From Pontiella sp. (GTDB lineage Bacteria; Verrucomicrobiota; Kiritimatiellia; Kiritimatiellales; Pontiellaceae), in assembly GCA_050290185.1 (NCBI GenBank), contig JBNKHE010000001.1, positions 610,713 through 674,712 on the forward strand: DNA of 64,000 nucleotides. The letters are read 5' to 3'. Below are positions 1-64,000 of this stretch, one piece after another. Position numbers and translations under genes: made by a program. The number at the start of each line of letters is the position of its first letter. Positions within the stretch are counted from its first letter, which is position 1. Below the pieces are notes generated by a model. The model worked only from the letters and a program-made list of their open reading frames with translations. It was not told the origin of the DNA and ran no database searches.

Positions 1-197
1 ACGCCATCCTTGAGTGCAAACAGGGTGTAGTCGCGACCGCAACCTACGTTGATTCCGGGATGGAAACGGGTTCCAACCTGACGCACCAGAATGGTGCCTG
101 CCGTTACTTTCTGGCCACCGAAGCGCTTTACGCCGCGACGCTGTGCATTCGAGTCGCGACCGTTGCTGGATGAACCTTGTCCTTTTTTATGAGCCAT
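1..197 (-). CDS. rpmA: 50S ribosomal protein L27 (runs off window start)
   Basis: Manual minus-strand translation from ATG at 197: [48 protein letters not shown]...; directly downstream of rplU. Confidence 0.97.
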
Positions 198-215
198 GAC
201 GAACCTCCCGCAAAA

Positions 216-530
216 CTATGCGCTGATTTCTTCCACTTTAATCTTGGTCAGATCCTGACGATGACCAATTTTACGACGATATCCTTTGCGGCGTTTCTTC
301 TTGAACGAATAGATCTTTTTACCGCGAAAGTCTTCAACAACTGAAACTTTGACCTTGGCACCGTCAACAAGCGGGGTGCCGATCGAAAGCTCACTCCCGT
401 TGGAAACGGCCAGCGCGTCGAATTCAACACTCGAACCTGCGTCAACCTTGAGCAGCTCTACATCGAGAACGTCGCCCTGTTGAACGCGATACTGTTTTCC
501 ACCGGTTTCTATTACAGCATATGCTTCCAT
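216..530 (-). CDS. rplU: 50S ribosomal protein L21
   Basis: YAVIETGGKQYRV...KKKRRKGYRRKIGHRQ L21 signature. Confidence 0.98.
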   Translation of the reverse strand: MEAYAVIETGGKQYRVQQGDVLDVELLKVDAGSSVEFDALAVSNGSELSIGTPLVDGAKVKVSVVEDFRGKKIYSFKKKRRKGYRRKIGHRQDLTKIKVEEISA

Positions 531-582
531 AAACTACCTCAATGCCCGAAAAGGGCTTTCTTTCCAAAAAATCAAGGGGCGG

Positions 583-611
583 AAACTACGGAATCGGCTC
601 CGTGCTGTCAA
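583..611 (-). promoter_or_regulatory. sigma70-type promoter for rplU-rpmA
   Basis: Minus strand TTGACA-N17-TAGTTT. Confidence 0.65.
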
Positions 612-786
612 CCCCAAACCAAAGCAAAAAAGAACGCTTTTGCATCCCTTATCCAAAGGGAGAGGGACTTTGCCCCGCCTTGACCGGAAATGCAAATGCC
701 ATATTCCGGATTTATACACAAATAGTTGCATAAAAACGACCTGCCCGTACCGTCCTGCCGGGAGACAAAAAACTAAACAATGCGAG

Positions 787-815
787 TTGACTCGCCCCAG
801 CCCAGCACGTATAAA
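787..815 (+). promoter_or_regulatory. sigma70-type promoter for tRNA-Ala
   Basis: TTGACT-N17-TATAAA ending 14 nt before the tRNA. Confidence 0.7.
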
Positions 816-828
816 GCACGTCCTTTTA

Positions 829-905
<77 letters not shown>

Positions 906-911
906 ATTCTT

Positions 912-940
912 AAAGGCCGGTCTTGCGACCGGCCTTTTTT
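912..940. terminator. Bidirectional intrinsic terminator
   Basis: AAAGGCCGGTC-TTGC-GACCGGCCTTTTTT between convergent tRNA and GH27. Confidence 0.85.
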
Positions 941-964
941 ATTTAGACGCCTACCAGAACATCC

Positions 965-2305
965 TTATTTCCCGGAAAGTCGGTAGAGCCCGGCACCATG
1001 AGCGGGCAATTCCGGCTCGAATGTTCCGTTTACCTTCAGGAATAAATTCTCGTGCTTCCACAGGTCGCGCACCTGAACCTTTCCCTTGAAGCCGACCGGC
1101 TCCATTTCCACCGGCACTTTGGCCTCTTCGTCAGTCGTATTGAACACCGCAAAATACTTATCCTTCGAATCGGGCACATCGGCCACCCAGGCAATGAATC
1201 CGTTGTCCGTGCGGAAGAGCTGGCGATTGTTTTCACTGTGCTGGTTTACAGCGAGCACTTCATCGTTGGTGAGCAGCTCCAACGTCAACTTGTCGGTCTT
1301 CGTCATGTCGCCGCCATGCATCAGCGGCGAACGGGCGATGCACCAGAGCGACATCAAGGTATACTGCTCGTCCTCGGTAAAGTTGGTTGGCCGGCCAAAC
1401 TTGACTTTGCCCAGCGGCAGCATGTCGGCATCCGGCCATGCCCCCTCGATGCGGTACGGTTCCCAATCGTGCAGTCGCTTGAACTGGGACAGCAAGGCCG
1501 GCCAGCTATCCCAGAAATCGTCGCTGATGCGCCATAGATTGGCATGCTGGTTCACATGCTCGCCCTTGGCCAACGGCGTTTCCCCCGGGGAAAGACTGAG
1601 AACCATTGGACGGCCGCTTTTATCGATCGCTTTGCGAATGGCTTCGATCTCGGCCTGTTGAACGGCATCATATGGACGGCTGATATCATCGACCTTCACA
1701 TAGTCCACGCCCCATGAAGCAAAAAGCTCATAGAATGAGTCATAGTATGACTGTGCGCCGGGCTTGGACATGTCCACCCCATACATATCCGGATTCCACG
1801 GACACGTACTGGAGGTGTTGGCAATATCGGCAGCTGTATATTCGGTGCCCTTGATCGGCGTCTTCTGTTTCACGGCCTGACGGGGAATGCCGCGCATCAT
1901 ATGAATGCCGAACTTGAGTCCCTTGGAATGGACATAGTCGGCCAACGGCTTGAAGCCGTTCCCATCTTTCGAAGAAGGAAATTTATTTGGAGCCGGCAGC
2001 AGGCGGCTGTATTCATCCATCGCCAGCTTGGCGCCCGCCTTGTAGTCGTGCCCCTCGGAACCAGGCTCGTACCACTGTATATCGACCACGATATATTCCC
2101 ACCCATGGGCCTTGAGCTTCTTCGCCATGAAGTCGGCCTGCTCCTTCGTCTGCTTTTCCGTGACCGTGGTGCCGAAGCAATCCCAGCTGTTCCAACCCAT
2201 CGGCGGCGTCTTCGCCCAATCGTGATAATCGCCGGCTTTGGCGTTTGCTACAACGCCCATTCCCAACACACTTGCGATCATCATGATGTACCTTGCCCGT
2301 TTCAT
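965..2305 (-). CDS. GH27 glycoside hydrolase, likely beta-L-arabinopyranosidase (or alpha-galactosidase), secreted
   Basis: TPPMGWNSW, DYVKVDD, WRISDD, WPDADMLPLG motifs; VVDIQWY instead of IDDCW; signal peptide. Confidence 0.9.
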   Translation of the reverse strand: MKRARYIMMIASVLGMGVVANAKAGDYHDWAKTPPMGWNSWDCFGTTVTEKQTKEQADFMAKKLKAHGWEYIVVDIQWYEPGSEGHDYKAGAKLAMDEYSRLLPAPNKFPSSKDGNGFKPLADYVHSKGLKFGIHMMRGIPRQAVKQKTPIKGTEYTAADIANTSSTCPWNPDMYGVDMSKPGAQSYYDSFYELFASWGVDYVKVDDISRPYDAVQQAEIEAIRKAIDKSGRPMVLSLSPGETPLAKGEHVNQHANLWRISDDFWDSWPALLSQFKRLHDWEPYRIEGAWPDADMLPLGKVKFGRPTNFTEDEQYTLMSLWCIARSPLMHGGDMTKTDKLTLELLTNDEVLAVNQHSENNRQLFRTDNGFIAWVADVPDSKDKYFAVFNTTDEEAKVPVEMEPVGFKGKVQVRDLWKHENLFLKVNGTFEPELPAHGAGLYRLSGK

Positions 2306-2580
2306 ATCCTAATCTCCTTTTCTTTGTCCCTGTCTAAAAACCTATCCCATTGAACATTGTTTGGGAAGCAGTCGGCAACAACGCTTTTTCTCATATCGTG
2401 ACCGCATGGCCTCCCCCCCCCCCTCCAAATGCCCCCTAAGGATAGACTGGACATGCGCCGTTCCGCTCAAGGTGCGGAAAGCGCAATCCACAGGGTCGCT
2501 CCGGAGTGGCTTACCAAGCTCATCGGATCCGGTGAATAAGATGCCCCTGCTCCCATCACGGGATCCCGGATAACGACGCC

Positions 2581-4506
2581 CTAGAGTTCCTTTACCTTGA
2601 GCACGACCACGGAAAAGGCGGGCATCTGATAGCTAAAGGTCGGCTTGATGCCGGAGACTTTGCCTGCTTCAGGCGAAATTTTCTTGGGCTCTTCAAGGGA
2701 ATTGTAGTCATCCGGATCACCGGTAAGCACCTCCACAAGCGCATTCGGCGCCACTTTTCCCACTCCATCGAGGGTAATCCGCACGGTTTCGCTGCTTCGT
2801 TCGGGATTGACCAGCTTGATGTAGACGATCCCCTGCTCGCTATCCCGGGTCACGGAACAGTGCAGGTCGGAACCATCGTTCATCGTCGTCGCAAGAATTT
2901 CGTCACCAAAGTTGGTACTGAACATCTTGAAGGCATAATAACTCGGTGAACCGTAGGACTGGATGACGTTGTAGCCGATCAGGTCGGGACGCCACTGATA
3001 TTCGTTCTCGTTGACGAACAGCGGAGCATAGGCCTGCAGGGTGACGATGTCGGAATTGCGCTCCATCGCCACCATGAAGACCGCGTCGCCGATGGCGGAA
3101 AGCATGCCCGGTGTCGCGGGATAGGTCTCTCTGGATCTCGCGTCCCACGGCCGAAGATTGCTATCCTCATGGGCCGCCCACTCACCGACAAAGATTTCCG
3201 GGCCGCTGCGGTCATAGTCGTCGAAGTAGCCATTCTTGACCATCTCGATGAATTCATCGGTAGAACGGTAGTAGTGCTCGTCGAGCACGTCCGGCTGTCG
3301 GCTCTTGACCAACCAGCGCGATTGCTCGTTGCCAACGCTGGAGATGCATTTGAGCTGCGGATATTTCTTCTTGATGGCGTCATGGAACTGCGCATACCGC
3401 CGATCGTAGCTGCCCGAGGTGTCGAACCAATCCTCGTTGCCGATCTCCACGTAATGCAGCGGAAAGGGCTCTGGATGGCCGGCTTCGGCGCGCTTGGCGC
3501 CCCATTTCGAATCGACGGGGCCGATGATGTATTCGATCTCGTCCAATGCCTCCTTTACATACGGCTCCAGCTCCGGCCCGGCATCAATATAGCTCTTGTT
3601 CAGGTTGTAGCCGGCATAGAGTCCAACCACCGGCTCGGCTCCCATGTCCTCGGCCCACAGCAGGAATTCATGCAGCCCCATTCCGTCGCATGAACGGTAG
3701 CCCCATGGGCAGGGATGGCCGGGACGTTCAGTTAGGCCACCCAGCGTTTCCCACCACTTGAAACGCTCTTCGACCGTATTGCCTTCGAGATAGTTGCCGC
3801 CGGGAAAACGCAGGAACTTGGGTTTCAGATCGACGAGCAACTGCATCAGATCCTTGCGCAGTCCATTCGGGCGATCATTCCACGTCGGCGGAAACAGTGA
3901 AACCAGGCTCAGCCAGATCGTGCGTTTTTCGCCTGCCAGCAGCACCAGCTGGGCATCCGCCGTTTCCTTTGCATTGTCCGTTTCAAGAATCACTTCATAC
4001 TTCTTCCAGTCCGGTCCGATAGATTCCACCTCGTCTTTGGCATAGATCTTCCGCCCGTCCTTGTCCATGATGGCGATGCCGACCGGGCCGGATCCGCCGG
4101 TGGATTTTGCATAGAACGAAAGACGGTATTTCGTATTCGGCTTCACAGGAATCCCCCACCAGCCTTCGTTGGCCAGTTTCGAGGCGCGCTTGGAGCGGAT
4201 ATCCCATTTCAAGGAAACATCGATCTTTTCATTAAGCGGATTGGCCCGGTCCAACTCGATCGTGCTGTTATCATCCAGCAACGACCAATGGACCGGCTTG
4301 TTCGCATCATCCTTAAAGGCGCGGTTTCGTACCAGCTCGGCATAGAGACCGCCGTCGTAGCAATAGTTGATCTCCTCCGTCATCAGCCCGTAATGGATCG
4401 GACTGGCCTTCGCCTTGGCTTCTTTCGTATCAATCGTCAACGTCGTGGATGCGAAGGCCACCGAGGCCAATGAAATCATGATTCCTCCCCAAAAAGCACT
4501 TTTCAT
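2581..4506 (-). CDS. GH51 alpha-L-arabinofuranosidase with N-terminal CBM-like domain
   Basis: DGGLYAELV, LRFPGGNYLEG, VEIGNED, IFVGEWA, ERNSD..YAPLF motifs. Confidence 0.92.
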   Translation of the reverse strand: MKSAFWGGIMISLASVAFASTTLTIDTKEAKAKASPIHYGLMTEEINYCYDGGLYAELVRNRAFKDDANKPVHWSLLDDNSTIELDRANPLNEKIDVSLKWDIRSKRASKLANEGWWGIPVKPNTKYRLSFYAKSTGGSGPVGIAIMDKDGRKIYAKDEVESIGPDWKKYEVILETDNAKETADAQLVLLAGEKRTIWLSLVSLFPPTWNDRPNGLRKDLMQLLVDLKPKFLRFPGGNYLEGNTVEERFKWWETLGGLTERPGHPCPWGYRSCDGMGLHEFLLWAEDMGAEPVVGLYAGYNLNKSYIDAGPELEPYVKEALDEIEYIIGPVDSKWGAKRAEAGHPEPFPLHYVEIGNEDWFDTSGSYDRRYAQFHDAIKKKYPQLKCISSVGNEQSRWLVKSRQPDVLDEHYYRSTDEFIEMVKNGYFDDYDRSGPEIFVGEWAAHEDSNLRPWDARSRETYPATPGMLSAIGDAVFMVAMERNSDIVTLQAYAPLFVNENEYQWRPDLIGYNVIQSYGSPSYYAFKMFSTNFGDEILATTMNDGSDLHCSVTRDSEQGIVYIKLVNPERSSETVRITLDGVGKVAPNALVEVLTGDPDDYNSLEEPKKISPEAGKVSGIKPTFSYQMPAFSVVVLKVKEL

Positions 4507-4533
4507 CTTCTACTCCCCTCTCATTCAACACAC

Positions 4534-4572
4534 AAAGAAAACGGCTGGAACATTCATGACCGTCCCAGCCGT
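4534..4572 (-). terminator. Putative intrinsic terminator after GH31
   Basis: ACGGCTGG...CCAGCCGT stem followed by TTTCTTT on minus strand. Confidence 0.55.
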
Positions 4573-4601
4573 GCTACAAGAAACAAGCGATTTATGCAAT
4601 G

Positions 4602-7520
4602 TTATTTCATATCCACGATAGCCTGCTTCCCAAGGTAGATCACTTCCTTGATTCCAGCCTCCGCCTCATCGATCCCCTTGGCGGTATCGGGCGTAGCGAG
4701 CACAACCCGGTATTTGCGCGCCTTGACGAGTTCCGGGAAACCGCCTTTGCGGTCGCCGATGGTCAGCGTGCGCGCAGCGTCGTTCCACTTTAGTTCGATG
4801 GTGGCGAATGCGCCCTTTTCATAGTTGTAGGTTTCTCCGTCGTCCTCGTAGATCGTGAAGGTGGCATCGGCCCCGGGATAGATGCGGATTTCGTACGGCG
4901 CATCCGGTTGCTCATCCACATACTGCATGGCCGGACTCATCGGCACGATAGATCCCGCGCGGACGTAGAGCGGGAAGATGTCCAGCGGGCACGGCCGTTC
5001 GATGTCCCGTCCGCCGTCGACCTTTTCGTTGGTCCAGAAGTCACACCACGTGCCGGCGGGCAGGTAGGTTTTCACCATATTATCCGGACCGGTATCGCCC
5101 GACGCCAATTCTTCGGGCGTCTTCCAGGCCAGCTTCAGGCCGCGGTCTCCCCCACCCTGGTAGTATTCGATCTTCAGCTGAACCTTCTGCCCCTTGGTGA
5201 AGGAGAGCTTCTTGCCATGGTACTCCATGCCATGGGCCCGCCAGTCATCGACAATCTGAACATCATCGATCCAGAGTCGCGCGCCGTCGTCGGCCACAGT
5301 TCCGATTTCGTACTCGCCGGTTTCCGGGATGGTTAATATTGCTTCGTAGCGGGCGGAGAAATCAGAGCCCCGTTCGATCCCCTCCGGAAAATCGGCCAGT
5401 GGAGGGCCGGGCCACGTCTGGTTGACCTGAGGCTCAACAGTTTTGCTGACCGCTTCTTCGAAGTTGCGACCGCGGTAGTACTGGACCGCAACGCCCGGTT
5501 GTCCGTCGGGCGTCTGGAGCAGCGCTCCCGGAACGAGACTCTCCGGGGCTTCCTCCCCGGCGGTATAGATGGCCCGATCGACAACCCGTGCGAGAAAGGA
5601 GGGCCCAAACATGAGCTGATTCTCGAGTTTGCGGACGTTTTGATCGTCCGGAAAATCCATCGCCATGCCGCGCATCATGGTGTAGCCATTAATGGTGGAC
5701 TGCCAGGCGAGGCCGTAGATGTATGGAATCAGACGGTAGCGCAGGTGCGCGGCATCGAGCATGGAATCGTACATCTCGGGATCCATGTCCTTAAAGAGAT
5801 AGGGCTCGCGAGAGATGCTCGTGCCGTGGATGCGGTAGATCGGATTGAAGATGGCGAACTGGTTCCAGCGGGCATACAGCTCGCGGTATTTCGGATCGCG
5901 CTCCGCATTTCCGTAAACAAAGAAACCGCCGGTATCCTGCGTCCAGTAGGGTTGCCCCGCCATGCAGACGTTCAGCCCGCCGGCAATCTGGCTGCGCAGC
6001 GTGTCCCAGCTCGCGCGGGTGTCGCCCGACCATGACAGTGCGGAGTAGCGCTGCTGGCCGGTGTAGGCGGAACGGGTCAGGGTGAAGACACGCTTGTTGC
6101 TGATGGCGCGCTGACCTTCGTAGGTGCCCTTGGTGGTCATCAGGCTGTAGGCGTTCAGATACCGTGAAAAGTCGCCCATGGCGTTGTCTCCAAGGTTCTT
6201 GATGTCGGCCATCACCTTGTAGGGATCATGACAGGCGCTGCCGACCTCGACCTCGGTCCCGTCCATCCAGAGCGCGTCGACACCGACATCGAGCAACCCC
6301 TTCTTGATGTGCTTGAAATAGATCTCGCGGCCCTTTTCACTGAAGGCGTCATAGATGCGAGCATGCTTGGAAATCCAGTGCAACGGCTCAAAGCGAAGTC
6401 CGTATTGATCCAGCTCCTTGGCCAGTGCGGTATCGTTGCCTACCGATGGCCAGATGGAAATCATCAGCTTGACGTGCAGATCATCGTGAAGCGTTTTGGC
6501 CATGCCGGCCGGATCGGGGTAGCGATCCGGTGTCCACGTCATACCACTCCAGGATCCGTCCTTGTCGCTGCCCCAGTATTGCCAGTCCTGCACAATGGTA
6601 TCGAGGGGGAACTGCACGTTGCGGAACTTTTTCACAACATCGATCACCTCATCCTGGGTCTTGTAGCGCTCCTTGCACATGAACAGACCGAAGAACTTCT
6701 TGGAAAGCATCGGGGCCGCACCGGTCAGCTTGCGGTAGCCGGCAATGACGTCGTCCATGGTGTCGCCCGCCATGAAATAGTAGTCGACGCCGGCTGGAGA
6801 ACTTTCGGACCAGAACGTGGCGCCGTCGGCATTGTCCTCGAAAGTCGTCTGAGAATAGGCGTCCCACATGATGCCGTAGCGATGAGTGGAAATCAGCAGC
6901 GGCACGACGATGCCGATGTTGGTCTGGATCAGCAGCACCTTCTTGCCGCGGTAGTCCATGTAGCGGTCATTGTACTGGCCAAGCCCGTAGAGCGATTCGT
7001 CGTCGCTCAACGTGAAGCGCTGTTTCACCTCGTAGGTTGGTGCTCCGGAGATCTCAACTTCCTTGATCTCGCTGGGTTGCTGGGCGTTTTCACGCGTGAT
7101 CAACGCTCCGTCTGGACGATAGAAGGACAATGCGCCGGTTTTACCATCAACCTTGATGGTCAGCATGTCGCTCACGATCTGAAAACCTCCATCGACCGGA
7201 ATGACCTTCAGCTCCGGCGCGTTCGGTTTATCCACCACCACCAGGCTGGCATACTCGGTCAAGGGCTTGCCCAGGTTGGAATTTACACGCACCGTTTCGG
7301 GGCCATAGAAAATGACGTTCTTGACGGTTTTGCCCACACGAATCTGCACACCATCCCGCAAACGGGCCACCTTCAACTCATCCACCTTCTTGGCTTGGGA
7401 CGCCAGTTTAAGTTGCCCACTTTCATCGAGTCCGGTCACGGATTTCGCAAAACCGTTCGAAGCCGCCATAAGAACCAGGCTCAGGGCAACAGCGCCATAG
7501 ATAGATCGTCTATACTTCAT
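4602..7520 (-). CDS. GH31 alpha-xylosidase-like enzyme with PA14 insertion
   Basis: IVQDWQYW, WMDGTE nucleophile motif, WSGD, YWTQDTGGF, PA14 (ADDGARLWID..HG); start at ATG 7520 (SD AAGGA, signal peptide). Confidence 0.9.
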   Translation of the reverse strand: MKYRRSIYGAVALSLVLMAASNGFAKSVTGLDESGQLKLASQAKKVDELKVARLRDGVQIRVGKTVKNVIFYGPETVRVNSNLGKPLTEYASLVVVDKPNAPELKVIPVDGGFQIVSDMLTIKVDGKTGALSFYRPDGALITRENAQQPSEIKEVEISGAPTYEVKQRFTLSDDESLYGLGQYNDRYMDYRGKKVLLIQTNIGIVVPLLISTHRYGIMWDAYSQTTFEDNADGATFWSESSPAGVDYYFMAGDTMDDVIAGYRKLTGAAPMLSKKFFGLFMCKERYKTQDEVIDVVKKFRNVQFPLDTIVQDWQYWGSDKDGSWSGMTWTPDRYPDPAGMAKTLHDDLHVKLMISIWPSVGNDTALAKELDQYGLRFEPLHWISKHARIYDAFSEKGREIYFKHIKKGLLDVGVDALWMDGTEVEVGSACHDPYKVMADIKNLGDNAMGDFSRYLNAYSLMTTKGTYEGQRAISNKRVFTLTRSAYTGQQRYSALSWSGDTRASWDTLRSQIAGGLNVCMAGQPYWTQDTGGFFVYGNAERDPKYRELYARWNQFAIFNPIYRIHGTSISREPYLFKDMDPEMYDSMLDAAHLRYRLIPYIYGLAWQSTINGYTMMRGMAMDFPDDQNVRKLENQLMFGPSFLARVVDRAIYTAGEEAPESLVPGALLQTPDGQPGVAVQYYRGRNFEEAVSKTVEPQVNQTWPGPPLADFPEGIERGSDFSARYEAILTIPETGEYEIGTVADDGARLWIDDVQIVDDWRAHGMEYHGKKLSFTKGQKVQLKIEYYQGGGDRGLKLAWKTPEELASGDTGPDNMVKTYLPAGTWCDFWTNEKVDGGRDIERPCPLDIFPLYVRAGSIVPMSPAMQYVDEQPDAPYEIRIYPGADATFTIYEDDGETYNYEKGAFATIELKWNDAARTLTIGDRKGGFPELVKARKYRVVLATPDTAKGIDEAEAGIKEVIYLGKQAIVDMK

Positions 7521-7608
7521 AACATTCCTTGATTTCAGTTTCTCTAAACATGCCTTGGAACCGGTAATCATAACAATTAAGGCCCCTCAGTCGATTTCCT
7601 TAAAACAC

Positions 7609-7639
7609 AAAAAAGGCGCCGCACCGTTGTGCGGCTCCT
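7609..7639 (-). terminator. Intrinsic terminator after 7738-9681 gene
   Basis: Minus strand GGAGCCGCAC-AACG-GTGCGGCGCC-TTTTTT. Confidence 0.65.
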
Positions 7640-7737
7640 CCACTCCGTTGCCCGATAGTGGCTATGCGGACAGTCGGCCATACCCGGTGAAGATATCGGC
7701 GGCGACCATAGCCGCCAACATCCTCACGGCAACCCAA

Positions 7738-9681
7738 CTAGTTTCCTTCAATCCGGAAAAACTCCTTGCTCGAGGCCGCAGGAACCGTCGCCATGGTAGA
7801 AGCCCCCGCCCCGGAGACGTTGGTCACTGCCGTCCAGGACCCAGCAGTCAGGCTACTCTTGCTCATGACGCCATAGCTCGCGCCAATCTCGGATTGCCAT
7901 GTAAGCGTAGCCGAACCTCCCGATATCACAATCGACTGAATATCGGGCACAACCGTCGGTCCAGTCGGGGTCAAATTGATCAAGAAGGTGCGGTCGGCCG
8001 CCGGATGTACCGTCCCCAGATTGAGGGCCTCCTTCGTAGCCGTCGTATAGGCATCGCCGCCGCCGTACCAGTCGTTGGTGCCCATGCCCGCTAGTTCGAA
8101 GTAGGGTCCATAGGAGGTCAGATCGAAGCCATACTGCTTGTTGGCATCCAACGCGACGGGCACGCTCAATCTGTACTCCATCCAATAACCGGTGCCCAGC
8201 CCCCCGGAAACGCTGATGCTGTTGGATACCACCGTGAGCGCCTCGCTGTAGACCACAAAGTTGGCCGTGTTGGTTTGCGAAGGATCGACAATGCGGATCG
8301 TGACATCATCACCCGGATTCAGGCCGGCAAACGTGCCGTTGCCAGTAGGAAGATCATTGGTATAGAGCACGTTCTTAACCCAAACGGAACTCAACTCGTA
8401 GCCTGCAGAGGTCGAGCCGGTGGTGAAGATCTGTCCCTGGGTAAGGCGATCGTTCGCCACATAGGTCGAAGGATCGTTGTCCCCGGAATAAGCATTTGTC
8501 GAGACAACACCATCAATGTTATCCCAATCCATGCCGGGCGCTACAAACTGGGCGATGTCGTCCGCCCCGGCCCCCGGTGCATTGGTAGTCGAGGTGATGT
8601 ACACGCCCGATCCCTGGGCAACGATGCTGAATGCCCAGCTATTCGAAACGGCAGCAATACTTGGTTCCGTGTCATCGGCCACGATCTTTACCGTATGATG
8701 AGATCCTACCGCCAGCGGTGAAGGAACGGTATAGCTCACATAGTTGATCGTGGTGTCCACCGATTGGCTTACAACGGTAGAGACCTGCACATTGTCTAGA
8801 TACAAGGCGATGGAGTTGGTGTCGACGGGGAAAGTGCCATCAACGACCTCCGCCGTTATGGTTGGTGTTGCGTTGGTCGTTCCTCCTTCGGGACTTTTTG
8901 CACCAAAGCTAGGGGGATTCGCAGGAACCGTTGTAAGAACATCCGCAAAGGTCGTCCCCCATTTAATGTCATCCCAGAAACCGCTTGATTCATCGTAGTC
9001 TGAAAGCGTCAAGGTATCCCAGATCAGATCCTTACTCGACGCAATGAAAGAAGAATCGCCTTCGGAGGCTGGATCCAGCCAGACCGTTACTTCGTCGCTG
9101 GCAGCATTGGATGAAAGAACAAACTTTGCCACCATCAAATGCCAGCCCGTATCCAGAGCAATACCGGATGAGATATAGGAGTTGTCGACCCCGAAGCTGT
9201 AGACAGCCCCGCCCATTCCTCCATTATCCGTTGCACCCGCATCAAAGTTGCGGGAGGCATCGCTGTCGGTATTCCCGATGCCGTCGTACAGTGCCAGCAT
9301 CTCATAGGTCAGACCGGAAGTACCGTTGACTTTGAACAGCCATCCCAGATAGAGCGTACCTACGGAGTTGGAAGTCGCGCTGATCGAGGCATCCAGCTGG
9401 CGGGCGACACGACCGCTTGTAGTTTCTGCGAATCCATCATTCCCACTGACATAGCCACCGGGTTGACTGACAATATCCCCGCTTCCAAAGGATGTTGATG
9501 CGTGGACCCAATTGCTGACGTATCCCGATATAACCGGCGATGGAATATCGTCATCGAGTTGGGTAATGCCATCGTTGGCATATGCTGAGAAGTCATCATG
9601 ACTCAGCAACGTGGCCCGGGCCGAAACGGCTCCCATGGCCAGCACTGCGAGCAGGGTACTACTGGCTAATATCTTATTCAT
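7738..9681 (-). CDS. Secreted multidomain protein of unknown function (beta-rich domain, Ig-like domain, domain shared with adjacent GH31, C-terminal W..Y..L..W..FFR domain)
   Basis: Signal peptide, 647 aa S/T/G-rich ORF, SD GGAG; homology to N-terminus of 10000-13260. Confidence 0.85.
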   Translation of the reverse strand: MNKILASSTLLAVLAMGAVSARATLLSHDDFSAYANDGITQLDDDIPSPVISGYVSNWVHASTSFGSGDIVSQPGGYVSGNDGFAETTSGRVARQLDASISATSNSVGTLYLGWLFKVNGTSGLTYEMLALYDGIGNTDSDASRNFDAGATDNGGMGGAVYSFGVDNSYISSGIALDTGWHLMVAKFVLSSNAASDEVTVWLDPASEGDSSFIASSKDLIWDTLTLSDYDESSGFWDDIKWGTTFADVLTTVPANPPSFGAKSPEGGTTNATPTITAEVVDGTFPVDTNSIALYLDNVQVSTVVSQSVDTTINYVSYTVPSPLAVGSHHTVKIVADDTEPSIAAVSNSWAFSIVAQGSGVYITSTTNAPGAGADDIAQFVAPGMDWDNIDGVVSTNAYSGDNDPSTYVANDRLTQGQIFTTGSTSAGYELSSVWVKNVLYTNDLPTGNGTFAGLNPGDDVTIRIVDPSQTNTANFVVYSEALTVVSNSISVSGGLGTGYWMEYRLSVPVALDANKQYGFDLTSYGPYFELAGMGTNDWYGGGDAYTTATKEALNLGTVHPAADRTFLINLTPTGPTVVPDIQSIVISGGSATLTWQSEIGASYGVMSKSSLTAGSWTAVTNVSGAGASTMATVPAASSKEFFRIEGN

Positions 9682-9999
9682 TGCGCTCTCCCTCTCTTTG
9701 TTTTTTCTTCTCTCATTTCAGCCCCACGGAACCGGCAACTCATTGCCCCCTTAGTGCCTTCACCGTGTACACGCCGAACCTTGTGTTGCAAAATATCGGA
9801 TTCAGGGGCATTCCCGGCCAGACTGGAGAATAAATTACCACCCTCCTATTGATTACGAGCGACAGACGGTTTTTTTTACCGCCAGAAATTTTGAAAAAAA
9901 TGCACGGTACGATCACATGGCATCCGACAACGGCATCGGATGCAGACCGACGCCATCGTCACGAAACACATAAATGCGTGGAGAACCGCTGTTCGGTCA

Positions 10000-12900
10000 T
10001 TACGGACTTGGTGAAACAACGACCTCCGCGCCCGTATAGTTCACGATTTCGTCGGCTATAGCCGTATTGGTGATGCCAGCGCCTTGGCCTGCACCGACCC
10101 ACACCACCCGGAATGTCCGGTTCGAGAGCATGCCCGGGAAGGAGCCCTGCCGCGCGCCAATTGTCAGGGTTTGCGCGGTTTCGTCCCAGGTAAAGGGAAT
10201 GGTGGCATAGCTGCCGGTTTCATAGTTGTAGTTGTCGTTTTCATCCTCGTAGAGGGTGAAGTTTCCGTCGCCCCCGCGATAGACGCGGATTTCCATGGGA
10301 TCGACGCTTTCCGTCGCATACTGGATATCCGGGCCGTACGGCAGGATGGAGCCGGCACGTACAAAGATCGGCATCATGTCGATGGTTGCCGTGGCGCTGA
10401 TGGCCTGGCCGCCCGAATAGGAATTTCCGGTCCAGAAGTCATACCAGCTTGTTCCGGCCGGCAGATAGACATTCCGGCTGGTTGCGCCGGCGGCGGTCAC
10501 GGGACAGGCCATCATGGCCGGTCCAAACATGAACTGGTTGTTGATGTCGTACACGCTGCTATCCGACGGGAAGTCCATCAGCAGCGGCCGCATCATGGTG
10601 TAGCCTTCGCTCGTGACCATCCACGACACCGAGTAGATGTAGGGAATCAGGTGGTAGCGGAGGTTGACGAAGTCGATCAGCCGCGTCTGGGTCGCAGCCG
10701 GGAAACGCCAGATTTCCTTCGCATAGCTGGTGCCGTGAATCCGGAACATGGGGCAGAATGCGCCATATTGGAACCAGCGGGTAAACAGTTCGGCATAAGC
10801 CGCGGTCGAGGGATCCCCGCCAAAGAAGCCACCGATATCAGTGTTCCAATACGGAACGCCGGCAGCGGTGAAGTTCAGTCCTGCGGGGATTTGCTTGGTG
10901 TAAACATCCCAGGATCCCTGGATATCACCCGACCAGGTCACCGCGGCATTGCGTTGCTGGCCGGCAAAACCGGAACGGGTCAGGATAAAGACGCGTTTAT
11001 CTGAATTCTCGGCGCGCTGACCCTCATAAACCCCGGTGGTCTGCATCAGCGAATAGGCATTGTGCACCTTCGATCCGGCACCCAATGCGGTATCGTAGTG
11101 CCGGAATTCGCCCCAGGCCCCGCTCAGCTCCGGTTCGGACGCGTCGCACCACCATCCATCCAGGCCGTAACTGAAGAGGTGGTCCGAAAGGCCCTGCCAA
11201 TAAACCTGCCGCCCCGCCGGACGGAAGGGATCCAGCCATTTGCCCTGGCCGGCCGGCCACACGTAGGGAATGACGGGATCCAACGCACCATCGACCGCTT
11301 CGAGATCCTGCAGGTTGGGAATGCTGGTCCCGCCGGAAGTGACATCGAACTTGGCCCACACAGAGATGATGATGTGGACATTTGTGGCATGTATTGTATC
11401 CACCATGGCCTGCGGATCCGGGTAGCGGGTGGGATCGAAGTAATGCGACCCCCAGCCGCTTTGACCGAGTACTGCAGTTGAATCGTTCAAATCGGGCCAG
11501 TAGCGCCAGTCTTGGATAATTCCATCCAGCGGGATTCCCATACTGCGGTAGGTCTCCACCACGCCGAGCAGTTCGTCCTGGGTCTGGTAGCGTTCCTTGC
11601 ATTGCCACAATCCCCATGCCCACTTCCCGAACAGAGGCGGCGCGCCGGTAAGGTGCCGGTAGCCGGCAATGGCGTCATCGGGATCAGGCCCGTAGCAGAA
11701 ATAGTAATCCACGGCATCGCCGGCTTCCGAATTCCAGCTCATCCGGTTGGCCACCGAGTCGCCCACATCCACCGTGGTGATGGAGGCGCTGTCCCAGAGC
11801 AGGGCATACCCCTTTGAAGACAGCAGCACAGGAATCACAGCATCTTGGTTTTCCTGTTGCAAAACCCGGGTTTCGCCCACCCGGTTCATGACGCCATCAT
11901 TATGGAACTGGCCCAGACCGGAAAGCGCTTCGCCATCATCCAATGTAAAACTCTGTTTCAGGGTATAGCTTGCTTCATCCAGCCCGTTGAGCGTGGTCAG
12001 GGTCGTGGGGACCAGGGTCTTTCCCCCACCCGTTTGTTCCGCCAGCAATGACACCCCATTGGTATCATAGAAACCAACGGTTCCCGCACTGCGACTCACC
12101 CGAACTTCGAGGGCGGAAGTGGTCAGACGGATATCGGAAGGATTCTGCGTAAGGGTCCAACCTGAATTTGTTGAAGATGCAATAACGGTCAGGCTGTTGG
12201 TCGGAATGGAATTGGTCAGGCTGTAGGCCACACGAATCACGCTTGGCGAGAAAACCTGCAATTTCATGATGCCTGGATCCATTTGCAAGGTGGCACCATC
12301 GGCATCCTGCTGCACGGAAACCACCGGAATCAGATGTTCACCGGAAGATTGCTTCAGGCGATAGAACTTTGAGTTTTCATCCAAGGAATTGACCACGAAA
12401 TTGGTGCCGTTTCCGGCGTCCTCCGTATTTCCGGTGTAGTCCCATTCGCCATCCACCAGGTTGGTGGACGCCATCAGTAGGTATTCCAGGGAGGAGGAAG
12501 GCCAAACCAAGGTCGCCAGATTGTTTGATATGGAGGCAATGGACAGTGATGGCACCACCAGGGAGGAAAGCTCGACCACAAAGGTCCGGTCACCGGCGTG
12601 TACCGTGCCGGTGTTGAGGTCCCCCTTGCCGACGGTCGTATAGGCCGAACCTCCGGAATATTGGTTGGCTTCCATGCCGGCCAGTTCGAACCACGGGCTG
12701 TACGAGGTTAAATCAAAACCATACTGCTTGTCGGACCCCAGAACAACCGGGGTGGACAGCGTAATCTTCAGCCAATTTCCGGTGCCGTTCCAAGTACCAC
12801 CGCCTCCGCTGAATCCACTGCCTGCCGCGACCGTGGCGGTTTCGCTATGAACAACGAAATCCGATGCGCCGGACTGGGCGGGATCCACGATCCGCAGCGT

Positions 12901-13260
12901 AATTTGCGAGCCGTCGGCAAGGTTGGCGAACGTTCCATTGTCCAGGAAATTGGTATACCCCACCTGCCGCACCCAAACCGTTGTCAGGACGTAGCCCCCG
13001 GCTTGCATGCCGGTCGTAAAGAGCTGGCCCTGGGTGGTTCGGTCGTTGGCTACATAGGTGTAGGCGTCGTTGTCGCCCGCATAGGTGATGCCCGTTCCCC
13101 CGATGTTTTCCGTGTCGGAACCCGGGGAAACCAGCTGGGCGATGTCGTTGGGCCCCACGGACGGAGCAGCGGATTGCGAAGTAAGGGTCGCCGCCTGCGC
13201 AAACGCAGCTACGCACATGGACGCTGAAATTAAAATGGAGTGTTTTATGGTCATTGTCAT
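10000..13260 (-). CDS. GH31 alpha-xylosidase-like enzyme with extra N-terminal modules
   Basis: IIQDWRYW, WCDASEPE, WSGDI, YWNTDIGGF motifs; signal peptide. Confidence 0.9.
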   Translation of the reverse strand: MTMTIKHSILISASMCVAAFAQAATLTSQSAAPSVGPNDIAQLVSPGSDTENIGGTGITYAGDNDAYTYVANDRTTQGQLFTTGMQAGGYVLTTVWVRQVGYTNFLDNGTFANLADGSQITLRIVDPAQSGASDFVVHSETATVAAGSGFSGGGGTWNGTGNWLKITLSTPVVLGSDKQYGFDLTSYSPWFELAGMEANQYSGGSAYTTVGKGDLNTGTVHAGDRTFVVELSSLVVPSLSIASISNNLATLVWPSSSLEYLLMASTNLVDGEWDYTGNTEDAGNGTNFVVNSLDENSKFYRLKQSSGEHLIPVVSVQQDADGATLQMDPGIMKLQVFSPSVIRVAYSLTNSIPTNSLTVIASSTNSGWTLTQNPSDIRLTTSALEVRVSRSAGTVGFYDTNGVSLLAEQTGGGKTLVPTTLTTLNGLDEASYTLKQSFTLDDGEALSGLGQFHNDGVMNRVGETRVLQQENQDAVIPVLLSSKGYALLWDSASITTVDVGDSVANRMSWNSEAGDAVDYYFCYGPDPDDAIAGYRHLTGAPPLFGKWAWGLWQCKERYQTQDELLGVVETYRSMGIPLDGIIQDWRYWPDLNDSTAVLGQSGWGSHYFDPTRYPDPQAMVDTIHATNVHIIISVWAKFDVTSGGTSIPNLQDLEAVDGALDPVIPYVWPAGQGKWLDPFRPAGRQVYWQGLSDHLFSYGLDGWWCDASEPELSGAWGEFRHYDTALGAGSKVHNAYSLMQTTGVYEGQRAENSDKRVFILTRSGFAGQQRNAAVTWSGDIQGSWDVYTKQIPAGLNFTAAGVPYWNTDIGGFFGGDPSTAAYAELFTRWFQYGAFCPMFRIHGTSYAKEIWRFPAATQTRLIDFVNLRYHLIPYIYSVSWMVTSEGYTMMRPLLMDFPSDSSVYDINNQFMFGPAMMACPVTAAGATSRNVYLPAGTSWYDFWTGNSYSGGQAISATATIDMMPIFVRAGSILPYGPDIQYATESVDPMEIRVYRGGDGNFTLYEDENDNYNYETGSYATIPFTWDETAQTLTIGARQGSFPGMLSNRTFRVVWVGAGQGAGITNTAIADEIVNYTGAEVVVSPSP

Positions 13261-13351
13261 TATCTCTACTCAGCGCCTTGCACACGTAGTTCCGTGAACA
13301 AGACAAGCGGCTGGTTCCTTGCTAAACCGCACCCGGGAAACCCGGGTGCGG

Positions 13352-13392
13352 AAAAAGACATCCAGTCCTGTCTTATCGGACAGGACTGGGTG
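13352..13392 (-). terminator. Intrinsic terminator after PEP-CTERM gene (second hairpin at 13327-13351)
   Basis: CACCCAGTCCTGTC-CGATAA-GACAGGACTGGATG-TCTTTTT on minus strand. Confidence 0.7.
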
Positions 13393-13405
13393 ATTATATG
13401 TTGAA

Positions 13406-14164
13406 CTACATCATCAAACGGCGGCGAACGAACAATACGCCAACGCCGAATACCCCGATCAGGCTGAGCGTGGCCGGCTCCGGAATCACATTGGAGATCG
13501 CGATGTTGTCCATCATGATCCATGCGTCACTGCCAGCGGCCGGGATGTAGTTATTAATACGCAGAAACAGCTCTCCGCCGGTCTGCGCAGAAACATCAAG
13601 GGTTCCGCCCTCTCCGATGAACAAATTGAAACCGGTGCTATCTCCCTTATCGATCACGAATGAATCCAAAAGAGTTATGCCATCCGCGCCCAGAACATCG
13701 GTATTGTCAGCGGCTACGAATGCACCCGTTCCATTAAACTCATAGACAGCTACACGGATACCGAAATCCCGCCCTGAAGCATTTCCGAAGTCACCATAAT
13801 CGAAGGAAACATCGAATGCCGTGGCAGCAGCATCGGATCCAATGCTCTGGTATACCCAACTGTTGCCGGTAGTACCGTCTACAGTGGCATCGGCCGAGAA
13901 ACCCGAGAACGCCAATGCAGCCTGGCCGGTATAACCGGATTGGGTGTCCGTGGGAACTTCGGCATCACGCGTATCCTGCCAAGGATGCCTAAAAAAATCG
14001 GTGGTAGTAGTGTCACTATACCAACCGCTAATGCTGGCTTGGGTCGACTCGTCGGCGATGCCGGTTTCAAAGTCACCATTGGTGATCAACAACGCGGCAC
14101 CCGCAAACGGCGCCAATCCCAACAGAGCCATCAAAACGACGCCTCTCTTCATTTCTTTTTTCAT
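13406..14164 (-). CDS. PEP-CTERM sorting domain-containing surface protein
   Basis: Signal peptide; C-terminus IPEPATLSLIGVFGVGVLFVRRRLMM. Confidence 0.92.
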   Translation of the reverse strand: MKKEMKRGVVLMALLGLAPFAGAALLITNGDFETGIADESTQASISGWYSDTTTTDFFRHPWQDTRDAEVPTDTQSGYTGQAALAFSGFSADATVDGTTGNSWVYQSIGSDAAATAFDVSFDYGDFGNASGRDFGIRVAVYEFNGTGAFVAADNTDVLGADGITLLDSFVIDKGDSTGFNLFIGEGGTLDVSAQTGGELFLRINNYIPAAGSDAWIMMDNIAISNVIPEPATLSLIGVFGVGVLFVRRRLMM

Positions 14165-14498
14165 TTTTTCTCCTTATTCATTATGGCGCAGATTAACTGC
14201 GTCCTTCCCTCTTGCAACGCACACTGCGTTGCAAAAAAGCGATGTTTTCGGGACACGACAAAGCCAATAACGGCATAGAATTGAGATGTCCCTATTTATG
14301 CGGGCGACAAACGAAGCGGGTTACCGACACATAAATAAAAAAAAATGCATGGTATGGTCGCATCCCGACCATCAAGAGAGAGAATGATGCGCACATGACC
14401 GCACAACTGACTACATCTATGATACTTATGAATATACTCACCTTTTCGAAAAACAAGGAGGCGATGGCAGGAAATGAAACCGTCCAATCGGCGATGGG

Positions 14499-16730
14499 CT
14501 ATTTCCCTTGAAGCAGGCGCTCTGCTTCCTGCTGAAGGAGGTAGGCAATAATCCAGTCGTACCAGAACCCGGAAGGGTTGCTGCCCAAATACTTGATTTT
14601 ACCCAACCCATCGGGAAATTTCTGCTCAACGAGTGCATGGCCCACCGCAAACTCGGAACGAGCTTTGTCGGGCAGGTGAAGACGGCTGTAGGCCATCGCC
14701 TGAATGAGGTGGCACAGCGCAATGCGTGTTGGCGAGGAATCCCGGTATTCCAGACATTGTTTCGACAAGTCAATCGCACGGGCGAATTCCCCCATGCGAT
14801 ACTCGTACAGGGACAGCGACAAAACCCGCCACGCAATGTAACCATCCTGATCCCCTATCAATGTGTCAGCAGGGATCGACGTCCTCACCACATCGGCCAA
14901 TGGCTGCAGGGAATCCATCGTATACTCGTCCGCAGGAACGATCAGACTGAGCTTGATCAACTGCTCAGCGGCGATGGGATTTTGGGTATGGGCAAAGTGC
15001 GAAAGTGTCCGCGTAATCAAGTGGCGGTAGTTTTCCAGATCGCCGACCACCACCAACGGAGGTCCCACCCGTAGCAAGTCCCGAGTGGCATTGTCGGTCA
15101 TATCAGACTTGTCCACCTGCATGGCCTGGGAAAGCTTTAAAAACCGGTCCGCCGCCTCGGGCCACCGGCCCTGGTCAATATTCCAATTCCCCAGCTGATT
15201 GAACACATCGGTGGCCTCGAGGGAGGGCTTGATGACCGGCACCGGACTCTCGCCGACCAATTGATCGGCCTCTTCGGGCTGACCGTGCCGCAACAACACC
15301 GCCGCCTGGGTAATCTTTTCCCGCACCTCGGCTTCCGCCCTCAGGCGGGACTCGCTTTGACGGGCCTCGCGCTCCTTGACAAATAACCAGCTGGAGGTGC
15401 CGAATCCCGCAAGCAGGGTCAAGCTGATGGCCGCCATGGAGGCGAAAACCCCTTTGTTGCGACGCACCAACTTCCCAAATCGGTAGGTCCGGCTCGGTGG
15501 ACGGGCCTTGATCGGTTCATGGTTGAGATGGTGCAACACATCCTCCGCCAAGCCATCGACAGTATTGTAGCGCCGATCCCGATCCTTTTCCAATGCCTTC
15601 ATCACGATCCAGTCGAGGTCACCGCTCAATACCGTGTTGAGCCACCGCAGATCAACGTTTCGGCAACGAAGTGTTTTGTCCAGTTCTTCCGCGCTTAACG
15701 ACTGGAGCTTGACCGATGGCCTTGGAGGTTCCCGCTCACGCAGGATTTTAAGCATTTCAGCGAGACCGGATTTGAGCAGTTCCTTGTGCTCAAAGGGAGG
15801 CTTCCCGACCAGCAACTCGTACAACAGGATGCCCAGGCTGTATACGTCGCTGCGCATGTCCACATCCACGCCACCCAACCCCGCCTGCTCCGGACTCATG
15901 TACGCGGGAGTGCCGACAAACTGTTCGCAGACCGTCTCCTCCATCCGGTCGCCATTCAGTTCCTCACCAATGGCCTTGGCGACGCCAAAATCGATTACCT
16001 TCGGTACGGGCACGTCGTCGAGCATGGTAATCAGGATATTCGAAGGTTTGATGTCGCGGTGGATGATGCCCTTTTGATGCGCATGCTGGATGGCATGGCA
16101 CACCTGGAGAAACAGCTCCTCCCTCTGGCGGACGTTCAGACCCTTTTCATCGCAGTAATCCGTGATCTGCGTGCCATGCACCAGCTCCATCACAAAGAAC
16201 GGGAGTCCTTCGTCCGTTGCGCCGGCATCCAGCACATGGGCAATGTTCGGATGCTCCATGATGGCCAGCAATTGGCGTTCGCCCTCGAACCGCTCGATCA
16301 CCTGCTTGGTATCCGTACCCAGGCGGAGAACCTTCAGGGCAACCTGCCTTCGAACAGGGCGCTCCTGCTCGGCCAGATAGACGTTGCCGCCGCCTCCTTC
16401 CCCGATTTTACGAATCAATCGGTAGGGCCCGATGCATTGGCCCAATTCCCTTTCCCGGGGAGCGACCGAATGGGCCGCGTCCCTGAACGAAGGATCGTCC
16501 GATAGCGACTTCGTCATTTCCTCAACCGAGATCCGGGTTGGACACCCAGACTCGAAGAGCTCTTCCGCTCCCGAATGGGCACCGAGCAACTCCCGGACGG
16601 CCGCATATAATTCGTTATTTCCCGCGCAGGAATCTTCAACATAGCCTTCCCGCTTGTCGCCGGGTTCGATTTCCAGCGCATTGCAGAAAATCTCCCCAGC
16701 CTGATCCATGATGTGGCTATCGTTTTTCAT
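14499..16730 (-). CDS. Membrane-anchored Hanks-type Ser/Thr protein kinase with TPR-like C-terminal domain
   Basis: IGEGGGG, VALK, HRDIKPSN, DFG, GTPAYMSPEQ; hydrophobic segment after RRNK; start ATG 16730 just after sigma stop. Confidence 0.93.
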   Translation of the reverse strand: MKNDSHIMDQAGEIFCNALEIEPGDKREGYVEDSCAGNNELYAAVRELLGAHSGAEELFESGCPTRISVEEMTKSLSDDPSFRDAAHSVAPRERELGQCIGPYRLIRKIGEGGGGNVYLAEQERPVRRQVALKVLRLGTDTKQVIERFEGERQLLAIMEHPNIAHVLDAGATDEGLPFFVMELVHGTQITDYCDEKGLNVRQREELFLQVCHAIQHAHQKGIIHRDIKPSNILITMLDDVPVPKVIDFGVAKAIGEELNGDRMEETVCEQFVGTPAYMSPEQAGLGGVDVDMRSDVYSLGILLYELLVGKPPFEHKELLKSGLAEMLKILREREPPRPSVKLQSLSAEELDKTLRCRNVDLRWLNTVLSGDLDWIVMKALEKDRDRRYNTVDGLAEDVLHHLNHEPIKARPPSRTYRFGKLVRRNKGVFASMAAISLTLLAGFGTSSWLFVKEREARQSESRLRAEAEVREKITQAAVLLRHGQPEEADQLVGESPVPVIKPSLEATDVFNQLGNWNIDQGRWPEAADRFLKLSQAMQVDKSDMTDNATRDLLRVGPPLVVVGDLENYRHLITRTLSHFAHTQNPIAAEQLIKLSLIVPADEYTMDSLQPLADVVRTSIPADTLIGDQDGYIAWRVLSLSLYEYRMGEFARAIDLSKQCLEYRDSSPTRIALCHLIQAMAYSRLHLPDKARSEFAVGHALVEQKFPDGLGKIKYLGSNPSGFWYDWIIAYLLQQEAERLLQGK

Positions 16731-16737
16731 GGAAGAG

Positions 16738-17301
16738 TCACAACTGCTTGCTGATCGCATTGAACAACCACGCCTTCGCCGCAAGCCAGCGCCGGTCCAC
16801 CGAACGCTCGCTCATGCCCAGCGCTTCCGCAACTTCATGATTGGTCATGCCGCCGAAATATTTCATCACCGCGATGCGCGCCCACTCGGGACTCACCTGC
16901 TCCAACTGCTCCAAGGCGTCGTCCACCATCAAGGTAGTCTCGTCCGCCTCTGCCGCCGCCAGGTCCAGCACGTCGATATCGATTCGCTCCTGTCCGCCCC
17001 CATGCTTCAATCGCGATTTACGCCGGGCATGTTCCACCAGGATTCGCCGCATTGCCGTGGCCGCCGATGAAAAAAAGTAGGCCCGGTTGTGCCAGGTTCG
17101 ATCCTCATCGGCTACCATCCGAAGCCAAGCCTCGTTTACCAGCGCCGTGGGAACAAGGGTATGATTCGCCGGCTCCCTCGCCATGTGCGATTTGGCGAGC
17201 TTGTACAGCTCGTCGTACACTAGGGTCAGCAACTTATTGGATCGTTGACCGTCCCCCAGCTTGACCGATTCAAGTATCTGTGTGATTTCGCTCATGGGCA
17301 T
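16738..17301 (-). CDS. ECF sigma factor, TIGR02999-like (STK-associated)
   Basis: LVYDELYKLA..HTLVPTALVNEAWLR..AMRRILVEHAR..KHGG..V.R.W..AKAWL. Confidence 0.92.
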   Translation of the reverse strand: MPMSEITQILESVKLGDGQRSNKLLTLVYDELYKLAKSHMAREPANHTLVPTALVNEAWLRMVADEDRTWHNRAYFFSSAATAMRRILVEHARRKSRLKHGGGQERIDIDVLDLAAAEADETTLMVDDALEQLEQVSPEWARIAVMKYFGGMTNHEVAEALGMSERSVDRRWLAAKAWLFNAISKQL

Positions 17302-17419
17302 AATTCAATAAATGCTGGAACGACTAGTCCAGGCACCTCTGTGACAAAACCCGACTTCCAACCAATACATGATAGTCCTCCAACGAATCGCGTTTGTCGA
17401 ACATTTTAGGAATGATGGC

Positions 17420-18475
17420 TTATTCCTTCACCTCGCCTTGGTCGCCGTCGAGGTCGAGGCGTTCGCGGACGATTTCGAGATGATCGCCGCAATCCTTCAT
17501 TTCATACAGCTTGCCCTGTGCGTTGCGAAATGGACGGTGCAAAACCATCATCAACTGCCCATCGAATCGATGGAACAACATGCCATGACCGGAATCTCCC
17601 TTGACCAGTGGAGCGAGCTGTTCCCAAGGCCCCTGCAGCCTTCCCGATGCGGAGCGGGCACAGGTCTGTACGTAGGAGCCGTTTTCATAACTCGACCACA
17701 GCATCAGTAAATGGTTGTCCTTGGTACGATACAGTTCCGGCCCATCGGTGACATAATGCAGATCGAAGTTCTCCGGCTTGATCGTGGCATTCAACCACGG
17801 TGCGTCGGAGGCCTTGAAGAGGTGGATCGGATCGCTGGCGGCTTTTGAAAGATCCTCGTTCAAGGGGATTGCCTCTATCGTTCCATCGATCTTCTGAATC
17901 CATTCGTGGGCATAGACCATCCATGGCTGGCCGTCGGGATCGACGTAGAGTGTGCCGTCGAGCGTCATGAAGTTTGACGGCGTCGCGGCGGCATCGGGAT
18001 TGAGCATGGTAAACAGACCATCGGGCGAATCCGCCACCGCAACGATGGTACCGCGCACATAATTCGTTTTCCACGAATCCGGCGGCGCCGACAAGACACG
18101 CGCCTCATTATGAAGCGTTGTAAACAGATAGTATCGGCCCTTGTATTCATGCACTTCCGGTGCCCAGCCGCCCTGCTGCGCAAAGGCATCGCCAGGGACG
18201 ATGAACACCGCCTTCGGCTTTTCCCAGTTCAGCAGATCCTTCGATGTGTAGACCATCGTCCCCACCCCGCACGTACCGGACAGGCGACCACGGTTCGAAG
18301 TATAGAGGTAGTAGGTTCGAGTCGGCTTGTGAGCCAGAATGTAGGGATCGTACAGCGGCATGTCCGGCAGGCGCAGACTATTGCGTCCTGCAGGCACGCT
18401 GTCTTGCGCATGTACCGACAAAGCGGTCAGCACCACCCATAATAACGCGTTTAGTTTCCACGCATATCCCGTCAT
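17420..18475 (-). CDS. GH43 family glycoside hydrolase (arabinanase/arabinofuranosidase-like)
   Basis: YDPYI, WAPEV, LDGTLY, DGPE, SGHGMLF propeller motifs; signal peptide. Confidence 0.88.
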   Translation of the reverse strand: MTGYAWKLNALLWVVLTALSVHAQDSVPAGRNSLRLPDMPLYDPYILAHKPTRTYYLYTSNRGRLSGTCGVGTMVYTSKDLLNWEKPKAVFIVPGDAFAQQGGWAPEVHEYKGRYYLFTTLHNEARVLSAPPDSWKTNYVRGTIVAVADSPDGLFTMLNPDAAATPSNFMTLDGTLYVDPDGQPWMVYAHEWIQKIDGTIEAIPLNEDLSKAASDPIHLFKASDAPWLNATIKPENFDLHYVTDGPELYRTKDNHLLMLWSSYENGSYVQTCARSASGRLQGPWEQLAPLVKGDSGHGMLFHRFDGQLMMVLHRPFRNAQGKLYEMKDCGDHLEIVRERLDLDGDQGEVKE

Positions 18476-18545
18476 CGTTTCCTCCCGACGGTGCAATTCA
18501 TACTTATTCAGCCTCTGATGACACTGACTCGTGGTGAATGATTTA

Positions 18546-21230
18546 TCAATGCACCGTGACGGTATCCATTAAGCGGATGTCCGCGCTGGAGGCGCCGATT
18601 TGGATTTCAAAGTCGCCGGGGTCGACCGTGTATTTTTGCTGGACGGCGTCGTAGTAGCGCAGGTCGTCTTGCGCATTCAGCTGGAAGGTGACGGTCTTTT
18701 GCTCCCCCTGATCCAGCTCGATGCGCTCAAAGCCGCGCAGCTGCTTGATCGGCATGGGCCGGTTAGACCGCACGTCCCGCACATACAGCTGCACGACCTC
18801 CTCGCCCGCACGGTCTCCCGTATTCGTGACGTCGACGGAAACCGTGAAGGCTCCGCCGGCAGTAATTTCCGACGGGGCAACCTTCAGGTTGGAATACCTG
18901 AACGACGTGTAGCTAAGACCGTATCCAAAAGGATAGAGCGGCTCGCCCTTGAAATAGCGATAGGTTTTACCCTTTCCTCCTGCCATGTTGTAATCGGAGA
19001 AATCGCCCAGATCCTTCGTAGACCTATAGAAGGTGACTGGCAGACGGCCAGCCGGATTGTAGTCGCCGAACAGCACATCCGCCACGGCATCGCCGCCGCG
19101 TTGCCCCGGGTACCAGCCCATGAGGATCGCCGCCAGATCGTCTTCCAGTCCGTCCAAAGCAACCGCACTCCCGGAGAGCTGGACATACACCACCGGCGTA
19201 CCGGTTTTCACCATGCCCCGCAGGGTGTCCAATTGGGTATCCGGCAGTTCAATCAGGGTGCGATCGCCATGATCGAAGCCTTTGGTATCCAAGCTCATTT
19301 CCTCGCCTTCGACATCGGCCGTGAGGCCACCGACAAAGATGGCCGCATCCGCCTGGGCGACCTGCTTCAGCATATTCCGGCTGGTCGTCTCGTCCACATT
19401 CTTCGATTTCGGCAACTCCCAGACAAAATGAATGCCTGCATCATTGCTCCCCTCGAAGTATTCAATGGTGATGTTGTATCGTTGCCCCTTCTTCAGGGCT
19501 GTTTCTGCGGTAAAGGCCTGCATGCCGTGCATCGACCAGCCGTCGGCGATTTTTTTGCCCTCCACATAGAGCCGGCATCCATCGTCCGAAACAATGCCCA
19601 GGGTATAGGTGCCGCTGACGGGCGGAACCAGTTGCCCAGTCCAACGAATGGAAAAGTTGTCCGCCGGAACCTCCTTGTCGGGGGACAGGATACCCTGGGC
19701 GATCGCCGTCGTGGTGGGCGAGGCCTGCCCGAAGTACATTTTGATTTCAGGATCGATCCGCGTGAGGATCGGATCGCCCTGCAACTCCGTTCCCTGGAAA
19801 TACTCCCCTTTCAAGCCATGCACCCGCCGGCCCTTGTGGTCGGTGGTGAACAGGCAGTCCGGATCCACGATGGGAAGGTTTTCATTCCCTACGCCTTCGG
19901 CCAGCGGGCAACCCGGCGCATAGAAGACCGTCACGTCATCGCCGAGAGCCCGCTTGATGCCCTCAAGGAGGGTCACGGGATGGGAGGCGTCGCCGTTGTA
20001 GTTCCCGCGCAACGCCGCAACGCTGTCGGCATTGGGACCAACCATCGCAATGGTTTTAATTTTTTTCTTGTTCAGCGGAAGGATACCGTCGTTTTTCAGC
20101 AGGGTCATCGATTTTCGGGCCATTTTCAGCGCCAGTTCGTCATGTTCAGGACTGTCGACAACGGAGTAAGGAATCGAAGCGTACGGCACCAGTTCCGGCG
20201 GATCAAACATGCCCAGTTTCATCCGGGCCAGCATCAGACGGTACGTTGCCAGCGCGATATCAGCCTCGTTGATCAGTCCCTTTTCAACGGCCTCCATCAT
20301 GGAGCGTTGATAGACACTGCCGCAGTTGAGCTCGCAACCGTTTTTGACCCCAAGGGCGGCGGCCTCGTACGCCTCGTCCACGATCTTGTGGTTGGAATAG
20401 ATGTCCCTGATCGCCCCGCAGTCGGAGACGACATAGCCCTCGAAGCCCCATTGGTTGCGCAGGATATCCTCCAGCAGTATCTCACTGGCTGAAGCCGATG
20501 CGCCGTTCACCCGGTTGTAGGCACCCATCACCGAATAGACGCTGGCATCCACCACCAAATCACGGAACGCAGGCAAATAGGTTTCCCAAAGGTCCCGTTC
20601 GGTTGGTTCGGCATTGAAATGGTGGCGATCCTTTTCCGGCCCGTTGTGCACGGCATAGTGCTTGGCCGTAGCAACGAGCTTGAGATATTTGGGATCTTCA
20701 CCCTGCAGTCCTGTCACGAACTGGATGCCCATCTGGCCGGTCAGATAGGGATCCTCGCCGTAGGTTTCGTGGCCGCGGCCCCAGCGCGGATCGCGGAAAA
20801 TGTTGATATTGGGCGACCAGTACGTCAGACCGTAGTAGCGGCGGTAGTCCTGGTTGCGTTGCGCCTCATTATACTTGGCCCGCGCCTCGTCGCTAATGAC
20901 GCAGGCGACATCGTACATGGTATCGCGGTCGAAGCTGGCCGCCATGCCGATGGCCTGCGGGAAAACCGTGGCAATACCGGCGCGTGCAACACCGTGCAGC
21001 CCCTCGTTCCACCAGTCGTACGGCTTGATACCCAGCCGTTCGATGCCGGGGGCACTATTGCCCAGTTGAGAAATCATTTCCTCCAGCGACATGCGGCCCA
21101 CCAGATCGGATGCGCGTGTCTCAAAATCCAGCGAGGTATTGTGGTAATCCGGAATCTCCGTTTGAGCCTGTACATACCCCGGAAACAAAACGACGCATGC
21201 AACCACCATGCTCCATACTTCTTTCATCAT
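18546..21230 (-). CDS. GH3 beta-xylosidase/beta-glucosidase with PA14 and Fn3-like domains
   Basis: WWNEGLHG, RDPRWGRGHETYGEDP, KHYAVH, VVSDCGA nucleophile motif, PA14 insert. Confidence 0.93.
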   Translation of the reverse strand: MMKEVWSMVVACVVLFPGYVQAQTEIPDYHNTSLDFETRASDLVGRMSLEEMISQLGNSAPGIERLGIKPYDWWNEGLHGVARAGIATVFPQAIGMAASFDRDTMYDVACVISDEARAKYNEAQRNQDYRRYYGLTYWSPNINIFRDPRWGRGHETYGEDPYLTGQMGIQFVTGLQGEDPKYLKLVATAKHYAVHNGPEKDRHHFNAEPTERDLWETYLPAFRDLVVDASVYSVMGAYNRVNGASASASEILLEDILRNQWGFEGYVVSDCGAIRDIYSNHKIVDEAYEAAALGVKNGCELNCGSVYQRSMMEAVEKGLINEADIALATYRLMLARMKLGMFDPPELVPYASIPYSVVDSPEHDELALKMARKSMTLLKNDGILPLNKKKIKTIAMVGPNADSVAALRGNYNGDASHPVTLLEGIKRALGDDVTVFYAPGCPLAEGVGNENLPIVDPDCLFTTDHKGRRVHGLKGEYFQGTELQGDPILTRIDPEIKMYFGQASPTTTAIAQGILSPDKEVPADNFSIRWTGQLVPPVSGTYTLGIVSDDGCRLYVEGKKIADGWSMHGMQAFTAETALKKGQRYNITIEYFEGSNDAGIHFVWELPKSKNVDETTSRNMLKQVAQADAAIFVGGLTADVEGEEMSLDTKGFDHGDRTLIELPDTQLDTLRGMVKTGTPVVYVQLSGSAVALDGLEDDLAAILMGWYPGQRGGDAVADVLFGDYNPAGRLPVTFYRSTKDLGDFSDYNMAGGKGKTYRYFKGEPLYPFGYGLSYTSFRYSNLKVAPSEITAGGAFTVSVDVTNTGDRAGEEVVQLYVRDVRSNRPMPIKQLRGFERIELDQGEQKTVTFQLNAQDDLRYYDAVQQKYTVDPGDFEIQIGASSADIRLMDTVTVH

Positions 21231-21297
21231 TTCCCCCGTCTGCTCATCTGATGACTGCCAGTCGCTCAATCATCTTACACAGCATGTTTCCATTGCG

Positions 21298-22353
21298 TTA
21301 ATAGCCCGCTAAGCCCCAGTGTTCCGCCAACCGGTCGGCTTCCTTTTTCGTAAGCGGGATCACTGCACCGTGCTTGGGCGAGGTAAAATTGGTCGCCTTC
21401 ATCACGCCGTCATTGAAATAGCCAAGTTGGGTAAAAGTCTTGAAGTCCGTGGTTTCACTGAAGCCCATGTTGCTGGGCTTCAGACCGTACACGTCGTACA
21501 TGAGCACCCATTTGTCCTCGCCGATTCGCTTCCAGACCGTGGGTGCCTCGCATCCGGGGCTATTCGGGGCCACCCTAGCCGCATCGTAAACGTATCCGCG
21601 ATTGATGTGATCGGATACGGCCTGCTTGATGCCTCCGCCGGATTTCTGAGCCTTGTAGATCAAGTGATATTTGTTGCCGACCTTGCAGATGTCGCCGTCA
21701 AGGATCTGGACCTCGGGGCGCGGATATTGGAAAAGCACTTCGGGAACCGTCTCCAACTTCGTAAACGCATCGTCGGTGTAGCTATAATAAAGGCCGGTCT
21801 TGCCGTGATCGAAGCGCATGGTGAAATAAAGCATCATCTTGCCCTTTTCCGGGTCGTAGATGGCTTGAGGCGCCCACACGCAGCCAATGTTGGCCAGGCC
21901 GGGAAAGGCCTGGTCCACGCGCAGATCGGTGTGCGACCATTCCACGAGGTTGGTGGACTTCATCAGCACCAGGGCGCGGTTGTTGCCCCAGTCATATTTT
22001 TCCACAGGACGCTGCCATCGGGTTTCGCGATACCCCATTTGTTTACCGTAGATATTCAGATCGGTCATTGAAAGATAGAATGCATTGTCAGGGCCGCGTG
22101 TTATGTGGGGGTCGCGTATGCCCTTCTGTTCGGCGAGATCGGAGCCATTCATGACGGGCTTGCCATCGTTTACGTCCGTGAAACTATAGCCATCGGAGCT
22201 GAGCGCGAAATACAGGCTGTGGTCCTTATCCTTGAAATAGACCAGCAGATAGGCCGCCATCTCCTTTTCCGCCGGAACCGATTCCTTTGACACCATGCTG
22301 GAACAACCGCACATCATTGCAGCAATGATCACTGCCATTAATCCTGTCTTCAT
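21298..22353 (-). CDS. GH43-like five-bladed propeller glycoside hydrolase, probable lipoprotein
   Basis: GIRDPHI, WAPQ, ILDGDI, CEAP, PKHG; lipobox-like MCGC. Confidence 0.82.
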   Translation of the reverse strand: MKTGLMAVIIAAMMCGCSSMVSKESVPAEKEMAAYLLVYFKDKDHSLYFALSSDGYSFTDVNDGKPVMNGSDLAEQKGIRDPHITRGPDNAFYLSMTDLNIYGKQMGYRETRWQRPVEKYDWGNNRALVLMKSTNLVEWSHTDLRVDQAFPGLANIGCVWAPQAIYDPEKGKMMLYFTMRFDHGKTGLYYSYTDDAFTKLETVPEVLFQYPRPEVQILDGDICKVGNKYHLIYKAQKSGGGIKQAVSDHINRGYVYDAARVAPNSPGCEAPTVWKRIGEDKWVLMYDVYGLKPSNMGFSETTDFKTFTQLGYFNDGVMKATNFTSPKHGAVIPLTKKEADRLAEHWGLAGY

Positions 22354-22382
22354 ATTCGCCCCTTTTCCCATAGCCCTACCTC

Positions 22383-22589
22383 CTAACGCCTGAACAAATT
22401 GGTCAACACCGTCAACACCACGCTGATCAGGATCATCGAGGTGATCGGAATGAACACCTTGCTGTGTTCATTCTCGATCCGGATGTCGCCGGGCAACCGC
22501 CCGAACCAGTTCAGCAACCACGGTGCAAACTGCAGCACCAAACCGATCGCTACGATCACCAAACCAACAATTATGATTAAGCGCGCCAT
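22383..22589 (-). CDS. DUF2905-like small membrane protein
   Basis: WFGRLPGDIRIE....FIPITSMILIS motif. Confidence 0.85.
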   Translation of the reverse strand: MARLIIIVGLVIVAIGLVLQFAPWLLNWFGRLPGDIRIENEHSKVFIPITSMILISVVLTVLTNLFRR

Positions 22590-22687
22590 TGCAGATTCCT
22601 GTTTCATCAAAGCTAAAATTCAGAATGAAACTCATTCCTTTTGGAGGGACGCTGTCCCTCCAGTGGTAGCGCATGCTTAAAAACTCG

Positions 22688-23785
22688 TTAGTATTCCAAC
22701 GTATAACGCCCGTCGTCCACGGGCAGGCCAAAGTTCGGTGTACCGTCCTCGTTCCACTTCAATTCCTGGGCGCGGGTGGCGCGGTCGGGATTGTGGAGCG
22801 GATCGCCCTCCAGCCCCTCTATGTCAACATCATCAGGATTGTCATTGAGCCTTGCAAGTTCATCTGAATTAAGCGGTATTTTTTCATAGTCGCGGGCGTG
22901 ATAGACAACAATCACCTTCTTCCCGTCGGGCGTGGTGGTAAAGCAGTTGTGCCCCGGTCCGTAGACATCGTTTTCAGGGTAGCTCTTCATGACCGGGTCC
23001 TTTGATTTGGTCCACGATTTAACATCGAGCAGATTGGCATCATCATCGGCCGTTAGCATACCCAGGCAATAGTTGGCATCGGTGGCACTGGCCGAATAGG
23101 TCAGGAACACTTTACCGTGGCTGACCAGCACCGCCGGCGCTTCGTTGACCCGGTAGCCACGGGTTTCCCACTCAAAGTCGGGATAGGTGAGCATTACCGG
23201 ATCGCCGATGATCGAGGAGGGCGTATCCATCTCTGCAATGTAGATGTTGGTGCCGTCGTAGGGCGCATTTCCGCGCTGCGTCCAAACGAAGTAGCGTTTG
23301 CCTTTATGCGCGAAGGTGGTGCCATCGAGCGCGAAGGATTCCCACGCCAGATTGATCCGCCCCTTTTCCTCCCAGTCGCCCGTCAGCGGATTCTGATCAT
23401 CGCATTCCAGTACCCAGGGGCGGATCTCCCAAATGCTCTCGGCGGGTGCAGAGGTAAAATAGACATACCACTTGCCGTCAATGTTGTGGATTTCCGGTGC
23501 CCAGATGTGCGCCCCCATTGCACCTGCGTCATGCTTCTTCCAGATGGTTTTTTTCTGTCCGCTGGACAGCCCACCAATCGTCCTTGCGCGACGAAGTTCA
23601 ATGCGGTCGTATTCCGGCACAGTGGCGACCATGTAGTAGTAGCCATCGGTATGAAGGAACACGTGCGGGTCGGCGCGCTCCCGGACAATGGGATTCTTCC
23701 AGCTCATGGTTCTGGCATGACAAAGTGATGCTCCCGTCAGGACTGCCGCGAAAACGACAGTTGATATTGCGAGTTGTTTTTTCAT
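22688..23785 (-). CDS. GH43 exo-alpha-L-arabinofuranosidase (GH43_26-like)
   Basis: RADPHV, HIWAPEIH, FALDGT, VNEAP, YSASATDANYC, GPGHN, YHAR.Y. Confidence 0.9.
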   Translation of the reverse strand: MKKQLAISTVVFAAVLTGASLCHARTMSWKNPIVRERADPHVFLHTDGYYYMVATVPEYDRIELRRARTIGGLSSGQKKTIWKKHDAGAMGAHIWAPEIHNIDGKWYVYFTSAPAESIWEIRPWVLECDDQNPLTGDWEEKGRINLAWESFALDGTTFAHKGKRYFVWTQRGNAPYDGTNIYIAEMDTPSSIIGDPVMLTYPDFEWETRGYRVNEAPAVLVSHGKVFLTYSASATDANYCLGMLTADDDANLLDVKSWTKSKDPVMKSYPENDVYGPGHNCFTTTPDGKKVIVVYHARDYEKIPLNSDELARLNDNPDDVDIEGLEGDPLHNPDRATRAQELKWNEDGTPNFGLPVDDGRYTLEY

Positions 23786-23802
23786 GGCCTGCTCCTTGCG
23801 TT

Positions 23803-25791
23803 TTAAGTGGACGGTATGCGGATCACGGTCAGAGAGTTGGGCTCGACCGTCAGTTCGAAGGAGGAACCCACGCCCTGTTTATCCACAACCGGCAGGATTT
23901 CTCCGACGGCATCATCTCGGCCCGCGTTTACCTTGTTCGCATCCTTACCGGAAATCACAAGCATTGCGGCCTGCGACTTGGTGCTGGTGCGGCCCTTGAG
24001 CTCGATACGAAGCACGCGACGCTTGTCCTCTCCGTTCACCAATTTGATGTAGATATTCCCTGTCGCACTGTCCTTCACCGTCGAGGCGGCAAAACGACCG
24101 CCGACACCATCAACCGTCGTGTCCAGATAGATGTCGCCACCGCTGTTTCCCAGCACTTTCTGCACCTGGTAGCTGATGGTTGGGAATACCTCGGTATTGT
24201 TGAAGAAGATCAAGTCGGGCGTCCAGTGCGTGTTGCCATGACGCGCCAGCAACGGCGCATAGGAGGCCATGGAAACCACATCGCCATTGCGCTCCAGACT
24301 GGTCCAATAGGCGGCTTCGGCGATAGCAGCTCGCAGCGTGGATTTCTTGCCCCCGTCGTGGGCGGCCCATTCGCCGAAATAAACCTTGGGCCCGTTGCGG
24401 TCGTAGGTATCCCAACGGTTGAGATTGTTCCAGAACCAATCGGGCGACTTGTAGCAATGCTCGTCGACCATATCGACCTTCAGCTCTTTCGCGAGAGCCC
24501 ATCCCTTTTCGTAGTCCGTGCCGTCGGGCGACGGCCCCACGGTACCGACGACCGTGATTTCAGGATGCTTCTCCTTGAGGACCTTGTAGATCATTTCAAA
24601 GCGTTCTTCAAAACCGGGCGTGATGGCATCCTCGTTGCCAACACCGAGATACTTTAAATTGAATGGTTCGGGATGTCCGGCGGCGGCGCGCCTGGAACCC
24701 CATTCGGAATCGGCCGGTCCGTTGGCCCATTCGATCAGATCGAGCATATCCTGAATGAAGGCCGGCATGGCTTCCATCGCCACGCACTGCTGGCCTTGCC
24801 CCCATGCGCGGGTAATGCTTGCTCCGGAGTTCTGGCAGCTAACGCCGGCCGGCATGATCGGAAGCGGCTCGGCACCGATATCCTCGCAGAATTGGAAATA
24901 TTCAAAATAGCCCAACCCCAGACTCTGGTGGTAGCGCCAGATATTGCGCTGGCCCTTGCGCTGTTCGACCGGACCGATGCTGGCTTTCCAGTTATACATA
25001 TTGTCGAGACCATCTCCATGAACCAGACAGCCGCCGGGGAAACGCATGAAGCGCGGCTTGATGTCCGCAATCGCCTGCGCCAGATCGGCGCGCAGACCAT
25101 TGGGATGGCCTTTGAAGGTATTGCGCGGAAACAGCGAAACCATATCGATCCCGATACGGCCCTTGCCATGCGCGAGCAGCACGAGGCGGGCGTCATCCAC
25201 GGTTTTCTTCGGCTTCAGTTCCGCCGTATATTTTTTCCATGACGTGTTAATCGTCGGCAGCTCGGCCTTGGCCAGCACCTCACTGCCGTCCTTCGTTTCG
25301 AGCAACACGGTAAAGGCACATTCCGGATTGGATAGTTGCCGGGCAAAAACGGAAAAGTCGTAGAGTTCGTCTTTCTTCAGCGGAATGCCTCCGTAGCCAT
25401 GATTGATCACGCCGACGCCTTCGCCCGGATTCCTGATGCCCAGCACGAGATAGAGCGGGTTGTTCGGATGGACCGGATCGGCAGAGTCGCTGATCAGTTC
25501 CCCTTCGCCGCCCCCGCGTTGTTCCAGCTGCCAGAAGGAGAGTGGTTGCCAGTCCCCCGGTCCATCCGCCGCCGCATAGTCGAATGAACGATTTTCAACC
25601 AGCTCGGCATAGAGCCCGCCATCGGCCGCATAACTGAGATCTTCGAAGAAGACCCCCATCAGTAAAGGACTGATCGGCTTGCTCGCGTTCAGGTCGATTG
25701 ACACGACGGCCGGGTCTGCGGCCGACCGCTGTCCTATCGCCAGCGCGAGAAAGACCAACAACAATGAGACACGGGAACAGGTTACCTTCAT
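23803..25791 (-). CDS. GH51 alpha-L-arabinofuranosidase
   Basis: FFEDLSYAADGGLYAELV, FMRFPGGC, GVGNED, YFGEWA, ERNGDVV..SYAPL. Confidence 0.92.
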   Translation of the reverse strand: MKVTCSRVSLLLVFLALAIGQRSAADPAVVSIDLNASKPISPLLMGVFFEDLSYAADGGLYAELVENRSFDYAAADGPGDWQPLSFWQLEQRGGGEGELISDSADPVHPNNPLYLVLGIRNPGEGVGVINHGYGGIPLKKDELYDFSVFARQLSNPECAFTVLLETKDGSEVLAKAELPTINTSWKKYTAELKPKKTVDDARLVLLAHGKGRIGIDMVSLFPRNTFKGHPNGLRADLAQAIADIKPRFMRFPGGCLVHGDGLDNMYNWKASIGPVEQRKGQRNIWRYHQSLGLGYFEYFQFCEDIGAEPLPIMPAGVSCQNSGASITRAWGQGQQCVAMEAMPAFIQDMLDLIEWANGPADSEWGSRRAAAGHPEPFNLKYLGVGNEDAITPGFEERFEMIYKVLKEKHPEITVVGTVGPSPDGTDYEKGWALAKELKVDMVDEHCYKSPDWFWNNLNRWDTYDRNGPKVYFGEWAAHDGGKKSTLRAAIAEAAYWTSLERNGDVVSMASYAPLLARHGNTHWTPDLIFFNNTEVFPTISYQVQKVLGNSGGDIYLDTTVDGVGGRFAASTVKDSATGNIYIKLVNGEDKRRVLRIELKGRTSTKSQAAMLVISGKDANKVNAGRDDAVGEILPVVDKQGVGSSFELTVEPNSLTVIRIPST

Positions 25792-25977
25792 AAATTCCTC
25801 CAATTAGTAAAAAACAAGCGGGCGACATCAATGTAAGAACAGAACGCCACTTATTCCCCACAGTTTTATAAGTTATCAATATGAAGAAAACACCATACTT
25901 CATCAAGGATCGTTTCCTTTAATCATGTAGGCGTTGTAAATGTATGGAAAACCCGGCATGGAGGCACAGTCAAGCGA

Positions 25978-26943
25978 CTACAAGCACTCCTGTGTCGATT
26001 CCCGCACAATCAACCGGCCCGGCAATATGGCCGATGTGGCAGTGCCCGGGTTGGCGATGGACTTAACAGCATGGTGCGCAATGTCTTCAACAGGCTGGCG
26101 AACCGTGGTAATGGAAGGCATAAACTGCCCTGCTGCCGGAATATCATCAAAGCCAGTCACCGGCCATTGCGCTCCTGAATCACGTAGCGCATGGAGTGCA
26201 CCCATAGCGATCATATCCGTTGCACAGACCAGCGCAGCCGGCTCCCGGTTTTCAGCGAGCAGTGTTTCCGCCGATCGCAGCCCGGCAGTAAAACCATCCT
26301 CTGATGAAACCAGCCGTTCCAGCTGAATCCCCTTGGAATCTGCCACTCGTTTAAAGGCTTCATAGCGTAAATCATGCCCATACAGATTGGATCCGATGAA
26401 GCAATAGCGGCGACTGCCCCTGGATATCAGATGCTCCAGCAACTGATCGGCAGCGGTAAGATCATCAATGGCAACACAAATGCCATGATCCGCAGGTTCA
26501 CCATGCCCGATACGAACCACCGGCAGGTGCTTAAACCCATTGAGCCAATCATTACCAGCGGCAGAACCCAGCACAATCAAACCGTCTATGACATGCTTAT
26601 GTAACGGGGTAAGGTCGGATATAGACGGGTGCCGCCCGCTGAATCCGACTAAAATAAGGGAATACCCCTCCTGATGTACCTCTTTCTGCAGTTGTTCCAA
26701 CATGGAGCCGAAGAAAGGATCAAGAAAATCGTATACCACCACCCCAAGGGTGTTCGAGGCCTTCCCTTTTAGGGTTTGGGCTGCAACGTTGGGTACATAT
26801 CCCATTTCCCGGGCAACCTTTTGTACCCGTTCAATGGTCTCCTGGGCAATGCCGATTTCGCGCGCGGTTCCGGATAACGAACGTGAAACTACCGCGATGG
26901 AAACCCCTAACCGCTCCGCAATCTGCTTCTGATTCACTGCCAT
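25978..26943 (-). CDS. LacI family transcriptional regulator
   Basis: N-terminal HTH IAERLGVSIAVVSRSL, MGYVPN, VTGFDD..ITTVRQP..L.VRES. Confidence 0.93.
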   Translation of the reverse strand: MAVNQKQIAERLGVSIAVVSRSLSGTAREIGIAQETIERVQKVAREMGYVPNVAAQTLKGKASNTLGVVVYDFLDPFFGSMLEQLQKEVHQEGYSLILVGFSGRHPSISDLTPLHKHVIDGLIVLGSAAGNDWLNGFKHLPVVRIGHGEPADHGICVAIDDLTAADQLLEHLISRGSRRYCFIGSNLYGHDLRYEAFKRVADSKGIQLERLVSSEDGFTAGLRSAETLLAENREPAALVCATDMIAMGALHALRDSGAQWPVTGFDDIPAAGQFMPSITTVRQPVEDIAHHAVKSIANPGTATSAILPGRLIVRESTQECL

Positions 26944-27122
26944 GGCACCACCTCAAAAAAATCTCAAACGAGAAGCGCATAGTGATTGCAGAGTGCATTA
27001 CTTGTAAAGAGCCAACTTGGCATTTCGGCCCTGTTCTCCGGGATGGGAGAAGGCACTAAGGCTTGGAAGCGGGCGTGACCTGCACGCCCGCAGAAGATTG
27101 CCTGTATCCACACGCAATCCAT

Positions 27123-29963
27123 TTAGTTTTCCACCTTCAACCGGACAAAGAGCTGGTTGGTCATCGCAGCCCCGAGAGTCGCCTCGATTTCATCCGGTCC
27201 GGTGTTTGTGGTATAGGATATACCGGAGCTGAACCAGTTGCTGGACGTCAGGTCCGTTGTCCATTCCACGGTTCCCGTCACGCCGGAGGACGACGGATTG
27301 AACGGATGAACTACGGAAAGATAGCTGTTTGTCCACGACAGGATGCTCTGCGGAGGCGCAGGATCGGTCGGATCCCATCCCAGATAGTATTCCATCCCGT
27401 TCGGAATGCCGTTGGTGTTCGCATCATCTTCGAAGGACGCGCCCGGAATGCCATAGCTTGCGGCATATAGGTCGTAGCCGCTCTGCCCGAATGTTTCGGT
27501 TACGAAAGATCCGGGGACCAAGGTCACGCCGGAAATCGCAACGGCATCGATAATGCCGAAGAAACGGTCTACGTGCCCGTCGGCCCACATGCCGCGCGCG
27601 ACGCTCCACTGGCCATAGCCCAGCCCCAGCGCGGTATCTGTACCGCTTGTTGTCAGATCCAACGATCCGATCTGCGAACCGTCCAAGTACAGGCGCAGGG
27701 TTGAGCCGTCACTGGTCGCGACCGCGGTATACCATGTCCCCACGGTCAATCCCGCCGCAACCTGAAGATTGTGTGCAGCCCCCTCGACATCCCGGTACTC
27801 GATCGCAAGGTCGGTTCCGCGCGTGGAAAAGTAAAGTGCTGCAGCACTGCCGGTAACTCCACCGACATTGCGGCCGTCGCGACCGACGATCGTTCTGTTG
27901 CCGGAGAGATCGGTGGATTTGAATATCGCCTCAATCGTCCAGTTGATCGGAGTGATCGCCTCGGCATCGATCCCCGTTAGATACGGATTGTAGGCGGAAT
28001 CGGTGCCGGCGGCGGGGTACGAGCCGTTCTCTGTCATGCCGTAGTCGCCCTGGAGGCTGTCCGCGCTCCATTTCATCCAGCTGGATGTCCAAGCGGTCAA
28101 ATGGTTCCCGTTGCCTGACAAATCGGTCGATCCAATGCGAAAGTCATCTGTATCCATGGCACCATCGCCGTCCAAGTCGACACGATCGCCGTTACCGGGA
28201 AGGAAAGCGCCGTCCGCCGCCCCCGCATCGGCGAAGTCCCAATAGAGAACCGGGCCGGATTCATAATCCGGCGGAGCGGCAACCACGTTAATTTGAAGTG
28301 CAGCATCCGAGCTGGCCCCGGAAACATCTTCGACGCGGACGACAAAGGAATTCAATCCTTCGTATATGCTGGATGGCGTTCCTGAAAGCGTTCCATTCGC
28401 CGCCACGGCAAGCCAGGCCGGCCCATCGAGTTTGGTGAACGTCAGCGTGTCGCCATCGGCATCGTAGACCTGGTTGGTCAATGACGGAGCGGCGTAGGCT
28501 TCGCCCGAAACCGCCGAAGGAAGGATTACTACGTTGGTGGAGAACACCGGCGCCGAATCCGCGCTTTGGCCCCAAAGGTCCCAGATTTCCGAACCGTCGA
28601 GCGCATGGTTATAGACCCGGAAGTCGTCGACACGACCGTTGAACAGAGGATCGGAATACTGGCTCTTGCCGATATAGTTTTGCGTAGGCAGGAAATTGCT
28701 GAGATGGGTTCGGATGCCGAAGGTTGATCCCGCCGCCTCTCCGTTGACGTAAAGCGTGGCGTAGTCTCCATTCAAGACCGCCGCCAAATGCACCCACTGG
28801 GCCGAGGGAAGGACGGTTGTTTCGACGATTTGTTCAGAGCCAATCCCATATACCCTATCCTTGAAAGCCAGCCGCAGTGTGCCGCTTCCCGATTTCGGGG
28901 TCAGGAACATGTATTGATCCGTCCCGGTGCCGAAATCAAAGATGCGTTGCCAGTTGTTCCCGCCATCCCACCGGACCCAGGTCGCGACGGTGATGTCCTT
29001 GGCCTTCCCCACGGCATCCGGCAGGTCGACATAGTCGTTGGCCCCATCCAAATCGATGGCCTGCCCAATCATTCCGGTGGTGTATGCGGGGGAACCATAT
29101 GCGGTTCCATGATTCATATTCACGCTGTCCGAAACATTGCCCTCCAAGTCCAGCTGTACCAGCTGCGGCGACGCATCAACCCAAAGTTGACGCACGCGGC
29201 TGTTGAGGGTTTCCCCCGCTCCGGTGGCCGCGCAATGGTAGCTGCCTGCATCGGCCGTTTCGGCGTTGGCAATCTTTAGGGTCGGGCTGGTTGCCCCGGA
29301 AATATCTCCACCATTCACAAGGGCAACCCCGCCCTTGTACCACTGGTAGCTTGTAGCCACCGGCGATTCCACCCGAAACTCGGCTGTTTCGCCGGGATGG
29401 ACCAGTTCGTTCTCGGCCTCCTTGTTGTAGGCCATAATGCCCATATCGCAACGGATCCCGGCCATAATGCGAAGCATCCAGATCCGCTCGATGAATCCGT
29501 CTTCATTATCGTAGTTGAACCCGCCGGGCCAGATCGCATGCCCATCGCCGTGCAATCCGTCCCCGTAGGTATTAAAGGTATCGAACTGAGCCTGATTTCC
29601 ATACTGGCCTCCCCAAACTCCGCCGGCAATCAGGTTGGCATAGGCCGTCGTCGTACCCATTCCGAAGGTGTGCGCACCTTCGTGGAAAACCACACGTGTA
29701 TTGCGCGTACCGCCAAACCCCATGTATCCATTGTAGTTGGCCTCGGCGGTAGGTATGCCGGAGTTGTAGTAGACATCCCAATGCTTGTTGATCGAGGCAT
29801 ACTGGTTGATGATCGGAACCGCTTCGGCCACGGAATCGGCAACCTGCTGCTCCTCGGGTGAATTCGACGGAGTGAAATGGAGCGTGTAGGTGACGTCGCT
29901 CCATGCGGTCGACACGCCGAGTGCCAACACGGCATACCTTGTACGGAAAATCTTTCTGCTCAT
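27123..29963 (-). CDS. Secreted multidomain protein: HExxH zincin-like domain, Ig domain, two LamG domains, Ig/cadherin-like repeat, C-terminal domain
   Basis: VFHEGAHTFGMG; YQWYK..G.Y.C Ig; WQRIFDFG..W.HLA..LYVNG LamG; ends LFVRLKVEN. Confidence 0.85.
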   Translation of the reverse strand: MSRKIFRTRYAVLALGVSTAWSDVTYTLHFTPSNSPEEQQVADSVAEAVPIINQYASINKHWDVYYNSGIPTAEANYNGYMGFGGTRNTRVVFHEGAHTFGMGTTTAYANLIAGGVWGGQYGNQAQFDTFNTYGDGLHGDGHAIWPGGFNYDNEDGFIERIWMLRIMAGIRCDMGIMAYNKEAENELVHPGETAEFRVESPVATSYQWYKGGVALVNGGDISGATSPTLKIANAETADAGSYHCAATGAGETLNSRVRQLWVDASPQLVQLDLEGNVSDSVNMNHGTAYGSPAYTTGMIGQAIDLDGANDYVDLPDAVGKAKDITVATWVRWDGGNNWQRIFDFGTGTDQYMFLTPKSGSGTLRLAFKDRVYGIGSEQIVETTVLPSAQWVHLAAVLNGDYATLYVNGEAAGSTFGIRTHLSNFLPTQNYIGKSQYSDPLFNGRVDDFRVYNHALDGSEIWDLWGQSADSAPVFSTNVVILPSAVSGEAYAAPSLTNQVYDADGDTLTFTKLDGPAWLAVAANGTLSGTPSSIYEGLNSFVVRVEDVSGASSDAALQINVVAAPPDYESGPVLYWDFADAGAADGAFLPGNGDRVDLDGDGAMDTDDFRIGSTDLSGNGNHLTAWTSSWMKWSADSLQGDYGMTENGSYPAAGTDSAYNPYLTGIDAEAITPINWTIEAIFKSTDLSGNRTIVGRDGRNVGGVTGSAAALYFSTRGTDLAIEYRDVEGAAHNLQVAAGLTVGTWYTAVATSDGSTLRLYLDGSQIGSLDLTTSGTDTALGLGYGQWSVARGMWADGHVDRFFGIIDAVAISGVTLVPGSFVTETFGQSGYDLYAASYGIPGASFEDDANTNGIPNGMEYYLGWDPTDPAPPQSILSWTNSYLSVVHPFNPSSSGVTGTVEWTTDLTSSNWFSSGISYTTNTGPDEIEATLGAAMTNQLFVRLKVEN

Positions 29964-29996
29964 GACTATCCTCTTTTTATTACCCGCTCGGGGTTC

Positions 29997-32717
29997 TTAT
30001 TTTTTCAGACGGTAAAACGCCTTCTCCGCCGGAAGAGGCAACGAGACAGACAGTCCGTTCGTTGAGTTTCCGACGGCATTGGTTACGGTTGTCCAAAGAT
30101 TGGATGCACCCAATTCATCCGAATGCGCCAACGTAAATCCCACCGTATTTCCGGGCCAGGTCAACGTGCTCATTCCTCCCGATATATCGAGGTTCAGACC
30201 TGGAGTTTCCTTTACCAACACATCCGGTCCGGCCAGATAGTGGCCGTAGATATCATACCAGGACAGCACCTCGGAATAGATCCGCACTTCGTCATATTCC
30301 ACATGGGAGTTGGAGTCCCCGCTCCACTGCGAACGGCCCAGCCAGTTGTTTACGTCTTCGATATCCTGCAACTGGAAAGGCACATCGCGCCAACCGATCT
30401 GATAGCCGTCGCGATAAAGCGTCATGCGACCACCCGTAGCACCGAAGAACCCGACGCCGTCCTCGAAGGTGAAGACATAGTGATAGCGGGTACCCACCGT
30501 CGTGTCCATGCACGTGCCTGATACCGCATCTTTATTGGTATTGGCGGAGTCGACCATGGCGCAATTTTGCTTATTAATATCAGTGCCGACATTGATGGTC
30601 CAGTACATCGCGTTTAACGCCGAGGTTCCGCCGGATGCGGGACCAGTCCACTCGCCTCCGCCATCGCCCGTTTCTGCTGTTCTTCCGAACGAGAAAAGCC
30701 GTTGCCAGTTTTTCGAGGCGGCTGGCGTTGCCCAGATTTCCACCGTCACATTGGTGAGCGATGAAATGATACCATTGGGCAAGTCGAGATAGGCCGCATC
30801 GCCTGTTGCGGTCGTGTCACCGGGCAGTAGCAATCCCGTACCGCTGAAAGTCGCACGGTTGCCGTTCACCACGGCTTCCACGCCGGAAACCGCATCCGTG
30901 ATCGTCGTGCCCGACGAAACGGAGCCCGCGGCATCATCGAACGACCAGCGATAAACCAACGACGACAGATTGGTCACATTATCCTGCATCGGTTCGATAA
31001 AGGCTCCCAAAGCCGACAGCGGCGCTGCAAATACCGTACAGTGGTGCGGCGGGCCTCCATCATATCCATAATCGGGGACATAGCTCTTCTTCGGCATGTC
31101 CGTGAGCGCAGTTACATCCGTCCAGTTGGTGGTATCGGAGGAAACCGCCATGCCAAACACGTCATCGCCATAGCCATAGTTGTCGTAGCATAGGTGCCAG
31201 GAATCCCCGATCTTGAACAGGCATGGCCCCTCGTCCCCGCCGGAAGTTGCCTGACGGGGATTGGTCCAGGGTCCATACGGCGTGCTGCTATCCAGCACCC
31301 ATATCTGGGCATTATCCTTGTAGGCCATGATATAGTGGCTCGCAGCGACCTTGGCTACAAAACCATCGATCTGCTCGCCCGTCGGATTCGAAGCATTCCA
31401 GTACATGACAACAGGATCGGCAAAGGTCGCGAAGTCGGTCGTCGTCGTATAATAGATCCGGATCGCATTCCCGCCGACGCCGGATGAGAATGCGATCAGG
31501 TATTGATCAAGGACCTCGTCGTAGAAAATCTCCGGCGCCCAGGTGTGATCTACCGCACTCGGCTCGTTTTCCCAGATCTGCACCAGTTTGACATTCGACC
31601 AATGGACCAGATCGGGCGATTCGGCATAGCCGAAGGAGCGGGAATTGATGTCCGAAGTAAAGACCAGATGATACAAGCCGTCGGGGCCATGGACCATGGA
31701 TGGGTCGCGAACGAGATTTTGGTAGCCGTCCGTGTTGTCTGCATCGTCGCCCGGGAACTCCGGCGGCACGAAAACGGGATGGCCGTTGTTCAACGGCTTG
31801 AAGTCGTATCCATTGGTACTCCAGCTCAGAAAAACCCCGCTGTTTCCGCCGGCCGGATAGTAGCCTTCGTGGTAGCACATGAGATACACCGTCTCGTTCG
31901 TTACCCCGGCCAATGCCCCCCCCACCTTGCTGGGCGTCGGCGGAGGCGGCGGTTCAATCACAATGTTCGTCGACGGGAACGAGGTATCCACGCCGGAGGT
32001 CCGGTAGAGATTATCGATATGAACCGTATCGGTTAGATGCTGCGTAAAGGCAAAAGCCTCCAGATTTACCGGATCGGTAATCCGCCCAAACTGGACGTTG
32101 GCAAGACCGAGCGTGCTATTGGTGGTACCGGTGGACCAATAGACATCGAATGTCTTCGCACTATTATCAACGACAAGCCAGATGTTGTACCATTGGCCGG
32201 TGCTGATCGAGGTGATGGAGGTATCCCCAATATTATCGCCGTACGCTTTCAACTGCCCACCGGCGATGTAGGGCATGACCGAGTAATCCTGCCAGGAGTT
32301 GTTTTCATCCACCGTAGCCGTATTCTCCGCTAATCCGAACATGCAATCGAAGCTGCTGTCTTCGACCATAAACTGGAAGAAATAGGTGGCCGTGTCCCCA
32401 TCGGCAAGACTGTAATCGTTCGTGAAATTATTTTTGAGATCGGTTTCGGCCCCACGCCATGCGCCGCCACCGTATGCGGCAATCGACTGATCCCCGAACG
32501 CATCATCGTCATAGATGTGCGCCCGGCTGGTTCCGTCTACGATGCCCACCCAAACATCCTGGCCCACCGCTGCATCATAGGTGATCCCATCACCGATCAG
32601 GGTACTTGAGCTGTTATCGTAGGCATCATAATTATCGACGAGCGCCCACTGCGCCTGCGCGGCGGCCCCAAGCCCCAGCACCGCCGCACCAACCAATCTC
32701 ATTTTCATTCCACTCAT
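29997..32717 (-). CDS. Secreted GH43-like hydrolase with LamG domain and C-terminal FYRL domain
   Basis: VRDPSM, WAPEI, QIDG, DEGP, HH.T propeller motifs; WQRLFSFG..NNWLGRSQ LamG. Confidence 0.85.
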   Translation of the reverse strand: MSGMKMRLVGAAVLGLGAAAQAQWALVDNYDAYDNSSSTLIGDGITYDAAVGQDVWVGIVDGTSRAHIYDDDAFGDQSIAAYGGGAWRGAETDLKNNFTNDYSLADGDTATYFFQFMVEDSSFDCMFGLAENTATVDENNSWQDYSVMPYIAGGQLKAYGDNIGDTSITSISTGQWYNIWLVVDNSAKTFDVYWSTGTTNSTLGLANVQFGRITDPVNLEAFAFTQHLTDTVHIDNLYRTSGVDTSFPSTNIVIEPPPPPTPSKVGGALAGVTNETVYLMCYHEGYYPAGGNSGVFLSWSTNGYDFKPLNNGHPVFVPPEFPGDDADNTDGYQNLVRDPSMVHGPDGLYHLVFTSDINSRSFGYAESPDLVHWSNVKLVQIWENEPSAVDHTWAPEIFYDEVLDQYLIAFSSGVGGNAIRIYYTTTTDFATFADPVVMYWNASNPTGEQIDGFVAKVAASHYIMAYKDNAQIWVLDSSTPYGPWTNPRQATSGGDEGPCLFKIGDSWHLCYDNYGYGDDVFGMAVSSDTTNWTDVTALTDMPKKSYVPDYGYDGGPPHHCTVFAAPLSALGAFIEPMQDNVTNLSSLVYRWSFDDAAGSVSSGTTITDAVSGVEAVVNGNRATFSGTGLLLPGDTTATGDAAYLDLPNGIISSLTNVTVEIWATPAASKNWQRLFSFGRTAETGDGGGEWTGPASGGTSALNAMYWTINVGTDINKQNCAMVDSANTNKDAVSGTCMDTTVGTRYHYVFTFEDGVGFFGATGGRMTLYRDGYQIGWRDVPFQLQDIEDVNNWLGRSQWSGDSNSHVEYDEVRIYSEVLSWYDIYGHYLAGPDVLVKETPGLNLDISGGMSTLTWPGNTVGFTLAHSDELGASNLWTTVTNAVGNSTNGLSVSLPLPAEKAFYRLKK

Positions 32718-32799
32718 TTCTTTTGATATTGCGCAGGCCGCATGCCAGCTGATTTATAATAAAAATATAGCCCATTCCCCTTAAGGTAATGGGCCATTG

Positions 32800-32826
32800 A
32801 AAAAATCGGCGGCGCGGACGCCGCCA
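32800..32826 (-). terminator. Intrinsic terminator after PEP-CTERM gene
   Basis: GGCGGCG-TCCG-CGCCGCC-GATTTTTT on minus strand. Confidence 0.6.
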
Positions 32827-32849
32827 ATATTTATGAACCACAAACACTA

Positions 32850-33716
32850 TTAGATCATGAAGCGGCGACGGGCAAACAACAGGCCTGCGCCAGCAATACC
32901 GATCAGGCCAAGCGTGGCCGGTTCCGGAATGTTGGTGATAACCACGTTATCGACATAACCGTCCACCCGGTCTCCATGTCCGTCGCCGTACATGCCGCGG
33001 CCAACCGTCCAGCCATATTTCGGGCCGCTGGCACCTTCCACTTCACCGGTCTGCAAAGCAACTAGGGAGGAATCCGTGGCACCGCTTATATCCAAGGTGT
33101 TTTCCAAGGCACCGTTTACATAGAGGCGCAGAGTAGCTCCATCGCTGGTAGCTTTCACGTTGTACCATGAAGATGCGGATGCCAAGGTCGAGCCGTCCAG
33201 AATAAAACGGTCTCCGGACGCCGTCGCAAAGTTAATTCGGAAGGCGCCGGTATCGACCTTCTGCAGGTAGAGCGCCGCGGCATTTGCGTCACCGCCTAGA
33301 TTGATCCCATCCTTGCCGACGAGAGTCTGATAGCCACCAGTGCCATTGAAGTACACGTCCGCCTCGATCGACCACATGGCCAAGGCTCCGACAGCACTTC
33401 CGCCCAGCTGCAAGTCGCCGTCAGTCTGGGTTCCACCGAAGGATCCGGTTCTGTATCCAGCCAGCGTGGTGTTTCCGCCAATGTTCTGCGCCACGCCATA
33501 ACCACCATTGAAATAGTTGTAAAGGTGGTTTCCATTGCCCGAGGTGTCATCAATATAATCACCGTCATTGATTGTGACGAGATCGTTGGCGGTCAGGGTT
33601 TGACCATCCGTGGCGGCAACGCCATTGATGCTTTCATAATCCCAGCTCGCGATCACTGCCGCATGGGAAGCCGCAGCGAAAACAAGCATCCCTCCTAATA
33701 TTACTAATTTTCTCAT
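32850..33716 (-). CDS. PEP-CTERM protein with LamG-like domain
   Basis: Start MRKLVILGG (SD AGGAG); C-terminus IPEPATLGLIGIAGAGLLFARRRFMI. Confidence 0.92.
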   Translation of the reverse strand: MRKLVILGGMLVFAAASHAAVIASWDYESINGVAATDGQTLTANDLVTINDGDYIDDTSGNGNHLYNYFNGGYGVAQNIGGNTTLAGYRTGSFGGTQTDGDLQLGGSAVGALAMWSIEADVYFNGTGGYQTLVGKDGINLGGDANAAALYLQKVDTGAFRINFATASGDRFILDGSTLASASSWYNVKATSDGATLRLYVNGALENTLDISGATDSSLVALQTGEVEGASGPKYGWTVGRGMYGDGHGDRVDGYVDNVVITNIPEPATLGLIGIAGAGLLFARRRFMI

Positions 33717-33790
33717 TTTTTCTCTCCTTTTGTTGAATTGCCCCGCCGCCGGACCATCCGGTGGCGGGGCAAAAGTTCGGTGGGCTGTGG

Positions 33791-35776
33791 TTATTCCCCA
33801 TAGACACGGAAGAATTCCGCGGGGTCTCCGCTGACCGAGAAGCTGGTATTGTTTCCGGCTCCACCACTCAAGCCGGTTGCACCCGCCACGGGGTTCCAAG
33901 TGGGCGAAGTCAGGCTCGTTTTCCTTTCGATCCGGTAGGTGCCGATGACATCGGAATTCCAATTGATCGTTACGCTGCCACCTGCAATCGAGATCGAGTT
34001 GATCGTCGGGGCAAAGGCTGGGCCTCCGGGTGTCTCAACGAGCTGAATCGCATTGAAGCCACCATCGCCGCTCTGGGCACGGATAGCGATCACTCCTGCG
34101 GCACTGGCCGTGACGTTGGAGAAGACCACATAGTTGCCCGATGTATTCGTCGGCGTGGCCTGCACAAAGTCCTCGTAGGCACTTGCTGTGCTGGGCTGAC
34201 GAACGAGTTCCAGGGAGTTGGCCGCCGAACTCGTTCCATTCGTTAGCGTATAGGTAACTGCAGCCGAGGTGTTCCACGTCCATGTGAAATACACGTAGAC
34301 ATCGTAGGTGGAATTGGTATTGAGGCCCGATAGCAATACACTGCCGTCAAAGTTTGCAACTCCCCAATATCCTTGGTTCAACGCTGTGACGGGCGAACCG
34401 GCATTGGCGGAGCTCCAATCACGATTACTACCCGACCACGTAAAGTTTATACTGCTACTACCGTCGGTCGCATTGGTAGCCACGAGGGTGGCAGGTTCAT
34501 TCGTTGTGGTCGCAGAGGTCGAATCCTCGACATAGTTATTCCAATAGTTGGCTCCGGTTGAATCCCCGACAGCAGGAATGATTGTCCCGTTCGGCACCTC
34601 AACATTGGCGTTCGCCCGACCTGCAATGTTGATGTTGTACAAAATGCTGCCCGAAGGAATGGTTTTCGCTATAGTGAAAAACCAATCGTTGGTGGCTGCA
34701 TTGGATGCGTTGTCGACGTAAACCACCCTGCCGGTATATGATCCTTCGGCAAGATTGCCGGCCGAATAACTGATGGTATGGGATGAACCGCTAGTGGAAA
34801 AGCTGTCTTTAACCAGCACTCCATCCAGATAAAGACCTGCCGATGAAAGGGTTGCCGTCCCCCAATCAGAAATTTCGGCAGCCAGAACAACCGGATTGAC
34901 GGTAGGGCCTTCCGGAGACACGGAGTTAAGAACCAGCTCATTTTTGGAGAGGACAAAGGTGCTTAAATCCAATGCGGTATCCGAAATCGCCACCGCATCA
35001 ATTTTCCCGTTGAACCAATCGCCCCGGTTTCCCCCATACAGTCCGCGGCCCACCGACCACCCGCCGGCATGCCATTCGCTTCCGCTGGTTGTACCGATCG
35101 CCAGTCCACCCATGGCGGTGGCCGACGATGCAACCACGGCACCATCTAGATAGAGGGAAACCGTTGAGCCATCGCTCGTTCCCGCAAGATGATGCCATTT
35201 TTCGGGGTCGGCCAGGACGGTAACCGAGCTGATCAGCCGAACCCTATTGCCACTAACATCGGTAAACTCGAAAATAACATGATTGGCGTTATCAAGGCCG
35301 AAGTAGAGCGCGGCATTGGCGGCAGCACCTGACAAGTTCTGTCCGTCGCGGCCAACGAGGGTACGGAATGACCCATCACCGCCATCAACCGTGAAAAGGG
35401 CTTCAACCGTAAGATTCGTCGGGGTTGCCGTTTCGACATCGACTCCACTGGGGCCGCTCTGGGTGGACCAAGTGAAGGCCGACGGAGTGGTGCCGGATGG
35501 AGTAATGGCAAAATCTCCGGCATAACTGTTGTTCGTCCAAGTGTAGCCACCGTTGGACGAATCCCATACCGTCAAATGGTTTCCGTTTCCGGATTTATCT
35601 GTCGCCGCTTCGTTCCATACCGTATAGGCAGTCGAATCCGGCAATGCCACACCATCCGCGGCACCCAGCAAAGGGTCGTTGAAATCCCAATGTGCCAAGA
35701 TTGAGGCTTGCGAGACCGAAGCCGCCAACAGCGCCCCCGCAACTAGCATTGCATATCTACTTCTTTTCATGTTCAT
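33791..35776 (-). CDS. Secreted LamG-domain protein with Ig-like, unknown beta-domain and C-terminal FFR domain
   Basis: Signal peptide; DKSGNGNHL, WHHLAGTSDG..LYLDG; ends EFFRVYGE. Confidence 0.87.
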   Translation of the reverse strand: MNMKRSRYAMLVAGALLAASVSQASILAHWDFNDPLLGAADGVALPDSTAYTVWNEAATDKSGNGNHLTVWDSSNGGYTWTNNSYAGDFAITPSGTTPSAFTWSTQSGPSGVDVETATPTNLTVEALFTVDGGDGSFRTLVGRDGQNLSGAAANAALYFGLDNANHVIFEFTDVSGNRVRLISSVTVLADPEKWHHLAGTSDGSTVSLYLDGAVVASSATAMGGLAIGTTSGSEWHAGGWSVGRGLYGGNRGDWFNGKIDAVAISDTALDLSTFVLSKNELVLNSVSPEGPTVNPVVLAAEISDWGTATLSSAGLYLDGVLVKDSFSTSGSSHTISYSAGNLAEGSYTGRVVYVDNASNAATNDWFFTIAKTIPSGSILYNINIAGRANANVEVPNGTIIPAVGDSTGANYWNNYVEDSTSATTTNEPATLVATNATDGSSSINFTWSGSNRDWSSANAGSPVTALNQGYWGVANFDGSVLLSGLNTNSTYDVYVYFTWTWNTSAAVTYTLTNGTSSAANSLELVRQPSTASAYEDFVQATPTNTSGNYVVFSNVTASAAGVIAIRAQSGDGGFNAIQLVETPGGPAFAPTINSISIAGGSVTINWNSDVIGTYRIERKTSLTSPTWNPVAGATGLSGGAGNNTSFSVSGDPAEFFRVYGE

Positions 35777-36155
35777 CTCCTCTTGTTTTATACCCATAGC
35801 TCTAAATCAAAGAAATAGAGCCCGATCATCCATTTCGACGAACTGGAATCACACTTTGTTCATATATATAAACGGAAAAAACACGTGGATCCCCTCAGCA
35901 TATTTATACAAAGTTTGTTACACAGACAGCATCACCGGTAGGCCACATCGCACCCCGGCCACTAAACAAACCACAAAACCCTCTCTACAGGAAACTTACG
36001 ACTATTTCCACGAATCCTTACAGTCGACCAACAGGCCCGAAAGACGTTCAAAAACCTCCGCCTGACCGTGTAGAAACCGAGGTTTTCCAAACTGCCACGG
36101 CCGAGGGATGAAATCATGCAAGACTTGCACGCAATCATGATGAAAGCTTTTCGCA

Positions 36156-36184
36156 TTGCACCGATCTATGAAGACTCGCATACT
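36156..36184 (+). promoter_or_regulatory. Putative sigma70 promoter for ECF/STK pair (possibly leaderless mRNA)
   Basis: TTGCAC-N17-CATACT ending 8 nt before ATG 36193; no SD. Confidence 0.45.
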
Positions 36185-36192
36185 GGTTAATC

Positions 36193-36750
36193 ATGAATGA
36201 TTTCACCAGAGCTCTCCACTCGGTTGCCCAGGGGGATAACCATTCCTCCGATGCGCTACTGCCGCTGGTCTACGACGAACTCCGCAGACTGGCCTATGCA
36301 CATATGGCCCAGCAGTCGCCCAACCATACCCTACAACCGACCGCACTGGTCCACGAAGCATGGTTACGGATGGTCGGCAATGAAGATCGCACCTGGCAGA
36401 ATCGCACCCATTTCTTTGCCACGGCAGCGACGGCCATGCGGAATATACTCATCGATCACGCCAGAAAGAAATCGCGGATAAAGCGGGGCGGAGACCAGAT
36501 ACGGGTGGACATGGAGCATCTGGATTCCGTCGTTCCCGAGCTGGATGAGTTTATCTTGATGGTGGAGGAGGCGCTCCAGCGCCTGGAACAGGTGAATCCA
36601 AAATGGGCGCGCATTGTCGTCATGAAATACTATGGAGGAATGACCAACAAGGAAGTCGCCGGCGCTCTGGAAATAAGCGAAAGCTCGGTTGAGCGCTATT
36701 GGGCGGGAGCCAAAGCCTGGCTGCTGAACGAGATCCGTTCCCGGCCATGA
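36193..36750 (+). CDS. ECF sigma factor, TIGR02999-like (STK-associated)
   Basis: LLPLVYDELRRLA..HTLQPTALVHEAWLR..AMRNILIDHAR..KRGG. Confidence 0.93.
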   Translation: MNDFTRALHSVAQGDNHSSDALLPLVYDELRRLAYAHMAQQSPNHTLQPTALVHEAWLRMVGNEDRTWQNRTHFFATAATAMRNILIDHARKKSRIKRGGDQIRVDMEHLDSVVPELDEFILMVEEALQRLEQVNPKWARIVVMKYYGGMTNKEVAGALEISESSVERYWAGAKAWLLNEIRSRP

Positions 36751-36794
36751 CTGAAAACCAACGAAGGTCACGGACCTTCCAGAATGCGACCTGA

Positions 36795-39023
36795 ATGAAA
36801 AGCGATCCACAACCGAGCGAGAACATAGAGATCACACAGGCGGAACAGATTTATTTTGCAGCCGTTGATATCGAGGATACCGTTGAGCGAAGCGCATTCA
36901 TCGAGACCTCCTGTTCCGGCAATGAGGCCATCCGGTTAAAAGTGGATGCGCTTTTTAAACTGCAGGACCAAGCCACGAAAATCTTCGAAGCACGCAATCC
37001 TACCCGGATATCGGCGGTCGACATCGCCAATACCCTGACCGAAATCCCGGAATTCCATGCCCGCATAGGCTCGGTCCTGCCCGACGACACGGAAGTGGGC
37101 AAACGGATCGGCAACTACAAATTGCTACAGAGGATTGGCGAAGGAGGGGTCGGTAATGTCTATCTGGCCCAGCAGGAAAAACCGGTACGGCGGCAGGTGG
37201 CGCTTAAAATCATCAAGGCGGGCATGGATACCAAGAATGTCATAGCCCGTTTCGAGGCCGAGCGCCAAGCGCTGGCCATGATGGATCACCCGAATATCGC
37301 CCATGTACTGAACGCGGGCGAAACGGAAGCCGGTCGGCCGTACTTTATAATGGAACTGGTTCCCGGGGAGCGCATCACCACCTATTGCGACAACAACCAG
37401 ATTGGAATCAATCAGCGTCTGGAGCTGTTCATCCAGACCTGCCATGCCATCCAGCATGCCCATCAGAAGGGGATCATCCACCGCGACATCAAACCCTCCA
37501 ACGTACTGATTACACTTCACGATGGAGTCGCGAGCCCCGTTGTGATCGACTTTGGCATCGCCAAGGCCACCTCCGGCGATCTTCTTACCGATAAAACGGT
37601 CAACACCTCAATAGGCCCCTTGATCGGCACACCGGCCTACATGAGCCCGGAACAGACGAATCTGGCCCAAATGGACGTTGATACACGCAGCGATATCTAC
37701 AGCCTCGGCGTGCTACTTTATGAATTGCTCATTGGCATCCCTCCTTTCGATCAAAAGACCCTGCTCAAGACGAGCATCGACGAGATGAGCCGAATTATCC
37801 GGGAAATCGACCCGCCCCGCCCTTCGGTCAAGTTCAAGAACATGGACGACGAAGAGCGGGAGAATACCGCAAACAACCGTGGTATGGATGCCCGGAAGCT
37901 CTGCGCCATATTGGCGGGTGACCTGGACTGGATCGCCATGATGGCGCTGGAGAAGGATCGTGAGAACCGCTACGAAACCGCCAATGCCCTGGCCGTGGAC
38001 ATCGAACACTTCCTGCACAAAGAACCGGTTACGGCGCGCCCGCCGAGCCGGCGCTATCGTTTCCGGAAACTGGTGCGCCGCAACAAACGGATTTTCGCGA
38101 CGGCAACCTCGATCGGGCTCGCTCTGGTTGTAGGATTTGGCATGTCCAGCTGGTTCCTCGTCAAGGAACGCCAGAGCCGCAAACGGGCCGTTCAGGCGGA
38201 ACAGCAGCAGGCTCGCTTGCGCCTGAAAGCCGAGGACCGGGAACGCATTGCGCACGCCGCATTCCTCATCGGCCAGGAAAAGATGGAAGAGGCCGATCAA
38301 ATGGTGGCTCGTATCACGACGGAACTGACACCTTCATTGGAGACAGAATCCGTTCTGAAAAAACTCGGGGAATGGCACGCCCTGAGAGGTGAATGGGAGC
38401 AGGCCGCGAACCACTTCAATGTGTTGCTGAAGGTGGATATCATGGATGACTCCTGGGCGATCACTGACGACTTGTTGATGGCTGGCCCCCTGCTGATCGA
38501 GCGCGGGGATCTGCAAGGATATGAGCGGTTCCGAAAAGCCGCGATTGCCCGGTACCAAGAAACCACGGATCCGATTTTTGGAGAACGCACCCTCAAGATT
38601 AGCCTGTTGCTACCCGCAGATGCCCAAATGATGAAACAGCTGCAACCTTTAGCCGATGTCGCCTCGGACGCCACGCAGGGATCGATAGACACCATCATGA
38701 CGTCCTGGCGCTGTGTTTCCCTAGCCCTTATGGCCTATCGGCAGGAGTACTACCCCACCGCCATCGCGTGGTGTGAGCGTTCGCGTTCCTTCGGACAGAA
38801 TAATCAGGCGCGGATTGCGACAACCCGCATCATTCAAGCCATGGCCCATTACCGGCTGGAAGAAATTGAACCAGCACATTCAGACCTGGCGATTGGCCGC
38901 CAGATGACTGATGCGGCTTTTACCGAGGGACTGAGTATGGGAGATGGCATTAAAGGTTTTTGGTTTGACTGGCTCTTTGCCAACATTCTCCTTCGCGAGG
39001 CGGAAGCACTGATCATTCAATAG
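36795..39023 (+). CDS. Membrane-anchored Hanks-type Ser/Thr protein kinase with TPR-like C-terminal domain
   Basis: IGEGGVG, VALK, HRDIKPSN, DFG, GTPAYMSPEQ; TM segment; paralog of 14499-16730. Confidence 0.93.
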   Translation: MKSDPQPSENIEITQAEQIYFAAVDIEDTVERSAFIETSCSGNEAIRLKVDALFKLQDQATKIFEARNPTRISAVDIANTLTEIPEFHARIGSVLPDDTEVGKRIGNYKLLQRIGEGGVGNVYLAQQEKPVRRQVALKIIKAGMDTKNVIARFEAERQALAMMDHPNIAHVLNAGETEAGRPYFIMELVPGERITTYCDNNQIGINQRLELFIQTCHAIQHAHQKGIIHRDIKPSNVLITLHDGVASPVVIDFGIAKATSGDLLTDKTVNTSIGPLIGTPAYMSPEQTNLAQMDVDTRSDIYSLGVLLYELLIGIPPFDQKTLLKTSIDEMSRIIREIDPPRPSVKFKNMDDEERENTANNRGMDARKLCAILAGDLDWIAMMALEKDRENRYETANALAVDIEHFLHKEPVTARPPSRRYRFRKLVRRNKRIFATATSIGLALVVGFGMSSWFLVKERQSRKRAVQAEQQQARLRLKAEDRERIAHAAFLIGQEKMEEADQMVARITTELTPSLETESVLKKLGEWHALRGEWEQAANHFNVLLKVDIMDDSWAITDDLLMAGPLLIERGDLQGYERFRKAAIARYQETTDPIFGERTLKISLLLPADAQMMKQLQPLADVASDATQGSIDTIMTSWRCVSLALMAYRQEYYPTAIAWCERSRSFGQNNQARIATTRIIQAMAHYRLEEIEPAHSDLAIGRQMTDAAFTEGLSMGDGIKGFWFDWLFANILLREAEALIIQ

Positions 39024-39116
39024 AAAATGCAACCGTTGTCCGGGAAGCTCCCATAAGCGGCAGAAAACAGCGAATCACGGCTCAATCATCGTTCCGCACG
39101 TTTCGGTCTCCTCCAA

Positions 39117-39145
39117 TTGACACGGATTGCGTATCCCCCTATATT
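39117..39145 (+). promoter_or_regulatory. sigma70 promoter for thrS-infC
   Basis: TTGACA-N17-TATATT. Confidence 0.75.
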
Positions 39146-39179
39146 CACGCTCTTTTTACAGGAGATTTTTGAGCCTATT

Positions 39180-40931
39180 ATGAAAACGGAAATGACTGAT
39201 CTGGAAAAAATGCGCCATAGCTCGGCGCATGTGATGGCGGCGGCGGTGTGCCGTGTGTTCGATAATGTGCAACTGGATATCGGCCCATCGACCGACGACG
39301 GCTTCTACTATGACTTCGACCTGAAGGACCGCATCACGCCGGACGACTTCGAGCGCATCGAAGCCGAAATGCAGAAGATTATCGATGAAAACCATCCCTT
39401 CGAGGTCATCGAGGTTTCGCGCGACGAAGCGAAGGAAATCCTGAAGGGACAGACCTACAAGCTCGAACGCCTTGCCGAGATTCCCGAGGGCGAACAAATC
39501 ACCTTCTATAGCTGCGGCGAGTTCAAGGATCTCTGCCGCGGCCCGCACGTGGAGAGCACCGGCAAGATCAAGGCGTTTAAACTGATGAACGTGGCGGGCT
39601 CCTACTTCCACGGCATCGAAACCAATCCGATGCTCCAGCGCCTCTACGGCACGGCCTTCCCGAATCCCAAGGCATTGCGGATGTATCTCCAGCAGATCGA
39701 GGAGGCCAAGAAGCGCGACCACCGCCGCCTGGCCAAAGAGCTCGACCTCTTTTCCATTTCTGAAAACGTCGGTCCCGGACTGGTGCACTGGCACCCGAAG
39801 GGCGGTCGCATCCGTTCGATCATCGAGGATTTCTGGAAGCGCGAACACTTCAAGAACGGCTACGACATTGTCTACACCCCCCACGTCGGCAAGGCCAACC
39901 TGTGGGAAACCTCCGGCCACCTCGACTTCTACCGCGACGGCATGTATGCCGCGATGGACATCGACGGGCAGGAATATTTCATCAAGCCGATGAACTGCCC
40001 CTTCCACGTCGAAATCTACAAGTCCGGCCTCCGCTCCTACCGCGAACTGCCCTTGCGCTGGGCCGAGCTCGGAACGGTTTACCGCTATGAAAAGGCCGGC
40101 ACCCTGCACGGTCTCTTCCGCGTCCGCGGATTTACGCAGGACGATGCACATATCTTCTGCTCGGTCGAACAGATCGAGGACGAGGTGAAGGAAGTCATCC
40201 GCTTCTGCAACTTTATCTGGAAAACCTTCGGATTCACCGAAGTGAAAGCCTACCTTTCCACCCGCCCCGAAAAGGCGGTCGGCGAGGAAGCCCGTTGGGA
40301 CCAGGCCACGAAATCACTCGAAGCGGCGATCCAGGCCGAAGGCCTTCCCTACGAAATCGACGAAGGCGGCGGCGCGTTCTACGGCCCGAAGATCGACCTT
40401 AAGGTGAAGGATGCGATCGGCCGTGAATGGCAGACGAGCACCATACAGTTCGACTTCAACCTGCCGGAACGATTCGACCTGAAATACATTGGCGATGACG
40501 GTGAGGCACACCGGCCCTACATGGTACACCGTGCACTATTCGGTAGCATCGAACGCTTCTTTGGCATCCTCACCGAGCACTATGCCGGTGGATTCCCCGT
40601 CTGGTTGGCCCCGGAACAGGTGCGCATACTGCCGCTTTCCGACGACCAACTGGAATACGCCGAAACGGTGCTCGCCCAGTTGCGCGAGGTGGAAATCCGC
40701 GCCACGATCGACAAAAAGCAGGGCAAGCTGAACGGAAAAGTGAAGAACGCACAGCTGGACAAAGTGCCTTATATGCTTATTATCGGCGGCAAGGAACAGG
40801 AAAACGGCCAGGTGGCCGTTCGGCACCGGCTTGCTGGCATGAAAGGTGCATGCTCGCTGGAAGACTTTATAGCCCGGCTCAAAAGGGAAGAGCTGGAAAA
40901 GAGAACAGTAGACATGGAGGTCTCAGATTAG
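39180..40931 (+). CDS. thrS: Threonine--tRNA ligase (no N-terminal TGS domain)
   Basis: RHSSAH, DLCRGPH, KPMNCP, RVRGFTQDDAH, AFYGPKID, HRALFGSIERF. Confidence 0.97.
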   Translation: MKTEMTDLEKMRHSSAHVMAAAVCRVFDNVQLDIGPSTDDGFYYDFDLKDRITPDDFERIEAEMQKIIDENHPFEVIEVSRDEAKEILKGQTYKLERLAEIPEGEQITFYSCGEFKDLCRGPHVESTGKIKAFKLMNVAGSYFHGIETNPMLQRLYGTAFPNPKALRMYLQQIEEAKKRDHRRLAKELDLFSISENVGPGLVHWHPKGGRIRSIIEDFWKREHFKNGYDIVYTPHVGKANLWETSGHLDFYRDGMYAAMDIDGQEYFIKPMNCPFHVEIYKSGLRSYRELPLRWAELGTVYRYEKAGTLHGLFRVRGFTQDDAHIFCSVEQIEDEVKEVIRFCNFIWKTFGFTEVKAYLSTRPEKAVGEEARWDQATKSLEAAIQAEGLPYEIDEGGGAFYGPKIDLKVKDAIGREWQTSTIQFDFNLPERFDLKYIGDDGEAHRPYMVHRALFGSIERFFGILTEHYAGGFPVWLAPEQVRILPLSDDQLEYAETVLAQLREVEIRATIDKKQGKLNGKVKNAQLDKVPYMLIIGGKEQENGQVAVRHRLAGMKGACSLEDFIARLKREELEKRTVDMEVSD

Positions 40932-41478
40932 AAAATCAAACTTCAGAGATAGACAATCGCGCGAACCGCAGACCCGGATCAATCACCGCATCCGGATTCC
41001 GGAAATTCGCGTCATAGATTACAACGGCGACCAGCTGGGCATCATGAAAACCGGCGAAGCTCTCCGCCGCGCGCAGGAGTATGGACTGGATCTGGTGGAG
41101 GTTTCCCCCACGGCGAAACCGCCGGTTTGCCGGATTATGGACTACGGCAAGTACAAGTACGACGCCGAAAAACGCCAGAAGGAAGCCAAGAAAAACCAGG
41201 TGCAGACCAAACTCAAGGAAGTCAAGTTCCACGTCAACGTCGGCGACCACGACTACGAGACCAAGATGCGCAACCTGCGGAAGTTCATCGAGCATGGCGA
41301 CCGCGTAAAGGTATCGCTGATGTTCCGCGGCCGTGAAAACGCCCACCGCGAACTCGGGTTTGAAGTGATCCAGCGCGTCATCAAGGACACCGTGGAAATC
41401 ACCTCGGTCGATCAGGCTCCGCGCCTGCAGGGCCGTTTTGTGCACGCCATTCTCGTGCCGAAAAAAACCAAGGCCTGA
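40927..41478 (+). CDS. infC: Translation initiation factor IF-3, ATT start
   Basis: In-frame extension upstream of ATG 41044 gives RINHRIRIPEIRVID..GDQLG; ATT at 40927 with SD GGAGGT 5 nt upstream. Confidence 0.95.
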   Translation: MRKSNFRDRQSREPQTRINHRIRIPEIRVIDYNGDQLGIMKTGEALRRAQEYGLDLVEVSPTAKPPVCRIMDYGKYKYDAEKRQKEAKKNQVQTKLKEVKFHVNVGDHDYETKMRNLRKFIEHGDRVKVSLMFRGRENAHRELGFEVIQRVIKDTVEITSVDQAPRLQGRFVHAILVPKKTKA

Positions 41479-41520
41479 TTTCATCCTCGACCCCGAATCC
41501 ACGACCCGGAAGCCGTTGCC

Positions 41521-44055
41521 ATGTTTAAAACCAACCTGAAACCGCAACACAAGGTCGGGGAAATTAAAAAGGCGATGCGCTTCGGGGCGCTCGCCTTTTT
41601 TTTATCCTTCGCCACCGTTTCAACACAGGCCCAGTCCAATGTGGTAGCCGGAGCCGCCTACGGCACCAATGACCTGTCGGACGCAACCGCCATCACATCG
41701 GTCGCGGATGGGGTCGGCACGCTCAGCGTAGGGTATGCCGGCACGACCAACGTCGCTCTCGACCACGACATCATCGGCTTTATCGTGATCACCAATCACG
41801 CACCCGACTTTACCATCGCATCCACCCCTAATGCCGCGATTAAAAGTTCGGACGGCCCAGCCCTTGCCGTGATCAATGCAACCAACCTTACCGTTTCAGG
41901 CGGACGTTTTCTCGGCACAGCCGATACGGGCGGAGGGAAATACCCCCCGATTCCCGGCGCTGACGAAACAGCACTTGGCGGCTTGCTTCAGAACAGCACG
42001 GCAACCATCGACGGCAGCGAGTTTGCAGGCTCTGCAGGAAATGCAGCCCTGGTCGTGCAGTCATCCGATCTGACCATCAATGATGGTATCTTCCGCGGCG
42101 GAGCAGGTGCGACAGGTGGCTCGGGGCTGGTAGCCGTCAGCAATTCATTGATCACCATCAATAGCGGCAGCTTTACCGGACAGGTCGGCAGCACGGCATT
42201 CTACCTGCAAAACAGCGATGCAACGGTTTACAGCGGCAATTTTGTCGGAAACCTTTACGGACGTTCCCGGATTGCTGGAGACGGTCTGTTCAGTCAGCAG
42301 ACCACAGCGGCCACCAACTCCGTTGCGCTGTATGGAGGCTCATTCAGCACGCTGGCCTTCTATGGCGTCGACGGATCGGTACAGAATTTCCTGGCAGGCA
42401 CCAACCTGGTTGTCCAGTACGGCATCATCCAAAACAACGGCACCGTGGTTGTCGAAAACCTAAGCGACAGTGCATTGCAGGACATCACCATTCTGGACGG
42501 CATCATGGAGATGCAGAACGCTTTTACCCTCTCCTCCAACGGCGTCTTCTCCTTGCTGACTGCAGACAGCCGCGCCAACTTTGCCGCCGATCTAATGCTT
42601 GAGACGGGATCCGCCTTGTCCAATGGGTTGGGCCACGTCGATGTAGCGGGTAGTTTTACGCAGTCATCCGACAGCGATCTTTTTTTCATCATCGGTGCCG
42701 AAACCAACGGCATGCTCTCTGCCAACAACGCATCGTTCGAAACCAATGCAAACCTCCAGATTGATGCCACGCAGGCCTCATTTTATACCGGATCAACCCA
42801 GGTGGTCCTGATCGTCACGTCAGCGGGCATCACAGGCACCAACAACCTCATCGTCGATGCCTCGACCTTTGGTCGCATTATTTACAACGGGCTAACCTTG
42901 ATCGGCGGGAACAATCTGGCAGCCGGCTTCTCTGCAGCAGCCCTGAAGGATTACTGGAATGCAACCGGACAACTGGGAATGCTTGCCGAAGAGCTCGATG
43001 CAAACGGCAACGCCTCCCTGCTTAACAACATCGATGCATACAACGATCCCGATCGTTCCAGTGCAGCGATCGAACAAACCTACTTTACGACCTTCAATAA
43101 TTTCCAGACCGCACTGCAAGGCATGCGCGCATCCGTCGGGGAATCGATCTCGCGCAGCTCGGACTTCCGCGAGGCGCTAAAGCTGATGCCGCCCGGAGCC
43201 AAGGGGCCCGAGCGCAACAATCAACTACGGGGATGGGCCAAGTATTACGGACACTTTTTCACCCACGATGAGGACCAGCTCAATCCCAGCTACGACACCG
43301 TTTTGCAAGGCGGAGTTGCAGGCATCGACACCAGCATCGGCAACCTGCTCGTCGGCATCAGCGGAGGAAGCGGGCATTACCGGACTTCCTATGATGTAAA
43401 AGCCAAGGCCGACACCGTAGCCTACCACGGCTCTCTGTACGGCACCTACGGTACAGACCGCGGCTACATCGATGCCGCCATTGCCTATGGCCAAAACCAG
43501 GTTGACACCCGCACCGCAGACCCGTTCCGCCTTGAAGGCAGTTTTAACGCCGACCTGATCAGTGCCTATCTGGGTGGTGGATACGATCTGGTCGACCTCC
43601 AGGGAAAAACCATCTTCACGCCCGAGGCAATGATCCAATACACCACGTACAAGCAGGATGCCTACACTGAAGAAGGTACAGCCGCCGTACCGCGTGTGAT
43701 TGATGCGTTTGACAGTGATTCCATGCTGGGCGGCCTGGGCATGAACGTATCCATGCTAAACAAACAGGAGTTTGATACCTTCGCATACAAAGCAGACCTC
43801 CGAATGCACTGGATGCACGAATTCAACCCCGATCCCTCCAATATGAACTTCTCGCTCCAGGGCGGCACCGAGTCGTATCAGATCGCGCTCCCCTCCCTCG
43901 ACGAGGACCTCTTCCGCATCGGCATTGGCGCCACATTCTTCAATACCCTGCAGAATCAACCTAAAAACGTGTTGCTCCGTATCGACTTCGATGAACTGTT
44001 TGGCGACGGCTTCAACTCGCACAACCTTTCCGCCAAAGTGGTCTATGCTTTTTAG
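41521..44055 (+). CDS. Autotransporter (type Va) outer-membrane protein
   Basis: Signal peptide (start 41521 or 41575), G/N/T-rich passenger, beta-barrel with W.HEF motif, C-terminal VVYAF. Confidence 0.88.
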   Translation: MFKTNLKPQHKVGEIKKAMRFGALAFFLSFATVSTQAQSNVVAGAAYGTNDLSDATAITSVADGVGTLSVGYAGTTNVALDHDIIGFIVITNHAPDFTIASTPNAAIKSSDGPALAVINATNLTVSGGRFLGTADTGGGKYPPIPGADETALGGLLQNSTATIDGSEFAGSAGNAALVVQSSDLTINDGIFRGGAGATGGSGLVAVSNSLITINSGSFTGQVGSTAFYLQNSDATVYSGNFVGNLYGRSRIAGDGLFSQQTTAATNSVALYGGSFSTLAFYGVDGSVQNFLAGTNLVVQYGIIQNNGTVVVENLSDSALQDITILDGIMEMQNAFTLSSNGVFSLLTADSRANFAADLMLETGSALSNGLGHVDVAGSFTQSSDSDLFFIIGAETNGMLSANNASFETNANLQIDATQASFYTGSTQVVLIVTSAGITGTNNLIVDASTFGRIIYNGLTLIGGNNLAAGFSAAALKDYWNATGQLGMLAEELDANGNASLLNNIDAYNDPDRSSAAIEQTYFTTFNNFQTALQGMRASVGESISRSSDFREALKLMPPGAKGPERNNQLRGWAKYYGHFFTHDEDQLNPSYDTVLQGGVAGIDTSIGNLLVGISGGSGHYRTSYDVKAKADTVAYHGSLYGTYGTDRGYIDAAIAYGQNQVDTRTADPFRLEGSFNADLISAYLGGGYDLVDLQGKTIFTPEAMIQYTTYKQDAYTEEGTAAVPRVIDAFDSDSMLGGLGMNVSMLNKQEFDTFAYKADLRMHWMHEFNPDPSNMNFSLQGGTESYQIALPSLDEDLFRIGIGATFFNTLQNQPKNVLLRIDFDELFGDGFNSHNLSAKVVYAF

Positions 44056-44166
44056 GCCGGCAGACAAGATGGGTTCCCATACCGATTCCTGAACCACTCG
44101 GACCCGCTATGTTTTCTGCATTATTCCTATTATTTTCCCGTCCAAACCACTAAGATTTCCGAAGAT

Positions 44167-44182
44167 TGGAACGACATCTGCT
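44167..44182 (+). promoter_or_regulatory. Putative sigma54 promoter for second autotransporter
   Basis: TGGAACG-ACAT-CTGCT (GG-N10-GC) 36 nt before ATG. Confidence 0.5.
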
Positions 44183-44218
44183 ATTGCAGGTGTTTATGTT
44201 TAAAGCTAAGGGGAAATC

Positions 44219-47200
44219 ATGAATAAACGAACTATCGCAGTCGGTCTATTGTGCAGCGCCAGCCTCATTGCATTCACGGCAACCCTCCAAGCCCAAGACC
44301 ACCTCATCGAAAACCAACGCTATATTGTAGGAATCGATGACTTCTCCTGGGGCAATACCTATGTCGGAAAATATACCTCCGACAATGGCTTGGTCATTAC
44401 CAACTGGGTTGATGGAACAACAACCAACAAGATTGTGCTTTCCGTTCAATCGCTTCAGATCGGATCAGCGAGCAACGCCAACAACATTGTTTACATCGGT
44501 GAAGGTGGCAGGCTGAACGTTGCAGGGAACTTTACAGTGCTGGGCTCAACCAACGGAAACGCTCTCCTGCTCGACAATCAGGGAACACTGTTCATCCAGA
44601 GTGATTTTAACGCTGCCATGGACGGCGTCTACTACGCCTCAGGGGCCAACCTGAAGGTGGGCGGCGAAGTATCAAACCTCGACAACGTCGAAGGGGGCCT
44701 TAACTTTACGCTCACAGGAGAGGATGCTACATGGGCCTTTGGTACGAATGTGCTGACGATCGGGAACTTGACCGACTCCAACAGCGTTACGCTTGCCAAT
44801 CAAGCCACGCTGGATATCGACAACATCGCCCTCGGCGCTGTGGCTACCACCAGCAACAGGTTGGTCGTAACGGATCAAGCCAAAATGACAGTACGAGATA
44901 GTATTGATATATTTGGAACGGGTAATGGAGTGGAAATCAATAGCAATGGTGTGCTTGCCGTTTACTTTGATTTTGCACCAATCGCCAATCTCGACATCAG
45001 CGATGGCGGTATTCTTGAGGCCCACAACAATCTGGACTACACGGGCGGAATAACCAATAGCGGCGGGATTATCATGACCGGCACAAGCGCCAGCTGGACA
45101 AACCATAGCGGATCATTGTTGCAAGTAGGTACCGATTCGAATGACAGCTTTCTCTACATCACCAACGGCGCAACAGTCAGGGCAGGAGCCATTGAAGTCG
45201 GAAGTGCAACGAATATCGACAACGAGGTTGTCGTGACCGCGGGCGGAAATCTTATTATCGAAAATATGGGATCCATCGTCCATGGCACCAATGCTCTCGA
45301 AATAACGGAGGGAGGAAAACTAACCCTGCTGTCCGATTATGATTATGATCTCAACAAAGATTTTTCCCTGCAATGGTACAATGGCGGCATTATCGAGGCC
45401 TATGGCGAAGCTCCCATATTTACGAGATATAAAGTCAACGACGAGTATATTGAACGTGGCGGTCTCTTCCTGAACGATGGGCAGATTCTGATTCTGAACG
45501 GCCCCTCCGCTCGTTGGTCTGGCTCACTGTACGACCTCCATATCGGCGACCTGAGCGCGAATAATATGCTGATCCTGACCAACGGAGCGCAAGGATATGC
45601 AGACAGTCTTTCCATCGGTGATTTCAAAGATATTACTGATAGTGGCGAAGGAGGAAACAACAACTCCGTCGTGATCACAGGAACCAACTCGATGCTGGAT
45701 ATCAACACGTATGTCGCGATCGGTGGAACAATCGATAACGGAAACTGGTATGAGGGCGGCATCAGGAACAGCATTACGGTTGGCGAAGGAGGACAGCTGC
45801 TGATCGGTTCCACCCTGCACAACCGGAACACAACGGGAACAAGCGGATTGAACATCAAGCCGGGCGGATTGGTCGAGGCCGCCGACTACCACCAGGCCGC
45901 TGGTGCATACCTGATGGTTTACACGGACTCGTCCGGAACCAACCCGGGTTTGCTACGTGTCGCAAACACCGCAGAATTCGATGAAGGTGCACGCGTCGGC
46001 TTTGACGCTGTAGCGGCATTGGCCATTGGTCAGACCTATACCAACATGATTGTGGAATCCGGTACGCTCATCGTCGGCGGCATTACCAATGCCGCAACCG
46101 GAGACCTGGATGCCCTTGAAAACGCTGGGGGATCGCTGGTCAACTATGATCTCTGGGAAACCAATCAGAACATCTATGCCACATTCACCCGCCGTGCAAT
46201 TGCTGATGGAGGAGGGATCACAGACGACCTGCTGAGCCGGATAAGTGATGAAGTGGACCGGCTTGCCGGCCTGGGTAACCCTGCGGCGTCCAATCAGGTT
46301 GCCACACTATCCGGCCTTTCCAGCGAGCAGATTAATGCGCAAATGTCGCAGACGTACTTATACCAACTCCCGACCTATATGCATAACCAGGCCGTGTTCG
46401 GAGCAATCGACCAGGTCAAGGCGCGCGGATCATCCATCCATGGTGAAACCACGCCAGCGGGAGCCTGGGGACCGGGTCCCCACGACGCAAACCAGGGACT
46501 GCAGGGCTGGATCAAGATCTACGGCAGCTACGGCAACCGCGATGAAGGCAAAACATTCAACGATGGCTATGGTGCGCAAACATACGGCACAATCATTGGG
46601 ATGGATCATGCCTTCAACGACTGGCTGTTCGGCGTAGCCGGCGGCTATGCGGGTTCCACACTGGACGGCGACAATGGCGATCAGAGCGATGCTTCCACCA
46701 AGTACGGCATGCTCTACGCATCCTATGGTTCCAAGGATTGGTTCGGCGATCTGGTTATCAGCTACGGATCGTCCGATATCAGCAATGACTCTGGCGGGGC
46801 CTTTGACATCAAATCCGACACGGATGCATCCCAGTCAGCGTTCTATATCGGCGGCGGCAAGGAATTCAAGGATCCCGAAGGGTCTGCTGCCCTGCTCCGC
46901 CCGTTGGTCGCTCTCCAGATCAGCCAGTACGATCAGGCTGGTTACACGGAAAAATCATCCAATGCCGTTGCCAAGGATGTGGCAGGCTTCGATCGCTGGA
47001 GCTACCAGTCCATCCTGGGTGCTGAATTGATTGTTCCGGCGGAGGATAGTGAAATGAATCTGGAAGCGGAGTTCCGTGCCTATTGGCTCCACGAGTTCAA
47101 CGATGACGAAGTAAACGTGGACTATTCGCTTATTGGAAGCAGCCAGACCGGCCGATTCACCATGCGATCACCTGAAAGCGATTCAGGTCAGCTAGGTGTA

Positions 47201-47314
47201 GGTGTCGTAGCTAAAACTCAAGATGCGATTCAGTTGCGTGTAGACCTCGACTGCATGGTCAGTCCCGAATACGTGTCCACAACATTGAGCGGATCAATCC
47301 TCTACGAGTTCTAG
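44219..47314 (+). CDS. Autotransporter with beta-helical repeat passenger
   Basis: Signal peptide, IG....N.L..TNGA repeats, barrel with WLHEF, ends ILYEF. Confidence 0.9.
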   Translation: MNKRTIAVGLLCSASLIAFTATLQAQDHLIENQRYIVGIDDFSWGNTYVGKYTSDNGLVITNWVDGTTTNKIVLSVQSLQIGSASNANNIVYIGEGGRLNVAGNFTVLGSTNGNALLLDNQGTLFIQSDFNAAMDGVYYASGANLKVGGEVSNLDNVEGGLNFTLTGEDATWAFGTNVLTIGNLTDSNSVTLANQATLDIDNIALGAVATTSNRLVVTDQAKMTVRDSIDIFGTGNGVEINSNGVLAVYFDFAPIANLDISDGGILEAHNNLDYTGGITNSGGIIMTGTSASWTNHSGSLLQVGTDSNDSFLYITNGATVRAGAIEVGSATNIDNEVVVTAGGNLIIENMGSIVHGTNALEITEGGKLTLLSDYDYDLNKDFSLQWYNGGIIEAYGEAPIFTRYKVNDEYIERGGLFLNDGQILILNGPSARWSGSLYDLHIGDLSANNMLILTNGAQGYADSLSIGDFKDITDSGEGGNNNSVVITGTNSMLDINTYVAIGGTIDNGNWYEGGIRNSITVGEGGQLLIGSTLHNRNTTGTSGLNIKPGGLVEAADYHQAAGAYLMVYTDSSGTNPGLLRVANTAEFDEGARVGFDAVAALAIGQTYTNMIVESGTLIVGGITNAATGDLDALENAGGSLVNYDLWETNQNIYATFTRRAIADGGGITDDLLSRISDEVDRLAGLGNPAASNQVATLSGLSSEQINAQMSQTYLYQLPTYMHNQAVFGAIDQVKARGSSIHGETTPAGAWGPGPHDANQGLQGWIKIYGSYGNRDEGKTFNDGYGAQTYGTIIGMDHAFNDWLFGVAGGYAGSTLDGDNGDQSDASTKYGMLYASYGSKDWFGDLVISYGSSDISNDSGGAFDIKSDTDASQSAFYIGGGKEFKDPEGSAALLRPLVALQISQYDQAGYTEKSSNAVAKDVAGFDRWSYQSILGAELIVPAEDSEMNLEAEFRAYWLHEFNDDEVNVDYSLIGSSQTGRFTMRSPESDSGQLGVGVVAKTQDAIQLRVDLDCMVSPEYVSTTLSGSILYEF

Positions 47315-47322
47315 AAAACAAC

Positions 47323-47380
47323 TCCCCCTGCAAAAGAAAAAACCCGTCGTATCAGACGGGTTTTTTCTTTTGCAGGGGGA
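47323..47380. terminator. Bidirectional terminator, perfect 26-bp inverted repeat
   Basis: TCCCCCTGCAAAAGAAAAAACCCGTC-GTATCA-reverse complement, between convergent genes. Confidence 0.85.
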
Positions 47381-47384
47381 TGGC

Positions 47385-48998
<1,614 letters not shown>

Positions 48999-49235
48999 TT
49001 ATTCCCATAATTGTTGGAGTGCCGGAGTTCACCGGAAACATGGGACGGGATGCTATCGCCTTCCCCCAACCCGTCCCAAGCCTAAAATCCAACTATTGAA
49101 AAAAATCGCGATTAACAGGCTTATCCCCCTTTAAAACTCCGTGAACATGGTTGTTTTTTAAAGATTCGATCTATAGATTGAGCAGGAATTTTTTGGACCG
49201 CCAAGCCCCGAAACCGTAATTGGGAGAAAACCACA

Positions 49236-52200
49236 ATGAAACACACCGGAAAACTTTTTACCGCCGTACTCTGGATCTGCACAATCCTGACAGGATTGTC
49301 CGCCTCGGCCTTTGACGGGGTCACCAACACCATTCCCAACGGAGCGTCGTACAGCGGCCTGAAAATCGGGCAAAACCTCCCCAACACCTATATTGACATC
49401 GAGTCCAACAGCACCGTCACTGTCACCAACTATGTCCAACTGGGAGAAAACAGCGATTCTACGAATAACACATTGCGGGTAAAGGACGGCGCAACCGTAC
49501 GGATTGGCACGCTGACCACAACACCGACCAATAACGGCATTTTCATCGGCAAGGCAGATAACGCACTAATTATAAGAAACGCCTCGACGGTAGAGAGCAG
49601 CGCCCTGGCCATGGGAGCATCGGAAAACGAAGAATCCCAAATAAACGTAAAAGGAGAAAACTCCCGGCTCAAGATCACCCACGATGCCTTCATTGGAACA
49701 GGGGCGGACAACAATCAGGTGAATATAGGAAACGGCGCAACTTTCGAAGTCCTCGGGCTACTCACCGTTGGCGCGACTAACACGCAAAATAACGCCATCG
49801 CTGTCGACGGAGAAAGTACGCTGAAAGTCAGCTCCCTAACCAACATCAACATTGCCGGCGACAACCAGATTATCATCAACGGAACCTTGCAAGCCGACGG
49901 AACTGTTACCACCAGCTTGGTTGGCGACAAGAATATCACCATGAATTCTGGATCCAAGATTCTGGTTGACAACACTTTGCTCGGAAATATTGATGGCGGC
50001 TATTCCGTTGTTTTAAACGAATCCGCAGCATGGACCCCACTCCAGGACGAAGATGCACAGATTGGATTCAGCTCATCGGGCAACTCGCTTTCGTTTAATA
50101 ACAGCACCGACTTCACCATGACCGACCATGCCTTGATAGTCGGGGCTGAATTCAATCAAAACACGCTCAACATACTGGATGATGCAAAACTGACGGCCAC
50201 CGAAATCAACGTCGGAAAAAACGGCAGCTCAAACATCTTGAATATTGAGAACAACGCCGAACTCAGCATGACCAATGGCACGCTCATTGCCGGCAAAAAT
50301 AATCTGGCAAACTCAAACCAAATCAACCTGAAGGACGAAGGCATTCTTACAGTCGCCAACCTGACCGTTGGATCTGCTGGAAAAAACAACCGTTACATAC
50401 AATCAGGCGGCACAGCCACCGTCTTGGGCGATTTGACACTCGGAGAAAAAAGTTCTTCCGAGGGCAACAGAATCAGCGTGTCCGGAAGCGATGCAATACT
50501 GGCCATAAACAAGCAGCTTTTTGTTGGCTCGAGCACCAGTTCCAACAACACGGTTACGATCTTTAATGGCGGCACGCTTTTCGCCAGCGCCCAAACCAAC
50601 ATCGTCATGGGAACGGCCAAAAACAACACCTTGACCGTTGCCAATGGCGGCATCCTGAAAACCTACGACTGGGATTTCGACCAGATGACCGAAAGCGCAA
50701 CCAATATCGCGTTTGCATCTGGATCAACCCTGCACCTGCTGGGCGTGTTGTCCGGCACAAACATGGTCGAAGGCGGGATGAATTTCGTTCTGGACGGATC
50801 GATCAACGGTACCAATGCCACCTGGAATACCGGAACCAATGCACTGTACGTTGGCTCGACCTCTGCCAACAACAGCCTAACCCTTACCAATGGCGCATCG
50901 GCCTCAACCTTAAAGGACTTGTACATTGGTACACTGAAAAACGAATATAAGCCCAACTCCCTCAACGTGATGGGAGGAAGCTTCCTGAAAGTCGGGGGTG
51001 ATGCCTATGTAGGACACGCCAACACCCTGAAAATCGACTCGACATCGCGCGTGTATGTCAACGGGAACTATGAACAGGGCGATTATGCCATACTGGAAAT
51101 CGGCATCAGCAGCAATCAGGTGCAACCCAACCTGCTCGTGGAAAAGAATGCCGAGTTCAGCGGCATGCTGAACACCAACTACCCGATCTTCAAGATCTTC
51201 AACGAAGGAGTTGGAGCATCAAACATCATAACCATCGTCAAGGCCGGGAGCATTACCGTTGACGGGCAAACCGCTACATCCAGAGACATCAAGGCGAACA
51301 TTGACACCAACCTGCTCTTTGGATTCAACGTCACGGTATCCAACGACCTCGATTACTCCTACATCGTACTGGACGACTTTATCATCCACAGCTGGAAGGA
51401 ATATCTTAGTGGGCAATCACTCGACGTCATTACTGAAATAGACTCCCTCTCCAACTCAACCGCCATTGCCATGGTGAATATCCTCACTGGCATGGACCCC
51501 AAAACCGCATCCAAAACGGCGGACAGCTACTACGGCGAAAAAATGAGTTCCACACCGGCCCACAACACCATCAATCTGGGCCTCCAGTCCGTGGCCGAAC
51601 AGCTGACCAAGCGGGTGGACAACACACGCGCCCGCATGAGTGCGGCGCATGCCGGAATGAACGCTCCCACAGGCGCAGCCGGCCCGCATAAGAAGGGACA
51701 GGAACTGCAGGGCTGGATGACCGGGTTCAAGTCCCGATCCGGAAAATCGGCCGACAGTGGATTCGACGGGTATGATGGAGATATGGGCGGCTTCCTCATT
51801 GGTATCGACTTTTCCGTGGCAGATGGAATCCTGGTTGGTGTGGCAGGCGGGCGCGGCACGTCTTCAATCGACAAGGACAATGGCGCTTCAAGTGATACCA
51901 GCACATCATTTGGCTCACTCTATGCCTCGGCCGGAGCCTCGGACTGGTTTGCCGATGCCAGCTTCATCTATGGCGGCAGCTCGGTTGATACGAAACTGGG
52001 CTCAACCTTCAATACCACGGCGAACTATGATGCCCGAAACATTGCGCTCTATTTTGGCGGAGGCAAGGAAATCATCGGGAAGTACCTGATCTTCACCCCT
52101 CAGGCTTCGCTGCTGGGCAACCTGTACTCGCAGGATGCTTATCAAGAAACCAGCACTGAAGCCCTTCCGCGCAAAGTCGACAGCTTCGACACGTTCTACC

Positions 52201-52511
52201 TGCAAAGCGCCGTCGGATGCAACGTCGGGTTCTATTCAACGGTCGGCGAACTGACCGTTAAACCCGAATTCCGCGCATTCTGGCTGCACGAGTTCAACGC
52301 GAAGGAAGAAGATCTCGCCTACTCGCTTGTGGGAGTAACCGGATCCTACAACATGCAGCTGCAGTCCCCGGAATCCGACATCCTCAAGCTCGGAGGAGGC
52401 GTATCGGCCAAGCTGGGCGAATATCTCGAACTCCGCGCCGATCTCGACGCCCGGCTGGCCAGCGGATATTCCGACTGCACCTTGCTCGGATCGATCCGCT
52501 ACCAGTTCTAG
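49236..52511 (+). CDS. Autotransporter with beta-helical repeat passenger
   Basis: Signal peptide, VG....N.L.I.NG repeats, barrel with WLHEF, ends IRYQF. Confidence 0.9.
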   Translation: MKHTGKLFTAVLWICTILTGLSASAFDGVTNTIPNGASYSGLKIGQNLPNTYIDIESNSTVTVTNYVQLGENSDSTNNTLRVKDGATVRIGTLTTTPTNNGIFIGKADNALIIRNASTVESSALAMGASENEESQINVKGENSRLKITHDAFIGTGADNNQVNIGNGATFEVLGLLTVGATNTQNNAIAVDGESTLKVSSLTNINIAGDNQIIINGTLQADGTVTTSLVGDKNITMNSGSKILVDNTLLGNIDGGYSVVLNESAAWTPLQDEDAQIGFSSSGNSLSFNNSTDFTMTDHALIVGAEFNQNTLNILDDAKLTATEINVGKNGSSNILNIENNAELSMTNGTLIAGKNNLANSNQINLKDEGILTVANLTVGSAGKNNRYIQSGGTATVLGDLTLGEKSSSEGNRISVSGSDAILAINKQLFVGSSTSSNNTVTIFNGGTLFASAQTNIVMGTAKNNTLTVANGGILKTYDWDFDQMTESATNIAFASGSTLHLLGVLSGTNMVEGGMNFVLDGSINGTNATWNTGTNALYVGSTSANNSLTLTNGASASTLKDLYIGTLKNEYKPNSLNVMGGSFLKVGGDAYVGHANTLKIDSTSRVYVNGNYEQGDYAILEIGISSNQVQPNLLVEKNAEFSGMLNTNYPIFKIFNEGVGASNIITIVKAGSITVDGQTATSRDIKANIDTNLLFGFNVTVSNDLDYSYIVLDDFIIHSWKEYLSGQSLDVITEIDSLSNSTAIAMVNILTGMDPKTASKTADSYYGEKMSSTPAHNTINLGLQSVAEQLTKRVDNTRARMSAAHAGMNAPTGAAGPHKKGQELQGWMTGFKSRSGKSADSGFDGYDGDMGGFLIGIDFSVADGILVGVAGGRGTSSIDKDNGASSDTSTSFGSLYASAGASDWFADASFIYGGSSVDTKLGSTFNTTANYDARNIALYFGGGKEIIGKYLIFTPQASLLGNLYSQDAYQETSTEALPRKVDSFDTFYLQSAVGCNVGFYSTVGELTVKPEFRAFWLHEFNAKEEDLAYSLVGVTGSYNMQLQSPESDILKLGGGVSAKLGEYLELRADLDARLASGYSDCTLLGSIRYQF

Positions 52512-52530
52512 CCCATCTCCTATTGGAAAT

Positions 52531-52562
52531 GAAAAAGGGATCGCTGAGGCGATCCCTTTTTC
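52531..52562. terminator. Bidirectional terminator
   Basis: GAAAAAGGGATCGC-TGAG-GCGATCCCTTTTTC. Confidence 0.85.
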
Positions 52563-52590
52563 ATGCCAACCAACGGGGCGTATCTCACGA

Positions 52591-53079
52591 CTACCCATTA
52601 TGGTTGCGCATCGCGCGCTGAGTGTCGCGATCGGATTCGCGCTTCTTGATGGTCTCGCGCTTGTCTACCACGTTTTTTCCGCGTGCCAGACCAATCTTGA
52701 CCTTTACCTTGCCGCGAACGAGATAGATTTTCAACGGAACAAGGGTCAGCCCCTTCTCACGGATCTTTCCATACAACCGTTCGATCTCCTTGTGGTGCAT
52801 GAGCAGTTTCCGCTCGCGGGTCTGATTATGGTTGAAGATATTCCCCTGCTCATAAGGCTGAATCGTGCATCCTACCAGCCAGGACTCCAGGCGATCGTCG
52901 ATGTGCACATAACCTTCCTGGATGCTGACATGCCCCAGCTTGACCGACTTTACCTCGGTACCGGTCAGGATGATTCCGGCCTCCAACTGCTCCAGAATCT
53001 GGTAGTCGCGCTGGGCCTTGCGGTTGGTGGCCAGCACCCCCGATCCGGGATCATTCTTCTTTTTGTTTTTTCCTGCCAT
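52591..53079 (-). CDS. smpB: SsrA-binding protein
   Basis: NRKA..DY....EAGI.LTGTEVKS, RKLLMH, GLTLVPL, DKRE. Confidence 0.97.
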   Translation of the reverse strand: MAGKNKKKNDPGSGVLATNRKAQRDYQILEQLEAGIILTGTEVKSVKLGHVSIQEGYVHIDDRLESWLVGCTIQPYEQGNIFNHNQTRERKLLMHHKEIERLYGKIREKGLTLVPLKIYLVRGKVKVKIGLARGKNVVDKRETIKKRESDRDTQRAMRNHNG

Positions 53080-53215
53080 AACGTAATCTATTCAGCGGTT
53101 TCTCCCCCGGTCGCATTGCTCCCATTGGAACACCGGGGGATGCAAGGAAACATACCTCCGGGACCTCTGTATTCTCAAGCGTAGCGGGGGTTAAATAAGT
53201 CCATCCCGGAAAACA

Positions 53216-53249
53216 CAAAACCCAAACCCCCGAAGGGCTTTGGGTTTTG
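53216..53249 (-). terminator. Hairpin/terminator after rpoZ
   Basis: CAAAACCCAAA-CCCCGAAGGGC-TTTGGGTTTTG inverted repeat. Confidence 0.6.
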
Positions 53250-53271
53250 CTAAAACAGATTATCCCTTGTA

Positions 53272-53526
53272 CTACAGAAGAATCGTTGTATCGAAATCCA
53301 GCCCAGGCGCTTCCGCTTCTTCCTGCGAAAATGCCATCTCAGCCGTCAGCAGGCCTTCGGCAATTTCCTTCAGCACGATATCGTGGTTATCCTGCTCCGG
53401 ATGATCCGGTTTAACCATGGGACGCGCACCGGCATTGAGCTGGCGGGTACGATAGGAAATCAGATTCACCAGCATCGGGATGTTGGGCATCTTCTCTTCC
53501 GCAATGTTCAGATAGTTCAAGTTCAT
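53272..53526 (-). CDS. rpoZ: RNA polymerase omega subunit
   Basis: LVNLISYRTRQLNAGARPMV...IVLKEIAEG; start ATG 53526 with SD GGAG. Confidence 0.85.
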   Translation of the reverse strand: MNLNYLNIAEEKMPNIPMLVNLISYRTRQLNAGARPMVKPDHPEQDNHDIVLKEIAEGLLTAEMAFSQEEAEAPGLDFDTTILL

Positions 53527-53615
53527 AGTGTTGCTCCGTAAATGATCAACCGGCGTTTTGGCCCGCAAACAAAATATTCACAAGTCCCTAGTATTTAGAT
53601 AAAAAAGCGGCGCGT

Positions 53616-53643
53616 AGTATAGCACTCCGACCTTTACCGTCAA
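53616..53643 (-). promoter_or_regulatory. sigma70 promoter for rpoZ
   Basis: TTGACG-N16-TATACT with extended TG. Confidence 0.65.
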
Positions 53644-53779
53644 ACGCCATTTACGACAAAATCCGCCCCCGGAAAGGGGCGGATCGGTTGGGCTGGAGAG
53701 CGGTATAAACCAGCGGACGAGCCCGCCATGGCCGGCGATCGGCATACCGAACCGCCGGCCTGCGCACTCCAGGGCATGA

Positions 53780-55420
<1,641 letters not shown>

Positions 55421-55440
55421 TTATCCTTTCAAAATTCCGA

Positions 55441-55728
55441 TTAGCCAATAATCGCGAGGATATCCTCTTCGCGCATGATCTGGTATTCCTTGCCGTCAAC
55501 CTTGACTTCGGTGCCGCCATACTTCGGCATCAGCACGGTGTCGCCTTTCTTGACGTTGAACGGAATGACTTTGCCGTTTTCGTCCAGCTTGCCGGTTCCC
55601 ACTGCAATAACCTTGCCTTCCTGAGGCTTTTCCTTAGCCGAGTCGGGGATGATGATTCCGCCCTTAACGGCCTGCTCTTCCTTGACCGGCTCAACCAATA
55701 CGCGTTCGCCCAATGGTTTAATCTTCAT
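55441..55728 (-). CDS. groS: Co-chaperonin GroES
   Basis: [24 protein letters not shown]. Confidence 0.98.
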
Positions 55729-55757
55729 GGATACTTCTCTCCTTGTTGGTTATTTAT

Positions 55758-55904
55758 AATTTTGATTTCTGAATTTTGATTTCCGATTTGCGGCTCCCCG
55801 ACGGACCTTTTCAACCATAAGCCCAGCGGCGGCTATTTGTCCGCCGGAGCCATGCAAAGGCGGAGGTTCCACAAATCAAAAACCGCCTATCAAAAATCGA
55901 AAAT
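55758..55904. repeat. Heptamer-armed inverted element (GATTT.../...AAATC) between dnaK and groES
   Basis: AATTTTGATTTCTGAATTTTGATTTCCGATTTG ... CAAATCAAAAACCGCCTATCAAAAATCGAAAAT; related copies at 61123-61258 and 61693-61797. Confidence 0.7.
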
Positions 55905-55906
55905 GC

Positions 55907-57835
<1,929 letters not shown>

Positions 57836-57885
57836 AATTGTCTCCTATGGTTTTAAATTGGTGTCACTTTCGACGACTCCCCTAT

Positions 57886-57901
57886 ATCACGAACCGTGCC
57901 A
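57886..57901 (-). promoter_or_regulatory. sigma54-like promoter for dnaK-groES-groEL
   Basis: TGGCACG-GTTC-GTGAT; perfect -24, deviant -12. Confidence 0.5.
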
Positions 57902-58177
57902 CCAGATGCAAGGCGAAAGGATCAAGTCGCAACTCGTTGTATATATGACACTTAACACCTAACCCCCTAAAGCCTGACCCTGCGCACATGCTGGCGCATG
58001 TGCGCCAGATGTCCCACATCCGCCCCACCCTCTGTCCCACCTGCGCCATCGTGTCACACCTCGTTGCCGTGTTTATCCTCCTTCACCGAGGTTTCGGAGC
58101 GACAAGTCTGCGAGATATGCGGGCCAACAAACCTCCGTGTCCTCTGTGGTACATGCTTACCGTCATTGGGAGATGGA

Positions 58178-58210
58178 CAAAAAAAAGCCCCCGGAAATTA
58201 TTCCGGGGAC
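58178..58210 (-). terminator. Intrinsic terminator after HPF-like gene
   Basis: CCCCGGAA-TAAT-TTCCGGGG-GCTTTTTTTT on minus strand. Confidence 0.75.
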
Positions 58211-58243
58211 CTAAGCGCCTATCCATCGGTGGGGGCCGATGAA

Positions 58244-58657
58244 TCAGGCAGCTTCTTCTGCTCTGTGCATGCGGCGGCTGGCTCGGCGGCCGTGCCTTTT
58301 GATCAGTTGTTTTTCTACGCTGTCGAAGACATCTGCAAGTGCACTGAAAACGCCGTCGTGCATGCCGGTTCTTTCGGTGCTGTGCGCCACGTAGAGCCGC
58401 TCGCCGGGAACGGAGAGTTTAATCTTTACCTGAAAGACCCCTGTCTTTTCCCGGTGATGCGTCTCGTCGATCACCACATACGCCTTGGCACCGGGCAACG
58501 GATATTTATCGAACCGCTCCATCATCTGATCCACCAACCATTGAACCCGCTTCGACTCGCGCATATGTCGAAATTGAACCTCGACCGGAATATATGCACC
58601 GGCTCCCTGTGCCTCAAAGTAAGAAGATGCGGATTTAAACTGCGATGATGTATACAT
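58244..58657 (-). CDS. HPF/RaiA-family ribosome-associated protein
   Basis: V.FRHM..S.....V......F.V.I.L.VPG..L......D...A..D.FD..E.QL pattern; SD AAGGAG. Confidence 0.75.
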   Translation of the reverse strand: MYTSSQFKSASSYFEAQGAGAYIPVEVQFRHMRESKRVQWLVDQMMERFDKYPLPGAKAYVVIDETHHREKTGVFQVKIKLSVPGERLYVAHSTERTGMHDGVFSALADVFDSVEKQLIKRHGRRASRRMHRAEEAA

Positions 58658-58889
58658 TACATCGGCTCCTTTCTTGTTGGTTTACCTATTCAGATGTCGG
58701 ACCTTCGAGTTCGCCTCAATACGCCCGCGTTACGTCTTAGAGACTACCCCTCTATCGGTCCGGTTCAAATATTTTTCTACTCCAACAAGCACTCCTTATT
58801 GAGACACCAGCGTAAGTCCTTGCAGTAAAACAATGCGGGAGTTTTAGCAGCGGCCAAAAAAGTTCATGGCCCATATCCCCATGAAGCAA

Positions 58890-59050
58890 GGATCGCTCTC
58901 CGAGCGCGCCGCACGCACGCCATGCACTCGTAAAAACCACCATGCCCATCCTGCGGACAGACGGCTCGGAGAGGCATCCCCACCCAGGTTGACAGGCGGA
59001 AGGATAAGGGTGCCCCCTCCCCGAAAGAGGAACCGGGGAGGAGGGCTGGG
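58890..59050. repeat. REP-like palindromic cluster
   Basis: CTCTCCGAGC (58896) ... GCTCGGAGAG (58964) and CCCCTCCCCG ... CGGGGAGAGGG inverted repeats. Confidence 0.55.
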
Positions 59051-59101
59051 TGTGGGGGGAGGAGATGAAATCTATTGGGCCGGTGGTGCTTTTTTCTTTA
59101 C

Positions 59102-59200
59102 CAGCTCGTCGGCCGGTTGCGCAACCGGATCGACAAGCAGTTCGAAACCAAACTGATCCACACCGTGCGCGGAGTCGGTTATGTCCTCAAAACCGAATGA
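59102..59200 (+). pseudogene. C-terminal remnant of OmpR/PhoB-family response regulator
   Basis: QLVGRLRNRIDKQFETKLIHTVRGVGYVLKTE*; in-frame TGA at 59066-59068 and no ATG between it and the remnant. Confidence 0.85.
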
Positions 59201-60605
59201 GTCCGTCCATATTACGTTCGGCTTCCGGCTGGCGCTGCTTTATACCGTCATCCTGACCATCACGGTAGGCATCCTGTTTGCCGTCACCTACCAGCTTGTC
59301 CGCCGCATCGTCCAGGAACGCGACCATGCGGTGATCAAGGCCCAGACCACCCAGTTCAAGGCGCTCTTCGCCCAAGGCGGCCTGACGGCGATCAACAACT
59401 ATTTCAGCCAGCAGATCAACCCGACCGAACCGGTATTCGTCCGCATCATCGACGCCCATAACCATGTGCGCTTTATCACGGCATCGCATCCGCTCTGGTC
59501 GCTGCTCGATCAGCAAGTCCACGAGCAGCGCATCACCGACTCCAGCGAAGCCCGCTGGGATGAGCTCAACCGAGAGGAGGCGAACGGCAGCTGGATCGTG
59601 GGAACCACGGCACTGACGCCCGGTTATTTCCTGCAGGTGGGACGCAGCAATACGGAGAGCAAGCTCGTACTGGCCCACTTCCGGCGGATCGGTCTTCGCA
59701 TCCTGCTTCCAACCATTCTACTGAGCCTGCTCGGTGGCTGGCTGACGGCCCAAACCGCATTATCACCACTGCGCGCACTCGTGCAAACCATCCGAAACAT
59801 CCTCGATACGGGCGACCTGCGCCAACGCGCCCCCGCCCATGCCCAACGCGGCGAGCTCGGAGCACTCAGCACCATGTTCAACCGCATCCTCGACAAGAAC
59901 GAAAGGCTGGTCGAGGGTTCCAGGGAAACGCTCGACAACGTCGCCCACGACCTGCGTACCCCAATGACCCATCTGCGCAACTCGGCCGAGCGCGCCCTCC
60001 AGTTACCCGAAGCGGATCTGGCGATACAGCGCGAGGCGCTGGCCGACTGCATGGAAGAATCCGAACGCATCCTGCAGATGCTCAATGTATTGATGGATCT
60101 GGCCGAGGCGCGCGTAGGCGATATGACCCTGCGCCCCGAATCGTTCGCCCTGCGCGAACTCGCCGACGAGGTGATTGAACTCTACGACCTGGTGGCCGAA
60201 GACCGGGTTATCAACCTCAAGAACGAAGTTCCGCCCCACTGCACCGTCACCGCCGACCGTACGCGTCTACGCCAATGCGTAGCCAACCTCGTCGACAACG
60301 CACTCAAATACAGTCCGAAGGAGAGCGAAGTGGTGCTGTCCGGCCGCTCGGATGAATCGACTGTGAGCATCGCCGTCAGCGACCAGGGTTGCGGGATTGC
60401 TCCGGAGGATCTGTCGCGGATATGGGACCGCCTCTACCGCGGCGAACGCAGTCGTGCGACCCCCGGCCTCGGACTTGGGCTGAGCATGGTCCGGGCAATC
60501 GTCGAAGCCCATGACGGAACGGTGGATGTAGAGAGTAGAGCGGACGAAGGCGCCACCTTTACCCTCACCCTTCCACGCAAAATGAAAGGGGCTGATCAAG
60601 CATGA
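59181..60605 (+). CDS. Sensor histidine kinase (2 TM, HAMP, HisKA, HATPase)
   Basis: AHDLRTPMT, NLVDNALKY, DQGCG, GLGLGL. Confidence 0.95.
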   Translation: MSSKPNESVHITFGFRLALLYTVILTITVGILFAVTYQLVRRIVQERDHAVIKAQTTQFKALFAQGGLTAINNYFSQQINPTEPVFVRIIDAHNHVRFITASHPLWSLLDQQVHEQRITDSSEARWDELNREEANGSWIVGTTALTPGYFLQVGRSNTESKLVLAHFRRIGLRILLPTILLSLLGGWLTAQTALSPLRALVQTIRNILDTGDLRQRAPAHAQRGELGALSTMFNRILDKNERLVEGSRETLDNVAHDLRTPMTHLRNSAERALQLPEADLAIQREALADCMEESERILQMLNVLMDLAEARVGDMTLRPESFALRELADEVIELYDLVAEDRVINLKNEVPPHCTVTADRTRLRQCVANLVDNALKYSPKESEVVLSGRSDESTVSIAVSDQGCGIAPEDLSRIWDRLYRGERSRATPGLGLGLSMVRAIVEAHDGTVDVESRADEGATFTLTLPRKMKGADQA

Positions 60606-60623
60606 CCAGCCCCGTCAGCATCA

Positions 60624-61106
60624 CTAGTCCGTCGAAACGGGGATGGATTTGCGGGCGGCCCTAGCCGATTCGGTTTTCGGCAGCGTCAGCGTCAGTACAC
60701 CGCGCTTGAATTTGGCCGTGGCCTTTTCGCGGTCGATCCGGGCGGGCAACGGAATGGAGCGATGATAGTTTCCATAGCTCATTTCGGAGACGTGGTAGTG
60801 CCGTTTCTTGCTTTCCTTCTGTTCCTTCCGTTCACCACGAATCACCAGCATATCCTCTTCGAGTTCCACCGCTATATCCTTTTCGTCCATCCCGGACAAC
60901 TCGGCCTTCACACGGATCTCATCATCGGTTTCCGACAGCTCGAATCCCGCGCCTCCGGCCATGCGGAGGCCGCGGTCGCCGAAGCCGCGATAGTAGCCAT
61001 TGAACAACTCATTGATTTCCCGGTGGAGCACATCGAATGGATCTTCGCTCCGCCATCGTTCCGGCAGCGCGTTGCGCTTTTTCCAGGGCATCAACTTGTC
61101 TTTCAT
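60624..61106 (-). CDS. Hsp20/alpha-crystallin family protein
   Basis: AELSG..I.V....L.I.GE...E.SYG...R.I.LP......A.F..GVL..TLPK. Confidence 0.93.
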   Translation of the reverse strand: MKDKLMPWKKRNALPERWRSEDPFDVLHREINELFNGYYRGFGDRGLRMAGGAGFELSETDDEIRVKAELSGMDEKDIAVELEEDMLVIRGERKEQKESKKRHYHVSEMSYGNYHRSIPLPARIDREKATAKFKRGVLTLTLPKTESARAARKSIPVSTD

Positions 61107-61122
61107 CAGTCGTACACCTCCT

Positions 61123-61258
61123 TATTCGATTTTGGATTTTTGAATTCCGATTTTTGATTTATTGAACTCGACCGGCGGTAGCCTAAGTGTCGCCGTGTCC
61201 ACCGAAGCCTTCGCGAAGGTGGAAGACCTGTACGTCGCCAATCGGAAATCAACATTTC
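61123..61258. repeat. Heptamer-armed inverted element with central REP-like palindrome
   Basis: TTCGATTTTGGATTTTTGAATTCCGATTTTTGATTT ... TCCACCGAAGCCTTCGCGAAGGTGGA ... AATCGGAAATCAACATT. Confidence 0.7.
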
Positions 61259-61272
61259 GCGGCAAAACCACG

Positions 61273-61674
61273 CTACCCTCCTGTCGTGATTTCAATCTTG
61301 CGCGGCTTGGCCTGCTCGGCCTTGGGCAGTTCGATATCGAGCACACCGTTGTGCAGCCGGGCGAGGATCTTGTCGCGGTCGATCAACTGCGGGACGCTGA
61401 ACTTGCGCCGGAAGACTCCTGTGTCGTATTCGCCGACGAGTAGATCGTACCCTTCCGGCTTTTCTCCACGCTGTTTCCCGGTGATTTCCAGCTCGTAGTT
61501 GTCGAGATGGATATCGACCTGATCCTGCGTAACGCCGGGCATGTCGCATCTCACCAGAATCGCGTCTTCCTTTTCGTAGATGTCCGCGACCGGTACATAG
61601 GTTCGCTCATTGCGAGCGGGTTCCATGCCCTCGAGGTTCACTTTTTCCAGACTCTTATCCTGTTTGTCTTTCAT
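61273..61674 (-). CDS. Hsp20/alpha-crystallin family protein
   Basis: P.ADIYE......DMPGV....F.R.F.....ID...I.A...NGVL...LPK; start ATG 61674 (SD AAGGAGG). Confidence 0.93.
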   Translation of the reverse strand: MKDKQDKSLEKVNLEGMEPARNERTYVPVADIYEKEDAILVRCDMPGVTQDQVDIHLDNYELEITGKQRGEKPEGYDLLVGEYDTGVFRRKFSVPQLIDRDKILARLHNGVLDIELPKAEQAKPRKIEITTGG

Positions 61675-61692
61675 AACCGTTTCCTCCTTGTT

Positions 61693-61797
61693 AATTGTCG
61701 ATTGCCGATTACTTGAACTCCATCTGTACTGGCCTCTTTTCAGATCAAGGCGTCGCAGACCCACAAATCGGAAATCATCAATCGGAAATCTAAAATT
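61693..61797. repeat. Heptamer-armed inverted element
   Basis: AATTGTCGATTGCCGATT ... CAAATCGGAAATCATCAATCGGAAATCTAAAATT. Confidence 0.65.
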
Positions 61798-61812
61798 TGC
61801 AGCATGGCTGCA

Positions 61813-62247
61813 TTAGTTGGTTTTGATTTCAATGCGTTTCGGTTTGGTGGCCTCGTGACGCGGCAGCGTGATGGTCAACACGCCGTTTTCGTATTTGGCC
61901 GTCACCTTGTCGTTCTCGATCGCATACGGAAGACGGACGGTCCGCACAAACTTGCCGGTTTCGCGTTCGGAACGATGGCACACGGCGTTCTCGGCCGGCT
62001 TTTCGGCTTTGCGCTCGCCCTTGATCGTGAGCTGGTTGTTAACCACATTGATATCGAGGTCATCAGCTTCCAGTCCGGGAAGCTCCGCCGTTACGATCAC
62101 GTTTTCCGAATTGCCCCACACATTAAGTGCCGGGAAGCGGGACATTGAAGTTCCGCCTTCGTAACCGTCGAACAGACGGTTCATTTCCCGCTGCAAAGAA
62201 CGCAGTTCCGCAAACGGGCTCCATGCTCTGTCATTGTTCCAATACAT
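61813..62247 (-). CDS. Hsp20/alpha-crystallin family protein
   Basis: LQREMNRLF..FPALNVW..AELPG..GKF.R...LP...A.Y.NGVL; start ATG 62247 (SD AAGGAG). Confidence 0.93.
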   Translation of the reverse strand: MYWNNDRAWSPFAELRSLQREMNRLFDGYEGGTSMSRFPALNVWGNSENVIVTAELPGLEADDLDINVVNNQLTIKGERKAEKPAENAVCHRSERETGKFVRTVRLPYAIENDKVTAKYENGVLTITLPRHEATKPKRIEIKTN

Positions 62248-62320
62248 GTTCTGCACTCCTTTCATTTCTGCTCCCGCACCCGTTGCGGAAGCGTGTAGAT
62301 CATGTTCACAACTGCCCATA

Positions 62321-62336
62321 TACAAAAAATGTGCCA
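62321..62336 (-). promoter_or_regulatory. sigma54-like promoter for Hsp20 operon
   Basis: TGGCACA-TTTT-TTGTA. Confidence 0.5.
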
Positions 62337-62586
62337 ACCGTAGCGGAGGGCATATTCCCTTTATTTTCCTAGGTTTCAGCGGGCTCAAGGTGTGGGAAAA
62401 TCGCGAAAAAACGACACACCCCAAGTCACATCTGTGCCAATTTTATCCAGACATGTTGCGCGTACTCAACGGGTACCGGGTCCAGCATCCCTCCAATTCA
62501 GCCCATCCTGTAATTCCTATTAAAAACACCTTCGTATTCTCTGCGCCCTCTGTGGTAAACAAGCCCGCATTAAACGGAGTTGCTTT

Positions 62587-62889
62587 ATGGAACGGGAAAA
62601 CAGAATTACGATTGAATACTGCTCAAAGTGCAAATTCATGATGCGCTCTGCGTGGATCGCGCAGGAACTGTTGCAAACCTTCGAAGGGGATGTCGACGAA
62701 GCCGTACTGAAGCCCAGCGAAGTGGCAGGCATCTGGCGCATCCATGCCAACGGTCAGCAGGTTTGGGACCGCAAAACCGAACGAGGCCTCCCTGAACTGA
62801 AGGACCTGAAACGCCGCGTGCGCGACATCATTGCCCCCGACAAGGATCTCGGCCACGCCGAAACCGTGGAGCCCAAGCCAGAGGCATAA
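62587..62889 (+). CDS. SelT/SelW/SelH (Rdx) family protein, CxxC form
   Basis: I.IEYCSKC....RSAW.AQELL.TF....WDRK...G.PE...LK..VRD.I.P...LGH. Confidence 0.9.
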   Translation: MERENRITIEYCSKCKFMMRSAWIAQELLQTFEGDVDEAVLKPSEVAGIWRIHANGQQVWDRKTERGLPELKDLKRRVRDIIAPDKDLGHAETVEPKPEA

Positions 62890-62929
62890 AACCAAATCAT
62901 GCCCGAACAAAACACGGAGACGCAAAGCC

Positions 62930-63196
62930 ATGGATAAACAAACCCCGATATTGATCGTGCTGGCCGTTGCCCTGGCCGTTCACTACATCGGCCAGAAACA
63001 ATTGCTGGCTTCGGGCTGGAAGGCGGAAAACGCCAAGCCGCAGATCAAGCGTCTGCTGATCAACGGAACAACGCTGCTGGTTTTTTCCATCTTCGCGCTG
63101 GTTGCCGCAACGGCGCCGTATGGCCTTTTCGGCATCCTGCTTTTCATCGAGGCCGCCGTCTGCTTTGCCTTCGCCCGCAAGCTCTCCAGAAAGTAG
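62930..63196 (+). CDS. Small hypothetical membrane protein (3 hydrophobic segments)
   Basis: ATG with upstream GGAG, hydrophobic stretches. Confidence 0.6.
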   Translation: MDKQTPILIVLAVALAVHYIGQKQLLASGWKAENAKPQIKRLLINGTTLLVFSIFALVAATAPYGLFGILLFIEAAVCFAFARKLSRK

Positions 63197-63242
63197 ATAA
63201 CCACGAAATCCAGAATGCCATTGGGTTTCATGTAGTTCGTGG

Positions 63243-63977
63243 TTATAACATTTCGCTGACGGATTCCATGATAGCACAAAGATCGTCGTGGATGACGAGC
63301 TGCGCTTCGGAATCAAGCGGCGTGGGATCGTGATTGATGATGGCCATTCTGGCGTTCCACGGTCGATAACCGGGCAGGCCGGAGGCAGGATAAACGACCA
63401 GCGAAGAGCCAAGCACCAGCAGCAGATCGCAACGGCTGATGGCATCCACTGATGCATTCCAGTCATACTCCGGGAGCATTTCCCCGAAAAAAGTAATGTC
63501 CGGCTTGTAGACACCCCCGCATATGCAACGCGGAATTTCACCTTGATCGATCAACGGATAGAGCGTTGCGGTTTCTATCTGATCGCCGCATTTCAGACAG
63601 CTGCTATGGATATGGTTTCCGTGCACCGTATAAACCGGAGACGAGCCCGCCCGCTGATGATAGTCATCCACGTTCTGGGTCACTACGATGACATCCTTGC
63701 CGCGATGCTGCCATTCTGCCAGTGCACAATGCGCCGCATTAGGTTGGGCATCACGCACCTGCGGATAAAATTTGCGGGCGAAGGCATAGAAGATCGATGG
63801 ATTGCGGATGAAGGCATTCATATCGAAGACGTTCACGTTTTGGCTGTTTGAATAGATGCCGCTGGCCGAGCGAAAGTCGGGAATGCCCGACCCGGTCGAA
63901 ATCCCCGCACCCGTCAGCGCCACGATCCGATCCGCCGACTCCACCCATTCCGCAAGCTGATGTATCGAATGATTCAT
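63243..63977 (-). CDS. cobB: NAD-dependent protein deacylase (sirtuin)
   Basis: TGAGISTGSGIPDFRS, TQNVD..H..AG, HG, CxxC..CxC, KPDITFFGE, GSSL.VYPA. Confidence 0.95.
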   Translation of the reverse strand: MNHSIHQLAEWVESADRIVALTGAGISTGSGIPDFRSASGIYSNSQNVNVFDMNAFIRNPSIFYAFARKFYPQVRDAQPNAAHCALAEWQHRGKDVIVVTQNVDDYHQRAGSSPVYTVHGNHIHSSCLKCGDQIETATLYPLIDQGEIPRCICGGVYKPDITFFGEMLPEYDWNASVDAISRCDLLLVLGSSLVVYPASGLPGYRPWNARMAIINHDPTPLDSEAQLVIHDDLCAIMESVSEML

Positions 63978-64000
63978 AACCACCAAGACACGAAGAGCAC

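Follow-up and report, generated by a model that had tools for sequence, protein, structure and literature searches.

The 64,000-nucleotide stretch of the Pontiella sp. genome analysed here (the window) carries, between positions 965 and 39023, a run of secreted, PEP-CTERM and glycoside hydrolase (GH) genes together with two pairs of adjacent sigma factor and Ser/Thr kinase genes, which raises the question of whether these pairs control the glycan genes around them. The pairs adjoin glycan-gene cassettes with a motif conserved in Verrucomicrobiota, and therefore likely form a phospho-sigma switch for polysaccharide use, each pair probably regulating polysaccharide loci through a sigma factor that its kinase activates.

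Sigma factors and kinases of the two pairs

An earlier note on this DNA reported two TIGR02999-type sigma factors, and both were recovered in place, at 190 and 204 bits against a profile cut-off of 126 bits; their PF07638 (Sigma70_ECF) scores are 183-190 bits.

16738..17301, minus strand: sigma1, ECF43-type sigma factor (TIGR02999 190 bits, PF07638; alternative start at 17295 possible)
14499..16730, minus strand: kinase1, with N-terminal extension, Hanks kinase domain (Pkinase), one TM segment and a ~290-aa TPR-like outer domain; best PDB match 9EED (PknS)
36193..36750, plus strand: sigma2, ECF43-type (TIGR02999 204 bits)
36795..39023, plus strand: kinase2, paralogue of kinase1 (Pkinase domain)

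The region 2.2 motifs given in the same note, HTLVPTALV in sigma1 and HTLQPTALV in sigma2, were read directly in both sequences. The acidic DAED motif is replaced here by the Thr-bearing VPTA or QPTA, and Thr52 of sigma1 and Thr50 of sigma2 are the predicted phosphosites, placed by motif and not by alignment with EcfK or EcfP. T50 of sigma2 is unchanged across 25 aligned rows, and the pattern TLx(P/A)TAL is carried by all 61 of 61 sigmas. The linkers, where EcfK has its second phosphosite (T106), are acidic in these sigmas. A solved-structure search with the sigma gave zero matches. An SD-like motif precedes 2/24 sigma genes, compared with 39% genome-wide, and a strict sigma-70-like pattern 4/24, compared with 2.5%; there is modest support from these counts for the sigma genes being leaderless.

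Kinase1, whose longest ORF extends to 16784, is 48% identical to kinase2 (37% in the outer domains). As noted earlier, each kinase has one TM segment and a C-terminal domain, now measured at ~290 rather than ~280 aa: a single hydrophobic segment is present in each (KD peak 1.6 and 1.8), and where it could be located in homologues (91/120) the mean peak is 2.0, with a net charge of +6 before and -0.7 after it. The outer domain forms a distinct family of ~290 aa (419 clusters at E<=1e-30) without a Pfam model. Its structural model is all-helical (pLDDT 88.8) and matches TPR-type folds. A specific fold identity was rejected, since the matches are only generically TPR-like (best Z 12.9); MalT domain III was likewise dismissed as a relative, its Z of 12.8 being accompanied by an rmsd of 8.8, in the range expected for helical repeats. 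The fold search of this model gave no sugar-binding match above the rest, and every match in the ESM Atlas was below 0.9.

An alternative that we regard as unlikely is that the pairs control their cassettes through the motif described below, with a protein, surface contact or envelope state as the signal and a surface or adhesion programme, including some hydrolases, as the output. The generic TPR-like solenoid modelled for the outer domain belongs to a mostly protein-binding class (PMC13147305), and the ECF43 signals known so far are polymyxin stress and amoebae (PMC8999054), both in favour of such a programme; on the other side, the Trp, Asp, Glu, Lys and Arg residues conserved at 80-100% in the outer domain would suit a sugar site. 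Conserved positions in kinase1 include W534, W541, K611, W652, W741, D743 and W744.

Gene cassettes and the central block

Pair 1 is transcribed in the same direction as its cassette, and pair 2 diverges from its own. The cassette of pair 1 comprises:

13406..14164, minus strand: PEP-CTERM protein (TIGR02595), first gene after predicted promoter P1a
10000..13260, minus strand: secreted GH31 (alpha-xylosidase-like) with N-terminal accessory region
7738..9681, minus strand: secreted protein without a Pfam domain, its C-terminus being a shared ~65-aa domain
4602..7571, minus strand: GH31 with PA14 domain
2581..4506, minus strand: GH51, alpha-L-arabinofuranosidase family
965..2305, minus strand: GH27 (Melibiase_2)

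The cassette of pair 2 comprises:

33791..35797, minus strand: secreted LamG protein with the shared C-terminal domain, first gene after predicted promoter P2
32850..33962, minus strand: PEP-CTERM LamG protein, true start probably downstream of 33962
29997..32717, minus strand: secreted GH43-like protein with the shared C-terminal domain
27123..29963, minus strand: secreted Ig/LamG protein

The leading cassette genes are frequently PEP-CTERM or LamG genes, as a surface programme would have it. Between the two cassettes lies a block of a different kind:

17420..25803, minus strand: GH51, GH43, DUF2905, GH43-like, GH3-PA14 and GH43 genes, no ECF-type site found
25905..25919, minus strand: imperfect palindrome AAGGAAACGATCCTT
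25978..26943, minus strand: LacI-family regulator

The top matrix matches include no ECF-type site in this 17.4-26.9 kb block (three GH43, GH3, GH51, LacI), which is probably LacI-controlled and contains the palindrome, presumably similar to a LacI-family operator. The palindrome itself is treated as a lead, because it has no second genomic copy and 9/100 shuffled sequences also matched. Scans for sigma-70 promoters and terminators over 900-18600 stayed at or near chance level. The proposal that the pairs head the strings of glycan genes stands for the pair-adjacent cassettes, by motif and co-location, and fails for the LacI-type middle block; that they govern the entire 965-39023 locus had to be abandoned, as this block without an ECF-type site separates them. 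None of the 36 window ORFs scanned encodes an anti-sigma factor, hybrid two-component system, SusC/D or TonB receptor, in agreement with the earlier reading.

A predicted promoter motif

De novo motif discovery in intergenic regions of 21 relatives yielded a new element, the two-box motif TG(T/G)CGG-N16-(G/T)CGC ahead of the pair-adjacent cassettes, which we predict to be a promoter (IC 24, compared with about 17 in shuffled sequence). Three sites lie in the window, with ranks by a matrix built from the relatives only:

14301..14329, minus strand: P1a, predicted sigma1 promoter, TGTCGG-N16-TCGCCCG, after a T/A tract (rank 5/2447)
9856..9884, minus strand: P1b, predicted sigma1 promoter, TGGCGG-N16-TCGCTCG (rank 3/2447)
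35869..35897, minus strand: P2, predicted sigma2 promoter, variant TGAGGG-N16-CCGTTTA (rank 16/2447); the orthologous locus L030 has TGAGGG-N16-TCGTTTA

With this matrix the eight cassette-head genes of the host genome rank 1-6, 10 and 16 of 2,447, whereas none of the remaining PEP-CTERM genes listed ranks better than 118 of 2447. In a held-out scan of the host genome, motif sites take 6 of the top 7 places among 7.13 million positions, and the eight sites still rank 1-182 of 7.1 million after the seven direct orthologues were removed from the matrix; P2 ranks between 95 and 520 of 7.1 million when its orthologue is left out of training. A boxes-only matrix from other families places the pair-1 targets at 7 and 11 of 2502, and P2 at 2222/2502, a poor fit to the phylum consensus. 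The top boxes-only match in the genome (C4:236486) precedes the gene of an unrelated membrane protein, and we regard it as a chance match.

Outside the genus, the motif stands immediately 3' of the kinase gene in 18/29 loci; the regular expression found nothing there in 11/29, in three of which the site has a longer spacer or another position. In a strict-pattern search over GTDB genomes, 39 of the 80 matches listed are Verrucomicrobiota-labelled (only four of these 39 being training sites), and 21 of them have this pair-type kinase just upstream. TonB-receptor, GH43, GH51 or LamG-type genes adjoin 30/39 of these listed matches, compared with 1/37 in other taxa. Distant motif sites in kinase-positive genomes are all (6/6) upstream of a TonB receptor (five) or GH43 (one), and three untrained sites in G006 precede orphan GH31/PEP-CTERM/GH115 cassettes. 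The strict genus pattern has zero sites in sigma-positive G011, G030 and G032.

Could the motif be the site of another regulator, or a housekeeping promoter kept by descent, with the pairs mere passengers in glycan islands regulated by LacI, AraC or two-component systems? We consider this very improbable. The LacI gene and operator-like palindrome within the locus, the five Y_Y_Y-domain genes elsewhere in the host genome, and the T/A tract, which is common in promoters and contributes part of the matrix score, speak for it; the boxes, however, keep a constant 16-nt spacing around a free spacer upstream of unrelated genes, and are missing at the remaining PEP-CTERM genes listed. Where genus genomes lack this sigma/kinase clade, 7/7 pattern matches overlap ORFs, as does the single match in G155. 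Moreover, the -35 variant tracks the sigma clade: a sigma4 helix containing Arg is paired with a TG(T/G)C box in 33/33 cases, and one lacking it with other boxes in 11/11, an association that amounts to about one change on the tree. Control of the cassettes by the pairs, as first proposed, thus gains comparative support from a sigma-type motif that is specific to pair-linked cassettes and passed the held-out tests.

Distribution in the genome, genus and phylum

The host genome has five intact sigma/kinase pairs, not two, and G006 of the same genus has at least 12; this pair-type kinase family is present in 24/401 Verrucomicrobiota genomes. A GH gene lies within ~5 kb of 4/5 host-genome pairs (background 9%), of 17/21 loci in the genus, the other 4/21 having PEP-CTERM/secreted genes only, and of 19/29 loci outside it. 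In family f39 the regulator usually heads arabinan-type loci with TonB receptor, GH43 and GH51. Locus L119 carries sigma, kinase, motif, TonB receptor and GH51 consecutively. Within the scanned span, families f40 and f50 have a GH neighbour at 0/8 loci, which suits a surface programme, whereas the f39 targets (TonB receptor, MFS sugar transporter, GH43, GH51, GH127) form a coherent uptake and hydrolysis set, also at distant motif sites. The expected co-location of pairs with such genes is accordingly seen at the level of genome, genus and phylum, apart from the f40/f50 loci.

The host genome (95.5% complete) encodes three TonB receptors outside the window, and no SusD or FecR. The idea of a regulatory logic distinct from that of Bacteroidota has to be narrowed, as glycan loci lacking SusC/D are the norm in Verrucomicrobiota (PMC11980603) and lack of a TonB receptor is lineage-specific, f39 loci usually having one.

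Comparison with known systems

EcfK/PknS of Xanthomonas citri and EcfP/PknT of Vibrio parahaemolyticus resemble the window pairs in having a Sigma70_ECF-type sigma whose DAED patch is replaced by Thr, and PknS (9EED) is the best solved-structure match of the kinase. ECF43 and window pairs share a kinase gene at +1 with one TM segment, an N-terminal extension and a TPR-like outer region, and both lack a co-encoded anti-sigma factor. Region 2.2 carries the QTTA consensus in ECF43 and QPTA/VPTA here. The Verrucomicrobiota pairs show paralogue expansion and a distinct ~290-aa outer domain, unlike the Proteobacterial ones. The 2021 ECF43 core group contained Proteobacteria only, and its promoters were predicted to have GTC at -35 and CAG at -10 (PMC7826278); our motif has GTC inside TGTCGG at -35, but (G/T)CGC(AT) at -10. 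ECF43 outputs are T6SS or polymyxin resistance, whereas those predicted here are glycan uptake or hydrolysis and secreted lectin-like genes.

Planctomycete ECF217 (former ECF59), also from a PVC phylum, likewise has a membrane kinase at +1, but the kinase-linked groups besides ECF43 retain a DAED-like acidic motif (PMC8999054) that the window sigmas lack. Bacteroidota PUL regulators also place a membrane sensor beside target hydrolases and, as at the f39 loci described above, a TonB receptor; they use a His-Asp relay or an anti-sigma with SusC/D, whereas here Ser/Thr phosphorylation of the sigma would carry the signal, and their hallmark SusC/SusD pair has no counterpart in the window, where TonB receptor and SusD are absent. 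The accessible part of a 2024 review describes multiple paralogous sigma-I factors with distinct CAZyme regulons in Clostridium thermocellum too, released however from anti-sigma factors (RsgI) in place of a kinase sensor (PMC10766802). In the same part, the canonical regulation of hemicellulase genes is said to run through hybrid two-component systems, ECF/anti-sigma pairs and catabolite repression, and the term 'threonine kinase' does not occur (PMC10766802).

The literature examined describes no regulator of Verrucomicrobiota glycan loci, and searches on Pontiella sigma factors with CAZymes, or on ECF sigma/threonine kinase with Verrucomicrobi glycoside hydrolases, found nothing. No link between ECF43 and glycan loci was found among the papers listed; Iyer et al. 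2020 reportedly catalogued more than 900 members of ECF43 with their gene contexts, and loci of this kind may already be among them.

Proposed mechanism

We think it likely that each pair is an ECF43-type sigma system that is activated by its kinase and drives transcription of the adjacent secreted glycan-gene cassette, probably upon a glycan-derived signal reaching the outer domain of the kinase. By analogy with ECF43 work, the sigma would be produced in an inactive form from a housekeeping promoter, autophosphorylation of the kinase would be gated by its periplasmic TPR-like domain, the kinase would phosphorylate the region 2.2 Thr (T52/T50), and the phospho-sigma would bind RNA polymerase and transcribe the cassette from the predicted TG(T/G)CGG-N16-(G/T)CGC-type promoter. 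EcfK T51A alone is still functional (PMC13147305), so the switch may involve more than a single Thr. Gene context suggests an oligosaccharide signal, bound directly or via a partner, possibly arabinan-type in single-copy TonB loci. Sigma1 would act on P1a and P1b (PEP-CTERM, two GH31, GH51, GH27) and sigma2 on P2 (LamG, PEP-CTERM, GH43-like), the block between the pairs likely answering to LacI; since the paralogues have different -35 boxes, the regulons would stay apart.

More tentatively, and with slightly less than even confidence, we propose that Verrucomicrobiota have their own class of polysaccharide regulator, in which the ~290-aa helical periplasmic domain of a receptor Ser/Thr kinase binds oligosaccharides (ancestrally arabinan-type) and an ECF43 sigma is phosphorylated, and which in Pontiella-like bacteria was duplicated into units of sensor, sigma and promoter that are insulated from one another and serve different plant glycans. 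So far, the sigma phosphorylation route has been reported for no genes other than those of stress and defence; if the mechanism is true, a kinase-phosphorylated sigma is an additional control route in a phylum with SusC/D-free glycan loci. The ECF43 kinases studied so far have no molecularly defined signal, and the arabinan-type loci supply candidate ligands and an exact predicted promoter, so that ligand binding, phosphorylation and promoter use are directly testable. The paralogues with differing -35 boxes also provide natural variants for studies of sigma specificity.

Sigma factor-kinase pairs

ORF calling and family scans bore out the earlier note's proposal of two TIGR02999 sigma factors in the window, each followed by the gene for a Hanks kinase (62% identity between the sigma factors, 48% between the kinases):

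16738-17301, minus strand, sigma1, TIGR02999 sigma factor
36193-36750, plus strand, sigma2, TIGR02999 sigma factor

The sequence HTL(V/Q)PTALV is present in both sigma factors, as had been claimed, and each kinase has the single expected hydrophobic segment, preceded by a basic patch and followed by a C-terminal domain that measures ~290 aa. The segment was locatable in 91 of 120 kinase homologues (mean KD peak 2.0), in which the net charge around it is +6 before and -0.7 after; this pattern places the kinase domain inside and the ~290-aa domain outside. The predicted structure of the outer domain is an all-helical solenoid (pLDDT 88.8), for which a structure search returned TPR-like matches of a generic kind only. 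No dedicated Pfam model exists for the domain; its family comprises 419 clusters at E<=1e-30, and tandem copies sometimes occur. The closest solved structure to kinase1 is PknS (9EED); near homologues are found in Pontiellaceae, and farther ones in Opitutus, Verrucomicrobiae and Haloferula luteola.

Several stand-alone ORFs of 83-128 aa, without Pfam match, are similar only to the N-terminal extension of the kinases; they may act as decoys for the pairs or regulate them, or may be remnants:

C2:391350-391661 (= L007:10351-10662), this genome
C10:28228-28614, this genome
L198:1468-1719, a related genome (G011)

Organization of the locus

The earlier note placed each pair at the head of a gene cassette. 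Both pairs do adjoin one, and pair 1 is co-directional with its genes (PEP-CTERM, secreted GH31, an unannotated secreted protein, GH31-PA14, GH51, and GH27), but pair 2 is divergent from its own (LamG, PEP-CTERM-LamG, GH43-like, and Ig/LamG genes). Control by the pairs, suggested in that note for the whole locus, is very probable for the cassettes linked to them by the motif described below, whereas the central block between the pairs (LacI, GH51, three GH43-type genes, and GH3) is probably controlled by LacI. The locus is made up of separate modules, since in one relative (G011, L034) thrS directly faces the GH51-to-sigma1 block, and in another (G023, L026) the pair-1 cassette occurs in a different context.

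A C-terminal domain of ~65 aa, with a conserved Trp and the last residues F(F/Y)R(L/I), is common to the secreted proteins 7738-9681, 29997-32717, and 33791-35797 and about 15 other genes of this genome, and may be a sorting signal. The Ig/LamG protein 27123-29963 contains HEGAH in an N-terminal domain without Pfam match, which we take to resemble a zinc-peptidase site. The window also holds three autotransporter genes around pyrG (41521-52511), and groEL, dnaK, and three HSP20 genes (53780-62424).

Candidate promoter motif

Gibbs sampling in 21 intergenic regions of relatives, this genome being excluded, identified a motif consisting of a T/A tract, TG(T/G/A)C, a free 16-nt spacer, and (T/C/G)CGC, with IC of 24.2 and 24.1 in the best two of eight runs, compared to ~17 for shuffled sequences. 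When the relatives-trained matrix was applied to this genome, six of the top seven among 7.13 million positions preceded pair-linked cassettes. In the per-gene ranking the eight cassette heads took places 1-6, 10, and 16 of 2447, the remaining PEP-CTERM genes ranking 118 or lower; with seven direct orthologues left out, the eight sites rank 1-182 of 7.1 million. Three sites fall in the window:

14329-14301, minus strand, P1a, motif site assigned to sigma1
9884-9856, minus strand, P1b, motif site assigned to sigma1
35897-35869, minus strand, P2, motif site assigned to sigma2

P1a and P1b give two pattern matches versus 0.02 expected, the pattern having been fitted to these two sites. The consensus of other families is sharper, TG(T/G)CGG-N16-(G/T)CGCATG, and occurs downstream of the kinase in 18 of 29 non-genus loci; in this genome, a boxes-only matrix from these sites placed the targets of pair 1 at ranks 7 and 11 of 2502, but P2 only at 2222. 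Control of their cassettes by the pairs is very probable.

Examination of the 44 sigma factors (of 61) with an assigned site revealed a TG(T/G)C -35 box in all 33 with an Arg in the sigma4 helix, and other -35 boxes in all 11 lacking it. The -35 variant tracks the sigma clade, which agrees with the sigma factor recognizing this box; the correlation is not independent proof, because it amounts to about one change on the tree.

Motif sites in other genomes

A strict pattern matched 93 stretches in GTDB genomes, 80 of which were examined. Among the 80 matches listed, 39 are labelled Verrucomicrobiota by record title (four being training sites), 37 belong to other taxa, and 4 are unlabelled. The kinase is just upstream in 21 of the 39, and 30 adjoin homologues of TonB receptor, GH43, GH51, GH127, MFS, or LamG genes; such neighbors accompany 1/37 matches in other taxa. 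The unlabelled matches have the kinase upstream in two cases and homologues of the listed genes beside three.

The strict motif is also present in four records (L168, L146, L106, and L176) of other kinds. In one, labelled Pseudomonadales, it lies beside a full pair with GH51 and LamG, by transfer or mis-binning; in one Acidobacteriota record the motif follows a sigma factor and kinase with a different outer domain, and in two Limisphaerales records it lies between sigma factor and kinase.

When 40 chosen genomes were searched with a similar pattern, matches occurred in 11 of the 22 with the kinase and in 1 of the 18 others, and a reversed-pattern control gave no matches in the same set. All six distant sites in kinase-positive genomes precede a TonB receptor (five) or GH43 (one) gene, including those in G306 and G349, whose own pairs lie away from such loci; the G155 match falls within an ORF. 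Among 37 genus genomes, the genus pattern had seven matches in G006, including three untrained ones before orphan GH31, PEP-CTERM, and GH115 cassettes, one each in the present genome and G023, and none in G011, G030, and G032. Genus genomes without this clade yielded seven matches, all overlapping ORFs and equal in number to the seven control matches.

Conservation of gene neighborhoods

TIGR02999 scored above cut-off in 7/61 related genomes, all within the genus. Of the 27 loci fetched from relatives, 21 are from the clade that has this kinase (contig ends truncate two of them) and 6 from an outgroup clade. Among the selected ORFs that were scanned, a GH-type gene was found at <=~5 kb in 17/21 of the former, the other four having only PEP-CTERM/secreted genes, and the outgroup loci had a GH13-like gene (1/6) or a sulfatase (2/6) nearby. 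Across the phylum, 24 of 401 genomes, from 14 of 184 genera, encode the outer domain, and 19 of 29 non-genus loci have a GH gene within the scanned span. The postulated conserved co-location with CAZymes holds for the genus and for family f39 (taken to be Opitutaceae because named records share its layout), in which 15 of 17 loci contain a GH gene, usually from GH43, GH51, or GH127 and accompanied by an MFS sugar transporter; a TonB receptor directly follows the kinase in 10 of the 17. It was not seen in families f40 and f50, where none of eight loci has a GH neighbor in the scanned span; genes for PEP-CTERM-like or other secreted proteins lie at several of them.

Possible mechanism of regulation

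According to the available text of PMC13147305, PMC8999054, and PMC7826278, ECF43 sigma factors lack the acidic patch for RNA polymerase, which is supplied through phosphorylation by the +1 kinase, itself restrained by its periplasmic TPR region until a signal arrives. By analogy, the +1 kinases would confer this patch on sigma1 and sigma2, mainly at T52 and T50, respectively, and the TPR-like outer domain would hold the kinase off until the signal; activation by phosphorylation is in our opinion likely. The likely targets of the sigma factors would be the genes behind the motif. A glycan-derived signal, argued from the target genes only, is somewhat less certain but still probable: the case is strong for f39, plausible for this window, and unsupported for f40/f50. 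That the outer domain itself binds sugar has slightly less than an even chance. The predicted pair system itself is well supported by comparative sequence evidence.

Kinase-sigma signalling of this kind has been described before. What is apparently new is that it would serve polysaccharide loci, together with the promoter consensus and the boxes that differ between paralogues. We found no account of these three features in the literature searched (the dataset of Iyer et al. 2020, outside this search, may bear on them), nor in the available text of the Pontiella agarivorans preprint, the Limisphaera paper, and a review of hemicellulase regulation.

Other pairs and glycan-related genes in the genome

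No match to SusD or FecR was found in the whole genome (95.5% complete), which has three TonB receptors and five Y_Y_Y-domain genes; the accessible part of PMC11980603 reports SusC/D as absent in other Verrucomicrobiota. Five intact pairs and fragments are present. By a BLAST proxy for GH genes (77 genes; families may be missed), four of the five pairs have one at <=5 kb versus 9% of other genes, and the fifth adjoins PEP-CTERM, LamG, and BNR_4 genes.

Locus L003 (C4:56823-67999) contains three near-identical promoter regions and a duplicate of the kinase gene 3' end (60526-60870), which suggests that its cassette was enlarged by tandem duplication. A paralogue of the pair-2 cassette (LamG-type, PEP-CTERM, GH43; L008, C10:28874-34901) has no adjacent sigma gene and no high-scoring motif site. 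The whole genome has 31 GH43 matches versus only one strong sulfatase match, a content that fits plant glycans better than sulfated algal ones. Finally, three large Y_Y_Y-domain sensor genes are located consecutively at C6:200335-212367, ~11 kb from the pair on that contig.
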